A stretch of DNA of 61,055 nt, the filler included. It is 5 parts of 5 records of this genome, joined end to end, with 100 filler letters (N's around TTAATTAATTAA, not from the genome) between each part and the next. Parts side by side here need not be neighbours in the genome. Positions count along the whole stretch, not along the records: positions 20,264 to 38,504 come from SRR31156797_8150; 4 more parts are not named here. One strand, 5' to 3'. How positions within the stretch are numbered: the first letter of the stretch is position 1; the number at the start of each line of letters is the position of its first letter. Under the pieces are notes generated by a model that was given only the letters and a program-made list of their open reading frames with translations, was not told the DNA's origin and searched no databases. A program made the position numbers and the translations under genes. This document shows, one piece after another, positions 1-61,055 of the stretch.

Positions 1-191
1 AAATATAGAATCCTTTTTTGTTTAAAAAAAGCCAATCCCAATTATTTTTTCAAAAAATATCAAATTACCAAATTTAAAGAATTGTATTTTTTTACTTACC
101 TTATAGCTTATTGATGACATAAATTAGGATTAAACAGTATGAGTTTGTATAAAGATTTTGCTTAGTTTTTTATATTTAAATAATTCTTAAG

Positions 192-199
192 TATCTTTG
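192..199 (+). promoter_or_regulatory. Bacteroidetes housekeeping -7 promoter element (TAnnTTTG)
   Basis: TATCTTTG upstream of ORF 311; a similar TATTTTTG lies at 740-747 upstream of ORF 863. Confidence 0.5.
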
Positions 200-310
200 C
201 GTCAATTTTTAAGTATTGACTTACATCTCACCTTATTAGTGTCGTATTTTAATACAAGGAGAGCCTATTAAAAAAGTAGGGTTCTCCCTATATTTATTAT
301 CAAAAAATTT

Positions 311-697
311 ATGCCCCAATCAATGAAAAAATTTGAACTGGAATACGTACTTCAAGCTTCTCAAAAAGTTATTTTCGATAGATTAAGCAGTGCAAGTGGT
401 CTATCTGAGTGGTTTGCTGACGATGTAAATCAAAAAGGAAAAGTTTATACTTTTTTCTGGGATGGCTCAGAACAACAAGCCGAACTGCTATCAAAAAAAG
501 ACAATCGATTAATTCGATTCCATTGGTTGGATAGCGAAGACGACGAGAGCTTTTTTGAATTTAGAATTGAAATTGATGCTCTAACCAACGATTTATCATT
601 GATTATTACCGACTTTGCAGAAGAGGATGAAATCGATGAGAGTATTGAACTTTGGGATTCCCAAATTTCAGAATTAAAACATGTTTTAGGTATATGA
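311..697 (+). CDS. START-like/SRPBCC domain protein (Bacteroidetes type)
   Basis: 128-aa ORF with 'LSEWFADDV..G..YTFFWDG' pattern typical of Bacteroidetes START-like proteins; alternative start at 323. Confidence 0.8.
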   Translation: MPQSMKKFELEYVLQASQKVIFDRLSSASGLSEWFADDVNQKGKVYTFFWDGSEQQAELLSKKDNRLIRFHWLDSEDDESFFEFRIEIDALTNDLSLIITDFAEEDEIDESIELWDSQISELKHVLGI

Positions 698-862
698 TTT
701 TTTAACACATCATATCGCCAAATCCTGAATAAAATAGCTTATTTTTGTAAGCTTGAGAGACCAGTTTCTTCATGTAATTGGTCTTTTTTAGCTTATTGTT
801 TTTTACTATTGATGAAATCAGCAATCTATTTTTATTGTTGATATCAACCAAAATATTCTGGA

Positions 863-2326
863 ATGAAACGATTACATTCATTTATACTTAAAAGTTTTCT
901 AGGTCCGTTAACCTTTACCTTCTTCATCTGTATGTTTGTTCTCCTAATGCAATTTTTATGGAGATATATCGATGAGTTGGTTGGAAAAGGTTTGGAATGG
1001 ATCGTTATAGGTGAATTTTTGTTTTATGTTTCGGCAACTCTAGTTCCAATGGCATTACCATTAGCAATTTTACTTGCTTCTATTATGACCTTTGGAAACA
1101 TGGGGGAAAATTACGAATTAACCGCAATGAAAGCCGCAGGAATATCCTTACAGAGAATTATGCGACCGCTAATTGTTCTTATTATTTGTATCAGTTTAAG
1201 TGCATTCTTCTTCGCCAATTACGTAATGCCAATCGCATCACTAAAAACTACTTCCCTCCTTCTCGATATCAAAAAACAAAAACCAGAATTAATTCTAAAG
1301 GAAGGTATTTTCACTAATGATTTGCCAGGATTTAGCATTAAAGTTGGTCCAATAGACAAAGAAACGGGAATGATGCGTGATCTTTTAATTTACGATCATA
1401 GAAAAGGAAAAGGTGATAGAGGTAATACAAATGTAACTGTAGCTGATTCGGGCACAATGGTGACTTCTGAAGACAAACAAAACATGAAGCTAACCTTGTA
1501 TAGTGGTAACATGTATGAGGATGTTCGAGAAAAAGTTAGAGACAAGAAACACCCTTCCCGAAGAATAAAATTTGGAGTTTACGAAACCAATGTACCTCTG
1601 CGAAGCAATAAATTAAAGCGTGGAGATGAAGATCGATACAACAAAAACTACAGAATGCTTAATTTAAAACAATTAAGCCATTCAGAAGATTCCTTAAGCA
1701 CCGAATTAAAAAAATACAAGAGCCGTTTCGTAAAAAGTTTACTTGCCAAACATTATTTCAAAAAAGATGTAAGAAAACTTCGATCAGACTCGATCAAAGT
1801 AAAAGAACTACTTAAAGAAACTAAAGATATTGATTCTCTTTTTCAAGTTATTCCAATGACAAAGCAATTGACATCTATTAGTAATGCTTTAACTTTTGCA
1901 CGTAAAGCAAGGGAAAATTCGTCACGAAAAGAAGGTGAGTTTTTGGTAAAAGAAAAATGGATTAAAAAATTCACCAATGAGTGGCATCGTAAATTCACAT
2001 TGCCATTTGCCTGTATGATATTTTTCTTTATCGGAGCACCTCTAGGAGCGATAATTCGAAAAGGAGGTTTGGGAATGCCAGTAATTATTTCTATCCTATT
2101 CTTTATTTTCTACTATGTCATTTCAATGACAGGAGAAAGAGCAGCGAAACAACTTGTTCTTGACCCAGCTCTTGGTATGTGGATATCATCATTAATAATC
2201 CTTCCGTTAGGGATAGTTTTAACCTATAAAGCAACAACTGATTCGGCTGTTTTCAATATTGAAAATTATATTGATTTCTTTAAAAAGATTAATCCATTGC
2301 AATTCTTCAAAAAGAAAAATGCGTAA
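863..2326 (+). CDS. LptF/LptG (YjgP/YjgQ) family LPS export permease
   Basis: N-terminal TM segments, 'GNMGENYELTAMKAAGIS', 'EWHRKF', 'GAPLGAIIRKGGLG'. Confidence 0.9.
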   Translation: MKRLHSFILKSFLGPLTFTFFICMFVLLMQFLWRYIDELVGKGLEWIVIGEFLFYVSATLVPMALPLAILLASIMTFGNMGENYELTAMKAAGISLQRIMRPLIVLIICISLSAFFFANYVMPIASLKTTSLLLDIKKQKPELILKEGIFTNDLPGFSIKVGPIDKETGMMRDLLIYDHRKGKGDRGNTNVTVADSGTMVTSEDKQNMKLTLYSGNMYEDVREKVRDKKHPSRRIKFGVYETNVPLRSNKLKRGDEDRYNKNYRMLNLKQLSHSEDSLSTELKKYKSRFVKSLLAKHYFKKDVRKLRSDSIKVKELLKETKDIDSLFQVIPMTKQLTSISNALTFARKARENSSRKEGEFLVKEKWIKKFTNEWHRKFTLPFACMIFFFIGAPLGAIIRKGGLGMPVIISILFFIFYYVISMTGERAAKQLVLDPALGMWISSLIILPLGIVLTYKATTDSAVFNIENYIDFFKKINPLQFFKKKNA

Positions 2327-2789
2327 ATTCATTATTTTATACACAATTAGCACATTCTTACTGTTTTCATCCTGTAGCAATAATAAAACTGTAGATGAAA
2401 ATCAAATCGTAAACCTGATAGACGATTGGCATCAGGCAGCAGCTAATGCAAAACTGGACACCTATTTCGATTTAATGAGTAAAGACGCCATTTACATTGG
2501 AACAGATCCTGGCGAAAGATGGACAAAGGAAGAATTTCATCAATTTTGCAAACCCTATTTTGACAAAGGAACTACCTGGAATTTTAAACCTTTTGATCGA
2601 AAAATATATCTTTCATCTGATAAAAAAACCATTTGGTTCGATGAACTTTTAGATACATGGATGGGTGTGTGCAGAGGTTCTGGTGTTATAATTATAGAAG
2701 ATGAACAATACAAAATCTCACATTATCATCTTTCCGTAACAGTTAAAAATGAAAGCATAAAAGAGTTTTTACAAATAAAACAAAACTAA
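2319..2789 (+). CDS. SnoaL/NTF2-like lipoprotein
   Basis: Start re-set to MRKFIIL; lipobox LFSSC; 'DWHQAAA..YF..IGTDPGERW..WFDELLDTWMG.CRGSG'. Confidence 0.8.
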   Translation: MRKFIILYTISTFLLFSSCSNNKTVDENQIVNLIDDWHQAAANAKLDTYFDLMSKDAIYIGTDPGERWTKEEFHQFCKPYFDKGTTWNFKPFDRKIYLSSDKKTIWFDELLDTWMGVCRGSGVIIIEDEQYKISHYHLSVTVKNESIKEFLQIKQN

Positions 2790-2790
2790 T

Positions 2791-2958
2791 ATGTTTGATG
2801 ATTTAAAACCAGATATAGATTACTATATGAGTCCTGATGGATATCGTATTCTCACCAAAAAATATTTAACTGAAAGAGGTTATTGCTGCGGAAATGGATG
2901 CAAACATTGTCCGTATCATCCAAAGCATACAAAAGGAAACACAACAATTAAAGAGTAA
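2791..2958 (+). CDS. Small Cys-rich protein (DUF5522-like)
   Basis: 55-aa ORF missing from the ORF track: MFDDLKPDIDYY...RGYCCGNGCKHCPY. Confidence 0.8.
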   Translation: MFDDLKPDIDYYMSPDGYRILTKKYLTERGYCCGNGCKHCPYHPKHTKGNTTIKE

Positions 2959-2961
2959 GTT

Positions 2962-3918
2962 ATGAGTTTGAGAATTGTATATATGGGAACTCCCGATTTT
3001 GCCGTAGCTCCTTTAGAAGCATTATTAAATGCTGGATGCAATGTAGTTGGCGTTGTAACCAATCCTGATAAACCTGCCGGTAGAGGTCAAAAAATACAAG
3101 AAGCTGCAGTTAAAAAATTTGCCATTTCAAAAGGATTAAAAATTCTTCAGCCTGAAAAATTTAGAAATGAAGAATTTTTGAATGATCTTAAAGTTCTTGA
3201 AGCCGATTTACAAGTAGTCGTTGCATTTAAAATGTTACCCGAAGTGGTTTGGAACATGCCAAAGTATGGAACATTAAATCTACATGCATCTCTCCTACCT
3301 CAATATCGAGGAGCAGCTCCTATCAACTGGGCAATTATTAATGGCGATAAAGAAACTGGTGTTTCAACCTTTCTTTTGCAGCACGAAATTGATACCGGAA
3401 ATATTCTATTTCAAGAAAAAACAAACATTGGCGAAAATGACAATGCTGAAGTTATTCATGACAAATTAATGAATATTGGTTCTGAGCTTGTAGTAAAAAC
3501 AGTAAAAGCGATTGAAGCTGAAGACTACCCTCAAATTCCACAAGAAAGTTTAGATACAGAAACTTTAAAATCTGCACCAAAAATTTTCAAGGAAAATTGC
3601 AAAATCGATTGGTCTAAAAATATTGATTCCATTCACAATTTAATAAGAGGTTTAAGTCCGTATCCTGCAGCCTGGACAGAATTAGTTCCAAATGAGGAAG
3701 GAAAAAATATCGGGTTAAAAGTATTTGGAACAACCAAAGAAATTGTTTCACACCAACATAAAACTGGAAGCCTGCATACCGACGGAAAAACACACTTAAA
3801 AGTGGCTGTTGATGGTGGATATATATCTATTAATATGTTACAACAAGCCGGCAAAAAGAGAATGAAAGTAGAAGATTTTCTTCGTGGATTTCAACAAATA
3901 TCCAACTATCATTTATAA
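2962..3918 (+). CDS. fmt: Methionyl-tRNA formyltransferase
   Basis: 'YMGTPDFA', 'NLHASLLPQYRGAAPINWA', 'IDTG'. Confidence 0.97.
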   Translation: MSLRIVYMGTPDFAVAPLEALLNAGCNVVGVVTNPDKPAGRGQKIQEAAVKKFAISKGLKILQPEKFRNEEFLNDLKVLEADLQVVVAFKMLPEVVWNMPKYGTLNLHASLLPQYRGAAPINWAIINGDKETGVSTFLLQHEIDTGNILFQEKTNIGENDNAEVIHDKLMNIGSELVVKTVKAIEAEDYPQIPQESLDTETLKSAPKIFKENCKIDWSKNIDSIHNLIRGLSPYPAAWTELVPNEEGKNIGLKVFGTTKEIVSHQHKTGSLHTDGKTHLKVAVDGGYISINMLQQAGKKRMKVEDFLRGFQQISNYHL

Positions 3919-3923
3919 ATTTC

Positions 3924-3954
3924 AAAGGAAGCTTTTAAAAGCTTCCTTTTTTTT
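3924..3954 (+). terminator. Rho-independent terminator
   Basis: aaaggaagctt-ttaa-aagcttccttt followed by a T-run after fmt. Confidence 0.8.
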
Positions 3955-4206
3955 CGCTTACCAAAAAAAAAAGAGTTCTCACCAATAATTCTTTTATTTT
4001 CGAAAACCTTTTCGTAAATTTTATATAGTGTAATAAGACTCCGAAAAATATTCGGTCCCAACTCCCAAATCACTTCTTACACAAAACTTAAATCACAATT
4101 TATCCTCTCATCTCTTTTATAAGAGACTGATTCTATTTTGCGCCTCGATTACACATTAAAATTGATCGAATTGCTGTAATACCTTACATACCTAAATCTC
4201 AAAATT

Positions 4207-5991
4207 ATGGTTACGCGCATTTTTGATTTACTAGATAATTACAGGAATAATTTCCTAGATAAAACAGATGCATTTGCAAAAAAGGAAAATGGTGAATGGC
4301 ATAGTTATTCTACGAAGCAATATCTCAACTATTCCAACTTGATGAGTTATGCATTTTTGGACAAAAATATTTCCAAAGGAGACAAAGTAATCTCCATATC
4401 AAATAATCGTCCGGAATGGAATTTTTTAGATATGGCTTTGGCTCAAATTGGTGCTGTTCATGTTCCTTTGTATCCAACAATCAGTCCAAAAAGTTACGAT
4501 TTCATTATCAGGCATTGCGAACCCATTGCCATTTTCATCTCAGATCATCATCTGTACAAAAAGATTGCTCCATTATTAGAAGATCATCCATCTGTAAAAT
4601 ATGTATTTGCATTTGATAAGATTAATTCTGCAACTCACTGGACCAAACTTCTCGAAGTTGGAGAGGAAGTTAAAGAAAAACAATCTGAACGCTTATTGGA
4701 ACTAAAAAAGAGCATTCAGCCAAATGATTTATTAACTATCATTTACACATCTGGCACGACAGGAAATCCAAAAGGAGTAATGCTATCTCATAAAAATTTC
4801 ACAAGCAATGTTTTGGCATCAGCAGCACGATTGATTCTAAATTCCAATCACAAATGCTTGAGTTTTTTACCTATCAATCATGTGTATGAACGCATGGTGA
4901 ATTATCAATATCAGTATAAAGGAATTAGTATTTACTATGCCGAAAGCATGGAAACTATTGGTGATAATTTAAGAAAATTAAAACCTCATGGCTTTGCAAC
5001 TGTTCCGCGATTATTAGAAAAAGTCTATGATAAAATTATGGCTAAGGGAAAAAGTCTTCCCTTCCTTAAAAAATCAATTTTTATGTGGGCGGTTAATCTA
5101 GGACAGAAATTTGAATTGAATGGTAGTAATGGTTGGTGGTACAGTTTCAAATTAGGCATAGCGCGTAAATTAATCTTTAGCAAATGGCAAGAAGCACTTG
5201 GTGGAAACATCCTATTTATGTGTTCGGGAGGTGCTGCCCTTCAGGTTCGATTGGAAAGATTGTTTTGGGCAGCTGGAATACCTGTACAGGAAGGCTATGG
5301 ATTAACTGAAACCTCACCCATAATTGCTGCAAATCAAAACGCTTATCCCGATGTAAAATTTGGTACAGTAGGTCCTGTTTTGGAAGGTGTAGAGGTAAAA
5401 ATAGCCGAAGATGGAGAGATACTGGCTCGAGGTCCAAACATTATGCTCGGCTATTATAAAAATCCTGAATTAACCAAAGAAGTAATTGATGAAGATGGAT
5501 GGTTTCATACCGGCGATATTGGCTGCATGGTTGAGAATCGATTCCTTAAAATCACAGATCGAAAGAAAGAAATATTCAAAACATCAGGTGGAATTTACAT
5601 TGCACCACAGGTAATAGAGAACAAATTAAAGGAATCTCCATTTATTGATCAGGCGATTGTTATAGGTGAATTCCGAAGATTTCCAGCAGTAATTATATCA
5701 CCCGATTTTGAATTTCTGAAAGAGTACTGCAAACGTAAAAAACTGGAATTTGGCAGTCCTGAAAAGATCATTGAAAGTGAACGAATTCAAATGAGAATTT
5801 GGAAAGAAGTTGAGAAGACCAACGTTAATCTAGACAGACCTAAAAAAATTAAAACTTGCCGATTGGTACCGGATGTTTGGACTCCCGATAGCGATGAACT
5901 ATCTCCAACTCTTAAATTAAAACGTAAAGTTTTAAAAACTAAATACGAACATTTGATACAAGATATCTATGCTTATGAAGAATCGGAGTAA
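4207..5991 (+). CDS. fadD: Long-chain fatty acid-CoA ligase
   Basis: AMP-binding 'YTSGTTGNPKG', 'GYGLTET', 'WFHTGD', 'PTLKLKR'. Confidence 0.9.
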   Translation: MVTRIFDLLDNYRNNFLDKTDAFAKKENGEWHSYSTKQYLNYSNLMSYAFLDKNISKGDKVISISNNRPEWNFLDMALAQIGAVHVPLYPTISPKSYDFIIRHCEPIAIFISDHHLYKKIAPLLEDHPSVKYVFAFDKINSATHWTKLLEVGEEVKEKQSERLLELKKSIQPNDLLTIIYTSGTTGNPKGVMLSHKNFTSNVLASAARLILNSNHKCLSFLPINHVYERMVNYQYQYKGISIYYAESMETIGDNLRKLKPHGFATVPRLLEKVYDKIMAKGKSLPFLKKSIFMWAVNLGQKFELNGSNGWWYSFKLGIARKLIFSKWQEALGGNILFMCSGGAALQVRLERLFWAAGIPVQEGYGLTETSPIIAANQNAYPDVKFGTVGPVLEGVEVKIAEDGEILARGPNIMLGYYKNPELTKEVIDEDGWFHTGDIGCMVENRFLKITDRKKEIFKTSGGIYIAPQVIENKLKESPFIDQAIVIGEFRRFPAVIISPDFEFLKEYCKRKKLEFGSPEKIIESERIQMRIWKEVEKTNVNLDRPKKIKTCRLVPDVWTPDSDELSPTLKLKRKVLKTKYEHLIQDIYAYEESE

Positions 5992-6038
5992 TTCTACTCC
6001 AAATCTATTCTCAATTCACACACTATAATAAATAAAAT

Positions 6039-8438
6039 ATGACTCGTAAAATAAGAAAAGTTGCAGTTTTGGGCGCAGGAGTTATGGGTGCCCAAATTGC
6101 CTGTCATTTTGCAAATGTAGGCACAGAAGTTCTTCTTCTTGACATGCCTCCAAAAGAACTAAACGCAAGTGAAAACAAAGCCGGTTTGTCTCTTAATCAT
6201 CCAAAAGTTCGAAATCGAATTGTAAATGAGCTGTACAACAAAGCCATTAAATTAAAGCCTGCACCTCTTTATCTAAAAACATTTGCGAATAGAATTTCCA
6301 TTGGAAATTTTGAAGATGACTTACACAAAATATCCGATTGCGATTGGATAATTGAAGTGATTGTTGAAAACCTAAAAATCAAACAGGAATTCTATGCTAA
6401 AATAGAAGAATACCGAAAACCCAGGTCTATTATTTCAAGTAATACTTCCGGTATTCCAATTCAAATGCTTATACATGGTCGATCGGAGGATTTTGCAACT
6501 CATTTTTGTGGAACTCACTTTTTCAATCCTCCTCGATATCTAAAACTTTTAGAAATCATTCCTTCACCTAAAACAAGCCAGGAAATAATTGATTTTATAA
6601 CTGATTTTGGGGAACGATTCCTTGGTAAATCTGTTGTTATCTGTAAAGATACTCCAGCATTTATTGCCAATCGTGTTGGCGTGTATTCGATGATGTCAGT
6701 TTTCCATTTAATAGATGAGTTCGGATTTTCAGTTGAAGAAATCGATAAACTAACGGGACCTATTATAGGCAGAGCCAAATCAGCAACTTTCCGTACTTGC
6801 GATGTAGTTGGATTAGATACGCTCGTTTTTGTTGCTCAAAACTTGCAAAAAGCATTACCAAACGATGAAGGCATTGATGTTTTTCAAATACCTGATTTCA
6901 TAAAACAGATGATGGGCAATCAATGGCTGGGAACAAAAACCGGACAAGGATTCTACAAAAAAGTGAAAGTTAATGGCAAAAGTGAAATCAAGAGTCTTAA
7001 CCTCAATAACTTTGAATATCAGGACAAACAAAAAGTCAAATTTGCAGAATTCGAAGCTGCAAAAGCCGTTCCTCATCTTAACAATCGATTCAAAGTATTA
7101 CTAAAAGGCAACAGCCAGGTAAACCAATTCTACCAGAAGCTATTTTTTGGATTGTTTGCCTATGTTTCGAATAAGATGCCAGAAATAAGCGACGAGCTAT
7201 ACAAAATTGATGAAGCCATTTGTTCTGGTTTTGCCTGGGAAATGGGACCATTCGAAATTTGGGAAAGCGTAGGAATTAAAGAAACACTCCCAATTATGGA
7301 AGCCATGGGATTTAAAGCTGCCAATTGGGTTTATAACATGGTTCAGGATGACTTAAGTTTTTATCAACTGAAAAATGGCAACAAACAATACTACGATGTT
7401 AATACAAACCAATATCAAACCATACCAGGCACAGAAAAGCTCTTACTACTCAATAATCTTCGACCTTCAAATACCCTTTGGAGCAATGAAGGGGCAAGCA
7501 TAATCGATTTGGGAGATGGTGTTATCAACCTTGAATTTCACACAAAAATGAACACCATTGGTAGCGAAATCATTCAAGGAATCAATAAGGCATTGGAATT
7601 GGCAGAATCGGATCATAAAGCTCTGATTATCTCTAATGAAGGAGAAAATTTCTCTGCTGGTGCCAACATTGGTTTAGTATTTATGCTAGCCATTGAACAA
7701 GAATTTGAGGAGTTAGATATGGTGGTACGTACCTTTCAAAACACCATGTTAAAACTTAAATATGCATCTGTTCCTGTAATTGCTGCGCCACATGGAATGA
7801 GTTTAGGTGGAGGATGTGAAATTTGCATGCACACCGATAAGGTAATTGCTCATGCTGAGACCTATATGGGATTAGTGGAATTGGGAGTTGGAGTTATACC
7901 CGCTGGAGGTGGAACCAAAGAGTTTGCCTACCGATTATCAAAAGAGATTACGCAGGATGATATCAGAACAAACCGTTTCCGTGATAAATTCTTAAGCATA
8001 GGACAAGCCAAAGTCTCCACGTCGGCTTATGAGGCATTCGAACTGGGATACTTGCGAAAAGATGTTGATGAAGTAATTGTAAGTAAGAAGCATCAACTGA
8101 GCTATGCAAAAAAAGCTGCTTTACTAATGATAGAAAAAGGCTATACTCCTCCTCTGCCAACCAAAGACATAACAGTATTGGGAAGTGAAGGTCTGGCTTT
8201 GGTTTATTCTGGAGCAGATGGAATGGAGGTTGGAAATTACATCTCAGAATACGACAAGTTTCTTTCAATTGAATTGGGTAAGGTGCTTAGCGGTGGAGAA
8301 TTAAGCGAACCAACAAAAGTCTCAGAAAACTACCTGTTAAATTTAGAAAGAGTGGCATTTGTAAAACTTTGCCAACAAAAGAAAACCTTGGAACGCATGC
8401 AAAGCTTGCTGCAAAAAGGTAAAATCCTTCGCAATTAA
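6039..8438 (+). CDS. fadN: 3-hydroxyacyl-CoA dehydrogenase/enoyl-CoA hydratase (FadN type)
   Basis: 'GAGVMG', 'SNTSG', 'HFFNPP', C-terminal crotonase 'GGGCE'; 799 aa. Confidence 0.88.
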   Translation: MTRKIRKVAVLGAGVMGAQIACHFANVGTEVLLLDMPPKELNASENKAGLSLNHPKVRNRIVNELYNKAIKLKPAPLYLKTFANRISIGNFEDDLHKISDCDWIIEVIVENLKIKQEFYAKIEEYRKPRSIISSNTSGIPIQMLIHGRSEDFATHFCGTHFFNPPRYLKLLEIIPSPKTSQEIIDFITDFGERFLGKSVVICKDTPAFIANRVGVYSMMSVFHLIDEFGFSVEEIDKLTGPIIGRAKSATFRTCDVVGLDTLVFVAQNLQKALPNDEGIDVFQIPDFIKQMMGNQWLGTKTGQGFYKKVKVNGKSEIKSLNLNNFEYQDKQKVKFAEFEAAKAVPHLNNRFKVLLKGNSQVNQFYQKLFFGLFAYVSNKMPEISDELYKIDEAICSGFAWEMGPFEIWESVGIKETLPIMEAMGFKAANWVYNMVQDDLSFYQLKNGNKQYYDVNTNQYQTIPGTEKLLLLNNLRPSNTLWSNEGASIIDLGDGVINLEFHTKMNTIGSEIIQGINKALELAESDHKALIISNEGENFSAGANIGLVFMLAIEQEFEELDMVVRTFQNTMLKLKYASVPVIAAPHGMSLGGGCEICMHTDKVIAHAETYMGLVELGVGVIPAGGGTKEFAYRLSKEITQDDIRTNRFRDKFLSIGQAKVSTSAYEAFELGYLRKDVDEVIVSKKHQLSYAKKAALLMIEKGYTPPLPTKDITVLGSEGLALVYSGADGMEVGNYISEYDKFLSIELGKVLSGGELSEPTKVSENYLLNLERVAFVKLCQQKKTLERMQSLLQKGKILRN

Positions 8439-8467
8439 ACTCTTTACTAACCTTAAAAACCAAAATT

Positions 8468-9643
8468 ATGAACGCATATATAGTAGCTGCATACAGAACC
8501 GCGGTTGGCAAAGCCAAGAAAGGAAAACTTCGCCTCATCAGACCAGATGATATGGCTGCACGAGTGGTTCAACATATCATGAAGCATACGCCAAATTTAA
8601 GTCCTCTGATGATTGATGATGTAATTGTTGGAAATGCCACTCCTGAGGCTGAACAAGGCTTAAATATAGGTAGAATGATTGCTTTAATGGGATTGGATAA
8701 TATTCGTGTTCCTGGCATGACTGTGAATAGATACTGTTCTTCTGGACTTGAAACTATTGCAATTGCAGCTTCGAAAATTGAAGCCGGATTGGCAGATTGT
8801 ATTTTGGCAGGTGGTGTGGAAATGATGTCGCTGATGCCAATGGGTGGTTGGCGATTGGTTCCAAATTTAGGAATTGCCAAATCGAACCCCGATTGGTATT
8901 GGAACATGGGGATCACAGCAGAAGCTCTTCAAAAAAAATACAATATTTCTCGTGGCGAACAGGACGAATTTGCATTTCATTCCCACCGTAAAGCATTGGA
9001 AGCACTCGCTCAAAATCGCTTTGCTGATGAAATTGTTCCTATCACGCTTACCGAGACATTTGTGAATAGTAAAGATAAAGCTGAAAGTGAAGAGCATGTT
9101 GTTGCCACTGATGAAGGTCCTAGGGCGGATACTAGCGTAAAAGGATTATCAAAACTACGACCTGTTTTTGCTCAGGGAGGTACTGTTACTGCAGGTAATT
9201 CATCTCAAACCTCTGATGGTGCAGCATTTGTTTTGGTTGTGTCTGAAAAAATGCTGAAACAATTAAATGTACAACCTATTGCTCGCTTTGTATCTTATTC
9301 TGTTGCAGGTGTAGAACCAAAACACATGGGAATTGGACCTGTTGAAGCCATTCCAAAAGCATTGAAACGAGCAGGAATGAAAATGAATCAGATTGAACAA
9401 ATTGAGTTGAATGAAGCATTCGCTGTTCAGGCTTTATCGGTAATGAAAGAATTAGACCTGAACCCAGAAATCACCAACGTAAATGGAGGAGCAATTGCCT
9501 TAGGACATCCTTTGGGTTGCACAGGAACAAAGCTTACGGTTCAATTGTTACATGAAATGAGGAAGAGAAAACAAAAATATGGCATGGTTACCATGTGTGT
9601 CGGATCAGGACAAGGTGCTGCCGGAATATTCGAATTAATGTGA
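8468..9643 (+). CDS. fadA: Acetyl-CoA C-acyltransferase (thiolase)
   Basis: 'NRYCSSG', 'NEAFA', 'GHPLG', 'CVGSGQG'. Confidence 0.92.
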
Positions 9644-9715
9644 ACTGATTAATACTTAATCATTAATGACATTAACCATTTAACATTGATCACTAATCAT
9701 TAAACATTGACAAAC

Positions 9716-11500
9716 ATGGAAAAGATAAAAACTGTAAAAGGCGGACAATTCCTGGTAAAAGAAACAATGCCACAAGATATTTTTATTCCAGAAGAAATTT
9801 CGGAAGAGCAAAAAATGATCATAGATACCTGTCGTGATTTTCAGGAGAAGGAGATTTATCCGCTTCAGGACAGAATAGATAACCAGGAAGAAGGATTAAT
9901 GACTTCTTTAATGGACAAAGCAGGAGAATTAGGCTTACTGGGCATTTCAGTTCCTGAAGAATACGGAGGATTTGGTCAGGATATGAATACCGCGATGTTG
10001 AGCACTGAAATAATGGGAACTTACAGTTCTTTTGCTGTGGCTTATGCTGCTCATGTTGGCATTGGTACACTCCCAATTCTTTACTATGGTACAACAGAGC
10101 AAAAAGAAAAATATTTGCCCTTGCTGGCAAGTGGCGAATACAAAGGTGCCTACTGTTTGACTGAACCAGGCTCAGGCTCTGATGCCAATTCGGGAAAAAG
10201 TAAGGTTAAACTTTCGGATGATGGATCACATTATATTCTTAATGGGCAAAAAATGTGGATTACAAATGGCGGTTTCGCTGACATTTACACTGTTTTTGCC
10301 AAGATAAATGATGATAAAAACCTAAGTGCTTTTGTTGTGGAAAAAAGCTTTCCTGGAATCAGTCTGGGACAAGAAGAAAAGAAAATGGGCATAAAAGGAT
10401 CATCAACTTGTATGATGTTTTTCGAAGATTGCAAGATACCATTGGGAAACCTTTTAGGAGAGCGTGGTGAAGGATTTAAAATTGCATTAAACATTCTGAA
10501 TAATGGAAGGATTAAATTGGCAGCAGCTGTTTTAGGAGCTGCCAAAAAAGTAATTTCCAATTCGGTTACTTATTCCAATGAACGCATTCAATTTGGAACT
10601 GAGATTGCCAATTTTGGAGCTATTAAATACAAAATGGCAGAACAGTCTATTCGAACCTATACAATTGAATCTGCTATTTATCGCTGCAGTTACGATGTGC
10701 AAAATACCATGCTTCATCTTATGGAAAAAGGCATGCCAAAGGAGAAAGCACTTATTCAAGCTCAAAAGGAATTTGCAGCCGAAGCTGCCATTTTGAAAGT
10801 TGCCAGTTCCGAAGCATTGGATTATGTAGTTGATGAAGGTGTTCAAATTTATGGTGGCATGGGATATTCTGCCGAAGCACCGATGGAACGTGCTTATCGC
10901 GATGCTCGTATCAACAGAATTTTTGAGGGAACCAACGAAATTAATCGTATGCTTACTGTCGACTTTCTATTAAGAAAAGCATTCAAAAATGAATTGCCAT
11001 TACTAAGTGCTTCTCAAAATGTAGCTAAGGAACTGATGTCTATTCCTGATTTTAGTAAAGAGGATACCAGTTTATTAGCTCTTGAAACCAAACTTTCGAT
11101 AGGATTCAAAAAGTGTGCTTTGTTAATTTCTGGTGCAGCTGCTCAAAAATTCATGCAAAAACTAAGTAAAGAACAAGAAATACTAATGAATATCTCTGAT
11201 ATCATCATCGATTGCTACCAGGCTGAATCACTTCTTCTTCGTGTTAAGAAGTTAGTAGATACCAAAGGTGAGGAAGCTTGCCAGGAACAAATCGCCATGT
11301 GTAAGGTTTTCTTTTATGATGCTACCGACCGTATTCATAAAAATGCAAAAGATGCTGCCAACTGCATATCATCGGGTGATGAACTGCGTATGATGCTATT
11401 GGGATTGAAACGCTTTACCAAACACAGCGGTTTAAACAGTAAAGAAGAACGCCGTTTGATTGCTAAAAAACTGATTGAAGAGAATCGATATTGTTTTTAG
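9716..11500 (+). CDS. Acyl-CoA dehydrogenase (FadE/VLCAD-like)
   Basis: 'CLTEPGSGSD', 'NGQKMWITN', 'QIYGGMGY', 'RIFEGTNEI'; ATG at 9716 preferred over TTG at 9707. Confidence 0.92.
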   Translation: MEKIKTVKGGQFLVKETMPQDIFIPEEISEEQKMIIDTCRDFQEKEIYPLQDRIDNQEEGLMTSLMDKAGELGLLGISVPEEYGGFGQDMNTAMLSTEIMGTYSSFAVAYAAHVGIGTLPILYYGTTEQKEKYLPLLASGEYKGAYCLTEPGSGSDANSGKSKVKLSDDGSHYILNGQKMWITNGGFADIYTVFAKINDDKNLSAFVVEKSFPGISLGQEEKKMGIKGSSTCMMFFEDCKIPLGNLLGERGEGFKIALNILNNGRIKLAAAVLGAAKKVISNSVTYSNERIQFGTEIANFGAIKYKMAEQSIRTYTIESAIYRCSYDVQNTMLHLMEKGMPKEKALIQAQKEFAAEAAILKVASSEALDYVVDEGVQIYGGMGYSAEAPMERAYRDARINRIFEGTNEINRMLTVDFLLRKAFKNELPLLSASQNVAKELMSIPDFSKEDTSLLALETKLSIGFKKCALLISGAAAQKFMQKLSKEQEILMNISDIIIDCYQAESLLLRVKKLVDTKGEEACQEQIAMCKVFFYDATDRIHKNAKDAANCISSGDELRMMLLGLKRFTKHSGLNSKEERRLIAKKLIEENRYCF

Positions 11501-11530
11501 TACAATTCTTTTAGGATGGGATAAAAACAA

Positions 11531-11565
11531 AAAACCTCGCAAAACAAAATGCCTTGCGAGGTTTT
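11531..11565. terminator. Bidirectional terminator between convergent genes
   Basis: aaaacctcgcaa...ttgcgaggtttt. Confidence 0.75.
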
Positions 11566-11586
11566 ATATAGTGGGGTAAAGAATGT

Positions 11587-11964
11587 TTACTGTTGTTCTT
11601 TGGTCTTTTTGCTCATGATTACATAGTACAGTAAAAAACCTATTGATGTGAATACAAAAAAGATTCCGTAAGGCATAGCACTATCATATTCTTTAAACAT
11701 TGGATTGTACGAAGACAAGACCTCCATTAGAATAAAACCAAGACCTCCGAAGAATGCTACCAATCCCCACTTTAATGCAGGATACTGATCGTATTGTACT
11801 TGTTTCTTTACTTCCACTTCAGTGTTTTGATCTAAGATTTCTGCACGTTCGAAATGACCCGTTTTAATAATTTTTCTCTTTAAAAAGTGTGAAGACAAGA
11901 TTTTCACAAATGTGATGATAGCGAAGAACACCACTGCAGCCATTAATAATTCACCAATATTCAT
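11587..11964 (-). CDS. Membrane protein, DUF6249-like (ECF-associated)
   Basis: 3 TM segments, 'ALKWGLV'; divergent from the ECF sigma gene. Confidence 0.7.
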   Translation of the reverse strand: MNIGELLMAAVVFFAIITFVKILSSHFLKRKIIKTGHFERAEILDQNTEVEVKKQVQYDQYPALKWGLVAFFGGLGFILMEVLSSYNPMFKEYDSAMPYGIFFVFTSIGFLLYYVIMSKKTKEQQ

Positions 11965-12001
11965 ATTATAATTTTTAAGTTTCTGAATGTGTTTTGCTCA
12001 T

Positions 12002-12030
12002 TAGACCAGAGTGGGTTTTAAAATGTTGCA
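12002..12030 (-). promoter_or_regulatory. ECF sigma promoter TGCAAC-N18-GTCTA
   Basis: Minus strand tgcaac attttaaaacccactctg gtcta upstream of 11964; same motif and spacing as 12541-12569. Confidence 0.75.
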
Positions 12031-12127
12031 GGTTCTTGTATTTTTTTTTCGACCGCTTGATTTGGGATTCTGATTTAAAGTCGAATTCTCAATATAAAAA
12101 CTCATACTCTAACTTCTTCTCTTAAAT

Positions 12128-12304
12128 ACATGTCAAGCATCCTTAAGATGCTTGGCATGTTCACATTTTCGAAAGCTCATCCTTTTGCCTTAAGGAAAAA
12201 AACACTTTAAGTCGGAAAGCGAAATCTCAAAAATACTTCATCCCCTAACCCCTTCTACTAAATTTTATATTACATGTCAAGCATCTTAAAGATGCTAGAC
12301 ATGT
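12128..12304. repeat. Two REP-like 33-bp palindromes in a ~145-bp degenerate direct repeat
   Basis: acatgtcaagcatc-N5-gatgcttggcatgt (12128-12160) and acatgtcaagcatc-N5-gatgctagacatgt (12272-12304); aagtcgg..cgaaa repeated at ~12209 and ~12356. Confidence 0.75.
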
Positions 12305-12428
12305 TGCGCTCTGTGCTTATTCAAATTTAAAAGTATAATTCGGAGCACGAACTTAAAGTCGGAGCACGAAAAAACATGTGCCATTCAAAAAATACTATAA
12401 CTTTAGAAATGCCTAGATAAAAGGAAAT

Positions 12429-12510
12429 TGCATTAGGGATAGCAACGGAAACCCCGCAGCTTTTTGCGAGGAGTTGAAGTGAATAGCCCGACCCAAAGGG
12501 GAATGCCCAA
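12429..12510 (+). ncRNA. Structured Bacteroidetes intergenic element, possibly Flavo-1-like
   Basis: agggatagcaacggaaacccc...gaatagcccgacccaaaggggaatgccc with internal stems; resemblance recalled from memory, not searched. Confidence 0.4.
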
Positions 12511-12540
12511 ATAAAAATATTCAGAATTAATTGAATTTAT

Positions 12541-12569
12541 TGCAACCTATTTAATCCAATGCTTGTCTA
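12541..12569 (+). promoter_or_regulatory. ECF sigma autoregulatory promoter TGCAAC-N18-GTCTA
   Basis: tgcaac ctatttaatccaatgctt gtcta ending 12 nt before the sigma ATG. Confidence 0.75.
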
Positions 12570-12581
12570 CTCGAACAGAAG

Positions 12582-13139
12582 ATGAAGGAAACTGAGCTGA
12601 TACATCAAATTTGTAATGGCAATCCTCAAGCCTTTCGGTTTTTGGTGAAGCAGTACGAGCGCCTGGTATTTCACGTGGCTGCACGACTGTTGAACCAACA
12701 AGAAGATTTGGAGGATGTGTGTCAAGAGGTATTCGTAAAAGTACATCAGAAATTACCTGAATTTCGGGGTGATTCGAAACTATCGACATGGATAGCAACT
12801 ATTGCCTACAGGGTTTCGGTGAATCATTTGAAGAAAAGAAAATCGGGAATTGATATAGATGATGGTGAGCGTGAATTTTTGCATGAGGACATGATGACGG
12901 ATGAGCATCCGCATAAAATTGCCGAGAAGCAGGAATTGAAAGTTTATGTACGCAAAATGGTTGACAGATTGCCAGAGCAATACAAAACCGTATTGAGTTT
13001 GTATCATTTGGAAGAGATGGGCTATAAAGAGATAGTTGAAATTACTGGTTTACCTGAGGGAACAGTAAAAAATTATATTTTTAGAGCACGTAAAATGTTG
13101 AAAGAATTAATTGGTAATAGCGAATTGATTAAGCATTAA
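12582..13139 (+). CDS. ECF RNA polymerase sigma factor
   Basis: 'EDVCQEVFVK..FRGDSKLSTWI', region 4 'YKEIVEITGLPEGTVKNYIFRAR'. Confidence 0.95.
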   Translation: MKETELIHQICNGNPQAFRFLVKQYERLVFHVAARLLNQQEDLEDVCQEVFVKVHQKLPEFRGDSKLSTWIATIAYRVSVNHLKKRKSGIDIDDGEREFLHEDMMTDEHPHKIAEKQELKVYVRKMVDRLPEQYKTVLSLYHLEEMGYKEIVEITGLPEGTVKNYIFRARKMLKELIGNSELIKH

Positions 13140-13150
13140 AAAAGACGAGT

Positions 13151-13540
13151 ATGCATAGTAATCAAGGAGAATACAGAAAGGAAGAGTTCAATAAGGATGA
13201 ATTGAATTTGATAGACAGCATGATTAAGGAAAGTCTGGAAGAGGATTTTGAGATCGATATTCCGATGGATTTTGCTGATAAAGTGACCGAAGTGGTAGAA
13301 AAACGCAAATCGATACGAGAAGCTTTGCTCAAACACTCGATGATGTGTCTTGGATTGTTTGTGATTTTTACCTTTGTTGTTGCTTTTCTATTTTACTACA
13401 GAACTAACGAGGCTAATGTGTTGCTCGATTTTGTAATAAAATTTAAATATCCTATTGCTTTTGTATTGCTTACAATAACTGCAATTCAACTGGCTGACAC
13501 TTTTTTACTAAGTAGAACAAAGGATCAACTGGGAGAATAA
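13151..13540 (+). CDS. Putative membrane anti-sigma factor
   Basis: Directly downstream of ECF; 'P.DFADKV' motif followed by two TM helices. Confidence 0.65.
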   Translation: MHSNQGEYRKEEFNKDELNLIDSMIKESLEEDFEIDIPMDFADKVTEVVEKRKSIREALLKHSMMCLGLFVIFTFVVAFLFYYRTNEANVLLDFVIKFKYPIAFVLLTITAIQLADTFLLSRTKDQLGE

Positions 13541-13562
13541 TATTTATAATAGTCTGTTAAAG

Positions 13563-13598
13563 AAAAGAGTCTGCAAATTGATTTTGCAGACTCTTTTT
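13563..13598. terminator. Bidirectional terminator
   Basis: aaaagagtctgcaaa-ttgat-tttgcagactctttt between convergent genes. Confidence 0.8.
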
Positions 13599-13600
13599 GA

Positions 13601-13954
13601 TTATTTATTTACCTGTTCTTTCTCTTTTTTGTCATCCTGCTTTGGAGGACTCACTTCCTTTTTAAAAGGAGCATCGGTTCCTTTAATTCTTTTTCCTTTG
13701 TAATCATTAGGATTAAGGAAAATTCCGGTACGTGTGATGTTGACCAAATCAGAATGGTTGTAAGTTAACACTACCATTTCATTGTTTTTCAAATCGATTA
13801 AAGTCTGACTAACATACGATTCTGTTCCTGATTGTGAAATAAAAAGTGCATGTTCAGGTACATTTACATCGGCCGGAGGCTTTACAACCGTTTGTGTCAT
13901 AACACATCCGTTGAGTACTAATAATGTGACTATCCCAATTAATAATTTGTTCAT
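13601..13954 (-). CDS. Hypothetical lipoprotein
   Basis: Signal peptide with lipobox LNGC. Confidence 0.7.
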   Translation of the reverse strand: MNKLLIGIVTLLVLNGCVMTQTVVKPPADVNVPEHALFISQSGTESYVSQTLIDLKNNEMVVLTYNHSDLVNITRTGIFLNPNDYKGKRIKGTDAPFKKEVSPPKQDDKKEKEQVNK

Positions 13955-13968
13955 AGCTATCTAGATTT

Positions 13969-16900
13969 TCATTCTACTTCATAAGTTGGAATTCTTCCAG
14001 GAGTCCAAGGCGCACCTTGCTTCTCCAATTCAGTTTCAACCCACTTCATATCATTTGCCAATTGATGCAACTTCTTTAAAGCTGCAGGAAATTCTTCCTT
14101 CAAAATTTCAAACTGTTCTTTCTGAGTTTGCGTAACACCTGAAGTACTTGCCCAATGCGTTCCTACAATGGTATTGATTCGTTTGGATATAGGAATTTGT
14201 GCAGGTGGTACCTCTTCCCAACTCGCTCTGGCTTCTACTCCGTTAAATAAGAAATCAATTGCATTAATATCCTCGAACAACTGCTCTGCTTTTGCCGAAA
14301 CACTTTTATCGATTCCAGGAGTATTTATTAACGCAGTTCTTATTGCTGCCAATTTTGCTTTAAATGATTCAGTTAACTGCCTGCTTCCCTGAATGGCTTT
14401 CGACATTCGAGCTACCTTTTGCTGAAAGGCAACCAATTCGCTTCTATTCTTAGCTGGAAGTGTTGTATTATTTAAGGTTACTGCATTAAATTTAACGGGA
14501 TCAACCAATTTCTTGTATTCTCCTTTTGTAACAATACCCATTTCTACCTGATACTCTCCTGGCATTACAAACATTCCTGATGAAGCTTTACCTGTTGGCT
14601 TAAACTTAGTATTCTTTACTGGTCGAAGCGATGGAAATTTTAAATCCCAATTTACTCGATTAATTCCCTTTTTAGCTTTCGTATTGATTTTTCGAATCTC
14701 TTCCCCATCATTATCCAAAATGGTGAATACCAGATATGGTGCCACTTCTCTTTTCTCGGCTCCCATTTCTTTCCAACTAGGTTGAGGAATGAATGCTCCA
14801 CTTTCAATCAACTCTTTTTCCTTCTTCTTGCGAACTTGCTTCGCAGTTTTTGGCACTTCATTCAGATAGTAAGTGAAAGTAGCTCCAAACTCAGGGTTTG
14901 GCGCTGTAAAATAGGTATGTCCCATACTTCCCTTTCCACCTTTTTGAATGTACATTAAAGCATCTTTTACTGGAAACAGATGAGCATCTTTTTCAATCAA
15001 ATCCAGATTAACAGATCGTAAAGCTGAATAATTGTCAAGAATAAAAAATCCACGACCGAAACTTGCTGCTACCAAATCGCCTTCTCGTTCCTGAATAGTT
15101 AAATCGCGTACAGCGATAGTAGGAATACCAGCTTTTAACTGCACCCAATTTTTACCATTATTCTTTGTAAAAAAGATTCCAAACTCAGTGCCTACAAATA
15201 GTAAGGATGGATCGATATGATCTTGCTCAATGGTATGAACTGTTCCGTTCTTAGGTAGGTTTCCTGCAATATTTGTCCAGGTATTTCCTTTATCGGTACT
15301 CTTTAAAATATAAGGCTTAAAATCGTCACGTTTACGATTATCGAATGATGCAAATACAACATTCTCATTGTGCTTTGATGGCATTAAATCGCTCACGTAA
15401 GTGTATTGAGGGATGCCAGGGAAAGATCCAAACTTCTTCCATGTTTTTCCAGCTTCCTGACTCACCTGAATCAATCCATCATCGGTTCCCACATACAATA
15501 CATTCTCGTTTAATGGAGATTCTGCCATCGAAACAATTGTTCCAAATTGAGAAGTAGATACGTGCTTTTTCACTGCATCAGCACTCCAATATTTTCCCAT
15601 TACTTTAAATGAATCGCGATCTTTTCCTGTAGTTAAATCCTCACTAATAACTTCCCACGAATTTCCACGATCATTGCTGCGGAAGACCTTATTTGCTGCA
15701 ACATATAAGCGAGTATTTTTATGAGCCGACAATATCATTGGCGCATTCCAGTTCCACTTGTAAGCTTCCTCTCCTTTTCTCTCCCTTGGCTTAATATTAA
15801 TCTTCTCACCACTTTTTTTATCGTAACGGTAAGAGTTTCCGTACTGATACTCGCAGTAGACAATATTAGGATTTTCAGGATCAATTTGTGCCCAAAATCC
15901 ATCACCACCTAAAATAGGATCCCACTCAGCATTGGTAACACCTTTACGGCTTATATTTCTTGATGGTCCACCTAATGTATTGTTATCCTGAGTACCACCA
16001 TATACATTATAGAATGGCAATGCGTTATCAACCTGAACACGATAAAATTGAGTTACCGATAGGTTTGATTTGAAAACATAGGTTGTGCCAGCATCAAAAC
16101 TTTCGTAGATACCACCGTCCCCACCAATCATAAAGTGCTTGGTATCGCAAGGATCAATCCAAATGGCATGATCGTCGACATGACGATTTTTAAGTCCTAA
16201 ACGTTTCCAGGTTTTTCCACCATCTTCGGTTACATGCGAAAAGGTTTCTACAGAGTACACCTTGTCAACATCAATAGGATCACAATAAATTTCATTGTAA
16301 TACTGTCCGCTACTTGCATGATCACTCATTTTACTCCAAGACTCACCTCGATCGGTTGATCTGAAAAAGCCGCTTTTTCCTTCTGCTGCTTCTATAATTA
16401 CATAAACATAGTTGTGATTTACCGGAGAAACAGCTATTCCCATTCCGCCTTTATCTACCGAAGGTAAACCTGATTTCAGCTTTCTCCAATTCTCTCCTCC
16501 ATCTGTCGATTTATAGATGGCAGACTCTGGTCCTCCATTAATTTTAGCGTGAACATGACGTCTTCTCTGTTCCGAAGTCGCATACATGATATTCGGATCT
16601 ACAGGATCGATAATTACATTATTTACGCCTGTATTCTCACTAATATTCAAAACCTTTTTCCAGTTCTCTCCTCCATCTGTAGTTTTATACAAACCACGCT
16701 CTCCTCCAGGTCCCCAAGCAGAACCTTCAGCAGCTACAAATACAATATTCGAATTTCTCGGATCGATTACAATTCCTCCAATATGACGAGATTCTTTCAA
16801 ACCCATATTCTTCCAGCTTTTACCGCCATCCATAGTTTTATAAACTCCATCGCCATATCCCAAGGCACGCTGATGATTGTTCTCTCCTGTTCCTGTCCAA

Positions 16901-17262
16901 ACAACATTGCTGTTATTCGGATCCATGGTAACCACACCAATTGAGTACGATCCATACTTATCGAAAACCGGTTTCCAGGTTGTTCCATTGTTTGTGGTTT
17001 TAAAAATATTACCACTGGAAACTGCAACATAGTATTCGCTATGATTTTTTGGATTTACAGCAAAATCAGAAATTCGCCCCGAGGTTGTTGCAGGTCCAAT
17101 TCCACGGAATTTTAAACCACTAACAAGACTTGAATTGATTAGGGAATCTTTCGTAATTTCTTTGTTTTTTTTCTTTGCTAAAACAGTTTGGGAAGGAAGC
17201 AATAATCCTACAAGCGTAAGAATTGCAAACCCCTGTTTCAAGCGATTAGTAAAGGTATTCAT
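13969..17262 (-). CDS. VPS10/BNR (Asp-box) repeat glycosyl-hydrolase-like secreted protein
   Basis: Signal peptide; many 'KS/TTDGGxxW' Asp-box repeats; 1097 aa. Confidence 0.85.
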   Translation of the reverse strand: MNTFTNRLKQGFAILTLVGLLLPSQTVLAKKKNKEITKDSLINSSLVSGLKFRGIGPATTSGRISDFAVNPKNHSEYYVAVSSGNIFKTTNNGTTWKPVFDKYGSYSIGVVTMDPNNSNVVWTGTGENNHQRALGYGDGVYKTMDGGKSWKNMGLKESRHIGGIVIDPRNSNIVFVAAEGSAWGPGGERGLYKTTDGGENWKKVLNISENTGVNNVIIDPVDPNIMYATSEQRRRHVHAKINGGPESAIYKSTDGGENWRKLKSGLPSVDKGGMGIAVSPVNHNYVYVIIEAAEGKSGFFRSTDRGESWSKMSDHASSGQYYNEIYCDPIDVDKVYSVETFSHVTEDGGKTWKRLGLKNRHVDDHAIWIDPCDTKHFMIGGDGGIYESFDAGTTYVFKSNLSVTQFYRVQVDNALPFYNVYGGTQDNNTLGGPSRNISRKGVTNAEWDPILGGDGFWAQIDPENPNIVYCEYQYGNSYRYDKKSGEKINIKPRERKGEEAYKWNWNAPMILSAHKNTRLYVAANKVFRSNDRGNSWEVISEDLTTGKDRDSFKVMGKYWSADAVKKHVSTSQFGTIVSMAESPLNENVLYVGTDDGLIQVSQEAGKTWKKFGSFPGIPQYTYVSDLMPSKHNENVVFASFDNRKRDDFKPYILKSTDKGNTWTNIAGNLPKNGTVHTIEQDHIDPSLLFVGTEFGIFFTKNNGKNWVQLKAGIPTIAVRDLTIQEREGDLVAASFGRGFFILDNYSALRSVNLDLIEKDAHLFPVKDALMYIQKGGKGSMGHTYFTAPNPEFGATFTYYLNEVPKTAKQVRKKKEKELIESGAFIPQPSWKEMGAEKREVAPYLVFTILDNDGEEIRKINTKAKKGINRVNWDLKFPSLRPVKNTKFKPTGKASSGMFVMPGEYQVEMGIVTKGEYKKLVDPVKFNAVTLNNTTLPAKNRSELVAFQQKVARMSKAIQGSRQLTESFKAKLAAIRTALINTPGIDKSVSAKAEQLFEDINAIDFLFNGVEARASWEEVPPAQIPISKRINTIVGTHWASTSGVTQTQKEQFEILKEEFPAALKKLHQLANDMKWVETELEKQGAPWTPGRIPTYEVE

Positions 17263-17510
17263 AAGGTTGATTTTAAGATGAGTTAACAGGTCACAAAAAA
17301 TGTTTCCGTATCTTATTTATGTGTATGTTCTTATACCTGATGAAATTACAAGATTCTTGTTTAATTTCCTAGCTAATAAGTATGTTATTGTTATACATAC
17401 TTTAGCTTGAATTCCTAATTGTTATTGGACAAAAAAATCCGATTCAAATGAACCGGATTAATCAATTATTCTTAATAGTAACCCGACTAAAATCGGGATA
17501 CGAATTTAAT

Positions 17511-18446
17511 TTATCTTTTCTTACGACGAAGCCAAATTCTCTCTCCTACTTCAACTTCATAGTTCTTTTTCACACCATTGTATTTGCATAGTTTCTTCAA
17601 CTTCACACCATACTGCTGAGCAATATTATACAAGGTTTCTCCATCTTTTACTCTATGGAAATTGTATCCACGAGCAGCTTTAGATCTCTTATTGTGTAAA
17701 TACAACCTCTGATCGATTTGAAGAATATAGTTTCTTGGCAAATCGTTATAACGAAGCAATTTCTTTCTTTCTACACCCAAATTCTTCTCAATACTATAGA
17801 ATGTATCTCCTTTTTTAGTCACTATATAATGAATTCCATTTGCCATTTCCAGGCGAGCTCCGAACGGATCGATACTCAAATCTCCATCAATATCTGCCAA
17901 TTCGGTTGCATCTGGTAAATCAACAAAGAAATCTTTTCCAGCTCCTTTTTTGTCTAACTTATACAAATGCTCAGCTTCAATTATACTTATTAGTTTCTGC
18001 GGATATCTTGGATCCGTAGCATAGCCAGCTTTTTTTAAGCCATGTGCCCAACGCTTGTAATCATCCGATCTATATTTAAACAGAAAGGCATAACGCGAAC
18101 GAGTGGTTAAAAATTTAGAATGATCTTTATACGAATCGTAAGCTTTAGCATACTTTCTAAAACACTCTCCTTTTTTATCATCATCGAACTTCATACTCGG
18201 ACCTACCCAATCATGGCACTTAATTCCAAAGTGGTTATTCGCCTTACGTGCCAAATCAGAATTTCCATTTCTTGATTCTAATATTCCCTGAGCCATTGTA
18301 ATACTGGCAGGAATTCCCGTTCTTTCCATTTCGCGAACTGCCAAATCCTTATACTTATGAATGTACTCTTTTCGGGTATAGTTTTTAGCAGATACAGCCG
18401 TTATAACTGATATCAATAATATAGTGCTGAGAATTATCTTCTTCAT
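17511..18446 (-). CDS. GH73 glucosaminidase with LysM domains
   Basis: 'PASITMAQGILES', 'NNHFGIKC', 'GYATDP.Y', two LysM; start MKKIIL chosen because a TAAATTTG promoter element lies at ~18486-18493 (-). Confidence 0.9.
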   Translation of the reverse strand: MKKIILSTILLISVITAVSAKNYTRKEYIHKYKDLAVREMERTGIPASITMAQGILESRNGNSDLARKANNHFGIKCHDWVGPSMKFDDDKKGECFRKYAKAYDSYKDHSKFLTTRSRYAFLFKYRSDDYKRWAHGLKKAGYATDPRYPQKLISIIEAEHLYKLDKKGAGKDFFVDLPDATELADIDGDLSIDPFGARLEMANGIHYIVTKKGDTFYSIEKNLGVERKKLLRYNDLPRNYILQIDQRLYLHNKRSKAARGYNFHRVKDGETLYNIAQQYGVKLKKLCKYNGVKKNYEVEVGERIWLRRKKR

Positions 18447-18714
18447 AAGTTGGTAAAGTGAATCGTGTGTATAATGGGAAATCCGCAAATTTATGTATAT
18501 ATTAGCCGCGATTTCCTAAGCAACCATAAAAATATAACATTCCTGTTATTGATTGTTATTTCTTAACAATTTTTTATTCACAGAATATTCCGTTGATAAG
18601 CTAACGATGATATTTAAATAAATATTATCTAAACTATTGTATATTTATATGGAGTAATTAGTAGTTTGCTTTAAAAGCCTTAACCACTAGATACCCTGCA
18701 CTAAATACTTAAGC

Positions 18715-19200
18715 ATGAAAAAAACTCAAATCATAACAACAGTATTTGAATACGATTCGATTGACGAACTTTCGAAGGAAGATCAAGTGTTGGTAAAAAA
18801 TGCAAAAGAAGCAGCGCATCGTTCCTATGCACCTTACTCAAAATTTAATGTCGGTGCCGCTCTGCAATTGACAAATGGTGAAATTGTACAAGGAAACAAT
18901 CAGGAAAATTCAGCTTACCCTTCTGGTTTATGCGCCGAAAGAGTAGCCATTTTTTATGCCAATGCAAAATTTCCTGATGTTGCGGTTAAGGCAATTGCAA
19001 TAACATCGAGAACCAATGGTAGTTTTCTGGATACTCCGGTCCCTCCTTGTGGATCGTGCCGACAAGTTTTACTTGAAACCGAGGATAGATACAATCAGCC
19101 AATAAAAGTGATTCTTTGCGGCGAAAAGAAAATTCGAATTGTAGAAAACATTAAAGAACTACTACCCTTATATTTTGAAAAGGGAATGTTAAACGAATAA
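18715..19200 (+). CDS. cdd: Cytidine deaminase
   Basis: 'APYSKF.VGA', 'CAERVA', 'PCGSCRQ'. Confidence 0.95.
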   Translation: MKKTQIITTVFEYDSIDELSKEDQVLVKNAKEAAHRSYAPYSKFNVGAALQLTNGEIVQGNNQENSAYPSGLCAERVAIFYANAKFPDVAVKAIAITSRTNGSFLDTPVPPCGSCRQVLLETEDRYNQPIKVILCGEKKIRIVENIKELLPLYFEKGMLNE

Positions 19201-19228
19201 AAAAAGGATGCCCATTGGCATCCTTTTT
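19200..19228. terminator. Bidirectional terminator
   Basis: aaaaaggatgcc-catt-ggcatccttttt between cdd and the RluA-family gene. Confidence 0.8.
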
Positions 19229-19234
19229 CTATAT

Positions 19235-19939
19235 CTATGCAATAACCATAGTTTCCAATTCTCTCCACAAATTGTCTTTTTGTGGTACTGGAGCGGTTAT
19301 TTTTATTGGCTCTTGCTTTACAGGGTGTATAAATGAAATTTCACGAGCGTGTAATCCAATTCCACCACCTGTTTTAGAACGTGGAGCTCCGTATTTTAAA
19401 TCACCGCGAATAGGCATTCCAACTCTGGAAAGCTGAGCTCTAATTTGGTGATGACGACCCGTATGCAATTTAACCTCAAGCAAGAAATACTTCTGCGAGC
19501 GTGTTAATAACTTGTAGTCTAATGTAGCTTCTTTTGCACCTTTCTTCTGCTTATCGAAAACATTAGTACGATTTTTCTCCTGATTCTTTAACAAGTAATG
19601 AGTTAAAGTTTCTTCTTCAATCCTAGGACAATTTTGGACAATCGCCCAATAGATTTTATTCATAGACTCGCCCTTCTGCTGAAACATATCATTAAGGCGA
19701 GTTAATGCCTTACTTGTTTTAGCAAACAAAACAACTCCACTAACAGGTCTGTCGATTCTGTGAGGAACACCTAAATAAACATCACCTGGTTTATTGTATT
19801 TTTTCTTGATATAGGCTTTCACCCTTTCGCTTAAAGGCTCATCTCCCGATTTATCTCCCTGTACAATATCACCACATCGCTTGTTTATTGCAATCAAATG
19901 ATTGTCTTCGTATAATATTTCTAATTTTTCTCTTGCCAT
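19235..19939 (-). CDS. RluA-family RNA pseudouridine synthase
   Basis: 'HRIDRPVSG', 'TGRHHQIR', 'GDLKYG', 'LHA'. Confidence 0.93.
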   Translation of the reverse strand: MAREKLEILYEDNHLIAINKRCGDIVQGDKSGDEPLSERVKAYIKKKYNKPGDVYLGVPHRIDRPVSGVVLFAKTSKALTRLNDMFQQKGESMNKIYWAIVQNCPRIEEETLTHYLLKNQEKNRTNVFDKQKKGAKEATLDYKLLTRSQKYFLLEVKLHTGRHHQIRAQLSRVGMPIRGDLKYGAPRSKTGGGIGLHAREISFIHPVKQEPIKITAPVPQKDNLWRELETMVIA

Positions 19940-20006
19940 CTTCTATTTTGTCATTAGTAACCAGTCAATGGTTGACTTGTCAACTTTAAACTTATTACTT
20001 TGAACT

Positions 20007-20162
20007 TTAATATTGTTCTCTTTCGTTAGGGAAATCCTTCGATTTCACATCTCCTATATATGTTTCTACTGCTCCTTTGATCTCAGCAAACAAATTGTGA
20101 TATCTTCTTAAAAATCGTGGAGAAAATTCCTGAGTAATTCCTAACATATCATGAATTACCAA
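20007..20162 (-). CDS. panB: 3-methyl-2-oxobutanoate hydroxymethyltransferase, C-terminal fragment (contig edge)
   Basis: Manual translation LVIHDMLGITQEFSPRFLRRY...DVKSKDFPNEREQY*. Confidence 0.88.
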   Translation of the reverse strand: MVIHDMLGITQEFSPRFLRRYHNLFAEIKGAVETYIGDVKSKDFPNEREQY

Positions 20163-20163
20163 A

Positions 20164-20263
20164 NNNNNNNNNNNNNNNNNNNNNNNNNNNNNNNNNNNNN
20201 NNNNNNNTTAATTAATTAANNNNNNNNNNNNNNNNNNNNNNNNNNNNNNNNNNNNNNNNNNNN
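20164..20263. other. Artificial contig spacer
   Basis: N-run + TTAATTAATTAA (stops in six frames) + N-run; identical spacers at 38505-38604, 49232-49331, 55568-55667. Confidence 0.98.
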
Positions 20264-21043
20264 AAAGAAGCAATCACCAACGCCAGTTGGTTCATAACTG
20301 CACAAACGGCTGTGCAAAACGCTGTCGGCTTCCTCGGAAACATCTTCACCAATGCAAAGAATGCGGTGAAGGATTACGTGGATGACGTGATTGTTGGAAT
20401 GCAAAGCGCTCCTTGGATGGTTACTTTCCGGGAAACCGTAAATAAGATCACCAGTTTCTTTGGTGACATATTCGCAAAGATCTCTGGATTTGTTAACGAC
20501 ATGACCGGGGCGGCGGAAGCATTGGTTTCCGACCTGATGGTAAACGGTAAGTTCGAGTTCGAATCCCTAGCCCTCAATGACGATGAGAAGGTGGCTCTGG
20601 ACTCGTACATCCAAACGAACTTTGACGGCTCCCGTAAAGACTTCCTCGACTCCTACAAGGCTTCAGGCCTTGATGGTGTGTTCAAAGGATTCGGAGCCCT
20701 TATGGATAAGAGTGGGGAAATCAATGCTGGGAAAGCCAAGAAGCTGGAAGAGCACCGGGTTGAAGATGCAATCATCACCAAAGATGGAAAGATTATCCAT
20801 ACCAATCAGGATGACAATCTCATCGCCACGAAGAACGAGCCTCGATTCCTTCAGAACGAAATGAGCCCCTCCCCCACTGTCCCCGGCTCCGGAGATCAGG
20901 GTGCGGCCCAAGAGATGATCAAGCAACTCCGTGAAATTGTCACAGTTCTGAAAGACAAGGAATTCCAGAACATCGCAGTAGGAGGGGGGAACAACACCTC
21001 CTCAAGAGACTCCATTCTCGCCGCACAACTTAATAGAGGTTAA
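20264..21043 (+). CDS. Probable tail tape measure protein, C-terminal part (5' truncated)
   Basis: Frame open from the contig edge; amphipathic helical repeats then 'DAIITKDG.II....DDNLIATKN'; upstream of baseplate genes. Confidence 0.6.
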   Translation, partial: KEAITNASWFITAQTAVQNAVGFLGNIFTNAKNAVKDYVDDVIVGMQSAPWMVTFRETVNKITSFFGDIFAKISGFVNDMTGAAEALVSDLMVNGKFEFESLALNDDEKVALDSYIQTNFDGSRKDFLDSYKASGLDGVFKGFGALMDKSGEINAGKAKKLEEHRVEDAIITKDGKIIHTNQDDNLIATKNEPRFLQNEMSPSPTVPGSGDQGAAQEMIKQLREIVTVLKDKEFQNIAVGGGNNTSSRDSILAAQLNRG

Positions 21044-21045
21044 TT

Positions 21046-21678
21046 ATGCCAGCATTTAACGCCCCACGTGGGTCAGAACTGAAATTCACTGTGAATACGG
21101 ACCCGGTTCCTGAGCTCGAAAACATCTCTCTTCAAATCCAAGAAGATCTTGCGCTCAACTTCTCTTCGGAGTTCTCTCCTATCTTCACCAAAGATGTTTC
21201 AAATGCCGAGAAGATTGCGTCCGACCTTTTTGCCAAAGGTACCGGGATGTCTCTCTCCACAACATATAAAGAGTTTGGATTCCAGACATGGAGGTCAACC
21301 AGCCCGGCCAGTTTCGAAGTAACCATTACTCTGGCAATGAGGACCAGTGGTAAGAAGGATGTGGTGGACCCTGCAAAAGCCCTGATCAACTTGGTTCTTC
21401 CGGACGACACCGATGAAAACAATATCGGCGGCATTTCCCTGCCGGGCCCTAACATCCTTAACGTCCTGCACGTGTCAGAAACGGTAGACTCCTCAAATAT
21501 GATCATTGGATGTGAATTAGGGTGGATGAAGTTCCCCTCTGTTGTGGTCAAGAAAGCAACACCTGTCTTTTCAAGACATCTGGACTCTGAGGGTTATCCG
21601 ATTTGGTGCACCATTTCTCTTCAAATTGAGACTATATATACAGCAACCCGGCAGATGATTGCTGATGCATTCGGTTAG
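21046..21678 (+). CDS. Putative tail tube initiator/baseplate protein
   Basis: Beta-rich; 'GYPIWCTISLQIET' ending resembles tube-fold baseplate proteins; position after tape measure. Confidence 0.5.
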   Translation: MPAFNAPRGSELKFTVNTDPVPELENISLQIQEDLALNFSSEFSPIFTKDVSNAEKIASDLFAKGTGMSLSTTYKEFGFQTWRSTSPASFEVTITLAMRTSGKKDVVDPAKALINLVLPDDTDENNIGGISLPGPNILNVLHVSETVDSSNMIIGCELGWMKFPSVVVKKATPVFSRHLDSEGYPIWCTISLQIETIYTATRQMIADAFG

Positions 21679-21686
21679 GAGGCATA

Positions 21687-22007
21687 ATGTCTAAAAACAG
21701 GTATTTGACAATATCCACAAGTGAAATCCGAGAAGGGACAGGGGACTTCTACCCGGACCTGATGAGCTTCCCTATAGAGCAATTTGAATTCCGCGATGTA
21801 CAGGAAGTCTATACGATCACCAAAGCAGATCTTGCCCGATTTGACATCCTGATGCTCAAAAAGTATGGGTACTGCAACTACGATGATTTGGTTCTCTTCC
21901 TGAACAATGTTGGACACCTTCAACTCTTGGAACCGGGGGATACCCTCAAACTCCCTTCAAAAAGAGATCTCGACAACTTCATCAAGACATACATGAGTGA
22001 GGTCTAA
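21687..22007 (+). CDS. Baseplate wedge protein, LysM/T4 gp53-like
   Basis: 'RFDIL..KKYG..Y...LFLNN......LEPGDTLKLP'. Confidence 0.65.
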   Translation: MSKNRYLTISTSEIREGTGDFYPDLMSFPIEQFEFRDVQEVYTITKADLARFDILMLKKYGYCNYDDLVLFLNNVGHLQLLEPGDTLKLPSKRDLDNFIKTYMSEV

Positions 22008-23180
22008 ATGGATTTTCAAGGCTACCCTCTTAACTTCCAGATCAATGGGAGTATTCTGGACTTCTCTCCGGGAGACTTCTCATTCTCCCTGAAGGATAGT
22101 TTATTTAAAACCCTTCCAGAAGGATCATTCAAATATCATGATAGGACCACACTTTTCCACGAGTACCGTCTGCTGATGAGCGGCGCTGAATTCGCAATAC
22201 AGGTAGGATCTACTGAAGAGGAGAATGTGGATACAAGGTGGCTTGTTAATGCTCACGAAGGCATGGAGAATCTTCGCCACGGTTTCGGCGCATATCATCT
22301 GGACTTTAACCTTACTCATCCCGTCGCAGGCTCTCTGGACAAGAAAATGGTGGCATATGAGGGAACCGCCACAGATTTCATCACTCAAATGTTTGAGGGC
22401 CTCGGGGGATTGAAGGCGGTTGAAGTGACCCCTTCTACCTTCTCTCGGATTTGGTACCGAACGGGTATGACACAACTGGAGTTTGTACAAAATGTTCTTT
22501 TACCCAACACCATCAACCAGTCCTACCCTAACTCCCCGTACTTCTTCTGGGTGACTTCTGATAACAAGCTTCATTTCAAAGATTGGAAGACACTTCTAGA
22601 CCAAAACTCCAAAGCAGATTTTTACTACCAGTCTTCCGTGGATACTTCCGCAAATAAAAACTTACTGACATCGGTATTACCGGTCTCTGAAGCTTATCGA
22701 AAGCAGTATATAAACTTTCATCGAACTCAAGAAACGATCTCAGAAGAGAACTACTCCATAACCACGGAGGAGATGCCTCTTCTGGATAGAATACAGAATC
22801 AGTCCTCTGTGACTGGGAGCATTCCCGAACGATCTGATTATTTCTATGGGGGAGTGATTTCTGAAGAAGAGCTCCCTCAGGTGCAAGGACAGGAAAACCT
22901 GCTGTATCGCAAAGGAATGATGGCTGAGTCATACCTGATCACAACCATGGGCTTTTACCCGGAGCTTCATGCCGGGGATAAAATATCCCTGAGCATAATT
23001 GTAGAAAATGACAGCGGCCGCACAGAGAGCCTTTACGCTTCTGGGGACTATATTATCGAGACTTCAAACCATATTTGGGATGCGGACTCAAAATCAGGAG
23101 TTTCCGAGCTAATGGTGTCCAGAGACTCCGTGAAGTGGCCTAACACGCACAACCGAAGTGCAATCCGACTCGGGGCTTAA
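22008..23180 (+). CDS. Putative baseplate hub protein (gp27/gpD-like)
   Basis: 390 aa; 'YFFW...KLHF', 'PELHAGDKI', 'SGDYIIE...H' motifs; synteny with wedge gene. Confidence 0.55.
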   Translation: MDFQGYPLNFQINGSILDFSPGDFSFSLKDSLFKTLPEGSFKYHDRTTLFHEYRLLMSGAEFAIQVGSTEEENVDTRWLVNAHEGMENLRHGFGAYHLDFNLTHPVAGSLDKKMVAYEGTATDFITQMFEGLGGLKAVEVTPSTFSRIWYRTGMTQLEFVQNVLLPNTINQSYPNSPYFFWVTSDNKLHFKDWKTLLDQNSKADFYYQSSVDTSANKNLLTSVLPVSEAYRKQYINFHRTQETISEENYSITTEEMPLLDRIQNQSSVTGSIPERSDYFYGGVISEEELPQVQGQENLLYRKGMMAESYLITTMGFYPELHAGDKISLSIIVENDSGRTESLYASGDYIIETSNHIWDADSKSGVSELMVSRDSVKWPNTHNRSAIRLGA

Positions 23181-23737
23181 GCGACCGGGACGCGCTCTCT
23201 TTGACCTCCGGGGAACTGGGTTCTGAGAGGGTCGGTGTTGCCAATAGCCCTCTTATCAAGGGACAATGATCTCAGCTCCGAACGCATGTTGTTTGACAGT
23301 TGTGACAGTATATTGTCATAGCGCTTCAGAAGATCGAGGAGACGGACGAAGAACCGTACTTCATAAGTCGCAACTTCCTTTTTCTTCCTCCATTCGTAAT
23401 ACTTCTCACAATGTTCTGTCCGGACCCGTGTTTCAAACTCTTTTACCGCAGGCTTCGCTGACCCCTTAACCTCTGCATACTCATTGATGACTTGCACTTT
23501 AGCCTCTTCAAACTTCTGGTCATACCATTGATCAAAGTCCAGATCAATTAGGAGCTTCTTTGTCTTGGCTCTCTGGTATTCAACTTGCACTGTGAGTGCG
23601 ATTGACATATAGGAGGCCAATGCAGTATTGACCTCTACAGGGGTGACTTCTTCCTCGTGCACAAGCTTTGCCAGCTTGTCAAACTTCGCGATGTTCCGGA
23701 GAACGAATTCTTCATAATCTTTAATAATACTATCCAT
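23177..23737 (-). CDS. Coiled-coil protein, possibly UvsY-like recombination mediator
   Basis: Start re-set to MDSIIKD (186 aa); long helical protein; the phage also encodes RecA. Confidence 0.45.
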   Translation of the reverse strand: MDSIIKDYEEFVLRNIAKFDKLAKLVHEEEVTPVEVNTALASYMSIALTVQVEYQRAKTKKLLIDLDFDQWYDQKFEEAKVQVINEYAEVKGSAKPAVKEFETRVRTEHCEKYYEWRKKKEVATYEVRFFVRLLDLLKRYDNILSQLSNNMRSELRSLSLDKRAIGNTDPLRTQFPGGQRERVPVA

Positions 23738-23773
23738 GAAATCATAGTTAGACCTGTTAAGTACTATAAAAAC

Positions 23774-24187
23774 ATGAACGATGCAGTAGCTATTGAGATC
23801 CTTTATATCCTCCCGAAACGACAGGATCGCTGGATCTATGTGATAAACGACGGACGCAGACACTTGGAGACCACTGACGGCATCAGGCGGCTGGTGTTCC
23901 CTCTTTTGGAGGACCAAAATATCCCCCGGTTCATGGAACTAGTCTCTACCCTTGAGCGTATTCTGATCATCCCTTCCTCTCCGGATCAGGTCTTCTTATT
24001 AGAGAATGATCCGAATGCAATCCGAGAGCGGGAAAGGGTCGAAGTAAAGCTTCAGAAGATGCAACCTGACAAAGAGTACCAAAAGATGATTCAAAAGAAG
24101 CAAAAAGGAGAGGGGAAAGTGGGTTCCGATGACAACTCTAAACGCTCACAAAAACTGATCAACGGCATGCTCAAGTTTTTCGACTGA
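23774..24187 (+). CDS. Phage hypothetical protein
   Basis: Start re-set to MNDAVAI, which removes the overlap with the divergent gene; TACTAT-N6-ATG. Confidence 0.65.
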   Translation: MNDAVAIEILYILPKRQDRWIYVINDGRRHLETTDGIRRLVFPLLEDQNIPRFMELVSTLERILIIPSSPDQVFLLENDPNAIRERERVEVKLQKMQPDKEYQKMIQKKQKGEGKVGSDDNSKRSQKLINGMLKFFD

Positions 24188-24218
24188 TTTCTCTAATATT
24201 CGGCTTTATAGACTACTT
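24188..24218 (+). promoter_or_regulatory. Phage promoter motif copy 1 (CTCTAA-N17-TACTT)
   Basis: CTCTAA 24191-24196, TACTT 24214-24218. Confidence 0.8.
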
Positions 24219-24263
24219 ACTTGGTAAAGAAATATGAGGGTATATCCCTCGAAAGGATGATAG

Positions 24264-25367
24264 ATGAAACTGAATTTATCCAATCTGACCAAGTACAAAA
24301 AGGTTATAACGCGGATTTCTACCACAGGACATCCTAAGTTTGAGAACCTGTATTTTGACTTCCAGAACAAAATGATCTTCGCACAGGGGCCGAAGGAGGT
24401 TAAGGCCGGAATCCGTGTAGACATGGCGTTGATGGGAGATGAGACATTCGAGCAGTTTGGAGGCTTCTATGTACCCGCAATGAAGCTCCTCTCAGCGATC
24501 AGCCGCTCCCCTGAAGATATCACCCTCACTGTAGACGGAAAGTTCCTCCTATCCAACGGGGACAGCGTCAAACTTAAAATAACAGAAGATCCTACCTATG
24601 AGTCCCCTGAGGTTTTCAGAGAATCAGACACCGAATGGATTCTTGAAGATGAGAAACTGATGAAAGCCTTTGAAACATCACTGACTTTTGCTGAAGCGGA
24701 TATTGAAAAGCCTCTCTGTGGTGTCTTCATCGAGAATGGTATATTGCAGTCATCGGATGAGTCTGCGTACTTTATGTATCGCCTCAATGAACAGGCCGCC
24801 ATGTCGGGCCTAAACCTCCCTCTCCCCTTAAGATTCGCACGACTTTTCCACCCTGCATATAGTGCAAGTGAATCTGCCCTGCATCTATCGCAGGATGAGA
24901 ACGCAGTGTTCTTCCACTGTGGGGATATCGGCGTAGTTTGCTCCAAGGTCAGCAATCTTGAAATGATTGGTTATGATGACCCAGAATTCCAAGCATCGAT
25001 TAGAATAAATAACTACATAAAGTTGGACACAAAGACCCTACGGGGAGAGTTCAACTACTTAAGCCCCTTCTATATGGAAGCGCCCGGCACACGTATTAAG
25101 CTGACAGTTGTAGGGGATGACCTGCACATTAGCGTGACCGACACCCATGAAGTGCTTGTCAAGGTTCCGATTCTTTCCAAGTCAGAAGGATTCTCCTTAC
25201 CTGATGGTTACTACTTCTGGCTTTCTGGAGCCGATGTCAAGCAGACCGTTTTCCTCCTGAATGACGACGAGGAGGGATTCACCTTCAGGATCAACCCTGA
25301 AGGTGATTCTGTAACCTTTGAAGACAACGAAGGAATCACCATCGTTCAAGTTCTGATGGATGAATAA
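24264..25367 (+). CDS. DNA polymerase III beta-clamp-like sliding clamp
   Basis: 367 aa (DnaN length); repeated alpha/beta domains; 'KPLCGVFIENG..QSSD' resembles DnaN 'R..L.GV......VATD'. Confidence 0.6.
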   Translation: MKLNLSNLTKYKKVITRISTTGHPKFENLYFDFQNKMIFAQGPKEVKAGIRVDMALMGDETFEQFGGFYVPAMKLLSAISRSPEDITLTVDGKFLLSNGDSVKLKITEDPTYESPEVFRESDTEWILEDEKLMKAFETSLTFAEADIEKPLCGVFIENGILQSSDESAYFMYRLNEQAAMSGLNLPLPLRFARLFHPAYSASESALHLSQDENAVFFHCGDIGVVCSKVSNLEMIGYDDPEFQASIRINNYIKLDTKTLRGEFNYLSPFYMEAPGTRIKLTVVGDDLHISVTDTHEVLVKVPILSKSEGFSLPDGYYFWLSGADVKQTVFLLNDDEEGFTFRINPEGDSVTFEDNEGITIVQVLMDE

Positions 25368-25369
25368 TC

Positions 25370-25966
25370 ATGTATAACAAAACTGACATTACACACGGCA
25401 CCAGCCGAGCACAGACTAAGACATTGTTGCTGAATAAACTAACCAACTTTCTCAGTAACTTTCCTATCTGGATGGACTTGAGCATCGATGGTGATGACAT
25501 CTATTTGTACTTTGCTGATCGAGACTACCTTCTTCCTAAGGGAGCGCCGGATCACCTGCTCTACAAAATCAGATACAACCTCCCAGTGGTCGAGAATGTC
25601 TTCCAGATTCGGAAGATGCTGGTAGACAATTGGGCACCCCGTCTCCACTCGGTAACCCGGACCAAGCGCCCTGCGACCAAGCAAGAGATCGAGGAGATCC
25701 TCGGGCGAGGCGAATCTGTCCCTATGGAGGGTATAACCGAAGAAGAGGTACAAGAGCTCTTCATGTCGAAGATAATCCTCAGGAACGCCACTGTCGTGCT
25801 CTCAGAAAGAAATCTGAGGACCGGGAAGAAATGGTTCTACACCCTCAAGCGTCCTCTTGAAATGATCCTGGACAAGTATCAGACAATGAATGCGGAAGAG
25901 TTCTACAAGTTCTTCCTGACCAAGGCCACCTTGAAGAAGGTGGAAGAGTTCAAGATAGGAGAGTAG
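25370..25966 (+). CDS. Phage hypothetical protein
   Basis: 198-aa ORF tightly packed between clamp-like gene and exonuclease. Confidence 0.7.
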   Translation: MYNKTDITHGTSRAQTKTLLLNKLTNFLSNFPIWMDLSIDGDDIYLYFADRDYLLPKGAPDHLLYKIRYNLPVVENVFQIRKMLVDNWAPRLHSVTRTKRPATKQEIEEILGRGESVPMEGITEEEVQELFMSKIILRNATVVLSERNLRTGKKWFYTLKRPLEMILDKYQTMNAEEFYKFFLTKATLKKVEEFKIGE

Positions 25967-25968
25967 AT

Positions 25969-26952
25969 ATGGTACGGCTGAGATATAAATACATTCTTGT
26001 GGACCTTTCCAATCTGTATGCAAGAGCTTTCTTCACCCGCCAGAATGAAACGTTCCTGAATCAGCAGAACAAAGAGGTCGCGACTGGGGGGATCACTGGA
26101 GGCATCGCTATGTTGAAGAACCTCAAGCGCGATTATTTAGCGGAAGATGGGGAGATCTACATTCTGGTGGACAGCCATGGGAATTCTGCACCTGATGAAT
26201 TGCACCCCTATGAGAATTATCGGAAATCGATTATGCCCCAGTACAAGGGAACGCGTAAGGAAAAAACTGATGCATATAAAGCTGGCATCCCGGTTCTGAA
26301 AAATATCCTTCTCTCACTTGGAGCGCCTTACTTCATCATTGAAGTCCCTTCCCTTGAGGCAGATGATCTGGTGAAACCGCTTCTGAAGCTTCTGGAGCCC
26401 AAGGAATTCGAGGAGGCTATGCTTTTAACCAATGATGAAGACTGGTCCGTGAACATTACGGAAAACGTTATATGGAAAAGTGAGCAAAACGGAATGATGG
26501 GATCAAGAGAATTTCAAGAAAAGATGGGATTTTCTCCTGAAAAAGTGATTCTATACAAATGTATCAGAGGAGACCGGAAAAGTGATAATATCCCTCCCGG
26601 AGTCCCCTATCTCCCCTCTGACCATTTAAAGTACATCCTGAACAATTATACCACTCTACAGGAGCTCTATGCGAATCTAGATATGGAGGATCACATCCCA
26701 GAAAAATGGAAAGAAAGTATCCGTAGTAGGAACCATGCTCTCCGGATTAACGAGAAGGTGATCATGCCGATTCCTCTGGACCAAACCCTTCTGTCTCGAT
26801 ATCTGACGGCCTCACGTTTCAATGCCACCTTTTTAGAGTCAATCCTCACTTCTCTAAGGATCGATCCTCGTAGTATTGATTATCGCTTGAAGTCATCCCG
26901 GAATGAAAACACTCACAGCCCACTACGGCGGAGGAAGCTGAACCGAGCATAG
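25969..26952 (+). CDS. 5'-3' exonuclease/flap endonuclease (T4 RNase H-like)
   Basis: 'LVD..N..R.F', 'YR.....YKGTR', 'EADD', 'TNDED', 'GD..DNIP'. Confidence 0.9.
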   Translation: MVRLRYKYILVDLSNLYARAFFTRQNETFLNQQNKEVATGGITGGIAMLKNLKRDYLAEDGEIYILVDSHGNSAPDELHPYENYRKSIMPQYKGTRKEKTDAYKAGIPVLKNILLSLGAPYFIIEVPSLEADDLVKPLLKLLEPKEFEEAMLLTNDEDWSVNITENVIWKSEQNGMMGSREFQEKMGFSPEKVILYKCIRGDRKSDNIPPGVPYLPSDHLKYILNNYTTLQELYANLDMEDHIPEKWKESIRSRNHALRINEKVIMPIPLDQTLLSRYLTASRFNATFLESILTSLRIDPRSIDYRLKSSRNENTHSPLRRRKLNRA

Positions 26953-26956
26953 TAAC

Positions 26957-26985
26957 TTGACATCCATTCGAGGGGATGTTAATAT
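26957..26985 (+). promoter_or_regulatory. Host sigma70-type promoter with palindrome in the spacer
   Basis: TTGACA-N17-TAATAT; ACATCC-N8-GGATGT at 26960-26979; ATG 6 nt after the -10. Confidence 0.65.
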
Positions 26986-26991
26986 TCTAAC

Positions 26992-27240
26992 ATGGGAAAT
27001 ATGGATGAACAGGAGAATCTAAATAAGCTCTACAAACCGGAAGACAGTCACCCTCTGAAACATTGGGCTGACGTACTTGGGTTGAAGCCCAAGGTTTTTC
27101 GGAACGCTTGTAGCCGGGCACGTATCACACCAGCTCCTGATGAACAGAATTACCGTTCTTACCTTACGTTTGAACAGTTCAGAAAAGTAGCAATCCATAC
27201 AGAAATTGGAAAGCAAATGTTTCTGGACAGAAAGCTTTAA
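26992..27240 (+). CDS. Small putative HTH DNA-binding protein
   Basis: 'LKHWADVLGLKPKVFRNACSR' HTH-like pattern. Confidence 0.55.
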   Translation: MGNMDEQENLNKLYKPEDSHPLKHWADVLGLKPKVFRNACSRARITPAPDEQNYRSYLTFEQFRKVAIHTEIGKQMFLDRKL

Positions 27241-27245
27241 TGGTA

Positions 27246-27271
27246 TGCACTCTTCGGAGTGCAATTTTTTT
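27246..27271 (+). terminator. Rho-independent terminator with UUCG tetraloop
   Basis: tgcactc-ttcg-gagtgca then a T-run. Confidence 0.85.
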
Positions 27272-27316
27272 CTCTAAATCTTTCTCCAATCGAGTACTTC
27301 CTTGATATAGGAGAAA
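27269..27316 (+). promoter_or_regulatory. Phage promoter motif copy 2 with SD-sequestering hairpin
   Basis: CTCTAA 27272-27277, TACTT 27295-27299; tttctcc (27281-27287) pairs with ggagaaa (27310-27316). Confidence 0.8.
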
Positions 27317-27320
27317 CACA

Positions 27321-27590
27321 ATGTCTGAAGAATTGACAAACATGACCGATGCCCAAAAAGAGGCAGTTACAAACCTGTTTACCAGAAAGCTGGAACAGGA
27401 GGACAGCAACAAGTTGATTATGGATGGGATCGGAGCCGAGTTCAAGGCTGTAGCCAAAGAGCTCGGGATCAAGGTCGCAGAGCTGAGCCGTTCATACACG
27501 AAGCATAAGGCCCGGATCAACGACCCTCTGAAGGAGGAGAAATCTGATGAGATCCTCCTCCACTGTTACCCTAATAGTTACGACAAGTAG
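27321..27590 (+). CDS. Small helical DNA-binding protein, T4 DsbA/GapR-like
   Basis: 89 aa; 'IGAEFKAVAKELGIKVAELSR' pattern; close to the RNase H-like gene as in T4. Confidence 0.5.
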   Translation: MSEELTNMTDAQKEAVTNLFTRKLEQEDSNKLIMDGIGAEFKAVAKELGIKVAELSRSYTKHKARINDPLKEEKSDEILLHCYPNSYDK

Positions 27591-27595
27591 TCAAG

Positions 27596-27625
27596 GCGCA
27601 CCTCAAATACGGGGTGCGCTTTTTT
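27596..27625 (+). terminator. Rho-independent terminator
   Basis: gcgcacctc-aaatac-ggggtgcgc then a T-run. Confidence 0.8.
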
Positions 27626-27640
27626 ATTGACTATGAGTTC

Positions 27641-28153
27641 ATGCTAGAGAAAGACTTCAATTCCCTATTCCAGAAAGTTATCAATTTTCATGATGCAGGC
27701 TTTGCATACAAAATCCCGGACCCACCGAAACAAGCGATTAACTCCTCGGCCAAACGGCCATTCGACATCATGGGGTCCTTGAAAGGCAAGCCGCTCGGGA
27801 TTGAGAACAAGCTGATCAAGTCGCACTTCGGTGCATTTAACTTATCTCGGCTGGAAGATCATCAGCTCCCTAAGCTTTTGGAGATGTATGCGGCGGCGGG
27901 AGATGACACATACATCGGTGTGGGCGTCTGCTGGTGGCAGTCCCGTACTCTTTACGAGTTCATATACTTCCCAGTCACGACAATGCACTGGATGACCGAG
28001 AAAGGTTACTCATCGATCCCCAAGAAAGCCCTTTTGGAGCTCCGCCCGGATCATGCAATCCCGGTTAAGAAGGGACTATTTGATGTATCACTGCTGGAGT
28101 CCCGGCCTGTGAGAATCTCAAAGCTGAGTCTTTTATCAGATCATCTCCGGTAG
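27641..28153 (+). CDS. RecU-like Holliday junction resolvase (PD-(D/E)XK)
   Basis: Start re-set to MLEKDF; 'KIPD', 'PFD', 'IENK', 'EDHQ'. Confidence 0.75.
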   Translation: MLEKDFNSLFQKVINFHDAGFAYKIPDPPKQAINSSAKRPFDIMGSLKGKPLGIENKLIKSHFGAFNLSRLEDHQLPKLLEMYAAAGDDTYIGVGVCWWQSRTLYEFIYFPVTTMHWMTEKGYSSIPKKALLELRPDHAIPVKKGLFDVSLLESRPVRISKLSLLSDHLR

Positions 28154-28199
28154 TTTCTCTAAAAATATCTCCAGCAGAGTACTTAATCTATGTGAGGTA
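28154..28199 (+). promoter_or_regulatory. Phage promoter motif copy 3 with SD-sequestering hairpin
   Basis: CTCTAA 28157-28162, TACTT 28180-28184; tatctc (28166-28171) pairs with gaggta (28194-28199). Confidence 0.78.
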
Positions 28200-28205
28200 A
28201 ACCTA

Positions 28206-29045
28206 ATGACAAAAGATCAGTTTGACCTGTATACCAAGGTCCATAAGAAAAAAGGGTATTCCAAAGCTTGCTGTCGATGTGGAGAAATGCACTACTATCT
28301 GCACAAGTCTCCGGAGTTCCCCAAACCAACCGCTTGCCCCATCTGTGGGGAGGAATGGTGGGATAAACCCCTCGATGAAGCAAAATGTTTTAATGCACAG
28401 AAAGTCTATCTGGCAGACCGTACCAATGATAACTTTTACAAACTTTACAATGAGGTCTACCCCTACGCAGTAAGAACTGCTCAGGGGATGCTCCGATCCA
28501 AGAAGATTATTCCAGATTTACATGAGAAGGCACATGACGGAACCATGATCTTTCTCTCCAATTTTCTGACCAACGAGAACCATAAAGTGGAGTTGTCCTT
28601 CGGTTCCTTTCTAGAACGTGTTTTGAGGGGTCCCCTCTTCAAAGATGCACTGCACGATCAAGTGCTCTCCCTCGACTGGAAGAAGCCTGACGGAGACAGT
28701 AACCTCGGTCAGTATCTCGGAACTGATGACGATGAACCAGCCATGTCCACCCCCACCAACCAGATCTATTACGATGAACAACTGGAGGGCACGGCCACGG
28801 AAAATGGCGTAGTACAGGACATCCTCAAGATCATCGATGTATTCTGTGATGACCTCCGGGGAACTGACCCTGCTGGGGCGCTTCTACTCCGTGCCGGGAT
28901 CTATACATTTTTCCTTCAGAAGTCCCGCTCCTCGATGGACGTTTTCTACGATTTGGCCGGGGAAGAAATCACTGAGCTTCTTGACCGATTTGCCCTGTAC
29001 CTCCGGGACTACCTATACCAGACAGGAAACTTGATTAGCGAGTAG
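28206..29045 (+). CDS. Putative phage sigma-like factor with N-terminal Zn ribbon
   Basis: CxxC-X18-CPxC, then a sigma region-2-like segment (FYKLYNEVYPYAVRTA...DLHEKAHDG...SFGSFL) and 'VLSLD'. Confidence 0.5.
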   Translation: MTKDQFDLYTKVHKKKGYSKACCRCGEMHYYLHKSPEFPKPTACPICGEEWWDKPLDEAKCFNAQKVYLADRTNDNFYKLYNEVYPYAVRTAQGMLRSKKIIPDLHEKAHDGTMIFLSNFLTNENHKVELSFGSFLERVLRGPLFKDALHDQVLSLDWKKPDGDSNLGQYLGTDDDEPAMSTPTNQIYYDEQLEGTATENGVVQDILKIIDVFCDDLRGTDPAGALLLRAGIYTFFLQKSRSSMDVFYDLAGEEITELLDRFALYLRDYLYQTGNLISE

Positions 29046-29069
29046 TATTGACCTGCTTACTATCATGGT

Positions 29070-29546
29070 ATGAAATCTTTAGTCGATAACCCGAAGAACA
29101 TTTTTGAAGTGCAAGTCAATGAGGTGCTTCAAAGGAAAATATCTGATGAGGAGCTTCTGCTCTCCATCGCCTCAATGGTTTTTTTCTCAAACCCTCGAAA
29201 CGAGTCCCTTACCAAGCTCTATAATAATGTAGGGCTGGGGCCCTTTGTCCAAGTGATGGACACCTTTAGTGGGAAAACCATCACCTTTCCCACCAAGCAA
29301 GAGCTGGAGGAGCTTCTGACCTTGAGCATGTGCTTCTACTTCCGAGAGATCGAGGAGAAGGAATGGGATGAGATTCAATCGATCATACCTTTTGAGCTGA
29401 ACACGGTGCTCTTAGGCCATAAAATCGGAGGAATCAACAAAATGATTAAAAACCACCTGAGCAAGAAAAGCTCGTCTGGGAGATACTCCCCTACCCCGGA
29501 TTTTTCGCAGGCCTACGAGACCTTCAGGGAAGTTTTTTCAAAATAA
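29070..29546 (+). CDS. Mor/C-family-like transcription activator
   Basis: 'VGLGPFVQVMDTFSGKTITFP' matches the Mor-type 'G.....L...FGG..IY.P' pattern; helical C-terminus. Confidence 0.55.
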   Translation: MKSLVDNPKNIFEVQVNEVLQRKISDEELLLSIASMVFFSNPRNESLTKLYNNVGLGPFVQVMDTFSGKTITFPTKQELEELLTLSMCFYFREIEEKEWDEIQSIIPFELNTVLLGHKIGGINKMIKNHLSKKSSSGRYSPTPDFSQAYETFREVFSK

Positions 29547-29605
29547 TTCTCTAAAAAATCGGCTTCAGGGGTACTTCTCTTTAACAGACCATCATGAGGA
29601 GTACC
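29547..29605 (+). promoter_or_regulatory. Phage promoter motif copy 4 with SD-sequestering hairpin
   Basis: CTCTAA 29549-29554, TACTT 29572-29576; ggtacttctc (29570-29579) pairs with gaggagtacc (29596-29605). Confidence 0.8.
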
Positions 29606-29607
29606 AC

Positions 29608-30195
29608 ATGAAGCCGGTATCATTTGAAGAGTATTGTTCAACTTATGAACAGACTGGTCGCTGTCCGGGGGATACCATTTCTTCCGGGAATAAGCGCCGC
29701 CCCCTAAATGAGAGGGAGCTAAAAACCAGATATATGAAATACTGCTCCAAGCTGGAACAGAAAGAACTCCGGAAAGAGAAGCAGTTCAAAGAGCTCAAAC
29801 AGAGCTCCGACCGCACTTGCACCAAAATGATCAAAGACAAGCGTTGGGAGGACACTCGGAAGGCCGTATACAACCGCGACCACCGGGAGTGCCAGCTCAT
29901 CAAAGCCATCAACGTACGCGAGGTGGCCATCCTGTATTCTAACTGTGGGCATCTAGTCAACTTCCTCGATCCTGCCCATATCTTCGGGAAGGGTGCCTTC
30001 CCTACCATGAAATATGACGTAGACAACATCACAGCCCTTAACCGCTACAGCCACACCATGCTGGATACAGGGCATTGCCCATTGACCGGCAAACAGATTT
30101 CAGCAACGGAAGTTGCCTTTTGGTGGAAACGAATCATTGGGGAGAAACGATATGAAGCGCTCAAAGAAAAAGCCGAAGACACACGCCGCTCCTAA
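29608..30195 (+). CDS. HNH-type nuclease (NinG/Rap-like)
   Basis: 'W...RKAVYNRD..CQ', 'DPAHIF......YDVDNITAL.R..H'. Confidence 0.65.
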   Translation: MKPVSFEEYCSTYEQTGRCPGDTISSGNKRRPLNERELKTRYMKYCSKLEQKELRKEKQFKELKQSSDRTCTKMIKDKRWEDTRKAVYNRDHRECQLIKAINVREVAILYSNCGHLVNFLDPAHIFGKGAFPTMKYDVDNITALNRYSHTMLDTGHCPLTGKQISATEVAFWWKRIIGEKRYEALKEKAEDTRRS

Positions 30196-30451
30196 GAAGG
30201 AGCAGGAAGTCAAACCGCCACATCCCTACGTTGGGAAACAAGGATCGCCTGCGGGTCAAGACTGGACTTGCACTATCAAAGCGGTACGTCCCTCTCGTGA
30301 CGGTGAGCGGATGTACTGCGATTTCGAGAACAGTTTTACCTGCTCTCTCGAAACGGTAGTCATTCAAGAAGAGGAAAGTATTGGCGAAGAACAAGAAAAC
30401 GCTGAGCGGACTGGAGGCCCTACAAGCAGACCTACAGAAGAAGTACGGTGA
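30152..30451 (+). CDS. Phage hypothetical protein
   Basis: Fills the gap between HNH and recA but overlaps both. Confidence 0.4.
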   Translation: MKRSKKKPKTHAAPKKEQEVKPPHPYVGKQGSPAGQDWTCTIKAVRPSRDGERMYCDFENSFTCSLETVVIQEEESIGEEQENAERTGGPTSRPTEEVR

Positions 30452-31493
30452 GTCCATTTCGGACTGGAATCAAGTAGGGAAAGTCCCGAGGATTCCAACC
30501 GATGCATATAGACTCGATAAAGCCCTTGGTGGAGGACTTCCTGAGGGCCGTGTTATTGAAGTGTTTGGTCCTGAGAGCTCGGGTAAGACATCACTTGCCC
30601 TGTTTCTTGCAGGCGTCTACCAGAAAAATGGATTCAATACGGCATACATAGACCAAGAGCATGCTATAGATCCTCAGTATTCATTATCCTTTGGGTACGA
30701 CCCCACCAAATCAATTTTTTCACAGCCTGACTATGCTGAGCAGGCCCTTGACATTGCAATAGACCTTGCATCCTCGGGTCAGATCCGTTTGATTTGCCTC
30801 GACAGTGTGGCCGCACTGTCTCCGCGAGCAGAAGTGGAAGGAGAGATGGGGGATGCACAGATTGGGCTTGTGGCGCGGCTTATGAGTAAGTTCATGAGGA
30901 AAATCACTCCAATCCTGCGGCAGAACAACTGTACTCTCATCCTAATCAACCAGACTCGGGTCAAGATTGGCGGCTGGTCTCCCACTGGTGCCGCTCCGGA
31001 GGACACCACAGGAGGAAAGGCCATCAAGTTCTTTGCCTCAATCCGATGCAAGGTGACTCGTGGTGACGGCATCCTGAGCGGAAAAGACACCATCGGTATG
31101 ATTTCCAAGATCAAAATGGTTAAGAACAAGACCGCTCCTCCATTCCAGACCGCAGAGATGAAGATAATCTTTGGTCAAGGATATCAAGTCGAGGCCGATT
31201 GGGTGGATGCCTGTATCGATTTCGACATAATCAAGAAGGGCGGTGCATGGTTCTCCATTCCCGATACCGAGTTCAAGTTCCAAGGCCGAGAGAAATTAGA
31301 AGCGTTCCTATATGACCGGCTGGACGTTTTTGAGCCCCTCAAGCTTCAAGCGAAAGACCTACTGGCCGGGAATGTCGCAGAGCATGAAGTCGATGGTGAT
31401 GACCTCCCTGAAGACCTCCCTTCTGACGAAGAGCTCCTGATCCTGACCCCCGAAGACCTGAAGGAAATGGCCGCAGACGCGGCTGAGGACTGA
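30381..31493 (+). CDS. recA: RecA recombinase (phage-encoded)
   Basis: 'GPESSGKT', 'DSVAAL', 'ARLMS', 'INQTR', 'GGKAIKF', 'KNKTAPPF'; TTG start after GAGG. Confidence 0.95.
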   Translation: MAKNKKTLSGLEALQADLQKKYGESISDWNQVGKVPRIPTDAYRLDKALGGGLPEGRVIEVFGPESSGKTSLALFLAGVYQKNGFNTAYIDQEHAIDPQYSLSFGYDPTKSIFSQPDYAEQALDIAIDLASSGQIRLICLDSVAALSPRAEVEGEMGDAQIGLVARLMSKFMRKITPILRQNNCTLILINQTRVKIGGWSPTGAAPEDTTGGKAIKFFASIRCKVTRGDGILSGKDTIGMISKIKMVKNKTAPPFQTAEMKIIFGQGYQVEADWVDACIDFDIIKKGGAWFSIPDTEFKFQGREKLEAFLYDRLDVFEPLKLQAKDLLAGNVAEHEVDGDDLPEDLPSDEELLILTPEDLKEMAADAAED

Positions 31494-31512
31494 GCCGTTA
31501 AAGCCATATTGC

Positions 31513-31551
31513 AAAAAGGAGAGGTTTTTTCCGAAAAATCTCTCCTTTTTT
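31513..31551. terminator. Terminator hairpin overlapping a degenerate phage promoter
   Basis: aaaaaggagaggttttt-tccg-aaaaatctctccttttt; TTTTCCGAAAAA at 31527-31538 and TACTT at 31554-31558. Confidence 0.7.
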
Positions 31552-31587
31552 GGTACTTACCTTACATATCACTCAACGGAGGAATTC

Positions 31588-31731
31588 ATGAGTAATTCTA
31601 ACATCACAGTTAATGGAAAGAAGGTCAGCAAGGCTGAGCTTTCCAAGATCAGAGAAGAGACCAAGACACAGAAGGGTGTGAAGCTGGTGGAGGTCTCTCC
31701 AAACAATTTCAAAAAGCAAATAAAGGGGTGA
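31588..31731 (+). CDS. Small basic phage protein (47 aa)
   Basis: Missing from the ORF track; GGAGG SD; MSNSNITVNGKKVSKAELSKIREETKTQKGVKLVEVSPNNFKKQIKG. Confidence 0.7.
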   Translation: MSNSNITVNGKKVSKAELSKIREETKTQKGVKLVEVSPNNFKKQIKG

Positions 31732-31733
31732 GA

Positions 31734-32081
31734 ATGAGTCAACAAATTGATATGAATGATCATTCAAAGAGGCTTAGCTCGATTGCAGACCTCTCCATTC
31801 TTCAAGCGAAGGAGCTACTGGAGGCACAGGCGATCACCGCCGTCATGGACTGCATCGAGACCGACTCCATTGCCATCCCGCTCATCGGTACTCTACACAT
31901 AAAGCACACCGACGACATCACGGATGCTGAAGGGAAGAAGGCCATTCTAGAATGTAACTTTGAACCGGATCCCTTCCTGCGGAAGTCTATAGGGCAGGCC
32001 GCTGATGGAGTGGCTACAGAAGCAGATGAGCTCTATCGGAAAAAGACTGAATCCCAGCTCATGAAATCCATAGGAGATTAA
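31734..32081 (+). CDS. HU/IHF-like DNA-binding protein (divergent, acidic)
   Basis: Two N-terminal helices, 'SIAIPLIGTLHI', 'FEPDPFLRKSI' resemble HU 'V.I.GFG.F' and 'F.P...LK..V'. Confidence 0.5.
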   Translation: MSQQIDMNDHSKRLSSIADLSILQAKELLEAQAITAVMDCIETDSIAIPLIGTLHIKHTDDITDAEGKKAILECNFEPDPFLRKSIGQAADGVATEADELYRKKTESQLMKSIGD

Positions 32082-32087
32082 GCTTTG

Positions 32088-32783
32088 ATGGATGAATTTC
32101 TGTTGAGGTTTGATCAAGAGCTCGGTCAAGAAGTATCAGTCCCAAACCCAGAGTTTGAAGCAGAGAAAGAACGAGTTCACCGGGAGAAAGCATACACCAC
32201 TGCTGGAATCCCGGAGAGCCGGTTCAACCTCTCCTTTGACTCTTATATCGGGGAAAAGTCTAAGGGGAACCTTAAATCTCTGGAGTTCTTTATTACGAAC
32301 TTCGAAAAGGCCTGTCGCTCTAAAGCAAACCTGTACTTCTGGGGAGGAAACTCAACTCAAAAGAGTAGTGTCGCTACAGTTATGGGAATGCGGTTGATCG
32401 ACGCCGGGCATTCTGTACGGTTTATCACGTTCTCGGAACTAACAGATCACCTCCAGAACGAGCAGTTTAATGAAGACTCACGAGACCTGATAAACAACCT
32501 TTATAAAGTCGAACTTCTAATTGTGGATGATGCCTTTGATCTGAAAAAGACCAAGATGTACAAATCTGGGCACCAAATCCCTTTTCTGGACTCTTTCTTT
32601 CGACGGAAACTGGAGACCACCAACACCCTGACACTATTTACAAGTAACACCCGCTTGGAAGATTTAGAGGCGCAGTTCAACACCGATATCAATCACCTCC
32701 TCCGGCGAAATGTCCGTGCTCTCCACTTCCAAGATGATGTGAACTATTTCGAGATAGACAACGACTTCTGGAGTGAAGAGTAA
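32088..32783 (+). CDS. DnaC/IstB-like AAA+ helicase loader
   Basis: 'GIP......SFD', degenerate Walker A 'GGNSTQKS', Walker B 'LLIVDD', 'TSN'; directly upstream of DnaB. Confidence 0.75.
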   Translation: MDEFLLRFDQELGQEVSVPNPEFEAEKERVHREKAYTTAGIPESRFNLSFDSYIGEKSKGNLKSLEFFITNFEKACRSKANLYFWGGNSTQKSSVATVMGMRLIDAGHSVRFITFSELTDHLQNEQFNEDSRDLINNLYKVELLIVDDAFDLKKTKMYKSGHQIPFLDSFFRRKLETTNTLTLFTSNTRLEDLEAQFNTDINHLLRRNVRALHFQDDVNYFEIDNDFWSEE

Positions 32784-34172
32784 ATGGTAAAAACTGAAAT
32801 AATTGTCAAAGAGCAACTTTTGTTAGCTTGCCTGCTGAACAGTCGGGACCCATACCTGTCCCTGTCCGTAGAGAACTGTTTTTCGGAACCATTGTCTCAA
32901 GCAATTTTCTATGGAATTCAGTCTACGGCAAAGGCCGGTCTTGGGATGCTCCCTGACAACATTTTAAAGTATGCAGTTAAAAAACATTCGTCTGTAACTC
33001 GGACAACGATTGAACGGCTGATTGAAAAGCCCCATGACCTCAATGGTTTTGAACTCTATTACGAAGACTGCCGGAAGACCTATGCCCAGTCACAGATACA
33101 AGACCACATCCTAAAGGACGCTCTTGTGGAGGCCTCAAGCAAAGATGGCCTAAGTATTGAGGGTATGGAAGCGATAGTCCGGAAGATCCAAGACAATCTA
33201 GAGGTAGTACGCGGGTCTGGAACAAAAATCCTGTCTGGTAGAAAGCTGGCAGAGGCACAGAATGAGCGATATCAACTCCGAAAGGAAGGGCATGCCAAGT
33301 ATACCACCGGAGACGCCTTTCTTGATAAGCAGCTAATTACGGGGTGTGCCCCGGGCGAGATATCAACGATCTTTGGTGCATCTGGATCTGGCAAATCTGC
33401 AAAAGTCATGAACAACTTCTCTGGGCTAATCAACAAACGGGTCCCCTGTGCGTTATTCACATTGGAGATGTCTGCGGAAGCGTCTCTTGACCGACTCACA
33501 TCAATCCGGTCTGGTCTCCCCATGGAGAAGTTCTATAAGGCACAAGAGGATGACGGATATGACCTCTTTTTCTACGAGGAGGCTCGCCGAATCCAGAGCC
33601 TGCTTGCACAGAAAGATCATTTCCGGGTTATCGACGATCCGAGTATCAGCATGTCCACTCTGGAAAACTATGTGATACAGCTACAGCGGATCTTTAGGTC
33701 AAAATATGTTATGTGCATTATCGACCTTGGGACAATGCTGAAAGAGCTCTCCTCAGGGAAGCCACAAGAAATTGAATACGGTATGAACATTCTGAGTGAG
33801 GTGGCAAAACGCACTGGTGTGCATTTCATGCTTGTAGTGCAGGCCAGTCGTTCTGCCGACTCCGCAAACGTAACCTGTATTGACCATCTGGATCGTCTCC
33901 GCCCAACACAGAACGATATCAAGAACTCAGCGGCGATCTATGAGAGATCCCGTCTGGTTATCTCCACATTCAGACCGAAGTTCTATGCCATGCGTATCTT
34001 TGGTAAGGACGATGAAGAAGTACAATATATGAAGGATATCATGGAGATTACAATCCAGAAGCAGAGTAACGGTGCGGTCGGCCAGCGGCTTCAGTATATC
34101 TACCATGCACCCACATTCCGCTGTCTCCCCTACCGAGAGGAGCCTGTTCCTATAATTGAGGAAGCCGCATGA
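32784..34172 (+). CDS. dnaB: DnaB-like replicative helicase
   Basis: 'TG...LD....G', 'GASGSGKS', 'LEMS', 'Q.SR', 'D.K.S.AI'. Confidence 0.85.
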   Translation: MVKTEIIVKEQLLLACLLNSRDPYLSLSVENCFSEPLSQAIFYGIQSTAKAGLGMLPDNILKYAVKKHSSVTRTTIERLIEKPHDLNGFELYYEDCRKTYAQSQIQDHILKDALVEASSKDGLSIEGMEAIVRKIQDNLEVVRGSGTKILSGRKLAEAQNERYQLRKEGHAKYTTGDAFLDKQLITGCAPGEISTIFGASGSGKSAKVMNNFSGLINKRVPCALFTLEMSAEASLDRLTSIRSGLPMEKFYKAQEDDGYDLFFYEEARRIQSLLAQKDHFRVIDDPSISMSTLENYVIQLQRIFRSKYVMCIIDLGTMLKELSSGKPQEIEYGMNILSEVAKRTGVHFMLVVQASRSADSANVTCIDHLDRLRPTQNDIKNSAAIYERSRLVISTFRPKFYAMRIFGKDDEEVQYMKDIMEITIQKQSNGAVGQRLQYIYHAPTFRCLPYREEPVPIIEEAA

Positions 34173-34507
34173 TAGTTGATGATGTCCTTTCACAGATTCA
34201 GAGAAATCTACTGAACCCCCCGTCCCAACAAACCGGAATCATCGTCCTTGAAAGGAGTGTGAATGCCGCAGAGCGTGTGCAACACCAGCTACTACAGAGG
34301 GTTGTTGAACATGGCTTATCTGGACATGTGCGGAATCAGAAGCCTTGCATGCTCTTCTTCCCACATTTCACAATCTTCTTTTCTGCCTCCAAGACCCCTC
34401 TCCCTGAGGGGGATTTGGAGGGCTGTAAAGGAACCGAGTTCATGTATCAGTTGGATGGCCTGTTTAAGACGGGTCAGAACTGGATTCTTTTTGACGGCGC
34501 TCCTTGA
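34169..34507 (+). CDS. Phage hypothetical protein
   Basis: ATGA start/stop overlap with dnaB. Confidence 0.55.
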   Translation: MIVDDVLSQIQRNLLNPPSQQTGIIVLERSVNAAERVQHQLLQRVVEHGLSGHVRNQKPCMLFFPHFTIFFSASKTPLPEGDLEGCKGTEFMYQLDGLFKTGQNWILFDGAP

Positions 34508-34715
34508 ATTTCTTCGGTTCCCACTGGATCAACCAACGAATCCCTTTCAATGCCCATACCAAGAGCTGGAGGGGTAAGTAAATCCACCAGCAGAAGAATA
34601 CAGCCACACTTGACTCAAGATCCCTCTTTTTGTTCAAAAAAGAATAATGGATCTTAGCCATTACCAAGCCACATAAAAGATAAAACAACAACGCAAATAT
34701 TATTCCGTATTCCAT
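34464..34715 (-). CDS. Small membrane protein (2 TM, basic C-terminal tail)
   Basis: Two hydrophobic segments; GACTAT-N6-ATG. Confidence 0.6.
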   Translation of the reverse strand: MEYGIIFALLFYLLCGLVMAKIHYSFLNKKRDLESSVAVFFCWWIYLPLQLLVWALKGIRWLIQWEPKKFKERRQKESSSDPS

Positions 34716-34721
34716 GGGTTT

Positions 34722-34770
34722 ATAGTCCTCCCCCCGGATTTCTCTAAAAAATCAGATTTAGGCCTACTAG
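34722..34770. promoter_or_regulatory. Phage promoter motif copy 5 overlapping a divergent promoter
   Basis: Plus strand: CTCTAA 34742-34747, TACTAG 34765-34770, ATG at 34777. Minus strand: TTTTTA-N17-GACTAT-N6-ATG (34715). Confidence 0.7.
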
Positions 34771-34776
34771 GAAGAC

Positions 34777-36663
34777 ATGAACAACTACCAAAACCCTCCC
34801 TTTCTGCTAATCCAAATCGAAGGAAATTACGGGGTGAAAATCCAATACCCGCAGGTCCCACAAGAAGATCGGGAGGATCTTTCTGAACTCATGCAGTCCT
34901 ACCGTGGGAAGTTTCATGAAACCCATAAGAAGTATCCGGGATGGACCTTCTTCTACAGGGTTCCTCAGGAGTTCATAGGTGCCTGTATAACGGCCCTTTA
35001 CGGCTTCTTTGATATCCCGATGCCACTGGAGCACAGACACTTCATACAGAACTTCACAGAGACAGACCGCGTCCGAGCCCTTGTGCATCGAGATCTACTG
35101 AAATATCCTCCGAAAGGCGATTTCCAGCTTGACTCAATTCAGCGGGGTGTACAAAGCAATGCACTGATATGGTTTCTGGAAATGGGAATGGGGAAGTCCT
35201 ATATCTCAATCTCCACCCTCAATCACCGCCGCACTCATGATGGTGTAGATAAGATCCTCATCCTGTGTCCGCCTGAAGGGGTTTACAACTACCAAGCAGA
35301 GCTGATCAGGTTCAGTGTTCCGATGATCACCGAGGATGACATCTATATAGTAACCCCAGAAAATCGAGAACCCTTCGCTCCAGATCAAACCCGGCCTGTC
35401 GTCATATGTACCTATCGCCGTTTCCTGATGATCTGCGAAGATGAATACAAAAGGACCCGGAAGAAATCAGTCCCCGAGTCACGGTTCATACATAACCCGA
35501 TATTTGATCTCTCAAAGTGGGGCACCAACCGGGCTCTGATCATGGATGAAATGCACTTCCTCCGGAACAAAGAGAGCAAACAAACTGCACTTACCTTTGT
35601 GCATGCCAAATTCTTCCAGTTCCGATACGGGCTCACCGGAACACTTATCCCGAAAGGCCCCGAGAACCTCTGGACTCAAATGCGAATCATCGACCGCTAT
35701 GCCATCGGGATGCCTTTTCAGGCCTATGTGGATGAGATCGCTTTTAAAGGCAATATGTATAGTGAATCCGCAATCACAGAGTACAAGCCTGAAGGGGTGG
35801 ACAAGTGGAATCGCAAGCTCTCTCCATGGATCGACAAGAAGCTGGCAAAAGATTACCTGAACCTTCCCCCTCTGGTGGCTGAGAAAATCCTCTGTGAGCC
35901 CTCTGCTCGCCAGCAAGAGTTATACAGGGGTTTAGCCCAGTCTGAGTTCAGCAGGATCAGAGAGAAAGCAGGAGGAACCCTCGATGTCGCTGAAGTTGAG
36001 CAGGTGTTCCCCTACCTGCTCTTGGCCCTTGATGATCCGTCCCTTTTACGCGGAAAGATCACCGGCAAGAACAAGGCACTAGAACGGATGTGCAACAACT
36101 GGAAGTTCAAGGACCATGGGAAAATCGATATCTGTGAATCCCTGATTGAGAAGCATGTAAAAACTCTGGAGCAGAAAATGATTGTGTGGTCCGGGCACCC
36201 CTCTACGTTGGATTCACTGGCTAAACATTTCTCCAAGTATGGGGTAAAGGCTATGCATGGGGAGACAGTTGCTCCCTACGGGGATCAGATCCAGTTCCGT
36301 GCCGATGTGATCCGAGAGTTTGAAGACCCTACCTCTGACCTGAAAATTCTCTTTCTCAGTTATCTGGCGTTCTCGACGGCCATCACTCTGCTACAGGCCA
36401 AGGCCACAATATGGTTCGATCTACCGACCTCATACGAACATTTTGCTCAGGCACGTAAGCGTAACCACCGCATAGGACAGGAGGATATCGTAACCTGCTA
36501 TGACTTAGTTTTCAGGAACTCTCTACAGGAATTCAACTACAATTCCTTGGTATATGGGAAGGGTCTTCGGAACGAGCTGATGTTCAAGAACACCGACACT
36601 CCGCTGACCAAGGAAGACTGGCGGAATATTCTGACCGGGAAGTACGTGTCTAAATACCAGTAA
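34777..36663 (+). CDS. SNF2/DEAD-like superfamily 2 helicase
   Basis: 'EMGMGKS', 'DEMH', 'LTGT', 'Q...RNHRIGQ'. Confidence 0.9.
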   Translation: MNNYQNPPFLLIQIEGNYGVKIQYPQVPQEDREDLSELMQSYRGKFHETHKKYPGWTFFYRVPQEFIGACITALYGFFDIPMPLEHRHFIQNFTETDRVRALVHRDLLKYPPKGDFQLDSIQRGVQSNALIWFLEMGMGKSYISISTLNHRRTHDGVDKILILCPPEGVYNYQAELIRFSVPMITEDDIYIVTPENREPFAPDQTRPVVICTYRRFLMICEDEYKRTRKKSVPESRFIHNPIFDLSKWGTNRALIMDEMHFLRNKESKQTALTFVHAKFFQFRYGLTGTLIPKGPENLWTQMRIIDRYAIGMPFQAYVDEIAFKGNMYSESAITEYKPEGVDKWNRKLSPWIDKKLAKDYLNLPPLVAEKILCEPSARQQELYRGLAQSEFSRIREKAGGTLDVAEVEQVFPYLLLALDDPSLLRGKITGKNKALERMCNNWKFKDHGKIDICESLIEKHVKTLEQKMIVWSGHPSTLDSLAKHFSKYGVKAMHGETVAPYGDQIQFRADVIREFEDPTSDLKILFLSYLAFSTAITLLQAKATIWFDLPTSYEHFAQARKRNHRIGQEDIVTCYDLVFRNSLQEFNYNSLVYGKGLRNELMFKNTDTPLTKEDWRNILTGKYVSKYQ

Positions 36664-36710
36664 TTTCTCTAAAAACAGCTCCTTCGGGATACTTATCCTT
36701 CGAAGGAGTT
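36664..36710 (+). promoter_or_regulatory. Phage promoter motif copy 6 with SD-sequestering hairpin
   Basis: CTCTAA 36667-36672, TACTT 36690-36694; ctccttcg (36679-36686) pairs with cgaaggag (36701-36708), loop ACTT. Confidence 0.8.
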
Positions 36711-36714
36711 GAAC

Positions 36715-37752
36715 ATGAATTCACGAGAGAGAATCTCCCGTAGACTACTCATTTCCCATAATGACCTTGATGGATGCTGTGGAGGTCTCCTTGGAGAGCT
36801 TCTAAATCAATCACCACAGGTCGCATTTGACAAGAAGTTCCAGAGAGTGCTTCTCCTTGACTACGATTTCGAAAAGGATGAATCCCTGTGGAACTCAATC
36901 CTTTTCTATGATGAAATTATCATTGTTGATCTATCTCTTCCTGAGCCCTTTTTGAAGGAGCTCCTCGATGCCAAAAAAAAGGTAACGATTTACGATCACC
37001 ACGCCTCATCTGAATATCTGAAAGAATATAGCGAGCTAGGCATTCATGATGAATCCCGCTGTGGATCACTTATATTCTTAGAGGAGTACATTGTCCCGGC
37101 CATGAGTGTCGTCCCGATGCCTTGGTACCACATGGTGAAGCTGGTGGACACCTATGATCGTTGGCAGGATGACACCATCTACTGGGAAGATGCACTTATC
37201 CTGAACCGATGCCTCTACCGAATGAAGGACTACTCCATCTTAGCGGATAGCCGAGCGGCTTATCAGGAGTGGTTTGACTTCTATAAGCAAAAGTTGACAC
37301 GTCTAGAAACATGGAAATGGATGAGAAAAGAGCTGGAGCTCAATGGGCGCGGGGTAAAGCGGGAGAATGAGATTTACCAGCAGGCCCTTGAAGAAATCGA
37401 AGTCCGGGTAGACACACAAGGGAATGCCTTTGGAGTTGTTTCGATGTCGGGCGGAGTGTCCCTCTGTGCACGTCGGCTCCTCGATTCGGATTATGGACAC
37501 CTTGCCTATGTGATCATCATCAATACCTACGAGGATGAGCTGGGGAAGTTGTCAATCAGATCCCATAAAGAGGGATTTGATGTGACTACACTTGCCCCCT
37601 TCGGAGGTCACCCAGCGTCTGGAGGCACCCGAGTATCATCAGAGATTGTGAACTTCTTTTTCAATAACCCGAATACATGCTTCCTGCCATGGGAGGAAGT
37701 CGGACAAAACGAAGATGGCACCCCCAAAATGTCTCCCCTCGCCATTTTGTAA
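36715..37752 (+). CDS. DHH/DHHA1 phosphoesterase (NrnB/oligoribonuclease-like)
   Basis: 'SHNDLDG', 'VDLS', 'DHH', 'DTYDRW', 'GGHP.SGG'; ATG after AAGGAG. Confidence 0.85.
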   Translation: MNSRERISRRLLISHNDLDGCCGGLLGELLNQSPQVAFDKKFQRVLLLDYDFEKDESLWNSILFYDEIIIVDLSLPEPFLKELLDAKKKVTIYDHHASSEYLKEYSELGIHDESRCGSLIFLEEYIVPAMSVVPMPWYHMVKLVDTYDRWQDDTIYWEDALILNRCLYRMKDYSILADSRAAYQEWFDFYKQKLTRLETWKWMRKELELNGRGVKRENEIYQQALEEIEVRVDTQGNAFGVVSMSGGVSLCARRLLDSDYGHLAYVIIINTYEDELGKLSIRSHKEGFDVTTLAPFGGHPASGGTRVSSEIVNFFFNNPNTCFLPWEEVGQNEDGTPKMSPLAIL

Positions 37753-37769
37753 CTATGGAGAAAAGACCC

Positions 37770-38504
37770 ATGGAGACGAATAATATGACCAAAAGACTGA
37801 GAGACTGGATTCAGGAGGAGCTGGACTCCGGAACTCCTATGGAGGAGCTGAAGTCTTATTACAAATATCAGGACTTCACCGGGCTGACTGGGGATAGTAT
37901 GCAGTACTCTTCCTACGAGCGGCGGCTGAGAAGCTTTAAAAACACTGACAGAGTTTATGATCCGCAGGATGCAGGGCAATCGGATGTTCTGGATGAGTCT
38001 GAGCAAAGCAGTGAGGATAGTATGGAGATGTTCAAGGATACTCTCCAAGAGGATGCCCGGATGCTTCACATCCGTTCCGCTACGATCCGCACTGTAGAAG
38101 ACCTGCTGGACTTTGCAGACATCGATACCGATGAATGGGAAGTTGTCAATAAAGAGGCGAATGTCTGGGGTGGTGCAGATTCTGGGTTCTATCAAGTCAA
38201 AGCTAAGCTCAAAAAGAGAAAGCCCGAAGACCTGACCCCTGAGGATTATGCAAAGATTTTTGATGATCTGGTATCCGAATTCAAAGATAAGTTCCCCAAG
38301 ACTAAGTTCAAACCCAAGTGGCGGTTCACGAAGAGGGGTTCCAATAATGCTCTGGAAATTGCACTAGTAGACCATCACTTTGATCTGCACAGTTTCAGGG
38401 ACATCCGTTCTGCCGAAGAGCGCATTGGATGCTTCATTGCAACGGTACAGGAAATCATCCGGAAAGCGAAGCCTTATGGTATACAGAAAGTTTTCTTCAT
38501 TGTC
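37770..38504 (+). CDS. Putative calcineurin-like metallophosphoesterase, N-terminal part (3' truncated)
   Basis: 'ALEIALVDHHF' DxH motif near the contig edge; start uncertain (37755, 37770 or 37785). Confidence 0.5.
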
Positions 38505-38622
38505 NNNNNNNNNNNNNNNNNNNNNNNNNNNNNNNNNNNNNNNNNNNNTTAATTAATTAANNNNNNNNNNNNNNNNNNNNNNNNNNNNNNNNNNNNNNNN
38601 NNNNCAAGCAAAGTACGCTTAA

Positions 38623-39378
38623 TCCGGAAGAACCATTATTGTCCATAACCGAGGCAGTTTTATTCACGGTAACAAACCATTCTACGCTCTACGTGGATAC
38701 AATAGGTCCGAACTCGAAGGAAAGCAGATAATACCGTTTGTCATCGCGAGTGAGTGTATAAGGGACGTAAATAAACGAATTGAAAAAAGTGACCTTACTC
38801 CCTATGAAACAACAGGCCGCAAGAAAAATGGGGAGACATTTCCAATCGAAATACGGATCAGAGAGATGAAATATGATGGTAAAGATGTACGAGTAGCCGC
38901 AATCCGTGACCTCACCGGAAGACAACGTGTAGAACATCGGCTTGCTCAATCTCAAAAGCTTGAAGCTATCGGGACCCTGGCCGGAGGCATAGCCCACGAC
39001 TTTAACAATATCCTCTCTGCAATAATAGGTTACTGCGAACTCGCTCTACTTAAAGCAAATATTGACAAAAAAACAGAACGCTACCTTAAGGAGACGCTTA
39101 AGGCGGGTAACCGAGCAAAAGATTTAGTACAGCAGATACTCACGTTTGCCAAGAAATCAGGAGGTGAGAAAGAACCTGTCCAGGTATCACTTGTTATCGA
39201 TGAAGTTTTCAAATTATTACGTGCATCCCTCCCCACATCCATCAATATCGTACAACATCTCCATTCCAACGGAAAAGTACTCAGTGATACTACAAAGATT
39301 CACCAGGTGCTGATGAATTTAATTAAGTTGCAGGTCATGTCTTCATTTATACTTATATTCCATAATTTAACAGGTTAA
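38623..39378 (+). pseudogene. Truncated PAS-HisKA sensor histidine kinase
   Basis: PAS frame open from 38623 with no start codon before 38866; 'AGGIAHDFNN' H-box; sequence diverges after the N-box 'IHQVLMNL', so the G-boxes are absent. Confidence 0.75.
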
Positions 39379-39397
39379 CTGTTTATTGGCTGTTCTG

Positions 39398-40189
39398 TTA
39401 TCGCCAGCGCAGGAGCCACCTTTCAAGCAGCCCGATTACGCCATGCACCGACAACCCTAAAATCATCAGTATCACTACTCCCGCCATAAGCCGGTCGAGC
39501 TGAAACAGGTTTTGCTGCTCCATGATATAAGCCCCTATGCCATACTCGGCGCTTACCATTTCAGCTGCCACCAACAGAATAATCCCGATGGAAGCTGATA
39601 TACGAAAAGCTGACAAAATTGAAGGCAGGGTACCAGGAAGGATAATGTTCCAAATGACAGTTGTTTTTTTAAGATTAAAACTCTGGCCCATCCGAATCAG
39701 GTTTTTTTGAATATTGTCAACTCCACCAAAGGTGTTGATCACTGTTGGGAAAAAGGTACCAAAGGCAATGGTTGCATACTTAGAGCCCTCCCCTATTCCA
39801 AACCAAATGATAAAAAGCGGTAGAAGTGCAATTTTCGGTATTGCTGAAACAGCTGCCACCCATGGAATACCGACAGAACGCGCAATGGTAGCGATGCCGA
39901 TGCTAAAGCCCGTTATTATTCCGACAGAAACCCCTAAACTCCAACCTACAGCCAGCCGTGAGAGAGATGCGGCCACGTGTTTATGGAGCTGTCCTGAGTT
40001 ATAAAGTTCTACCAGGGCCGTACCAATAGCAGAGGGGGCGGGAAACGATAAAGGACCGACCACCCCTGTTCTGCATAAAATTTCCAACAAGCCGATCAGC
40101 CCAACCATACTTACTACAGCTATACTTATTACCAACCGTGGATTAAAGCTCCCAGCACGATAGGGAACGATTGTTTTATCAGTTCCCAC
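39398..40189 (-). CDS. ABC transporter permease (SsuC/TauC/NitT family)
   Basis: 'PKIALLPLFIIWFGIGE.SK', 'LVAAEM'; GTG start overlapping the ATPase stop. Confidence 0.9.
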   Translation of the reverse strand: MGTDKTIVPYRAGSFNPRLVISIAVVSMVGLIGLLEILCRTGVVGPLSFPAPSAIGTALVELYNSGQLHKHVAASLSRLAVGWSLGVSVGIITGFSIGIATIARSVGIPWVAAVSAIPKIALLPLFIIWFGIGEGSKYATIAFGTFFPTVINTFGGVDNIQKNLIRMGQSFNLKKTTVIWNIILPGTLPSILSAFRISASIGIILLVAAEMVSAEYGIGAYIMEQQNLFQLDRLMAGVVILMILGLSVHGVIGLLERWLLRWR

Positions 40190-40949
40190 GAGACAACTCC
40201 TGATCAGCGGCAATGGCCTCTAGTTTAATAAGCTCCCACAACCTGGCTTGATAAACCTTGAGTTCGGCACTGCGGGCAAGTCGCTCTTGGACGGGTAGAG
40301 GAACATGCACGATCTCTCTTATACGACCAGGCCTACGGCTGAGGGCCACGACCCTATCGGCCAGACGGACAGCTTCATCGAGGTTATGGGTCACATAAAT
40401 TGCGGAGATATTTAACTGGTTAAACAGATCGGCAAACTCCTCTATAAGTATGGAACGGGTCTGCGCATCCAAAGCTGACAACGGTTCATCCATCAAAAGT
40501 ACTGCCGGGCGAACTGCCAAGGCTCTTGCTATTCCAACCCGCTGACACATCCCTCCAGAGAGTTGCCTTGGAAAGGCTTTAGCAAAATCAGTCAATCCGG
40601 TTCTATGCAGTACCGAAGCAATACGCTGGTCCCTTTCCTTTTTGGATAATTTATGATCCTGGAGTACAATCTTTATGTTGCCTTCCACTGTTCGCCAGGG
40701 AAGCAGTGCAAAATCCTGAAATACATAGGTCAATGGATTTAGACAGCCTTCAGGTGGATCACCTTGACAGTAAACAGTTCCTTCACCTGGTTGCAACAAC
40801 CCTCCAGCAATAGACAGCAACGTCGATTTACCACATCCTGAAGGACCGACAATAGCGACAACTTCACCATCCTCCACAAAAAAGTTAACTTTTTCAACCG
40901 CGGTAACGGCCCCGTACTGGTGGGTTATATCAACAAGCTCCAAACGCAT
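40179..40949 (-). CDS. ABC transporter ATPase (SsuB/TauB family)
   Basis: 'GPSGCGKS', 'LLPWRTV', 'LSGGM', 'DEP', 'VTH'. Confidence 0.93.
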   Translation of the reverse strand: MRLELVDITHQYGAVTAVEKVNFFVEDGEVVAIVGPSGCGKSTLLSIAGGLLQPGEGTVYCQGDPPEGCLNPLTYVFQDFALLPWRTVEGNIKIVLQDHKLSKKERDQRIASVLHRTGLTDFAKAFPRQLSGGMCQRVGIARALAVRPAVLLMDEPLSALDAQTRSILIEEFADLFNQLNISAIYVTHNLDEAVRLADRVVALSRRPGRIREIVHVPLPVQERLARSAELKVYQARLWELIKLEAIAADQELSRGN

Positions 40950-40951
40950 GG

Positions 40952-41959
40952 TTAAGGCAAAGTGAGCGGCTTGATAAAACTGTTATCGACAATTTGCGAT
41001 GGGTCTGCATTTGTATCCACCAACCCTTGTTTCTGGTACCAGGCAATCTGGTTGTAGACATCCACCACATCCAGACGACCATCTTTTTCGATATACATCG
41101 CCCCGTTCTTTATTTTAGACAAAGCTTTTTCAGCAGGCTGGTCTTTATAAACATACTTGTGGATCAAATTGAGGATTTCTTCCTGATTATCATCACTATC
41201 AATAAATGCGGCACGATAGTCAGCGATTCCCTTTTGGTAGGCTTTGACGAATTTTTCTACAACATCACGCCTTTCAGCTACGTTTTGGGTGGAGGTAAAA
41301 AGACCGCCGACCTGATAGGGTGCAAAATCAGCAACCCACCCTATTATCTTTGCTCCCCCAGCTTCGGCCAATGGTTTTGCAATATGCGGCACCATAATCA
41401 TGGAATCAACCTGGCCCGATTTAAGAGCACCTATCATATTACCAACTGACTGCAGCGGTTTGAGCTTCAAGTCCTGCAGGTCAAAACCTGCACCTTCTGC
41501 TACTCTTCCTATCATGTAATGAAAAGAGGAACCAACCTGTGACATAGCAAAACTATGACCAGGAAGTTTATCTACAGATGTTACACCGTCAGCAAAAGCT
41601 TTGTTAGATACCAGAATAGCTGACCCAGGATACCCTTTGACTTCGTGGAGTTGAGCTCCTATCACCTTAAGTGCGCCCTTTGCAGCGAGATTGTAGAAAC
41701 CAGCGGTAAAGGCAGTCACGCCAAAATCAGCATCCTTAGAAGCAATCGAAACTGCTACCGGCTGTGCTGAACGGAAAAATTTCAAATCAACGTCCAGCCC
41801 CTGCTCTTCAAAATACCCTTTTTCATAGGCTATAAAAAGTGGAGAAGAGGAGACAAAGGTCAGTGCTGCAACTGTAACCTTCTCTTTTGCATAGCCGACA
41901 GTGGTGACTGAAATCAAAACGGTTAAGAATATACCCAAAAGGGTAAAATGTCTTTTCAT
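40952..41959 (-). CDS. ABC substrate-binding protein (SsuA/NMT1-THI5 family)
   Basis: Signal peptide; 'PLFIAYEKGYFEEQGLDV'. Confidence 0.88.
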   Translation of the reverse strand: MKRHFTLLGIFLTVLISVTTVGYAKEKVTVAALTFVSSSPLFIAYEKGYFEEQGLDVDLKFFRSAQPVAVSIASKDADFGVTAFTAGFYNLAAKGALKVIGAQLHEVKGYPGSAILVSNKAFADGVTSVDKLPGHSFAMSQVGSSFHYMIGRVAEGAGFDLQDLKLKPLQSVGNMIGALKSGQVDSMIMVPHIAKPLAEAGGAKIIGWVADFAPYQVGGLFTSTQNVAERRDVVEKFVKAYQKGIADYRAAFIDSDDNQEEILNLIHKYVYKDQPAEKALSKIKNGAMYIEKDGRLDVVDVYNQIAWYQKQGLVDTNADPSQIVDNSFIKPLTLP

Positions 41960-42327
41960 AGAAATGGACCTCCATAATCCTCTGTTATTAAACCCTGCCG
42001 TAACATCTCTGCCTTGTAAAAAAAATGTTTTGTCGTAATCATTATTTTGTTGAGATATTACCTATCAACTGTAAACCGGCACGATAGTATACCAGGACAA
42101 AATAGAGAATTAAAAAAACAAAAGAAAAAACGGACAAGAGACCCGCAGTATCGGTTTAGGAAGATTGACTGAAAAACTTACAACACAAACTTTTGTATAT
42201 TTGATTGATATCCGTTGCTTGGTCAATAAAGAGAGATTGACTTCTCTTGAAAAAGGTATACGGTGGTTGCCGAACTTTTGATATCTCCTATAATAAAGGA
42301 TACCTAACGTTGACTAGTCACCAGAAC

Positions 42328-43506
42328 ATGCAAAGCAGAAAAGGAGCACTAGCCTTTCTCGCTTTGATCAGCGCTTTTCCTCCTCTCTCTACAGTACTTT
42401 ACCTCCCGGCACTGCCACGGATGGTAGAGGTTCTTAATACAACTCAGAGCAGCGTAAACCTGACGCTGAGCATGTTTTTTTTGTTTTTCTCTGTCGGGTT
42501 ATTGTTTTGGGGACCACTGAGTGAAAAATTTGGTAGAAAGCCCATTCTACTAGCAGGAATGACGATATATGTACTTGCGAGTCTCTTTTGTGCATTCAGC
42601 CTGCATGTGGAACAGCTTATCGCTGGCCGTATCATCCAGGCACTAGGAGGAAGTGCGGGAACAGTGGTAGCTACCGCCATGGTCAAGGATCTTTATAGCG
42701 GTCGTGAACGAGAAAAGGTCATGGCCACTATCATGTCCATGGTTATTATTGCCCCCATGGTCGCACCTGTTCTTGGTGCATTCTTGTTGAAGTACACTTC
42801 ATGGCGGACCATTTTTCTTATGCTGGCCGCCATCGGGATGATAGCCCTGTTCAGGGGTATGCTTTTTCACGAAACCCTGTCCGAAAAATTTACAGGCTCG
42901 GTAATAGGTTCCTGGTCTCGACTCCTGGTAGTCTTAAAAAACCTTGGATTTTCATCCCTGTTGGTGATCTTCTCCCTGGCTCCCATTGCTCTCATGGCCT
43001 TTCTTGCCTCGGCTTCTTATATCTATATCGATGAGTTTGGCCTTACAGAAGGACAGTTTAGTCTCTTTTTTTCATTTAATGCCACGTGCGCAATGATCGG
43101 CCCAACGCTCTATATGCGTATAAGAAGATATATTGGATCAAAAACGATCATTACAGGTTGCTTTACTCTGGTAGCTGTTTGTGGAGTAGTTGTTTCCGTC
43201 TTTGGCCATATATCGCCTTGGCTGCTTGCCTTGTCAGTCGGACCTGTCACGATGGCAGTAATCACAGTGCGGGTTCCAGGAACCCATTTGATGCTGGAGC
43301 AGCAGGAAGAGGATTCAGGGTCCGCATCGGCGCTTATTAATTTCTTTGCAATGTTCATGGGAAGCATGGGAATGCAGCTGGTGACACTTTGGCCTGGTAC
43401 CCTAGTTACGAATCTCGGTCATATTCAAATTGGGGTAGGCATGATCTGTGGCACATTGTGGTTATTGTGCCGTAACAGGTCGTTTATTATCCAGCCTCCA
43501 TCCTGA
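42328..43506 (+). CDS. MFS drug efflux transporter, Bcr/CflA family
   Basis: 'YLPALP', 'GPLSEKFGRKP', 'GRIIQALG', 'APVLG'; start MQSRKG. Confidence 0.9.
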   Translation: MQSRKGALAFLALISAFPPLSTVLYLPALPRMVEVLNTTQSSVNLTLSMFFLFFSVGLLFWGPLSEKFGRKPILLAGMTIYVLASLFCAFSLHVEQLIAGRIIQALGGSAGTVVATAMVKDLYSGREREKVMATIMSMVIIAPMVAPVLGAFLLKYTSWRTIFLMLAAIGMIALFRGMLFHETLSEKFTGSVIGSWSRLLVVLKNLGFSSLLVIFSLAPIALMAFLASASYIYIDEFGLTEGQFSLFFSFNATCAMIGPTLYMRIRRYIGSKTIITGCFTLVAVCGVVVSVFGHISPWLLALSVGPVTMAVITVRVPGTHLMLEQQEEDSGSASALINFFAMFMGSMGMQLVTLWPGTLVTNLGHIQIGVGMICGTLWLLCRNRSFIIQPPS

Positions 43507-43660
43507 GCATCGAGGCATGATCGATTCATGCAGAAAAATGAAAGGCATGACTGAAAAAGTGCCAGACTACTGGCACAGGACATCAACCGAAGAGTGTATT
43601 ACAATAGGTTCCTAGGCAATTACCGAGTTTTTTTAATCAGCACACCTGATTATTTAAATA

Positions 43661-46456
43661 TCAGTTGTCAACTTCAGCGCTATCCAGTGAAAGGGTATCG
43701 CTGATTCTTAATAGTACTTTTTCACTGTCATACTCATCAAATTTTTCTCTTGCATTTAGTACGTCTAAGTTTCGTTTGCCATTATGAATTTTAAGGATGC
43801 CACCAAGTTTACGGAAGCGAACATAGAAGACCCCGTCCCTTTGATCAGGGGTGATAACACCTTTGACACCAACATCTATTTTATCACTGGCCGCATAGGC
43901 ATAGGGTATAACGATACGACTCTTGGCCATATTGACGACTGTTTCACCGTTAACATCATCAATGGTCAGTGCCTTCTCAAGCCAGCCGTGTTTACCACGC
44001 TGGTTTGCTATTAACGCAACGATGGGTTTAGAGTCTGTCATATGTAAATCGGCTTCAAGCTGCAAATCAACAGGTCGTTTCCACATAGCGCGTGCTTTTT
44101 TCAACTGAAAGCGTGCTGACCAGTTTTCATCATCATGGCTTTCTTCTTTTCCCACCACCTTTACCCGGTCCAGGGTGATAGTTGATCCGGAAATATCAAA
44201 GTCCATATTTTCCGGCACCCCGTCAACCAGGGTAATATCGGTTGTTATTTCACCCTCGACTTTCTGTTGGTCTACGCTGGCTGACAGACCATCGGTCTGC
44301 AGCTGCACATGCCCCCGGGCTGTGTCAGGGGTCAGCTTGATATCGGCGAATATAGCAGCCGTCCCCCCAGTGAATTCCATTGGCGCATTTTCAGGTAGAT
44401 AATGGTTATAAACTGCCATGTCACGTACCGTTGCTGAGGGGACCTGAAGATGCAGATCCATGTCTCGGCCTTTTCCGTCAAACGAAACACCTCGTATTAA
44501 TGCCTGCAATGTTATATCAACATTTTCGACAAATGCCTCTTTCTCATCCTTACGCCCCATGACACCATCCTTCAGCGCAATGCGTAGTGATACATCCGGG
44601 TTTTCACCGCCTTTCTCTACCTGCAAGGTAACCTTACCATCACCATCTGCAGCATAGTCAAGGACCTCAACACCCAGTCTCTGCGGATGTACCTCCAATT
44701 TTGTTCCAGGAGCGGGCCAACCTTTCTTCAGGATAACATTGGTTGAAACCTCACCTGAGCCGGTAATGGCAACACCAAGACGATTCCTTAACAGCACGTT
44801 GAGCCATGATAAATCGGAAATAGAGGCATTGATTTGTATTTCTTCATCATCGGATTCAATCATGGTGGTAATTTCTTTACCTTTCAGCCCTTGGTAGAGC
44901 TGCCTGAATTTAGAACCGGTAGATATATCTTTGGGGAGCAACAGCTTGAGTTTACCTTGTTCGATATCTACACGAGAATACCAGGATTCCGAGCTCTGAC
45001 CATTGTCAGTGCTCAATTTTGCACCATGCAGATATACATAAGTTCCAGAAATATCAATACCAGAGGTAAGGGTAGTACTGTCAACCTTGAGCGCCATATC
45101 AAGATTGGATGTAAACCGATACTCATTAATGCCGATTTCAGCTGCGTCTGAACCTAGTTTCAAAACCCCGCTTAGACCATCATTTGCCGTCAGCTCAACA
45201 TTACCCTGTAAATACCCAGCACCTCCGTGCAGCTTAACTGGCCACTTACCCGGAACAAAAAGTTGATATGCACTGAGATCCGGAACATTTACACTGGGGA
45301 TTGCCACGGCCAATCGTTTTGTTTGAAATGGTTTGTCAGGGTCAGAGAGGATGGAACGATTTCCTTGGGCTTTAAGTGTCAATCCATCACCGCTGAACAA
45401 TACTACATCCCGGTTACCACCAGCGAAGGCGTCAAGGTTCGCAAAGGTCACTGAAACATCTGTGCTGTCCTCCTGGTCAACAGTTTTAATACTTATATTT
45501 CCATCTCCTTCCACATGGAGATCAAAAAAATCAAGTGATAGCTTTCGTGCGCTCACCTTAATATCGGTATCGTCAAGCAATTCGCCCTGCTCCACGTGTA
45601 ATCGTCCCTGGAGGAAGCCTGCGCCATCAACCTGAATTCCCTCAAAATTCTTAAGGTAAAAGTTGAGGAAGGCCAGACTTTCTGTTTCAGTACCTATTTC
45701 TGCGTCAACGTTGATAAAAGCGAGTGCTTTTAATCCCTTGTTTTCCTTAGGTACAAAAGGCTGGAATTCGACCTCGCCTTTAACCCCCCCCTCGTGTATC
45801 ACTTCATCATCGCCATTAAGGATCAGCGACTGGAGGTTAATATCAACCTTGCCGTTGCTGAGGGAAAACGGGCCGCCCTGTGTTTCAAAGCTAAGGTCGG
45901 TTTGTAATGTTCCCGTTAATAGAGCCTTCATGTTGTAGAGCCATAGCTCATGCCTGCCCGTAGCTTGAATATCACCAATTTTGATATGCCAAGCGCTTTT
46001 ACCTTTTTTTGACACTTGACTCTCAACTGGATGCAATTCTAGGGTTCTGTCTTTTATGGTAGGAAAATGGGAGCGAATATTGCTGAAATCCTTTTCTGGT
46101 TTAAGTCGTGGTCGCTGATAATACGTAACATCCTGTGCCGCTATATTGTTTAGCCGCACGGAATGCCATAGAAGGGGTGCTATGGAAATTGACGCACTTG
46201 CTGCAGGCGATTCGACTTGCCACTGCTGGGAGCGGGATTGCCCGTTTGCAAAAATGCTTTGGGCAAAGACACGAAACGGGTAAGGTGACCAGGCACCAGA
46301 CCATGTGACAGTAAATTTTTCGGGTTTAATTTGGTTAACTATGGACTGCGTTAAAGGCAGATTCAAGGCAACATTGATCAGGACAAGGTAGACAAGCTCG
46401 ATTATAATTAAAGTTTTAACAAAACGAATTATCCATTTTTTCATCACCAACCCCAT
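43661..46456 (-). CDS. Large N-anchored beta-rich protein, AsmA/TamB-like
   Basis: One N-terminal TM then ~900 aa of alternating beta strands. Confidence 0.55.
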   Translation of the reverse strand: MGLVMKKWIIRFVKTLIIIELVYLVLINVALNLPLTQSIVNQIKPEKFTVTWSGAWSPYPFRVFAQSIFANGQSRSQQWQVESPAASASISIAPLLWHSVRLNNIAAQDVTYYQRPRLKPEKDFSNIRSHFPTIKDRTLELHPVESQVSKKGKSAWHIKIGDIQATGRHELWLYNMKALLTGTLQTDLSFETQGGPFSLSNGKVDINLQSLILNGDDEVIHEGGVKGEVEFQPFVPKENKGLKALAFINVDAEIGTETESLAFLNFYLKNFEGIQVDGAGFLQGRLHVEQGELLDDTDIKVSARKLSLDFFDLHVEGDGNISIKTVDQEDSTDVSVTFANLDAFAGGNRDVVLFSGDGLTLKAQGNRSILSDPDKPFQTKRLAVAIPSVNVPDLSAYQLFVPGKWPVKLHGGAGYLQGNVELTANDGLSGVLKLGSDAAEIGINEYRFTSNLDMALKVDSTTLTSGIDISGTYVYLHGAKLSTDNGQSSESWYSRVDIEQGKLKLLLPKDISTGSKFRQLYQGLKGKEITTMIESDDEEIQINASISDLSWLNVLLRNRLGVAITGSGEVSTNVILKKGWPAPGTKLEVHPQRLGVEVLDYAADGDGKVTLQVEKGGENPDVSLRIALKDGVMGRKDEKEAFVENVDITLQALIRGVSFDGKGRDMDLHLQVPSATVRDMAVYNHYLPENAPMEFTGGTAAIFADIKLTPDTARGHVQLQTDGLSASVDQQKVEGEITTDITLVDGVPENMDFDISGSTITLDRVKVVGKEESHDDENWSARFQLKKARAMWKRPVDLQLEADLHMTDSKPIVALIANQRGKHGWLEKALTIDDVNGETVVNMAKSRIVIPYAYAASDKIDVGVKGVITPDQRDGVFYVRFRKLGGILKIHNGKRNLDVLNAREKFDEYDSEKVLLRISDTLSLDSAEVDN

Positions 46457-46656
46457 GTCATTTCATAAACTGCACGATTCTCATTAGTTATAAACAAGAG
46501 TATCGCCTAAACTCCCATTGCTGTTTGTAAATGATAATGCATTTTCAAAAATTATGCTGAATTCGTTACCATAATCCATCAGGCCGAATTATAATATATA
46601 AGAAAGAAAAAAATTAAAACGGCAAGCGACGCAGTATATCTTTCTGGGAGGCTCTT

Positions 46657-46860
46657 ATGCGCAAGAAAGTGAAACAATGGCTCGACCTCGTTTTATTCAT
46701 GGGCAAACCTGAGGACTCTTCTGCAGGTCATGTCTGTCATGATTACAAGGAAGAAATGCCACAGGTTGTCAACCCTAGATTGGTAGGGGTCATCAAAATA
46801 TTGCTTTTGCTGGCAGTTACACTCTTAATCATCTGGCAAGTTCTCAAGCTGCTTACTTAA
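46657..46860 (+). CDS. Small membrane protein
   Basis: GGAGG SD; C-terminal TM helix. Confidence 0.6.
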   Translation: MRKKVKQWLDLVLFMGKPEDSSAGHVCHDYKEEMPQVVNPRLVGVIKILLLLAVTLLIIWQVLKLLT

Positions 46861-47724
46861 CAAGCACGAAACATAAGGGGGCTGGCGCTCCATTATATCT
46901 TATTAATGGAGCATTAATTTGAACCTTGCCAAGTTTTAATATAGTGGCACACTTTGTATTGGCGAAGCCAATCGACACTGTAGGGTCGCAGTAAATCGCC
47001 CAAACCTGACACAGACTCGTTTTTTTCGAGAATAACAGATTTCCCCGTCTGTCCTATCTACTTCAACCTGGATTCCATATCTATTCATTCTTTCCTTAGA
47101 AAAGAACACTATATTTATCTTTAAAAAGGTATTTCATTTTTCCGGTGGTGAAAAATAGGGAGCATACCGGTATACAAATAAAGACTGCAGTTATCTTACC
47201 CGGCTCAACAATTAGTGACCCTTGAGGGATGCTTATTGATTAATGGATGGGGTTGACACCTCCCTTGTTATTACTGATGTTATGTAGAGGGAATAAATAA
47301 CGACTAGTTGGTCGAGATGATGAATCGTGATTTCAAGAGACTTTGAAGGGTGATCGGGTGTATTGATGAAGATGAGACTTGTAGGGCTCTTCCTAGTCCT
47401 TTGCAGTGCTATTTTCTCTATTTCAATAATTGTTTGGATATGCAGATTTATAGCAGGATTTTTTTAACACAATATGTCGAGGCCCAAATTAACTACCCTC
47501 AAGATAAAGGATCAATAGCAAAAAAAATTGACCACATCGCCCTTTTACTCATTAGCAGAACAGATAGCATGAAGAACCGACAGTCACGATGCTAAGTTTC
47601 TTATTAGGCTAAGAGACTGGCAAAAGACAAGGTCGCCAGATAAAGTTACCCAAATTTCGACATTCGCATGCTCGTTTGAGAACAACCAGGGCCAACCCAC
47701 GCTTGTTTCAAACCTTGCCTACAT

Positions 47725-47943
47725 TTAAAAATTTTTCATTGCCCAGTCAGATAGTTCAGCAAGAGGCTTTGGGAAACCAAGTGAATAAACAAATCGGTTT
47801 TCAGAATCTTCAAAAACAGTTTCGCTCACTCCTAGAAGAACAAAGCCATCTTGCAACAAGGTGTCTGCATCTCCGACATAAGATGTTTCAACTATTTTAG
47901 TTATCTGTAAAAGGATATCTTGAGACTTTAGTGTATTTTCCAT
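47725..47943 (-). CDS. Small hypothetical protein
   Basis: MENTLKSQ... preceded by GGAG; protein-like composition. Confidence 0.55.
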   Translation of the reverse strand: MENTLKSQDILLQITKIVETSYVGDADTLLQDGFVLLGVSETVFEDSENRFVYSLGFPKPLAELSDWAMKNF

Positions 47944-48665
47944 TTTCCCATCTCCAAACGACCACCAACCAGCCAAAGGTCGCAGTTTACTTTCCACTCT
48001 TATCCATATTTAATTAGGGAGCGACTCATTACACTTATTTTTAATTTGTGACGAAAGATTTTATTGCAAAATGTAAAAAAATCAAATGAAATAGGGAAAG
48101 GTCATTTTTTAACTCTTCTTGTGTTGCTGTGGACAGGGCACCAATACCGCTTTATCCAACTGCCTTACGTACTGGAGAAAGCGGTGATCATCAGGTTATA
48201 TATTCCACAAAATACTATGAGATATATTATCCTAGCCCTTCAAACAACCGCATTTGTAGTTTTCGTTTTTATGGTCACACTAGAGGCGGGAAGCTATAGC
48301 AGCAAAACATGATTTGTGGGTGGAAATATTTCCTTACTTACTGGTTCATTCATTATAATTCCAAATAATAACATTACTAAAGTTTACACAAGACAAATTC
48401 CACTATTTCTAAAAATACAATCAGTAAGTAAAAATTATTAATGTGTCCACCTGCACTACAACAATATTTATAAAAATTTATGACCGGATAAAACATCAAT
48501 AGAAAAAAAATAGGCATATCATGTGAAAATAGTTAAAAAGTAAATAAAATACGATCACTCAATAGTAAATTTCGTACAAAACACTTTTAATCAAGAAAAA
48601 TAAAATTTTCATTTAACTCTATGCGGAATTAGTACCCCTTAACCATATCATTAACTCGATAGAAA

Positions 48666-49207
48666 ATGAAAAAAGCAATATTAATAACAGATATACAAAA
48701 TGGCTTATTCGAAGTCTCAGGCAAACCATCCGATCTGGATAATGTAATATCAAATATCAATTCAATAACAGAAGCTGGCTGCAAGAAAAAATACCTATCA
48801 TCTTTATCCAGCACGAGACAAAAGAAAAAAATTTAAGCTACAAATCGAAAGGTTGGCAATTGCTGGGTGACCTAACGGTAAACCCTGAGGATCACATCGT
48901 AAGAAGAACTACACCGAACTCATTCCTTCGAACTGATCTATCAGGAATTCTGGAAAAACAAAAAATCAGGAATCTAATAATTTGCGGGTATGCAACAGAA
49001 TTCTGTGTTGATTCTACCATTAGAGCTGCGGCAGCTCTTGGATATAATATTGAAATAGCATCTGATGGCCATACAACGCATGACAAAAAACATGCTTCTG
49101 CCGAACAGATCAGGATGCACCATAATGAAACATTGCCTAACATCAAAAGCTTCGGAGTGACAATAAAAGCAATAAAAACTAAAGAGGTTATAAAAAACAT
49201 GAGCTAA
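48666..49207 (+). pseudogene. Isochorismatase-family cysteine hydrolase with 1-nt frameshift
   Basis: MKKAILITDIQNG... from 48666 must shift frame at A6 (48786-48791) to join IPIIFIQH... and 'GYATEFCVDST'. Confidence 0.85.
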
Positions 49208-49331
49208 CTGTAACGTCCCGAGTGATTATCTNNNNNNNNNNNNNNNNNNNNNNNNNNNNNNNNNNNNNNNNNNNNTTAATTAATTAANNNNNNNNNNNNN
49301 NNNNNNNNNNNNNNNNNNNNNNNNNNNNNNN

Positions 49332-49494
49332 AATAGCAGCGTTTCGGGGAGATAATCGCCCCTTCCTTTTTGAGTTCGGCGACTATTTTCGATACTGCCT
49401 TGCTTTCCATGCCCAGTTCCTTGGCCACGTCTCCGGGACGCACCGGCTTGCCGGCTTTTTTCATGCTTTCCAGAACTTTTTCCTTGTCTCCCAT
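49332..49494 (-). CDS. Small winged-helix DNA-binding protein (3' truncated)
   Basis: 'PVRPGDVAKELG....VSKIVAELKKEG.I.SPKRCY'. Confidence 0.8.
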
Positions 49495-49496
49495 TT

Positions 49497-50321
49497 TTAT
49501 TCCTCCATGTTGTCGGGCCTGTCTTCAATAAAAGAACGAACAAGGTTCTTTCCGCTGAAATGCCCTAATGTAATGAATCTTATCAAACCATCCGATCCGA
49601 ATAATTTATCCTTTATTTTTTTATGGTTCAAGCCCTGATTCCACAGTTCAAGAACCTGTTCGCCGGCTTCTTCAAGAATGTTTATCTTTTCCTGTATATC
49701 CCGGCCGGCGTTTTTTCGAACGCTGCCGCTGCAGGTGAACATGACTTCAGGATTATGGGCGGCCAGTTTTTTCAGAGATTTTATTACCCCCCAAATATCA
49801 TAGTCGACTCTGAGAGCCCTGTCCCGGCCGCCGACAAAGGCGTCTCCGGTAAAGAGCCAGCCGTTATTTTCTTCCAGGAAGCAGACGTGATCAGGACTGT
49901 GGCCGGGCGTGTGAATGACTTTCAGTTTATATTTTTCCGTCTCGATACATCCATCCAGAGGTTTGCCCCTGGAAGGTTCGGGCCAACCCCACATGACTTT
50001 TTGGTAGGGCTTGAGAGGCAGCATTTTCCCGGGTTCGGCCAAAACGGGCAGGCCGACCGGGTGCACGTACACATCAGCCCCGTAAATCTTTTGCAATTGC
50101 GCATTGGCCCCGATGTGATCTTCGTGGGAATGCGTGATGATTATTTTATTCACCGGGGTTCCGCCCAAGGCCTTGACTAATTCGTCGGCGGTGTGCGCGC
50201 AGCCGGTGTCGATCATGACGCCGTCCAGAAGGTAAGCGCAGGTAAAATAGAAGCCTTTTCCGAAATAATCCCTGCCCAGTTTGAATTGCCTGATTTCACT
50301 GAAGTCTTTTACTGTAATCAT
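49497..50321 (-). CDS. Metallo-beta-lactamase fold hydrolase
   Basis: 'THSHEDHIG', 'TPGHSPDH', 'FTGD'; start re-set to MITVKDF. Confidence 0.9.
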   Translation of the reverse strand: MITVKDFSEIRQFKLGRDYFGKGFYFTCAYLLDGVMIDTGCAHTADELVKALGGTPVNKIIITHSHEDHIGANAQLQKIYGADVYVHPVGLPVLAEPGKMLPLKPYQKVMWGWPEPSRGKPLDGCIETEKYKLKVIHTPGHSPDHVCFLEENNGWLFTGDAFVGGRDRALRVDYDIWGVIKSLKKLAAHNPEVMFTCSGSVRKNAGRDIQEKINILEEAGEQVLELWNQGLNHKKIKDKLFGSDGLIRFITLGHFSGKNLVRSFIEDRPDNMEE

Positions 50322-50527
50322 AATTAATACGCGGTTCCTTTTGATACCCGGAATTCGATCCAAATGATGTCGGCGGCGTATTATCACACAGACTGATTTT
50401 TCAGGCAATAGCCGGCCCGCCATATCCGCTTTTAACATAATATGTTAATATTATTCTTTATTTGACACATAATCGAACCTCAAAAGCAATTTTTTCAGAT
50501 TTTTTTGGATGGAGGTCCAAGTTTTCC

Positions 50528-50572
50528 TTGACATTTACCCTACCCATGGTAGGTTATCTACCATCGGTAGAT
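50528..50572 (+). promoter_or_regulatory. Sigma70 promoter overlapped by two tandem TetR-type operators CTACC-N3-GGTAG
   Basis: TTGACA 50528-50533, TG-n-TAGGTT 50547-50555; palindromes cctacc-cat-ggtagg (50539-50553) and atctacc-atc-ggtagat (50556-50572). Confidence 0.75.
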
Positions 50573-50596
50573 TATATTCGGAGAAAAACTAAGCAA

Positions 50597-51271
50597 ATGA
50601 CTGCGGAAAAAACAACAGGAAGCGGAACAATCATCCGGGCCCGCAAGGAACGGGAAAAGCAGCAAAGGATCGAAAGCATCATCGAATCGGCCAAAAGAGC
50701 GTTTTTCAGCAAGGGGTACATGAAGGCGACCATGAACGAAATCGCCAAGGGGGCCGAGATTACAAAGCCGACCATATACCAGTATTTCAAGAACAAGGAC
50801 GACCTGTTTTTTTCCTTAATGACGCCGGTCATAGACGACATCGGAGTGCAGTTGGCCCTGGTTGAAAAGAAAATGGCCGCTGGAGAATACAAAAACGGCA
50901 AGACCTTTTTACTGGACATGTTTCAAGCCTTTTATCACAGTTATGAATTGTCTCCCGATACTTTTCGAATAGTCCAGATGTTTCAACAAACCGGTTTGGT
51001 TTCGGAATTGGATCCGGATACAAGCCGGGCCATGGATGAAAAAGGCAGAAAAAATTTCGAGCTCGGCAGGAAAATACTGGATGATGCCATGGAAAAAAAT
51101 CTCATCAAGCGAGTGGACCTATACAGTCTGACAGATTTGTTCTGGGGGCTCACGGTCGGCGTCATTCAGTTGGAAGACATCAAGGGAGACGACCAAAAAG
51201 GCGACAAGCTGAAGAAATCGGCATTGAACCTGGCCCGGGAAATTTTCATTGCCGGACTCGCCCCGGATTAG
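50597..51271 (+). CDS. TetR/AcrR family regulator
   Basis: 'F..KGY..ATMNEIA..AEITKPTIYQYFKNKDDL'; start re-set to MTAEK. Confidence 0.92.
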   Translation: MTAEKTTGSGTIIRARKEREKQQRIESIIESAKRAFFSKGYMKATMNEIAKGAEITKPTIYQYFKNKDDLFFSLMTPVIDDIGVQLALVEKKMAAGEYKNGKTFLLDMFQAFYHSYELSPDTFRIVQMFQQTGLVSELDPDTSRAMDEKGRKNFELGRKILDDAMEKNLIKRVDLYSLTDLFWGLTVGVIQLEDIKGDDQKGDKLKKSALNLAREIFIAGLAPD

Positions 51272-51335
51272 GGGATGCGGCGTCGGCGCGGAGTGGATTC
51301 AAATGAAAATGAAACAATATTTCAATCGATCATAA

Positions 51336-52946
51336 ATGGAGGCGAAAGAATTGTCTGAAAACACAAATCGTTCAGGGATCCCCATTAAGCAGTATTACAT
51401 GCCGGACGAGGCTTCTTCCGGGTCGGCCGGGGAAGCGGAAGCTCCGGGTTCCTTTCCTTTCACCAGGGGTATTCGGCCTCACATGACCGGCGGATGGATT
51501 CAGCGCGAACTTTCGGGCGAAGGGGAGCCGAAACGTTCCAACGAACAATTGAAATACCTGATAGGCAAGGGTCAGACCGGAATCGACGTCATAGGAGACA
51601 GCCCCACCATGGGGGTGCTGGACCCGGATCACCCGTTGGCCGAAAACGCCGTGGGCACCCAGGGCGTTTCCTTGTGCTGCTTTGAAGACTACAGGCATTT
51701 ATTGAAAGATATCCCGCTGGATCGGATTTCAGTATCCAGTTCAGTACCCCCGCTGTTCGCTCTGACCGGATTGTATTTGACGGCCAAGGAAAACGGGACG
51801 CCCACGGACAAGCTGCGCGGTTCAGTATTGCAGCCTCCTTTTTACGCGGAAGACTGCGGTTACGCTCAACAGAAGTGCATCGACCTGAGGCTCCGCATTG
51901 CCCTGGATTGCATGGAATTCGCGGCTTCGGAAATGCCCAGGTTTCATTCCTATGTTGAAGACACTTATTTTTTCAGCGAATCCGGATTGAACGCGGTTGA
52001 AGAAATGGCCCTGGGATTTATTGAAATACGCTACCTGGTCAGGGAGATGATCAAGCGCGGCGTGGAAGTTGACCGATTCGCCCCCAGGATCGCGGTACTG
52101 GTCAATTGCGGTATGGATTTGTTTGAAGAAATAGCCAAGATCAGGGCGACCAGAAAGCTTTACGCTCGGATGATGAAAGAGGAATTCGGGGCCAAGGATC
52201 CCAGGTCCATGGCCGTGGTGATTACTTCTCACACTTCAGGATTGTCTCTGACCGCCCAGCAGCCGTTCGGAAACATAATCAGGGGAACGGCGCAGGCCCT
52301 GGCCCTGGTCATGGCCGGAGTGCAGGCCATAGAAGTTTCGGCATTTGATGAAGCTTATCGCACGCCCAGCGAGGCTTCTCACCTTATCGGGCTTCGCACC
52401 CAGCAGATTATTCACCTGGAATCAAAGACCGCCGATGTAACGGATCCCTTGGGCGGCTCCTATTACATTGAGTCGCTTACTAATGATATGGAAGAGAAAA
52501 TCTGGGCCATGGTTCAGGAAATAGAATCGCTTGGAGATCCGGCCCAACTGGTGGAGCAGGGATATTTCAAGAAAATATTCATGAACGCCATGGAACGTCA
52601 TGCCGGTGAGGTCGATAGTGGGGAAATTAAGAAAGTCGGATTGAACGTTCATACGATTCCCGAGGAAGAAGACACGATCCTGCGGGATATTGCCGAGGAA
52701 AAAATCGAGCCTTGCCGTGAAAGAATCGAATTTATCAAAAAATATAAAGAAGGCCGGGATCAGGCCAAGATAAAAGACGTCTGGCGGATGATGCTTGATT
52801 CCGCGAGGGACAAATCGGTCAATATCGTGCAGGCGGCGGCCGAAGCCACGAAGGCGGGCGCGACCATGGGAGAAATTTCCGGCATGTTGAGGATGGGGTA
52901 CGGCCAGCCTTACGATCCATACGGCTTTATTGAATCGCCGCTTTAA
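51336..52946 (+). CDS. B12-dependent acyl-CoA mutase, large subunit (divergent MCM family)
   Basis: 'PGSFPFTRG', 'FEEIAKIRA.R', 'TSGLSLTAQQP', 'FDEA', 'DPLGGSYYIE'. Confidence 0.9.
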   Translation: MEAKELSENTNRSGIPIKQYYMPDEASSGSAGEAEAPGSFPFTRGIRPHMTGGWIQRELSGEGEPKRSNEQLKYLIGKGQTGIDVIGDSPTMGVLDPDHPLAENAVGTQGVSLCCFEDYRHLLKDIPLDRISVSSSVPPLFALTGLYLTAKENGTPTDKLRGSVLQPPFYAEDCGYAQQKCIDLRLRIALDCMEFAASEMPRFHSYVEDTYFFSESGLNAVEEMALGFIEIRYLVREMIKRGVEVDRFAPRIAVLVNCGMDLFEEIAKIRATRKLYARMMKEEFGAKDPRSMAVVITSHTSGLSLTAQQPFGNIIRGTAQALALVMAGVQAIEVSAFDEAYRTPSEASHLIGLRTQQIIHLESKTADVTDPLGGSYYIESLTNDMEEKIWAMVQEIESLGDPAQLVEQGYFKKIFMNAMERHAGEVDSGEIKKVGLNVHTIPEEEDTILRDIAEEKIEPCRERIEFIKKYKEGRDQAKIKDVWRMMLDSARDKSVNIVQAAAEATKAGATMGEISGMLRMGYGQPYDPYGFIESPL

Positions 52947-52960
52947 ACTTAGGAGCAGAA

Positions 52961-53356
52961 ATGAAAAAAATCAGAGTGCTAATCGGGACGCTGGGAATGG
53001 ACCAGCATGAAGTCGGCGCCGTGGCAGTGGCCAGAATGCTCAGGGACGCGGGCATGGAAGTCATTTATATATCCAAATTTAACCTGCCGGCCGGAATAGT
53101 AAGAACAGGCCTGCAGGAAGACGTGGACGTCATCGGTTTGAGCTGCCATTCCTGGGAGTATTTGCATTACATCCACGACTTGATGAACCTGTTAAAGGAG
53201 CAGGATGCTGATATTCCGGTAGTGCTGGGAGGATCGGTTATCACGCCCAAGGATGCGGGGGCCCTGAAGGAAATTGGCGTGGCCGGCGTATTCGGCCCGG
53301 GATCGGCCAAGGATGAAATAGTGGGTGCGATAGAGGAGTTGGCCTCGGTGCAATAG
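52961..53356 (+). CDS. Cobalamin-binding small subunit of acyl-CoA mutase
   Basis: DxHxxG = 'DQHEVG', 'IGLS', 'LGG', 'FGPG'. Confidence 0.92.
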   Translation: MKKIRVLIGTLGMDQHEVGAVAVARMLRDAGMEVIYISKFNLPAGIVRTGLQEDVDVIGLSCHSWEYLHYIHDLMNLLKEQDADIPVVLGGSVITPKDAGALKEIGVAGVFGPGSAKDEIVGAIEELASVQ

Positions 53357-53453
53357 CGCCCTTTCATAGATGGAAATTTTTCCAAGCTCTATGAAAATTT
53401 CAGGAGTGATGGATAAACTATCCGATAACAGGACAAAATTTGAGAGGTCCGAT

Positions 53454-54077
53454 ATGACGGAAAAAAAAGTATTTACTGAAGAAGAACTGAGTAAGCTTGG
53501 CATGCGCACCCTGGACCTTGTTCTGGAAGCCCTGGAAAAAGGCGACAACAAAAACGCGGCTGGATTGGCCAAAAGAATGTATGCCGAATTTCTGGGAATG
53601 CACGACCTTTACCGGAATTGGGTCACTCACCTTTTAAGCATCATAGGAAAAAAATACGGGGACGAGGCTTTGCATGAAGCCCTGCATGAAACCGTGGCCG
53701 GATATTCTGCTCGCCTGGCCCGGGCTTATGAAGGCAAGGACATAAAGGCCAAGGTCAAGACTCTCTGCGCCGGACTACGCGGTCATCTTCATGCTTTTTC
53801 GGTTGAAGAAAGCGATGATGCTTTTACCATTACTCCCACGATATGCGGCAGCGGCGGCAGACTGGTTACGGAAGGCGAATATGATAAGCCGGATGGATTT
53901 CTGAAGATCGAAAAGTCCGGGGAAATGACTTTCAGCCGGCCCGATTTTCCGGTTTATTGCGCACACTGCTATTTCCAGAACATCGTGCCAGTCGGAGAAA
54001 GCGGGCAGCCCCTGTTTAATACGGCGCCGGCTGAGAATATCGGGGTTGAGCCTTGTAAAATAACTATTCCCAAATAA
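53454..54077 (+). CDS. Hypothetical protein with conserved-looking Cys motifs
   Basis: Start MTEKKVF after GAGG; 'CGSGGRL', 'PVYCAHC', C-terminal 'PC'. Confidence 0.7.
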   Translation: MTEKKVFTEEELSKLGMRTLDLVLEALEKGDNKNAAGLAKRMYAEFLGMHDLYRNWVTHLLSIIGKKYGDEALHEALHETVAGYSARLARAYEGKDIKAKVKTLCAGLRGHLHAFSVEESDDAFTITPTICGSGGRLVTEGEYDKPDGFLKIEKSGEMTFSRPDFPVYCAHCYFQNIVPVGESGQPLFNTAPAENIGVEPCKITIPK

Positions 54078-54226
54078 TTTGCCGACCGGGATTATTGCCG
54101 GACAAATTTTATTGAAGTAACCGGCGGCAAAACAACTAAATATTTCAATTGGTCATATACCCGGAAAATACTCTTCCGGGAGACGGATAAGTATTTCCTT
54201 AATTTAAGAAAACCTGGAGGTGCGTT

Positions 54227-55036
54227 TTGGATTATAAATTTCTGATTTACGAGAAAGAGGATCATATTGTCACCATCACCATTAACCGGCCCGAGGTGCA
54301 CAATTGCATAAACCACGAAACCAACCTGGAATTACAGCATGCCTGGAAGTCTTTCCGGGATGATGACGACGCTTACGTGGCTATATTCACGGGCGCCGGC
54401 GATAAAGCTTTTTCCGCGGGCTGGGATCTGAACGATGCCGCTGCATTGACGGAATTGGGCGGGTACGACAAGTTCCGCGCCGACATTCGCAATGTTGAAG
54501 GCTATTGCGGTTACACTAAGAAATTCGACATTTTCAAGCCCATAATCGCGGCGGTAAACGGGTATGCTTTTGCAGCCGGATTGGAGTCCGTCCTGTTGGC
54601 GGATATACGCATTGCCTCGGATAAGGCTCAATTTGGAGCTACGGAGCGTCGGTGGAATATAGTGGCCGGAGACGGTCTTTGCGTCAGGCTTCCCCTGGTG
54701 GTTGGTTATTCCAGGGCTTTGGAACTGATTATTACCGGCAAGCGCATCGACGCCCAGGAAGCCTACCGCATAGGCTTGGCCAATGAAGTCGTACCTCACG
54801 ACCAGCTTATGGAAAGGGCCAAGGAACTGGCCCGCTCGATCTGCGAATTGCCGCAGGGATCGATTCGAGTGGACAAGGAGACAGTGGTCAGGGGCGTCGG
54901 CAGGACTGTTGAAGAGAGGACTTTTATTGAGACGGAAGGCATCTACAGCATGATCATACGCGCCGGCAGCCACAACGAAGGGGCTCAGGCCTTTTTGGAT
55001 AAAAGAAAGCCTGATTATGAAGACGGCGGAGTATAG
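54227..55036 (+). CDS. Enoyl-CoA hydratase/isomerase (crotonase)
   Basis: 'INRPEVHN', 'FSAGWD', 'AAGLE', 'ATE'; TTG start after GGAGG. Confidence 0.9.
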   Translation: MDYKFLIYEKEDHIVTITINRPEVHNCINHETNLELQHAWKSFRDDDDAYVAIFTGAGDKAFSAGWDLNDAAALTELGGYDKFRADIRNVEGYCGYTKKFDIFKPIIAAVNGYAFAAGLESVLLADIRIASDKAQFGATERRWNIVAGDGLCVRLPLVVGYSRALELIITGKRIDAQEAYRIGLANEVVPHDQLMERAKELARSICELPQGSIRVDKETVVRGVGRTVEERTFIETEGIYSMIIRAGSHNEGAQAFLDKRKPDYEDGGV

Positions 55037-55074
55037 GCGGCGCCTGCCAACAAGCTTTTGTATGGAGGTTTGAT

Positions 55075-55567
55075 ATGAGTTCGATTACCTGCGCGGCTGT
55101 AATCGGCGCCGGGACCATGGGCGCGGGCATCGCCCAGTTGTGCGCCCAGAAGGGCTTTCCTGTAAAACTGCAGGACGTGAGCGATAAACAACTGGCCAGG
55201 GCGGATGCAGCTTGCCAAAAGGGATTAAGCCGGCTGGTTGAAAAAGGATTGATCACGGAAGAAGAAAAAGAAAAAGCCGGAGCCGCCTTTGCAACCACAA
55301 CCGACCTGCAAACGGCCGTTAAAGACGCGGACCTTATTATCGAAGCGGTTCCGGAAAACCTTGAGTTGAAAAAGTGGCTTTTTGAAAAGCTAAATGACCT
55401 GGCCAAGCCAGGCGCCATCTTCTGTTCCAATACATCATCCATAAGCATTACCGAGTTGGCGGCTTTCTCGGGCCGGGCCGGGCAAGTGATCGGGACCCAT
55501 TTTTTCACGCCCGTGATTACTTCTCCCGGAGTTGAAATCATTAAGGGGCTGAATACCGGCAACGAAA
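55075..55567 (+). CDS. 3-hydroxyacyl-CoA dehydrogenase (3' truncated)
   Basis: 'GAGTMG', 'EAVPE', 'SNTSS', 'HFF.P'. Confidence 0.9.
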
Positions 55568-55667
55568 NNNNNNNNNNNNNNNNNNNNNNNNNNNNNNNNN
55601 NNNNNNNNNNNTTAATTAATTAANNNNNNNNNNNNNNNNNNNNNNNNNNNNNNNNNNNNNNNNNNNN

Positions 55668-56072
55668 GCAATATCAATTGATGAAAAGCCTGAGGACCCA
55701 AGATCAAATTATGCCGTTCCCGGTTTATACTTTTTTGATAACAATGTAGTGAGCATTGCTAAAGAGGTAAAACCTTCAAGTAGGGGAGAAGTTGAAATTA
55801 CTTCAATTAATAATGTGTATTTAAAGAAAAATAAATTGAAAGTAGAGTTACTCGGCAGAGGTTTCGCTTGGTTGGATACTGGAACACATGAAGCAATGGC
55901 GGAGGCAACAGAGTTTGTTAAGGCAATTGAGAAAAGACAGGGGCTTAAAATAAGCTGTATTGAAGAAATTGCATGGAGAAAGGGGTTTATCGACGACAAT
56001 CAGCTAATGAATTTAGCTAAACCTTTGGAGAAGTCAGGTTACGGAACATATTTGAAGGATCTTTTAGGCTAA
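55668..56072 (+). CDS. rfbA: Glucose-1-phosphate thymidylyltransferase (5' truncated)
   Basis: '[14 protein letters not shown]', 'RGEVEIT', '[11 protein letters not shown]'. Confidence 0.93.
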
Positions 56073-56073
56073 C

Positions 56074-57138
56074 ATGATGAACAGATTGCAGAACATATTA
56101 GTAACTGGTGGAAGTGGCTATATAGGCTCAAATTTCATTCGTTATCTTTTTGGGAGCTGCAACTTTAATGGACGTGTAATTAATCTGGATAAACTGACAT
56201 ATGCTGGAAATCCTGAAAATCTAAAGGAGATCCAGAAGGAATACAGGTCACGATATATTTTTATAAAAGGTGATATTTCAGATAAAAACACTGTAAAAGA
56301 CACTCTTGAGAATTATGACATCGATACAATAGTTCATTTTGCAGCTGAAACTCATGTGGACAGGTCAATTCATGGACCTGCTGATTTTATTCAAACTAAT
56401 ATTGTCGGTACTTTTAATTTGTTAGAATCTGTCAGAATATTTTGGAAAGACAGAAAAGGTGTTGTTTTTCATCATATTTCAACTGATGAAGTTTTTGGAA
56501 GTCTTGGTGATAGTGGAATGTTTTTTGAAGATACCGCCTATAACCCTAGAAATCCGTATTCCGCTTCAAAAGCAAGTTCAGATCATTTAGTTAATGCTTA
56601 TTTCCACACATACAGTATGCCGGTTACTACTTCAAATTGTTCTAATAATTATGGTCCCTACCAGTTTCCGGAAAAGCTTATTCCTTTGATGATCAATAAC
56701 ATGCTCGAAGGTGAAGACCTTCCAGTTTATGGTGATGGTAAAAACATTAGAGATTGGCTCTTTGTTGAAGATCACTGTAGCGGAATCTGGTCAATTCTTA
56801 ATAGCGGGAAAGCTGGAGAAACATATAATATCGGTGGAGAAAATGAGTGGACAAATATAGATCTGCTCAATGTGCTTTGCGAAAAGGTAGCGCAAAAAAC
56901 AGATAAAAATAGAGATCACTATAAAAAGCTGATCAAATTTGTTAAAGACCGTGCCGGGCATGACAAAAGATATGCTATCAATTGTGATAAAATAAAGTCA
57001 GAACTGGGTTGGAATCAATCCGTTACTTTTGAAGAAGGTCTTGAAAAAACGATTGATTGGTATTTAAGCAACAAAGACTGGATCGAATCTGTAAAAACAG
57101 GTGAATACAAAAGCTGGATAGAGAAAAACTATGATTAA
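56074..57138 (+). CDS. rfbB: dTDP-glucose 4,6-dehydratase
   Basis: 'GGSGYIG', 'DKLTYAGN', 'AAETHVDRS', 'STDEV', 'YSASK'. Confidence 0.95.
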   Translation: MMNRLQNILVTGGSGYIGSNFIRYLFGSCNFNGRVINLDKLTYAGNPENLKEIQKEYRSRYIFIKGDISDKNTVKDTLENYDIDTIVHFAAETHVDRSIHGPADFIQTNIVGTFNLLESVRIFWKDRKGVVFHHISTDEVFGSLGDSGMFFEDTAYNPRNPYSASKASSDHLVNAYFHTYSMPVTTSNCSNNYGPYQFPEKLIPLMINNMLEGEDLPVYGDGKNIRDWLFVEDHCSGIWSILNSGKAGETYNIGGENEWTNIDLLNVLCEKVAQKTDKNRDHYKKLIKFVKDRAGHDKRYAINCDKIKSELGWNQSVTFEEGLEKTIDWYLSNKDWIESVKTGEYKSWIEKNYD

Positions 57139-58210
57139 AAAAACAGTTCCTGTTACAAAACCATACTTGCCATCGAGAAAGAAGTTCGACAAGTATGTTG
57201 ACAGGATCTATGAATCTAATTTGCTAACTAATAATGGACCTTTAGTACAAGAATTTGAGACTAGACTATCAGAATATCTTGGGGTGAAACACATTCTGCC
57301 TGTTGCAAACGGCACGTTGGCTTTAATGGTTGCATATAAAGTGCTTGGGCTGAGTGGAGAGGTGATCACAACCCCTTTTTCCTTTGTAGGGACATCCAGT
57401 TCTCTAGTTTGGGAATGTTTAACTCCGGTCTTTGCTGATATCGATCCGGGAACATTTAATATGAATCCGAAAGAGATAGAAAAGAATGTTACTGCAAAAA
57501 CATCAGCAATACTTCCAGTTCATGTGTTTGGGAATCCTTGTAATATTAGAGCAATACAAAAGATCGCGGATGAAAACAACTTGAAAGTGATCTATGATGC
57601 AGCGCATTCATTTGGAGTAAAAAGAGATGGAAAAAGTGTTTTAAATAATGGTGACATTTCAATTTTAAGTTTTCATGCTACCAAGCTTTTCCATTCAATT
57701 GAAGGTGGAGCATTAATATTTAAAGATAAAGCCCTTTATGAAAAAGCAAAATCTATGATAAATTTTGGTATTGAAAATGGCGAGGTCAAAGAGATAGGAA
57801 TAAATGCCAAAATGAATGAATTTCAAGCTGCAATGGGACTTTGTGTTCTGGATGATGCTGATATTATTCTTCGCAACAGGAAAGAAATTTTTAGCTTTTA
57901 CCATGAAAACTTAAAAGACCATGTTCAATTTCAGAAATTCAACGAAGATGAATATAATTACAGCTATGTTCCTGTCCTGTTTAAAAATGAAGAAGAGCTT
58001 TTAAAAGTTCAGGAAGAGCTTAACAGGAACAATGTTTATCCAAGAAGGTATTTTTACCCACCTTTAAATGAGTTGAAATATTTGGGAAAAAAGCAAAGAT
58101 GCCCAATAAGTGATGACATTTCAAAACGAATTCTCTGTTTACCTATCTATTCAGGTCTTGCGGTTTCGAGTATAGAAAGGATTGCCGGTTTTTTAAAAAA
58201 GGGAGACTGA
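57131..58210 (+). CDS. DegT/DnrJ/EryC1/StrS aminotransferase (VioA-like)
   Basis: 'TNNGP', 'DAAH', 'SFHATK.F...EGG', 'NAKMNE', 'RRYFYP'. Confidence 0.9.
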   Translation: MIKKTVPVTKPYLPSRKKFDKYVDRIYESNLLTNNGPLVQEFETRLSEYLGVKHILPVANGTLALMVAYKVLGLSGEVITTPFSFVGTSSSLVWECLTPVFADIDPGTFNMNPKEIEKNVTAKTSAILPVHVFGNPCNIRAIQKIADENNLKVIYDAAHSFGVKRDGKSVLNNGDISILSFHATKLFHSIEGGALIFKDKALYEKAKSMINFGIENGEVKEIGINAKMNEFQAAMGLCVLDDADIILRNRKEIFSFYHENLKDHVQFQKFNEDEYNYSYVPVLFKNEEELLKVQEELNRNNVYPRRYFYPPLNELKYLGKKQRCPISDDISKRILCLPIYSGLAVSSIERIAGFLKKGD

Positions 58211-58908
58211 TGAAGCTTGCCATAATGCAACCATATTTCTTACCTTATATTGGATATTGGCAGTTACTTAGTGCAGTCGACCTTTTTGTTGTTTATGATA
58301 ATATTGAATACACAAAAAAAGGATGGATAAATAGAAATCGAATGCTTTTAAATGGACAAGGTTCAACTTTCTCAGTTCCTATTAAAAAAGATAGTGATAG
58401 TCTTAATATCAACGAAAGGTATGTATCCCAAGATTTCAATAGAAGTAAGCTTCTAGCAAAAATCGATTCTGCATATAGAAAAGCCCCTTTTTTTGCAGAT
58501 GTAATGCCTTTAATAGAAGATGTCGTTAATTTTAAGAATGATAATAATTTGTTTGAGTACATTTATCACTCAATTAATAAGATTCGGAAATATCTTGAAA
58601 TAAAGACTCCGGTCATAGTTTCATCATCTATAAATATTGATCACAGTTTGAGAGCTGAGCATAAAGTGTTAGCAATTTGTAAAGATCTTAAGGCTGACAC
58701 TTATATTAACCCTATTGGAGGAAAAGAGCTTTACTTAAGAGATACTTTTCTTTTGGAAGGTTTAGAGTTAAAGTTCTTAAAAAATAAAGACTGTCAATAT
58801 CGACAGTTTGATCATGGTTTTGTTTCCAGTTTATCCATAATGGATATCTTAATGTTTAATAATAAGCCGGAAACTATCTCTTTGTTAAAATCTTTTATAT
58901 TGGAGTAA
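58210..58908 (+). CDS. WbqC family protein
   Basis: 'AIMQPYFLPYIGYW', 'WINRNR', 'YINPIGG'. Confidence 0.9.
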   Translation: MKLAIMQPYFLPYIGYWQLLSAVDLFVVYDNIEYTKKGWINRNRMLLNGQGSTFSVPIKKDSDSLNINERYVSQDFNRSKLLAKIDSAYRKAPFFADVMPLIEDVVNFKNDNNLFEYIYHSINKIRKYLEIKTPVIVSSSINIDHSLRAEHKVLAICKDLKADTYINPIGGKELYLRDTFLLEGLELKFLKNKDCQYRQFDHGFVSSLSIMDILMFNNKPETISLLKSFILE

Positions 58909-58911
58909 GTA

Positions 58912-59637
58912 ATGGGAAATATTTTAGATAGTCATTTGAAGGCATATCGCGGAGAAAGTCTTTATGACTTTGATAATGAAGTTATTCTAAAATGGTATCC
59001 AAGAAGGATCAAAGAGTTTTGTAGAGAATCTGATTCAATGCTGGAGCTTGGACTTGGTCATGGGTTTACTACGGACTCTTTTTCCCAATTCTTCTCCAGA
59101 CATGTTGTTCTTGATGGTTCCCCTGCAGTTATTGAAAGGTTTAAAAAAGTTTTTCCTCAATGCAGATCTGAAATAATAGAGACATATTTTGAGGATTTTT
59201 ATACTGACGAAAAATTTGATGTTATTATGCTGGGTTTTGTTTTAGAACATGTTGATGATCCGGTTCAAATTCTTAAACATGTAAAGCAGTTCTTAGCGCC
59301 TAATGGTAAAATATTTTTAGCGGTACCAAATGCGGACTCTTTGAATAGAAGACTTGGACATTCAGCAGGTATGCTGCCAGACACAAAAGTGCTGTCCGAG
59401 CATGATGTTTTGTTAGGACACAAAAGATACTATACTGTAGAAACTTTATCGCAGGATATTAATGTCTCCGGATATAAAGTTGATCTTATGGAGGGAATAT
59501 ATTTGAAGCCATTTACAACTGAGCAGATATTGTCATTGGAGCTTGATAAAAGTGTCGTCGATGCTCTCTGTGAAGTTGGAATAGACTATCCGGAATTATC
59601 GTGCGGTATCCTTGCAAAGATCGTGGAGGATAAATGA
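58912..59637 (+). CDS. Class I SAM-dependent methyltransferase
   Basis: 'LELGLGHG', 'VLEHVDDP', 'VPNA'. Confidence 0.88.
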   Translation: MGNILDSHLKAYRGESLYDFDNEVILKWYPRRIKEFCRESDSMLELGLGHGFTTDSFSQFFSRHVVLDGSPAVIERFKKVFPQCRSEIIETYFEDFYTDEKFDVIMLGFVLEHVDDPVQILKHVKQFLAPNGKIFLAVPNADSLNRRLGHSAGMLPDTKVLSEHDVLLGHKRYYTVETLSQDINVSGYKVDLMEGIYLKPFTTEQILSLELDKSVVDALCEVGIDYPELSCGILAKIVEDK

Positions 59638-60950
59638 ATAAAAAAGGTGTGTACAACGTTCTTGTTTTTCCTGCGGGTTCAGAAATCGGAATTGAGATAT
59701 TTAATTCTTTGAAATACAATATTCACATAAACTTATTTGGAGCTTCAGGAAAAAAAGATCATTCAGAGTTTATATATAGGTCTGAAAACATTATTTTTGA
59801 TGACAATTTATACATTGATAAACACAACTTTGTTGAAAAGCTAAATGAAATAATAAAACGTCTGAAGATTGATATCATACTGCCAACCCATGACTCTGTT
59901 GCACTTTTTTTATCTGAGCACTGTGATGAGATCGAAGCAAAGGTGACCACATCGTCTTTCAATACAGCAGCAGTTGCTCGAAAAAAGAAGGTAATGTATA
60001 AAGAGCTTAAAGACTTTCCATTTTGTTTAAAAACATACTCAGATCAACTTGATGATTTACCGTTTCCGCTATTTTTAAAACCTGATGAGGGTCAGGGCGG
60101 GAAGGGCACTTTTTTTGTTGATTGTAAAGAAGACCTGTTAATTAAACTGAAAGAAAATCCCGACTTAATTATTTGTGAATATTTGCCAGGAGAAGAGCTG
60201 AGTGTTGATTGCTTCACAAACAAAAAAGGAGAGCTGTTATTTGTTGGCCCTAGAACGAGGGAGAGGGTCCAGATGGGAATATCTTTTCATTCATCTTCAG
60301 TTGCTCTGACAGAGGATGTAAGAGTTATTGCAGAGGCGATAAACAATAAGTTTGATATTAGAGGAACTTGGTTCTTTCAGGTTAAGAAGGACTCGAAAGG
60401 TGTTTTTAAATTATTGGAGTTTGCAGTGAGGCAAGCCAGTACAATGGGGTTGTTCAGACAGTTGGGAGTTAACTTTGCGCTTTTAAGTATTTTTGATGCT
60501 TTTGACATAGATGTTAAAATTCTAAATAACAACATGTTAGTTACTTTGGACAGATGCCTTTTTAACCGGTATGAGATGGATTTGAACTATCGTCGAGTTT
60601 ATATTGATTTTGATGATACCATTATTATTAATGAAAAAGTAAATACTTTAGCAGTTAAATACCTTTACCAGTGCAAGAACAACGGAATAAAAATAAGTCT
60701 AATCACTAAACATGAAGGTGATTTGCATAAATCTCTTAAGAACCACTGCATCAATGAAGACCTGTTTAATGAAATAATATGGCTTAAAATGGATGATGAT
60801 AAATCTGAATATATTGTGGATAATAAGTCTATCTTTATTGATAATTATTATTTTGATAGAGAAAAAGTTAAGGAAAAGTCCGGGATACCTGTTTTTGATG
60901 TTGATGCTATTGAATCACTTTCAAATATGAGAGGTTTTTGCAGTGATTAA
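59634..60950 (+). CDS. ATP-grasp protein with C-terminal HAD-like domain
   Basis: 'FLKPDEGQGGKG', 'EYLPGEE', then 'YIDFDDT' and 'FID'. Confidence 0.8.
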   Translation: MNKKGVYNVLVFPAGSEIGIEIFNSLKYNIHINLFGASGKKDHSEFIYRSENIIFDDNLYIDKHNFVEKLNEIIKRLKIDIILPTHDSVALFLSEHCDEIEAKVTTSSFNTAAVARKKKVMYKELKDFPFCLKTYSDQLDDLPFPLFLKPDEGQGGKGTFFVDCKEDLLIKLKENPDLIICEYLPGEELSVDCFTNKKGELLFVGPRTRERVQMGISFHSSSVALTEDVRVIAEAINNKFDIRGTWFFQVKKDSKGVFKLLEFAVRQASTMGLFRQLGVNFALLSIFDAFDIDVKILNNNMLVTLDRCLFNRYEMDLNYRRVYIDFDDTIIINEKVNTLAVKYLYQCKNNGIKISLITKHEGDLHKSLKNHCINEDLFNEIIWLKMDDDKSEYIVDNKSIFIDNYYFDREKVKEKSGIPVFDVDAIESLSNMRGFCSD

Positions 60951-61055
60951 ATGGAAAAAACTAGGAAGAGTTTTCAATCCGCTTGATCATAGCGGGTTTA
61001 GTTACATGAATACACATGCACAATCTCCGTCAGTTATTGTTTTTGACGACTTTAT
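60943..61055 (+). CDS. N-terminus of putative beta-propeller glycosylase-like protein (window edge)
   Basis: GTG start, MIKWKKLGRVF...HAQSPS, typical of genes in WbqC clusters. Confidence 0.55.
   Translation, partial: MIKWKKLGRVFNPLDHSGFSYMNTHAQSPSVIVFDDF

Follow-up and report, generated by a model that had tools for sequence, protein, structure and literature searches.

The window analysed here, a stretch of 61,055 bases, consists of five contigs separated by spacers of the form N44-TTAATTAATTAA-N44. One of these contigs (20264-38504; 18.2 kb, 18,241 bases) belongs to an uncultured phage, of whose genome, probably larger than 130 kb, 18 kb are visible. On its plus strand CTCTAA-N17-TACT(T/A) was found six times, at 24191, 27272, 28157, 29549, 34742 and 36667, each time in the orientation of the genes. 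All six copies lie in non-coding DNA, which makes up 1,489 of the 18,241 bases (8.2%), in agreement with the sequence-only reading, and six of the nine gaps of at least 40 nt contain an exact copy. In four cases (24188, 28154, 29547 and 36664) a stop codon directly precedes the motif.

Copy 1 (TTTCTCTAA-N17-TACTTA, 24188..24219) lies directly 3' of the stop codon of ORF 23657-24187, with 50 nt from its TACT to the ATG of a clamp-like gene (24264-25367); its weight-matrix score is 28.8 bits, or 23.0 in the leave-one-out test. Copy 2 (27269..27300) follows the T-run of a terminator (27246-27263) located 3' of ORF 26992-27240. It precedes ORF 27321-27590, which encodes 89 aa without assigned function and would have a leader of 14 nt; the label 'DsbA-like' formerly given to this ORF found no support in any tool result. 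Copy 3 (28154..28185), directly 3' of the stop codon of ORF 27614-28153 and upstream of a sigma-like gene (28206-29045), is the closest to consensus (32.7 bits). Copy 4 (29547..29578) directly follows the stop codon of ORF 29070-29546 and lies upstream of an HNH-motif gene (29608-30195) that is kept in related phages. Copy 5 (34739..34770) has TACTAG as its -10 block, and 6 nt separate the end of this hexamer from the ATG (34777) of an SNF2 helicase gene, the mRNA of which is predicted to be leaderless. Copy 6 (36664..36695) is found directly 3' of the SNF2 stop codon and upstream of a DHH phosphoesterase gene with a likely start at ATG 36715 and the Shine-Dalgarno (SD) sequence AAGGAG at 36703-36708.

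Conservation and geometry of the motif

An exact search of the whole window on both strands recovered the six copies with their invariant spacing and gave seven matches to CTCTAA-N17-TACTW in total, six on the plus and one on the minus strand. Dinucleotide-preserving shuffles gave an expectation of 0.04, and none of 100 reached seven matches. In the other four contigs of the window (42.8 kb of bacterial DNA, which need not be that of the host) the exact search found no copy. The conserved blocks, (T/A)TTCTCTAAa and G-N2-TACTt, are wider than first described and flank a spacer whose length is invariant while its sequence varies. With a weight matrix extended to these blocks, the leave-one-out scores of the six copies were 23-31 bits, compared to 12.7 bits for the best non-member site in the window; over 200 shuffles, the top score per shuffle was 17.0 bits at the 95th percentile and 20.2 bits at most.

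A degenerate copy (TTTCCGAAAAA-N-GGTACTTA, 31527..31559, +) upstream of the small ORF 31588-31731 had been counted as a seventh member. It scores 12.1 bits, below the 95th percentile of the shuffles and not significant alone, and sits within a terminator-like hairpin (31513-31550, z -3.8). The seventh exact match (32642..32669, -), not listed before and confined to the core, lies within a DnaC-like gene and scores 6.8 bits because the flanking conservation is absent; it may have arisen by chance or may be a weak antisense promoter.

Several features correspond to a promoter. The fixed N17 spacer between two blocks supports a -35/-10 geometry, T-12 and A-11 of the standard -10 hexamer are present, and T at -7 is absent from all six exact copies and from the degenerate one. 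When the degenerate copy is included, the position 12 nt 3' of the T of TACT holds a purine in 7/7 copies, and a pyrimidine precedes it in 6/7, the same counts as reported before. Recognizable SD sequences occur 4-8 nt 5' of the start codons downstream of the motif. From the motif, transcription starts are predicted at about 24226, 27307, 28192, 29584, 34777 and 36702 on the plus strand. It is almost certain that the six copies are promoters and form a class specific to the phage.

Sites with a -10 block only and folding of the transcripts

The sequence TACTA[TG]-N6-ATG has three plus-strand occurrences, all of them at ORF starts (23774, 29070 and 34777); the shuffle mean was 0.19 and the probability of three or more occurrences 0.004. 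Besides copy 5, these are a -10-only site (TACTAT-N6-ATG, 23762..23776) 6 nt 5' of the in-frame ATG 23774 of ORF 23657-24187, whose homology to the relatives starts only past residue 43, and a second TACTAT-N6-ATG (29058..29072) 5' of the gene for a 158-aa protein (29070-29546), its hexamer falling within the 24-nt gap (29046-29069) that separates this gene from the sigma-like gene. A variant, AACTAT-N6-ATG (23735..23749, -), is located 5' of a probable minus-strand gene (ATG 23737, to 23177). The only strong canonical promoter of sigma-70 type in the phage contig, TTGACA-N17-(TG)TAATAT (26957..26985, +), is near-perfect with an extended -10, and the host therefore probably uses the standard consensus. 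It occupies a 39-nt gap, and its hexamer ends 6 nt from the ATG of ORF 26992-27240, which equals the TACTA(T/G) spacing. This 6-nt distance fits leaderless transcripts that would start 7 nt after the -10 hexamer, and it independently backs the reading of TACTWN as such a hexamer.

Three plus-strand RNA hairpins involve the motif. In the first (29558..29618, -31.8 kcal/mol, z -6.9) the 5' arm consists of the spacer and -10 block and the 3' arm covers the SD and AUG of gene 29608; in the second (36676..36711, z -3.9 for a 76-nt fold) the same elements pair with the SD AAGGAG of the DHH gene; in the third (27281..27316) the spacer/-10 region pairs with the SD of gene 27321. The probability that the SD is unpaired was 0.20, 0.01, 0.00 and 0.00 in read-through RNA and 0.96, 0.40, 0.61 and 0.54 in RNA from the predicted start (copies at 27272, 28157, 29549 and 36667, respectively). 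Values of 0.05 or less were seen for 3/6 motif genes and 1/9 control genes, a difference that is not significant, and with a wider window (-14 to +3) the effect was small and inconsistent. As a secondary, weaker proposal, pairing of the spacer/-10 region with the downstream SD at these four copies might leave read-through transcripts poorly translated, while motif-started transcripts, devoid of the 5' arm, would escape this block, a situation known from some T4 late genes.

The sigma-like protein and the related phages

The plus-strand ORF 28206-29045 encodes 279 aa. Behind an N-terminal Cys4 zinc ribbon come two domains joined by a disordered linker, the first sigma-2-like (about residues 55-150) and the second helical and sigma-4-like (about residues 195-279). 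No Pfam family match was obtained for this ORF, and 0/75 scanned members of its family reached a Pfam sigma model. Its protein-atlas neighbours include a viral cluster with PF04542 on 100% of members. In a fold search without Foldseek, the AlphaFold model (pLDDT 86.5) matched the sigma factor ShbA (Z 9.0) and the sigma-2 domain of SigC (Z 8.1; rmsd 2.9 over 88/89 residues), and sigma factors accounted for at least 26 of 50 rows, all matches having middling Z values for helical proteins. In Foldseek, about 38 of the 48 matches listed were sigma factors or complexes that contain one, none with an E below 0.012. As judged from the model, the protein has a sigma-factor fold, in line with its original description as sigma-like.

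The 158-aa protein encoded by ORF 29070-29546 (+) has no assigned family; the protein atlas pointed weakly to activators of the Mor family, which is found on 17% of the cluster concerned (score 0.85). The gene lies directly 3' of the sigma-like gene in the window, as it does in L120 and L121, and a homologue shares a 127.7-kb contig with P0001. This contig, which encodes P0001 and P0156, is the closest relative.

Two distant relatives (133 and 147.6 kb), G001 and G002, have in common with the window the sigma-like gene, the gene for the 158-aa partner and eight further genes. In both, host-type promoters (G001, TGGTATAAT; G002, TTTACA...TAGTATAYT) precede the orthologous clamp, RecA and sigma-like genes, which makes the six-copy motif the positional equivalent of host-read promoters. 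CTCTAA-N16-18-TACT was absent from G001 and had a single match in G002; as a control, the pattern read backwards gave seven matches in each (three forward and four reverse). Both relatives have a private motif of their own, AACTAT(C/T)T, a single block with no -35 element found 5' of the tail sheath, tail tube, tail fibre and head protease genes. The arrangement AACTAT-N6-ATG is present in each of them and also, as a single copy, in the window. The likeness between AACTAT(C/T)T, TACTTN and TACTAT comes down to three bases, A-C-T at -11 to -9. In the relatives the conserved sigma-like family co-occurs with a single-block late motif and not with a two-block one. In addition, G001 and G002 each encode a second sigma-like ORF, seen only in these relatives, so that sigma and promoter cannot be paired.

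Recognition of the motif and likeness to known systems

The motif promoters probably depend on a phage factor. We consider it rather probable that (T)TTCTCTAAA-N16/17-G-N2-TACTT(A/C) represents phage-private promoters read by the host core RNA polymerase via a phage-encoded factor of sigma type. Rightward transcription would begin some 7 nt 3' of the TACTTN hexamer and would cover genes of replication and recombination, namely those for the clamp, the HNH-motif protein together with RecA, the SNF2 helicase and the DHH phosphoesterase, as well as the small gene 27321-27590 and the sigma-like gene with its conserved partner. The candidate readers are the zinc-ribbon sigma-like protein of ORF 28206-29045, perhaps with that of ORF 29070-29546, and a second sigma-like factor that may be encoded beyond the visible 18 kb, as in both relatives. 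A phage-encoded reader, as proposed by the sequence-only reading, is thus still the best explanation, with ORF 28206-29045 as one of several options: its gene itself lies behind the motif, the relatives' replication genes lie behind host-type promoters, and there the sigma-like family goes with AACTAT(C/T)T and a second sigma-like protein is present. Because the sigma-like gene follows copy 3, this reader would also need a first source of expression, and none was found.

Recognition by a host sigma factor alone, either an unusual primary sigma or an exploited alternative one, is unlikely. The host-type promoters of the clamp, RecA and sigma-like genes in G001 and G002 speak for it, as they indicate that pre-late genes of this phage group normally use the host holoenzyme; so do the retention of T-12 and A-11 and the position of the motif before the sigma-like gene itself, which is simplest to explain without a phage sigma. 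It is opposed by the near-perfect promoter at 26957, which argues for a primary sigma of standard specificity, by a -35 block with at most two of six bases in common with TTGACA, by the missing T-7, and by the lack of copies in the bacterial contigs. To our knowledge the motif also fits no consensus of sigma-28, sigma-54, sigma-H, sigma-B, sporulation sigma or ECF type, and its distinctness from sigma-70, sigma-28, sigma-54 and T4 late promoters, pointed out previously, was upheld.

The upstream block TTTCTCTAAAAA could instead be the box of a phage activator that replaces -35 recognition (by sigma appropriation or in a class-II-type manner), like the MotA box of T4, with only the TACTT block contacted by a sigma, be it that of the host or the sigma-like protein of the phage. 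This is improbable. The relatives' single-block motif would make the -35-like block an addition specific to the window phage, and two activator candidates are at hand: the small early protein of ORF 26992-27240, HTH-like by eye and the sole gene behind the canonical host promoter, as fits an early regulator, and the 158-aa protein, kept beside the sigma-like gene and with its weak Mor-family lead. However, neither has a family, profile or PDB match in support of a DNA-binding fold, the T4 middle class retains a good sigma-70 -10 (TAnnnT) where T-7 is missing here, the block, in contrast to most activator sites, is neither a dyad nor a direct repeat, and sigma region 4 would give precisely such a rigid N17 spacing to a -35 hexamer.

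That the motif is not a promoter at all is quite improbable. Intergenic, near-identical copies in one orientation, four of them starting directly after a stop codon like module junctions, would suit a repeated operator for a repressor or another DNA-binding protein, such as the oriented intergenic 'stoperators' of some mycobacteriophages, or a boundary of module recombination; yet stoperator-type sites are single contiguous words, whereas here two different blocks flank a spacer that is fixed in length but free in sequence, the distances to start codons and SD sequences are promoter features, and TACTAG lies exactly 6 nt from an ATG, as in three other hexamer-ATG pairs. Mobile junction elements such as the promoter-stem-loop cassettes of T4 are themselves promoters. 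That the motif serves an RNA polymerase of the phage itself, whether single-subunit or multisubunit, with its gene beyond the visible 18 kb is very improbable: the genome is seen only in part and many large phages have their own polymerases with private promoters, but the promoters of such polymerases known to us are contiguous words or start-site hairpins, unlike the -35/-10 pair with its free 17-nt spacer seen here, and the sigma-like proteins of the phage group would imply use of the host core polymerase.

The favoured reading, a phage-encoded sigma-type factor on the host core polymerase, has a close counterpart in Bacillus phage SPO1, in which sigma-A early promoters are followed by those of gp28 (the middle sigma) and then of gp34 with gp33 (late). 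The late sigma gene of SPO1 is found among replication genes and shares their private promoter class. PMC13401047 gives gp28 as an early gene product and gp34 as a middle one. Like SPO1, a large virulent phage that redirects the host core polymerase via small sigma factors of its own, the window phage has a sigma-like gene and a small partner in a replication module behind a shared private two-block motif, and its relatives G001 and G002 encode two sigma-like proteins. Unlike SPO1, it has no sequence similarity to any cultured phage beyond 20-24% identity for helicases, its sigma-like protein bears an N-terminal zinc ribbon, and an early sigma gene is not seen in the 18 kb; the consensus also differs from those of SPO1 middle and late promoters as we know them.

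T4 late transcription relies on the sigma gp55, the co-activator gp33 and the clamp gp45 at the promoter TATAAATA, and read-through transcripts of T4 genes e, soc, 49 and I-TevI are translationally occluded, so that translation is limited to transcripts begun at the internal late promoter. The relatives' AACTAT(C/T)T, located before structural genes, resembles T4 late promoters in the lack of a -35 element, the gp45-dependent activation complex (7d7d chain F) is among the fold matches of ORF 28206-29045 (Z 6.7), and the hairpins likewise pair promoter DNA with a downstream SD, although occlusion is not significant against controls. The six-copy motif differs in its strongly conserved -35-type block and its position before replication genes, and the sigma-like protein exceeds gp55 in size and ends in a sigma-4-like domain.

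The promoters of phages phiEco32 and 7-11 are essentially one extended -10-type word, and the sigmas of these phages are recognized by the standard sigma profiles that the window family does not match. Their use of private promoters via a sigma-family protein (gp36 in phiEco32) is described in PMC8948821 and PMC4331800. As in those phages, the private class here was found by aligning intergenic DNA. With TTGACA-N17-TATAAT of sigma-70/sigma-A the motif shares two hexamers, the 17-nt spacer, T-12, A-11 and a start site some 7 nt past the -10 hexamer; it departs from it in having CTCTAA as -35 and TACTT(A/C), with no T at -7, as -10, and in place of the TG of an extended -10 it has a conserved G 3 nt before the hexamer.

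If ORF 28206-29045 is the reader, its own gene behind copy 3 would be under positive autoregulation. As a phage-private promoter class, the motif set would be a new example of the well-known redirection of host RNA polymerase by large phages.

A two-block motif in the gaps of a phage contig

Exact searching found all six + strand copies of CTCTAA-N17-TACTW that a sequence-only reading had reported at 24191, 27272, 28157, 29549, 34742 and 36667. Over the whole window the pattern has seven matches against an expectation of 0.04, and none of 100 shuffles reached seven. The six + strand copies all lie in non-coding gaps upstream of + strand genes, so that their description as intergenic and on the coding strand was correct; non-coding DNA makes up 8.2% of the phage contig, and six of its nine gaps of at least 40 nt hold an exact copy. 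Four copies begin immediately 3' of the stop codon of the gene before them, and a fifth immediately 3' of the T-run of a terminator. The spacer between CTCTAA and TACT is 17 nt long in every copy, with variable sequence. The two core blocks were drawn correctly by that reading but too narrowly, the conserved stretch being wider: (T/A)TTCTCTAAa on the upstream side, and TACTt with a G two bases upstream.

An extended weight matrix, in which the six copies were scored leave-one-out, gave them 23-31 bits, against 12.7 bits for the next best site in the window, and the motif class is therefore sharply bounded. In the shuffle control (n = 200), the best site per shuffle had a 95th percentile of 17.0 bits and a maximum of 20.2 bits. 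The degenerate copy proposed at 31530, in the gap upstream of a small ORF with a strong ribosome-binding site, scored 12.1 bits and could not be separated from chance by sequence. The seventh exact core match, on the - strand at 32642-32669 inside the DnaC-like gene, showed no flanking conservation and scored 6.8 bits. The bacterial contigs of the window (42.8 kb), which may not be those of the host, contain no copy of the motif. An exact scan of viral contigs returned at least 119 loci; among the matches listed, each was a single match on a separate contig, as chance would give.

The five contigs of the window, joined by N44-TTAATTAATTAA-N44 spacers at 20164-20263, 38505-38604, 49232-49331 and 55568-55667, vary in G+C between 0.32 and 0.51. 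The contig at 20264-38504 (18,241 bases, ~46% G+C, against 32-39% in the first contig) is a fragment of a phage genome. Since the contigs were joined and are unlike in G+C, its neighbours give no certain information on the host. Tail and baseplate genes at 20312-23180 are followed by a rightward replication and recombination block that encodes a clamp-like processivity factor, a 5'-3' exonuclease, a resolvase-like protein, an HNH-motif protein, RecA, an HU-like protein (weak), a DnaC-like loader, the DnaB helicase, an SNF2 helicase, a DHH phosphoesterase and an exonuclease truncated by the contig end.

Megablast of the contig against 50,697 phage records gave no match, and tblastn searches of phage records with the SNF2, DnaB, clamp and sigma-like proteins gave 20-25% identity at most, or nothing, with the helicases at 24% or below. 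The phage would thus seem to represent a lineage without cultured relative. Scans of viral contigs with the SNF2 protein, the query alignment A1 and the query protein P0008 found no match, and neither did a metagenome scan with P0008. With the query alignment A4, the metagenome scan yielded two short contigs (L127 and L128, 27-29% identity, without the motif) and the genome-collection scan one partial match, L126, to the zinc-ribbon part only.

Several other features of the contig were recorded. Neither Rfam nor tRNA scanning gave a match in the contig or the window; in the ~230 nt upstream of copy 5 (34508-34738) there is likewise no convincing + strand ORF, no Rfam match at E <=0.1 and no tRNA. 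Between the tail and replication modules lies a probable - strand gene (23177-23737, ~186 aa, predicted coiled coil, no family), which is divergent to ORF 23774-24187; the 36-nt gap between them holds an AACTAT and a TACTAT hexamer back to back. A strong terminator-like hairpin at 27593-27622 (12 pairs and a T-run) extends over the GTG that is annotated as start codon of the resolvase-like ORF 27614-28153; translation of this ORF, for which no recognisable promoter was seen, probably begins at ATG 27641.

Promoter anatomy and comparison with known classes

Two unlike blocks at a constant distance, separated by a spacer of free sequence, are the architecture of a bipartite -35/-10 promoter. The -10 hexamers of the six copies read TACTTA (three), TACTTC (two) and TACTAG (one). 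The purine noted 12 nt after the T of TACT is present in all seven copies, the degenerate one included, and recognisable Shine-Dalgarno (SD) sequences stand 4-8 nt upstream of the downstream start codons. At copy 5 exactly 6 nt separate the TACTAG hexamer from the ATG of the SNF2 helicase gene (34765-34779, +), and TACTAT-N6-ATG without the upstream block is found at two further genes, with ATG at 23774 (23762-23776, +) and 29070 (29058-29072, +). TACTA[TG]-N6-ATG thus has three + strand sites, all at ORF starts, where 0.19 are expected (P(3 or more) = 0.004). A fourth case, AACTAT-N6-ATG at 23735-23749 (-), lies upstream of the probable gene starting at 23737. This 6-nt distance to the ATG lends independent support to TACTWN as a -10 hexamer.

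The same distance is seen at the single strong canonical promoter of the contig, TTGACA-N17-TAATAT at 26957-26985 (+), which also carries the upstream TG of an extended -10 (TG-n-TAATAT) and whose hexamer ends 6 nt before the ATG of ORF 26992-27240. For a leaderless mRNA with its transcription start 7 nt past the -10, the hexamer would have to be followed by N6 and ATG, and the geometry is thus the same at the canonical promoter and at the TACTWN sites. It suggests that leaderless mRNAs may be frequent in this phage. Together, these observations make it very probable that the six-copy motif is a promoter.

The region 26957-27263 forms a self-contained unit of the sigma-70 promoter, the 82-aa ORF 26992-27240 and an intrinsic terminator (27246-27263 with T-run). 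The ORF is a candidate early regulator, HTH-like by eye; its protein gave no family match. AACTAT-N6-ATG also occurs once each in the related phages G001 (96680) and G002 (65464), and TATACT-N6-ATG occurs twice in L121, a locus with the sigma-like gene and its partner.

Comparison with known promoter classes bore out the statement that the motif is not a standard sigma-70 promoter. CTCTAA is invariant in the six copies and far from TTGACA, T-7 of the TAnnnT -10 (sigma-70/sigma-A) is missing in all six and in the degenerate copy, and a sigma-70 consensus scan listed none of the six sites. The near-perfect canonical promoter on the same contig suggests a host primary sigma factor of ordinary specificity. 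The promoters of sigma-28 (FliA/SigD) have the consensus TAAA-N15-GCCGATAA, that is, a 15-nt spacer and a GCCGATAA-type -10; the motif, with 17 nt and TACTT, has only CTAAA in common with them and had rightly been set apart. The same is true of T4-type late promoters, which have no conserved -35: this feature is found in the AACTAT(C/T)T motif of the related phages described below, not in the six-copy motif with its invariant -35-type block.

Three further classes do not fit. T4 middle promoters combine a good sigma-70 -10 (TAnnnT) with a MotA box centred near -30 in place of the -35; the missing T-7 in all six copies and the upstream block, which is at the standard -35 position with N17 spacing, are at odds with such a class. 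Bacteroidota-type promoters read TTTG / TAnnTTTG; TTTG is absent here and strong SD sequences are present, ruling this type out. An archaeal BRE/TATA promoter is ruled out by the bacterial type of the replication genes (RecA, DnaB, DnaC).

Finally, base pairing between the downstream SD and the spacer plus -10 of the promoter is possible at four copies. At copy 4 the fold (29558-29618) reaches -31.8 kcal/mol with z -6.9 and also covers the AUG; the folds at copy 6 and copy 2 have z -3.9 and z -2.9, the latter with the terminator included. In read-through RNA, the probability that the SD is unpaired was 0.20, 0.01, 0.00 and 0.00 for the copies at 27272, 28157, 29549 and 36667, respectively, and in RNA from the predicted start 0.96, 0.40, 0.61 and 0.54. 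Values of 0.05 or below were obtained for three of six motif genes versus one of nine control genes, which is not significant, and for the wider window from -14 to +3 the differences in accessibility were small and inconsistent. As a hypothesis only, the modelled folds suggest that promoter-linked hairpins may hinder the translation of read-through transcripts. T4 likewise limits translation of e, soc, 49 and I-TevI to late-promoter transcripts.

Promoter classes in two related phages

Two IMG/VR contigs, G001 (133 kb) and G002 (147.6 kb), encode members of the sigma-like family at 25-26% identity and have ten genes in common with the phage contig, among them those for the partner protein (ORF 29070-29546), the HNH-motif protein, RecA, SNF2, DHH, the clamp and the exonuclease. 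The six-copy motif does not recur there: it has no match in G001 and one in G002, and a control pattern read backwards had seven matches in each (3 forward and 4 reverse).

Searching both whole records for words enriched upstream of genes revealed two promoter classes. The first is host-like, with tgGTATAATATA in 15 intergenic copies in G001 and TTTACA...tAGTATA(C/T)T in 16 copies in G002, and precedes the clamp, RecA, Rad50-like and sigma-like genes. The second is a private single word, AACTATCT in G001, with six of nine copies at most 120 nt upstream of an ORF on the same strand, and AACTATT[AT][AT] in G002 (consensus AACTATTTTATTA), with 20 of 30 copies placed in this way; column consensus showed no conserved upstream block for this word in either genome. 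It stands upstream of the tail sheath and tail tube genes in both relatives, and in G002 also upstream of a tail fibre gene and a head protease gene, with sites at, for example, 36012, 49810, 52593, 61370, 67517, 72345, 76372 and 85750 in G002 and at 96680, 120973 and 123510 in G001. Given its position upstream of structural genes, the private word looks like a late promoter class of the T4 kind, and it is kept at orthologous genes of the two phages. AACTAT has A-C-T at -11 to -9 in common with TACTTN and TACTAT of the window phage, and the leaderless geometry is common to the private word and the hexamers of the window.

Each of the two genomes also encodes a second sigma-like ORF, at L123:1066-1803 in G001 (-, 245 aa) and at L145:1411-2028 in G002 (-, 205 aa), the latter with a host-type promoter upstream. 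Its match to Sigma70_r2 is weak (E 0.0035), and the two proteins are conserved between G001 and G002 at E 1e-15. In the PDB the C terminus weakly matched two small DNA-binding domains of the LuxR / sigma-4 helix-turn-helix type, one from a DNA-binding response regulator and one from UPF0122. No homologue of this second ORF was found in the window.

Upstream of the zinc-ribbon sigma-like gene, a host-type -10 (TATAAT or TATACT) is present in the relatives, at L120:9884-9994, L127:~730-830 and L128:~2600-2720. It is directly followed by a hairpin, which in L120 and L127 reads ACCTATGG...CCATAGGT and is succeeded by a T-run. The arrangement has the look of an attenuator or terminator conserved in the 5' leader.

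The sigma-like protein and the recognition of the motif

The protein of ORF 28206-29045 (279 aa) gave no Pfam, NCBIfam or functional PHROG match. An exhaustive HMMER search among 1.84 billion representatives found 183 relatives at E <=0.001, 76 of them at E <=1e-10. Family members, nearly all of 250-290 aa, have an invariant N-terminal Cys4 zinc ribbon followed by helical regions. The closest relative, P0001 (56% identity), is on a 127.7-kb contig and another member on a 152-kb contig; the members seen in context are on contigs of 128-152 kb. Among 75 members scanned, none matched Pfam sigma models, the matches being to zinc-ribbon models only, and a PDB profile search with the window protein gave no sigma match.

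The fold was more informative. AlphaFold reached a pLDDT of 42 from 2 sequences and of 86.5 from a 75-sequence alignment, and the latter model was used. Foldseek returned nothing at E <=0.001; about 38 of 48 rows among the matches listed were, by title, sigma factors or sigma-containing initiation complexes. A fold search independent of Foldseek placed sigma-2 domains at the top, with ShbA at Z 9.0 and the 'Pribnow box recognition region' of SigC (sigma-2) at Z 8.1 (rmsd 2.9 over 88/89 residues), followed by BldN, SigB, SigW, sigma-32, pro-sigma-K and chain F of the T4 late activation complex; sigma factors occupied at least 26 of 50 rows. The sigma-2-like region comprises residues ~55-150, with Z values that are middling for helical proteins. 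The C-terminal 85 residues (195-279) aligned with the C-terminal part of Fusobacterium sigma-H (3mzy, sigma-4-containing) at Z 6.4, and unrelated helical proteins aligned equally well. In a protein atlas the protein adjoins viral clusters, one of which has Sigma70_r2 in all members (score 0.93). The label 'sigma-like' is thus borne out by the fold, through the sigma-2 matches, and not by sequence profiles. At this level we conclude that the protein is a divergent factor of the sigma type to which a zinc ribbon has been added, and we infer that it binds polymerase and DNA.

Directly 3' of the sigma-like gene is the partner ORF 29070-29546 (158 aa), with 32-34% identity to its homologues in G001 and G002. 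Its closest homologue, P0156 (59% identity), lies together with P0001 on the 127.7-kb contig, so that the two genes form a conserved pair. The partner matched no family in Pfam or NCBIfam and, in a profile search of the PDB, no entry with E below 1, and a likeness to Mor/C activators is a weak lead from the protein atlas (score 0.85, with PF08765 on 17% of the cluster). The HNH gene at 29608-30195 follows the pair in both relatives as well (32-38% identity). This conserved synteny rules out a mobile homing endonuclease, and the HNH gene is therefore a core gene of the module.

A phage-encoded factor had been proposed to read the motif. In its general form the proposal gains from the finding that this phage group has private promoters and sigma-type proteins of its own, and motif activity probably does depend on such a factor. 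Other findings speak against a simple assignment. The genes behind the six-copy motif in the window sit behind host-type promoters in the relatives, the private promoters of the relatives lack a -35 block, and each genome offers two candidate sigma factors. The sigma-like gene of the relatives would be transcribed by the host polymerase, as expected of a late sigma factor. On this evidence for and against, the six copies are best regarded as a middle-type, pre-late class that belongs to the window phage alone or perhaps also to its nearest kin.

Recognition of this middle-type class by the zinc-ribbon sigma factor, which would then regulate its own gene, is a tentative reading that merits serious weight: the sigma-2-like fold speaks for it, and the host-type promoters and missing -35 block in the relatives speak against it. 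Another phage factor, encoded beyond the visible 18 kb, is a possible but rather doubtful reader. Here the SPO1 cascade is the closest model, in which the late sigma gene and the replication genes have middle promoters of one class. PMC13401047 describes the late sigma gene of that cascade as a middle gene. Recognition by the host sigma factor alone is unlikely, given CTCTAA in place of TTGACA and the missing T-7 at all copies, next to a canonical promoter that points to ordinary host specificity. The host sigma factor aided by a phage activator bound to the upstream block would account for that block and is slightly less likely still. That the motif is no promoter, or the promoter of a phage polymerase, takes up the little probability that remains.

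A wider scenario builds on recognition by the zinc-ribbon sigma factor, and we consider it rather unlikely. The zinc-ribbon proteins would be an undescribed lineage of phage sigma factors reading -10 elements with an A-C-T core (AACTAT / TACTAT / TACTTN), and most members would drive late genes from a single-block promoter, like T4 gp55. The window phage would have gained the -35-type box TTTCTCTAAA and have taken over the factor's own gene and the replication module, giving a self-amplifying middle programme independent of the host sigma factor and coupled to hairpins that silence read-through translation.

Private promoter classes read via phage sigma factors are a known kind (SPO1 gp28 and gp34, T4 gp55, phiEco32 and 7-11 gp36), and nothing is overturned by our findings, the strategy being textbook since SPO1 and T4. 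The new members are the consensus, a phage without cultured relative and a sigma-like family outside the curated sigma profiles. A literature text search for the CTCTAA consensus gave, among the matches listed, chance strings as judged by title or abstract, which is no proof that the motif is unpublished. The contribution is a sharply defined two-block consensus with a candidate new zinc-ribbon sigma lineage and, from the relatives, a clean split between host-type promoters at replication genes and the private AACTAT(C/T)T at structural genes. Private promoter classes are the means by which large virulent phages time their gene expression, and each new pair of sigma factor and promoter is a candidate orthogonal expression switch. 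If the pairing of sigma factor and promoter is true, regulatory signals could be annotated throughout a group of uncultured phages with genomes of ~130-150 kb.

Follow-up and report, generated by a model that had tools for sequence, protein, structure and literature searches.

Three of the six copies of a bipartite, promoter-like motif in a fragment of the genome of a large uncultured phage carry one arm of an RNA hairpin whose other arm is the Shine-Dalgarno (SD) region of the following gene, and we lean towards the reading that these promoter-embedded hairpins hide the ribosome-binding site (RBS) and couple translation to the gene's own promoter. At these copies (a, c and d, ahead of the genes starting at 27321, 29608 and 36715), the spacer would have evolved into the 5′ arm, with the same gene's SD sequence and start codon as the 3′ arm. 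Presumed read-through RNA would carry both arms and leave the gene untranslated, and RNA begun a few bases after TACTT, at the predicted start site, would lack the 5′ arm and be translated. Since only RNA from its own promoter would lack that arm, translation of each of the three genes would be tied to the firing of that promoter.

The window, the whole stretch of 61,055 nucleotides analysed, is a chain of draft contigs, and all hairpin sites lie inside one 18.2-kb phage contig (20264..38504, + strand), recognized by N runs, GC and gene content. N44-TTAATTAATTAA-N44 linkers border it on both sides, and its GC is 47% vs 36% in the window's first contig. This sequence, present only in the source DNA run, is contained whole within a 152,783-bp contig of run X1, so that the whole phage must measure at least 153 kb. 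Along the phage contig, tail-like genes are followed by a replication/recombination module; RecA-, DnaB- and DnaC-like genes are encoded by the phage.

The motif, TTCTCTAA[A/T]-N16-TACT[T/A], has six copies in the phage contig; four exact matches were observed against 0.01 expected. The distance between its two blocks is exactly 16 nt in all six copies, which are without exception on the + strand, intergenic and directly 5′ of genes, 7–45 nt ahead of the start codon. The gaps between genes are short (45–80 nt) and mostly occupied by the motif, which adjoins the upstream stop codon in four of the six copies. Copy a (27270..27299, +; TTCTCTAAA-N16-TACTT) is the predicted promoter of an 89-aa gene (27321-27590), copy b (28155..28184, +) lies 5′ of a gene for a sigma-like protein (28206-29045), and copy c (29547..29576, +), next to an upstream stop codon, precedes a 195-aa HNH/NinG-like gene (29608-30195) whose HNH assignment comes from weak leads. 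Copy d (36665..36694, +), adjoining the stop codon of the SNF2 gene, precedes a DHH phosphoesterase gene (ATG at 36715, end at 37752). Additional to the four copies of the first-pass annotation are copy e (34740..34769, +; TTCTCTAAA-N16-TACTA), 5′ of the SNF2 helicase gene (34777-36663), and copy f (24189..24218, +; TTCTCTAAT-N16-TACTT, one mismatch), 5′ of a sliding-clamp-like gene (24264-25367).

Two conserved blocks at a fixed distance of 16 nt with a free spacer between them are the anatomy of a sigma-70-family promoter, and the TACTT block is unlike the sigma-70 −10 hexamer. An ATG stands 5–7 nt past the −10-like element, the usual spacing from a −10 element to the start site, in copy e (7 nt, giving a leaderless appearance) and in four genes of G001, a distant relative described below. 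No relative sharing the motif was retrieved among 41 IMG/VR pattern hits or in G001, and the motif was not enriched across 71 metagenome loci. We infer that TTCTCTAA(A/T)-N16-TACT(T/A) serves this phage as the standard promoter for its replication/recombination module.

The first-pass annotation had proposed anti-SD pairings at copies a to d, and the letters that it gave were found at all eight arms. At copy a the pairing is as claimed: the hairpin (27281..27316, +) has its 5′ arm in the motif spacer, TACTTC in the loop and the SD sequence GGAG in the 3′ arm, with 7 perfect bp (27281-27287/27310-27316) and 6 bp more in ATCGAG/CTTGAT, one of them G-U. The predicted fold has 13 bp and −13.1 kcal/mol; the 75-nt leader has z = −3.65, and one of 200 shuffles was as stable. 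At copy c the proposed 10 bp, one of them G-U, are present but under-describe a stem of about 20 bp, which extends through 29558-29567/29609-29618. This hairpin (29558..29618, +; −31.8 kcal/mol; z = −7.61; 0/200 shuffles as stable) has a 5′ arm that starts in the spacer and reaches 3 nt beyond TACTT, and a 3′ arm with the SD sequence GAGGAG and the UG of AUG. The pairing at copy d likewise holds, its 8 + 4 bp being joined by CAG/UUG to make 15 bp with a 2-nt bulge (36676..36711, +; −20.6 kcal/mol; loop ACTT; SD AAGGAG in the 3′ arm), and its leader was matched in stability by one of 200 shuffles (z = −3.62). In all three predicted folds the SD sequence is paired with a probability of 1.0, no part of the 5′ arm lies further downstream than 3 nt past TACTT, and the SD sequence and start codon are in the 3′ arm. 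Intrinsic terminators were ruled out at the three sites, where the next bases are CACAAUG, AUCAUU and AACAUG and where the terminator scan gave no hit.

The computed cost of opening the RBS was compared between a long, read-through RNA and a short RNA starting after TACTT. It amounted to 11.7 vs 2.9 kcal/mol at copy a, 22.1 vs 6.7 at copy c and 16.5 vs 1.6 at copy d, and the observed occlusion was matched by shuffled upstream sequence in 3, 0 and 0 of 200 cases, respectively. The arms are also specific, as heterologous upstream sequences placed before these leaders gave costs of only 5.2–11.3 kcal/mol, against the cognate values of 11.7, 22.1 and 16.5. For all three the cost falls as the 5′ end is shifted from −20 to −10, counted from where TACTT ends, and remains low for 5′ ends from 0 to +12 after it; the result is therefore independent of the exact start site. 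When every one of the 57 genes callable in the window was ranked by upstream-dependent occlusion, c, d and a took ranks 1, 2 and 3 (15.2, 13.6 and 9.2 kcal/mol; median 1.1, 90th percentile 5.6). By chance, all of the top three would belong to the six motif genes with a probability of 20/29260 = 0.0007, or of 0.011 when restricted to the 23 genes of the phage contig.

At the remaining copies, the fold, shuffle and 57-gene ranking tests detected no promoter-dependent occlusion. The pairing at copy b (28166-28171/28194-28199), put forward as one of the four, comprises 6 bp, including a G-U that had gone unremarked, around a 22-nt loop. Its leader is no more stable than expected (z = +0.14; 102/200 shuffles as stable), and its RBS occlusion was matched by 67/200 upstream shuffles and ranks 19 of 57. 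CTCC stands at a fixed place, 7 nt 5′ of TACTT, in copies a, b and d, and thus part of the anti-SD pairing comes along with the motif; the pairing at copy b is at chance level and fully accounted for by this CTCC. Copy e has no hairpin (z = +1.47), and the RBS of copy f is structured in long and short RNA alike (12.0 vs 11.9 kcal/mol). Pairing of every spacer with the SD region of its own leader, as proposed, holds in the swap test for a, c and d, and copy b is at chance level; the same division applies to the computed hiding of the RBS by long leaders with exposure by start-truncated ones, and to the stability of the hairpins relative to shuffled leaders. Considering the absence of an effect at b, e and f, use of the hairpin is selective, not systematic as had been suggested, and with three of six copies ungated the hairpin does not belong to the function of the motif. 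Nor does it include the sigma-like gene itself, which had been singled out as a member of the circuit; an ungated sigma-like gene would better suit the logic of start-up.

The product of that gene (28206..29045, +; 279 aa) has, in its predicted structure (pLDDT 86), a zinc ribbon at the N terminus, a fold resembling sigma region 2 and a helical domain at the C terminus. Residues 54–149 align with region 2 of SigC (2o7g_A; Z 8.2, rmsd 2.9 Å, 88/88 residues) and with ShbA (9isn_F; Z 8.7), values of Z 7–9 that are to be read against a threshold of about 13, below which matches are common among helical proteins. Most of the top fold matches are sigma factors, with Foldseek E-values of 9e-3 or worse. 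Sigma-70 regions 2 and 4 could not be recognized by sequence: no Pfam sigma family was retrieved at E ≤ 0.1, PDB sequences searched with a profile yielded no sigma match, and among 51 family members no sigma family appeared in the 25 most frequent of 73 matched Pfam families, most of which were zinc ribbons or domains of unknown function. The protein had no match in cultured phages. It is probably the factor that reads the motif.

A consensus sigma-70-type promoter (26957..26985, +; TTGACA-17-TAATAT with TG), 5′ of an 82-aa ORF (26992-27240), could supply early read-through RNA. A terminator-like hairpin with a T run (27246-27263) adjoins copy a, so that heavy read-through is less obvious there, and a strong intrinsic-terminator-like hairpin (27593..27622, +; 12 bp and a T run) closes the one-gene unit of this copy. 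The terminator scan detected no terminator-like site separating copy c or copy d from the genes upstream. A further terminator-like hairpin has a T run leading into a degenerate seventh motif copy (31510..31558, +); this copy, at 31530, has three mismatches and GGTACTT and precedes a 47-aa ORF (31588-31731) with the SD sequence GGAGG.

The only close relative is a 127,749-bp contig with a protein 56% identical. The distant relative G001, a 147,626-bp IMG/VR contig (SNF2 35%, DHH 36% and FEN 30% identical), also encodes a member of the zinc-ribbon family of the sigma-like protein. Its motif differs and is of late type, TTTTT-N12-14-AACTATT(T)TATTA, and stands before 17 genes, including those for tail sheath, tail tube, tail fibre, head protease and head-protein-like products. 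Two of these (71702-72319 and 75627-76346) carry a hairpin whose loop contains the ACT element and whose 3′ arm includes the SD sequence; their opening costs in long and short RNA are 14.7/0.9 and 11.4/1.6 kcal/mol, respectively, matched by 0/100 shuffles, and they rank 1 and 3 of 186 in occlusion. The other 15 of the 17 are ungated.

An unlikely alternative, though one with some weight, is that the hairpins are real elements of translation or stability that are opened or cut in another way, by a trans-acting protein or RNA, by RNase III-type cleavage of stem c or by temperature, and overlap the motif for want of free sequence. The gaps are so short, and so largely motif, that any 5′ arm must overlap it; a stem of about 20 bp would suffice as a substrate for a double-strand RNase, and stem c is of that length; the structure at copy f is independent of the promoter. 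Against this reading, the 5′ arm ends at most 3 nt past TACTT in three of three cases and never enters the predicted transcript, and a like geometry recurs at two genes of G001 under a different motif. Neither did an Rfam covariance-model search detect a known RNA family at a, c or d, its two sub-threshold, chance-level matches both lying on terminator hairpins. Less probable again is that the motif is not a promoter but a signal that acts in RNA or binds a protein, for example a site of processing or repression, with the hairpins as its context. TACTT does not resemble the known −10 hexamers and the motif begins right at the upstream stop codon in four of six copies, as this would allow; against it stand the promoter anatomy of the two blocks and the terminator-like hairpins directly before copy a and the 31530 copy, as would be expected ahead of new transcription units. 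Moreover, the motif lies in the loop in a and d, in the stem in c and in unstructured RNA in b, e and f, a varied context which disfavours a structured RNA signal.

Chance complementarity between a CTCC-bearing spacer and GGAG-type ribosome sites accounts for copy b, where this reading stands. For a, c and d it is very unlikely, and we give it the least credence of all, since stems of 13, 20 and 15 bp far exceed 4 bp, shuffles rarely or never reproduce the occlusion, each arm fits only its own leader and the genes hold the top three ranks. There is a slim chance that the inverted repeats act in DNA, where an extruded hairpin or cruciform would show ACT single-stranded to a polymerase or factor, as at the promoters of the phage N4 virion RNA polymerase. 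ACT is indeed in the loop of four of five strong hairpins (a and d in the window; 72345 and 76372 in G001). It is inside the stem in c, however, and such a repeat is lacking at three window copies and at 15 of the 17 G001 motif genes; with leaders of only 20–21 nt, geometry alone would place the loop at the −10 element, and a role in DNA leaves unexplained why the SD sequence falls in the 3′ arm every time. Slightly less improbable, and still speculative, is a dual use of the repeat, in which DNA extrusion would offer ACT single-stranded to the region-2-like domain and the RNA would silence transcripts of other promoters, making spacer-encoded anti-SD arms a design principle of an undescribed phage lineage of ~150 kb with a zinc-ribbon sigma-like factor. 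If true, nucleases and other genes that pose a risk would be placed behind a strict AND gate combining transcription with translation.

Promoter-coupled translation, as proposed for a, c and d, can be compared with known systems. In phage N4, the hairpin promoters of the virion RNA polymerase have 5–7 bp and a 3-nt loop, are needed for recognition and are unrelated to ribosome sites. The window shares with them an inverted repeat centred on the core element of a (here predicted) promoter, but its stems have 13–20 bp, are missing from half of the copies and always include the SD sequence. Promoters read by phage-encoded sigma factors are known from Bacillus phage SPO1 (gp28, gp33/34) and phiEco32-like phages. 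As in those systems, a (here predicted) phage-specific two-block promoter with sigma-70-family spacing is repeated before a block of genes, one copy being ahead of the gene of the (here putative) factor itself; the block sequences are unrelated, and the link between factor and motif is in our case a predicted one. A non-exhaustive literature search brought up no report of anti-SD arms encoded in promoter spacers for the SPO1 or phiEco32-like systems.

The closest counterparts are in phage T4, where, according to passages of the two reviews cited, read-through transcripts of the early or middle period form an RBS-sequestering hairpin, and a late promoter located within it allows its bypass, in e, soc, I-TevI/II/III and segB, with the same type of control for mobE of Aeromonas phage Aeh1 (PMC3014915, PMC2988022). 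The precedent invoked in the first-pass annotation agrees with these passages. As in the T4 and Aeh1 cases, hairpins a, c and d are stable and pair the SD sequence, the predicted promoter lies in the DNA for the 5′ strand or loop, the promoter's own transcript would lack the 5′ arm, and not every gene of the promoter class is gated; among those that are, one may, like mobE and I-TevIII, encode a nuclease, here possibly of HNH type on weak leads. A T4 late promoter, which has TATAAATA as its −10 element without a −35 block and is read by gp55, was nevertheless rejected, as the window motif is bipartite with a 16-nt spacer. Also unlike T4, the candidate factor is a zinc-ribbon, two-domain sigma-like protein without a match in cultured phages, the phage carries its RecA-, DnaB- and DnaC-like genes, and the genes predicted to be gated belong to the replication module and not to the late genes. 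The window sites would operate like the T4 cases yet are not T4 late promoters. The arrangement itself is already well known from phage T4, and the present sites are probably a new example of control of the T4 gene e/I-TevI type, in an unrelated phage lineage.

The motif and the hairpins described here all lie within the second of the five draft-assembly contigs in the 61,055-base window (20264-38504; 18,241 bases). The contigs are joined by four linkers of the form N44-TTAATTAATTAA-N44 (20164-20263, 38505-38604, 49232-49331 and 55568-55667), and the GC content is 47% in this phage contig versus 36% in the preceding contig and 43% afterwards. Since the window is a chain of draft contigs of differing GC, gene neighbourhood across linkers is meaningless. 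The flanking contigs, which have no physical adjacency to the phage contig, carry ordinary bacterial genes, such as those for LptF/G, beta-oxidation enzymes, an ECF sigma factor and transporters, and they may come from different organisms than the phage contig. In the latter, tail-like genes are followed by a replication and recombination module encoding a sliding-clamp-like protein, a 5'-3' exonuclease, a resolvase-like protein, RecA, a DnaC-like loader, a DnaB-like helicase, an SNF2 helicase, a DHH phosphoesterase and an exonuclease. RecA (30381-31493) is of bacterial type (Pfam RecA, E = 2.6e-82), and among PHROG families it matches the UvsX-like recombinases of phrog_97 best (E = 1.2e-73). 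The entire phage stretch is contained in a 152,783-base contig of run X1, and so represents one fragment of a large phage. X1, the probable source DNA run, is the sole public run listed with the stretch; X2, a second run, contains next to none of it, and no RNA run was among those listed. Runs X1 and X2 yielded no variants of the stretch.

The pattern TTCTCTAAA-N(12-22)-TACTT has four matches against 0.01 expected, and allowing mismatches adds two more, at 24189 (TTCTCTAAT) and 34740 (TACTA). The copies precede the genes at 27321-27590 (copy a, 27270), 28206-29045 (b, 28155; sigma-like), 29608-30195 (c, 29547), 36715-37752 (d, 36665; DHH), 34777-36663 (e, 34740; SNF2) and 24264-25367 (f, 24189; clamp-like). 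All six are on the plus strand in short intergenic gaps, with exactly 16 bases between the blocks and a start codon 7-45 bases downstream, and four of them (b, c, d and f) directly adjoin the stop codon of the gene before. A free spacer that keeps two conserved blocks 16-17 bases apart is typical of sigma-70-family promoters. From the sequence, we infer that the motif is a putative promoter. A literature search with the motif string returned nothing relevant among the matches listed.

Some features around these copies were noted in passing. Two long ORFs overlap on opposite strands (23177-23917, minus; 23657-24187, plus), of which the plus-strand ORF is favoured as real because its stop codon abuts copy f, as at b, c and d. 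Copy a is preceded by a self-contained small unit (26957-27263) with a predicted consensus sigma-70-type promoter (TTGACA-17-TAATAT with TG), an 82-aa ORF (26992-27240) and a hairpin that resembles a terminator and is followed by a T run (27246-27263); this unit suggests that the host would use standard sigma-70 promoters and Shine-Dalgarno (SD)-led translation. A degenerate seventh copy (31530, GGTACTT) also follows a terminator-like hairpin; this hairpin, 3' of RecA, runs into the motif, downstream of which lies an ORF of 47 aa that is unannotated and has a strong GGAGG site (31510-31731). At copy e (34765-34779) the ATG stands 5-7 bases after the -10-like element, as it does at 49810, 65464, 98135 and 128194 of G001, a distantly related IMG/VR contig, so RNA initiated at these promoters would be leaderless. 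A start site is expected at that place, which supports the start position assumed here. The AGGAAG ribosome site of gene 34777 would still be present in read-through RNA.

The first-pass annotation had reported, for copies a to d, that sequence upstream of the predicted start site is complementary to the downstream SD region. Every arm that it listed is present (a, 27281-27287/27310-27316; b, 28166-28171/28194-28199; c, 29570-29579/29596-29605; d, 36679-36686/36701-36708), but the complementarity stands out from background in only three copies. Against 200 dinucleotide-preserving shuffles of 75-85-base leaders, folding z-scores were -3.65, -7.61 and -3.62 for a, c and d, but +0.14 for b; copies e and f gave +1.47 and -0.40. 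Hairpin a comprises 13 bp (-13.1 kcal/mol; loop TACTTC) and hairpin d 15 bp with a two-base bulge (-20.6 kcal/mol; loop ACTT). The 10-bp stem described for copy c is real but undersized, as an extension (29558-29567/29609-29618) brings it to about 20 bp (-31.8 kcal/mol) and buries the SD sequence together with the UG of the start codon. The pairing at copy b amounts to 6 bp, one of them G-U, and arises because a CTCC, which in a, b and d lies 7 bases ahead of TACTT, meets the GAGG ribosome site. A terminator check did not identify the hairpins as terminators, and no Rfam family matched them.

Opening cost, the computed free energy required to make the ribosome site (-15 to +3) single-stranded, was compared between a long read-through RNA including 60 upstream bases and a short RNA starting 7 bases past TACTT. 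The cost was 11.7 kcal/mol in the long and 2.9 in the short RNA for copy a, 22.1 and 6.7 for c, and 16.5 and 1.6 for d, and the long value was reached by 3, 0 and 0 of 200 shuffles, respectively. Copy b (7.4 and 4.8 kcal/mol) was matched by 67 of 200 shuffles, and copy f (12.0 and 11.9 kcal/mol) by 27 of 200. The difference at copy e (2.4 and 0.04 kcal/mol; 2/200) is numerically trivial, the cost being small in both forms and no hairpin being present (z = +1.47). When the 5' end was shifted stepwise, with positions counted from the end of TACTT, the cost dropped on the way from -20 to -10 and stayed low from 0 to +12, so the conclusion is independent of the exact start site. With the a, c and d leaders placed in turn behind each of the five other upstream regions, the cost was 5.2-11.3 kcal/mol; each arm therefore fits its own leader only, and the proposal that every spacer pairs with its own SD region survives for these copies, with b at chance level.

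Upstream-dependent occlusion was also ranked for every callable gene of the window (n=57; context -75..+33 versus -20..+33). Copies c, d and a took ranks 1, 2 and 3 (15.2, 13.6 and 9.2 kcal/mol; median 1.1, 90th percentile 5.6), whereas f, b and e ranked 8, 19 and 42. By chance, the top three would all come from the six motif genes with a probability of 0.0007 (0.011 with only the 23 phage-contig genes counted). By computation, then, the long RNA hides and the short RNA exposes the ribosome-binding site at a, c and d, but not at b, e or f. With b at chance and e and f lacking promoter-dependent structure, use of the design is selective (3/6 copies) rather than systematic. The earlier idea that the sigma-like gene itself is gated is not supported, copy b being at chance level, and neither is the unusual systematic circuit proposed there; overall, the original observation is partly confirmed and its interpretation partly supported.

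The protein encoded at 28206-29045 (279 aa) combines a zinc ribbon at its N terminus with a sigma region-2-like fold and a helical domain at its C terminus, and matched no Pfam or PHROG family. An exhaustive HMMER search of 1.84 billion proteins retrieved 115 cluster representatives, 44 at E <= 1e-10. Among the 51 family members scanned, the 25 most frequent of 73 matched Pfam families were mainly zinc-ribbon and unknown-function domains and included no sigma family. A structure model built from 51 sequences (pLDDT 86) gave best Foldseek rows that were mostly sigma factors, but with E 9e-3 or worse. VIA-align placed residues 54-149 on region 2 of Mycobacterium tuberculosis SigC (Z 8.2, rmsd 2.9 A, 88/88 residues) and on ShbA (Z 8.7), and whole-chain rows matched sigma-E, sigma-B, sigma-S and sigma-32; helical proteins, as the tool cautions, often reach Z scores in this range. 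A profile search against PDB sequences returned chance-level rows only, and tblastn against 50,697 phage records found no match. 'Sigma-like' is a reasonable but unproven label. An undescribed zinc-ribbon family of this size, with no Pfam sigma match, is itself worth attention.

The closest relatives of the sigma-like protein (56% identity; its one close homologue) and of the DHH protein (44%) are encoded on a single 127,749-base contig. Searches of IMG/VR with the single sigma-like protein, the SNF2 protein or a four-sequence alignment (A3), and of metagenome and genome collections with the alignment, found no close relatives, and SNF2 tblastn against the 50,697 phage records reached 20-24% identity only. 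A motif scan of IMG/VR returned 41 single-match loci, none related save one RecA match. Among 71 metagenome loci with DHH homologues (21-38% identity) the motif is not shared, with 14 matches at up to two mismatches in 418 kb and at most two per locus; leaders were not alignable in the 21 of 71 loci whose upstream regions were compared.

G001 was retrieved from IMG/VR with a back-translated family signature (147,626 bases, GC 33%; SNF2 35%, DHH 36% and FEN 30% identical) and encodes a zinc-ribbon family member (102025-102825). The window motif is absent from it, and its DHH homologue lacks hairpin d and is differently arranged upstream. The motif that G001 does have, a T-tract 12-14 bases upstream of AACTATT(T)TATTA, precedes genes for tail fibre, tube, sheath, head protease and head-protein-like products, among others. 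Hairpins of 14 and 19 bp occur at two of the 17 genes with this motif (71702-72319 and 75627-76346), both with the ACT element in the loop and the SD sequence in the 3' arm. Their opening costs are 14.7 and 11.4 kcal/mol in long and 0.9 and 1.6 in short RNA (0/100 shuffles), which places these two genes at ranks 1 and 3 among 186, the remaining 15 ranking 14-175. The design is thus seen a second time, once more at a minority of the predicted promoters, in a phage whose promoter sequence differs. As side observations, G001 (L048-L055) has three intergenic motif classes, namely TTTACA-N17-TATAAT-like, TATACT(CT), where leaders are very short and the CTCT can base-pair with an AGAGG ribosome site lying a few bases further on, and the late-type AACTATT; a cluster of tRNA-like sequences lies near 138-145 kb.

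We lean towards T4-type promoter-gated translation at the three genes, in which read-through RNA would be translationally silent and RNA from the gene's own promoter translationally active. Chance holds true for copy b, but with no more than 3 of 200 shuffles matching a, c or d it is hardly credible as the general explanation. Relief of the structures by something other than promoter choice is unlikely. It is still less probable that the motif is not a promoter; its blocks keep one exact spacing in all six copies. A role as hairpin promoters at the DNA level is very improbable. Translational coupling was rejected as unlikely, since the 5' arms begin only 12-15 nt past the stop codons and so do not overlap the reading frames upstream.

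If promoter-gated translation is the correct reading, the ends of the hairpins would predict where transcription starts in a promoter class that is otherwise uncharacterised. An ungated gene for the candidate factor would allow its synthesis from read-through RNA before any factor exists, and its position beside gated nuclease-type genes suggests an order of events.

The T4 precedent cited in the first-pass annotation (gene e, soc and I-TevI) agrees with the reviews PMC3014915 and PMC2988022, which describe the same arrangement in gene e, I-TevI/II/III, segB, soc and others, and likewise in mobE, an HNH gene of phage Aeh1. In the present contig the strongest predicted gating is at gene 29608, for which the HNH/NinG leads are weak (PHROG E 5e-4 and 1e-3; 26-39% of members in its look-alike clusters carry HNH or NinG), and a gated possible nuclease gene would resemble the T4 nuclease cases. 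The three genes are probably an independent example of promoter-gated translation. If confirmed, the T4 trick would extend to an unrelated phage lineage, which would speak for convergence or broad use and against something peculiar to T4; unlike T4, that lineage is uncultured and pairs the design with another promoter and another candidate factor.
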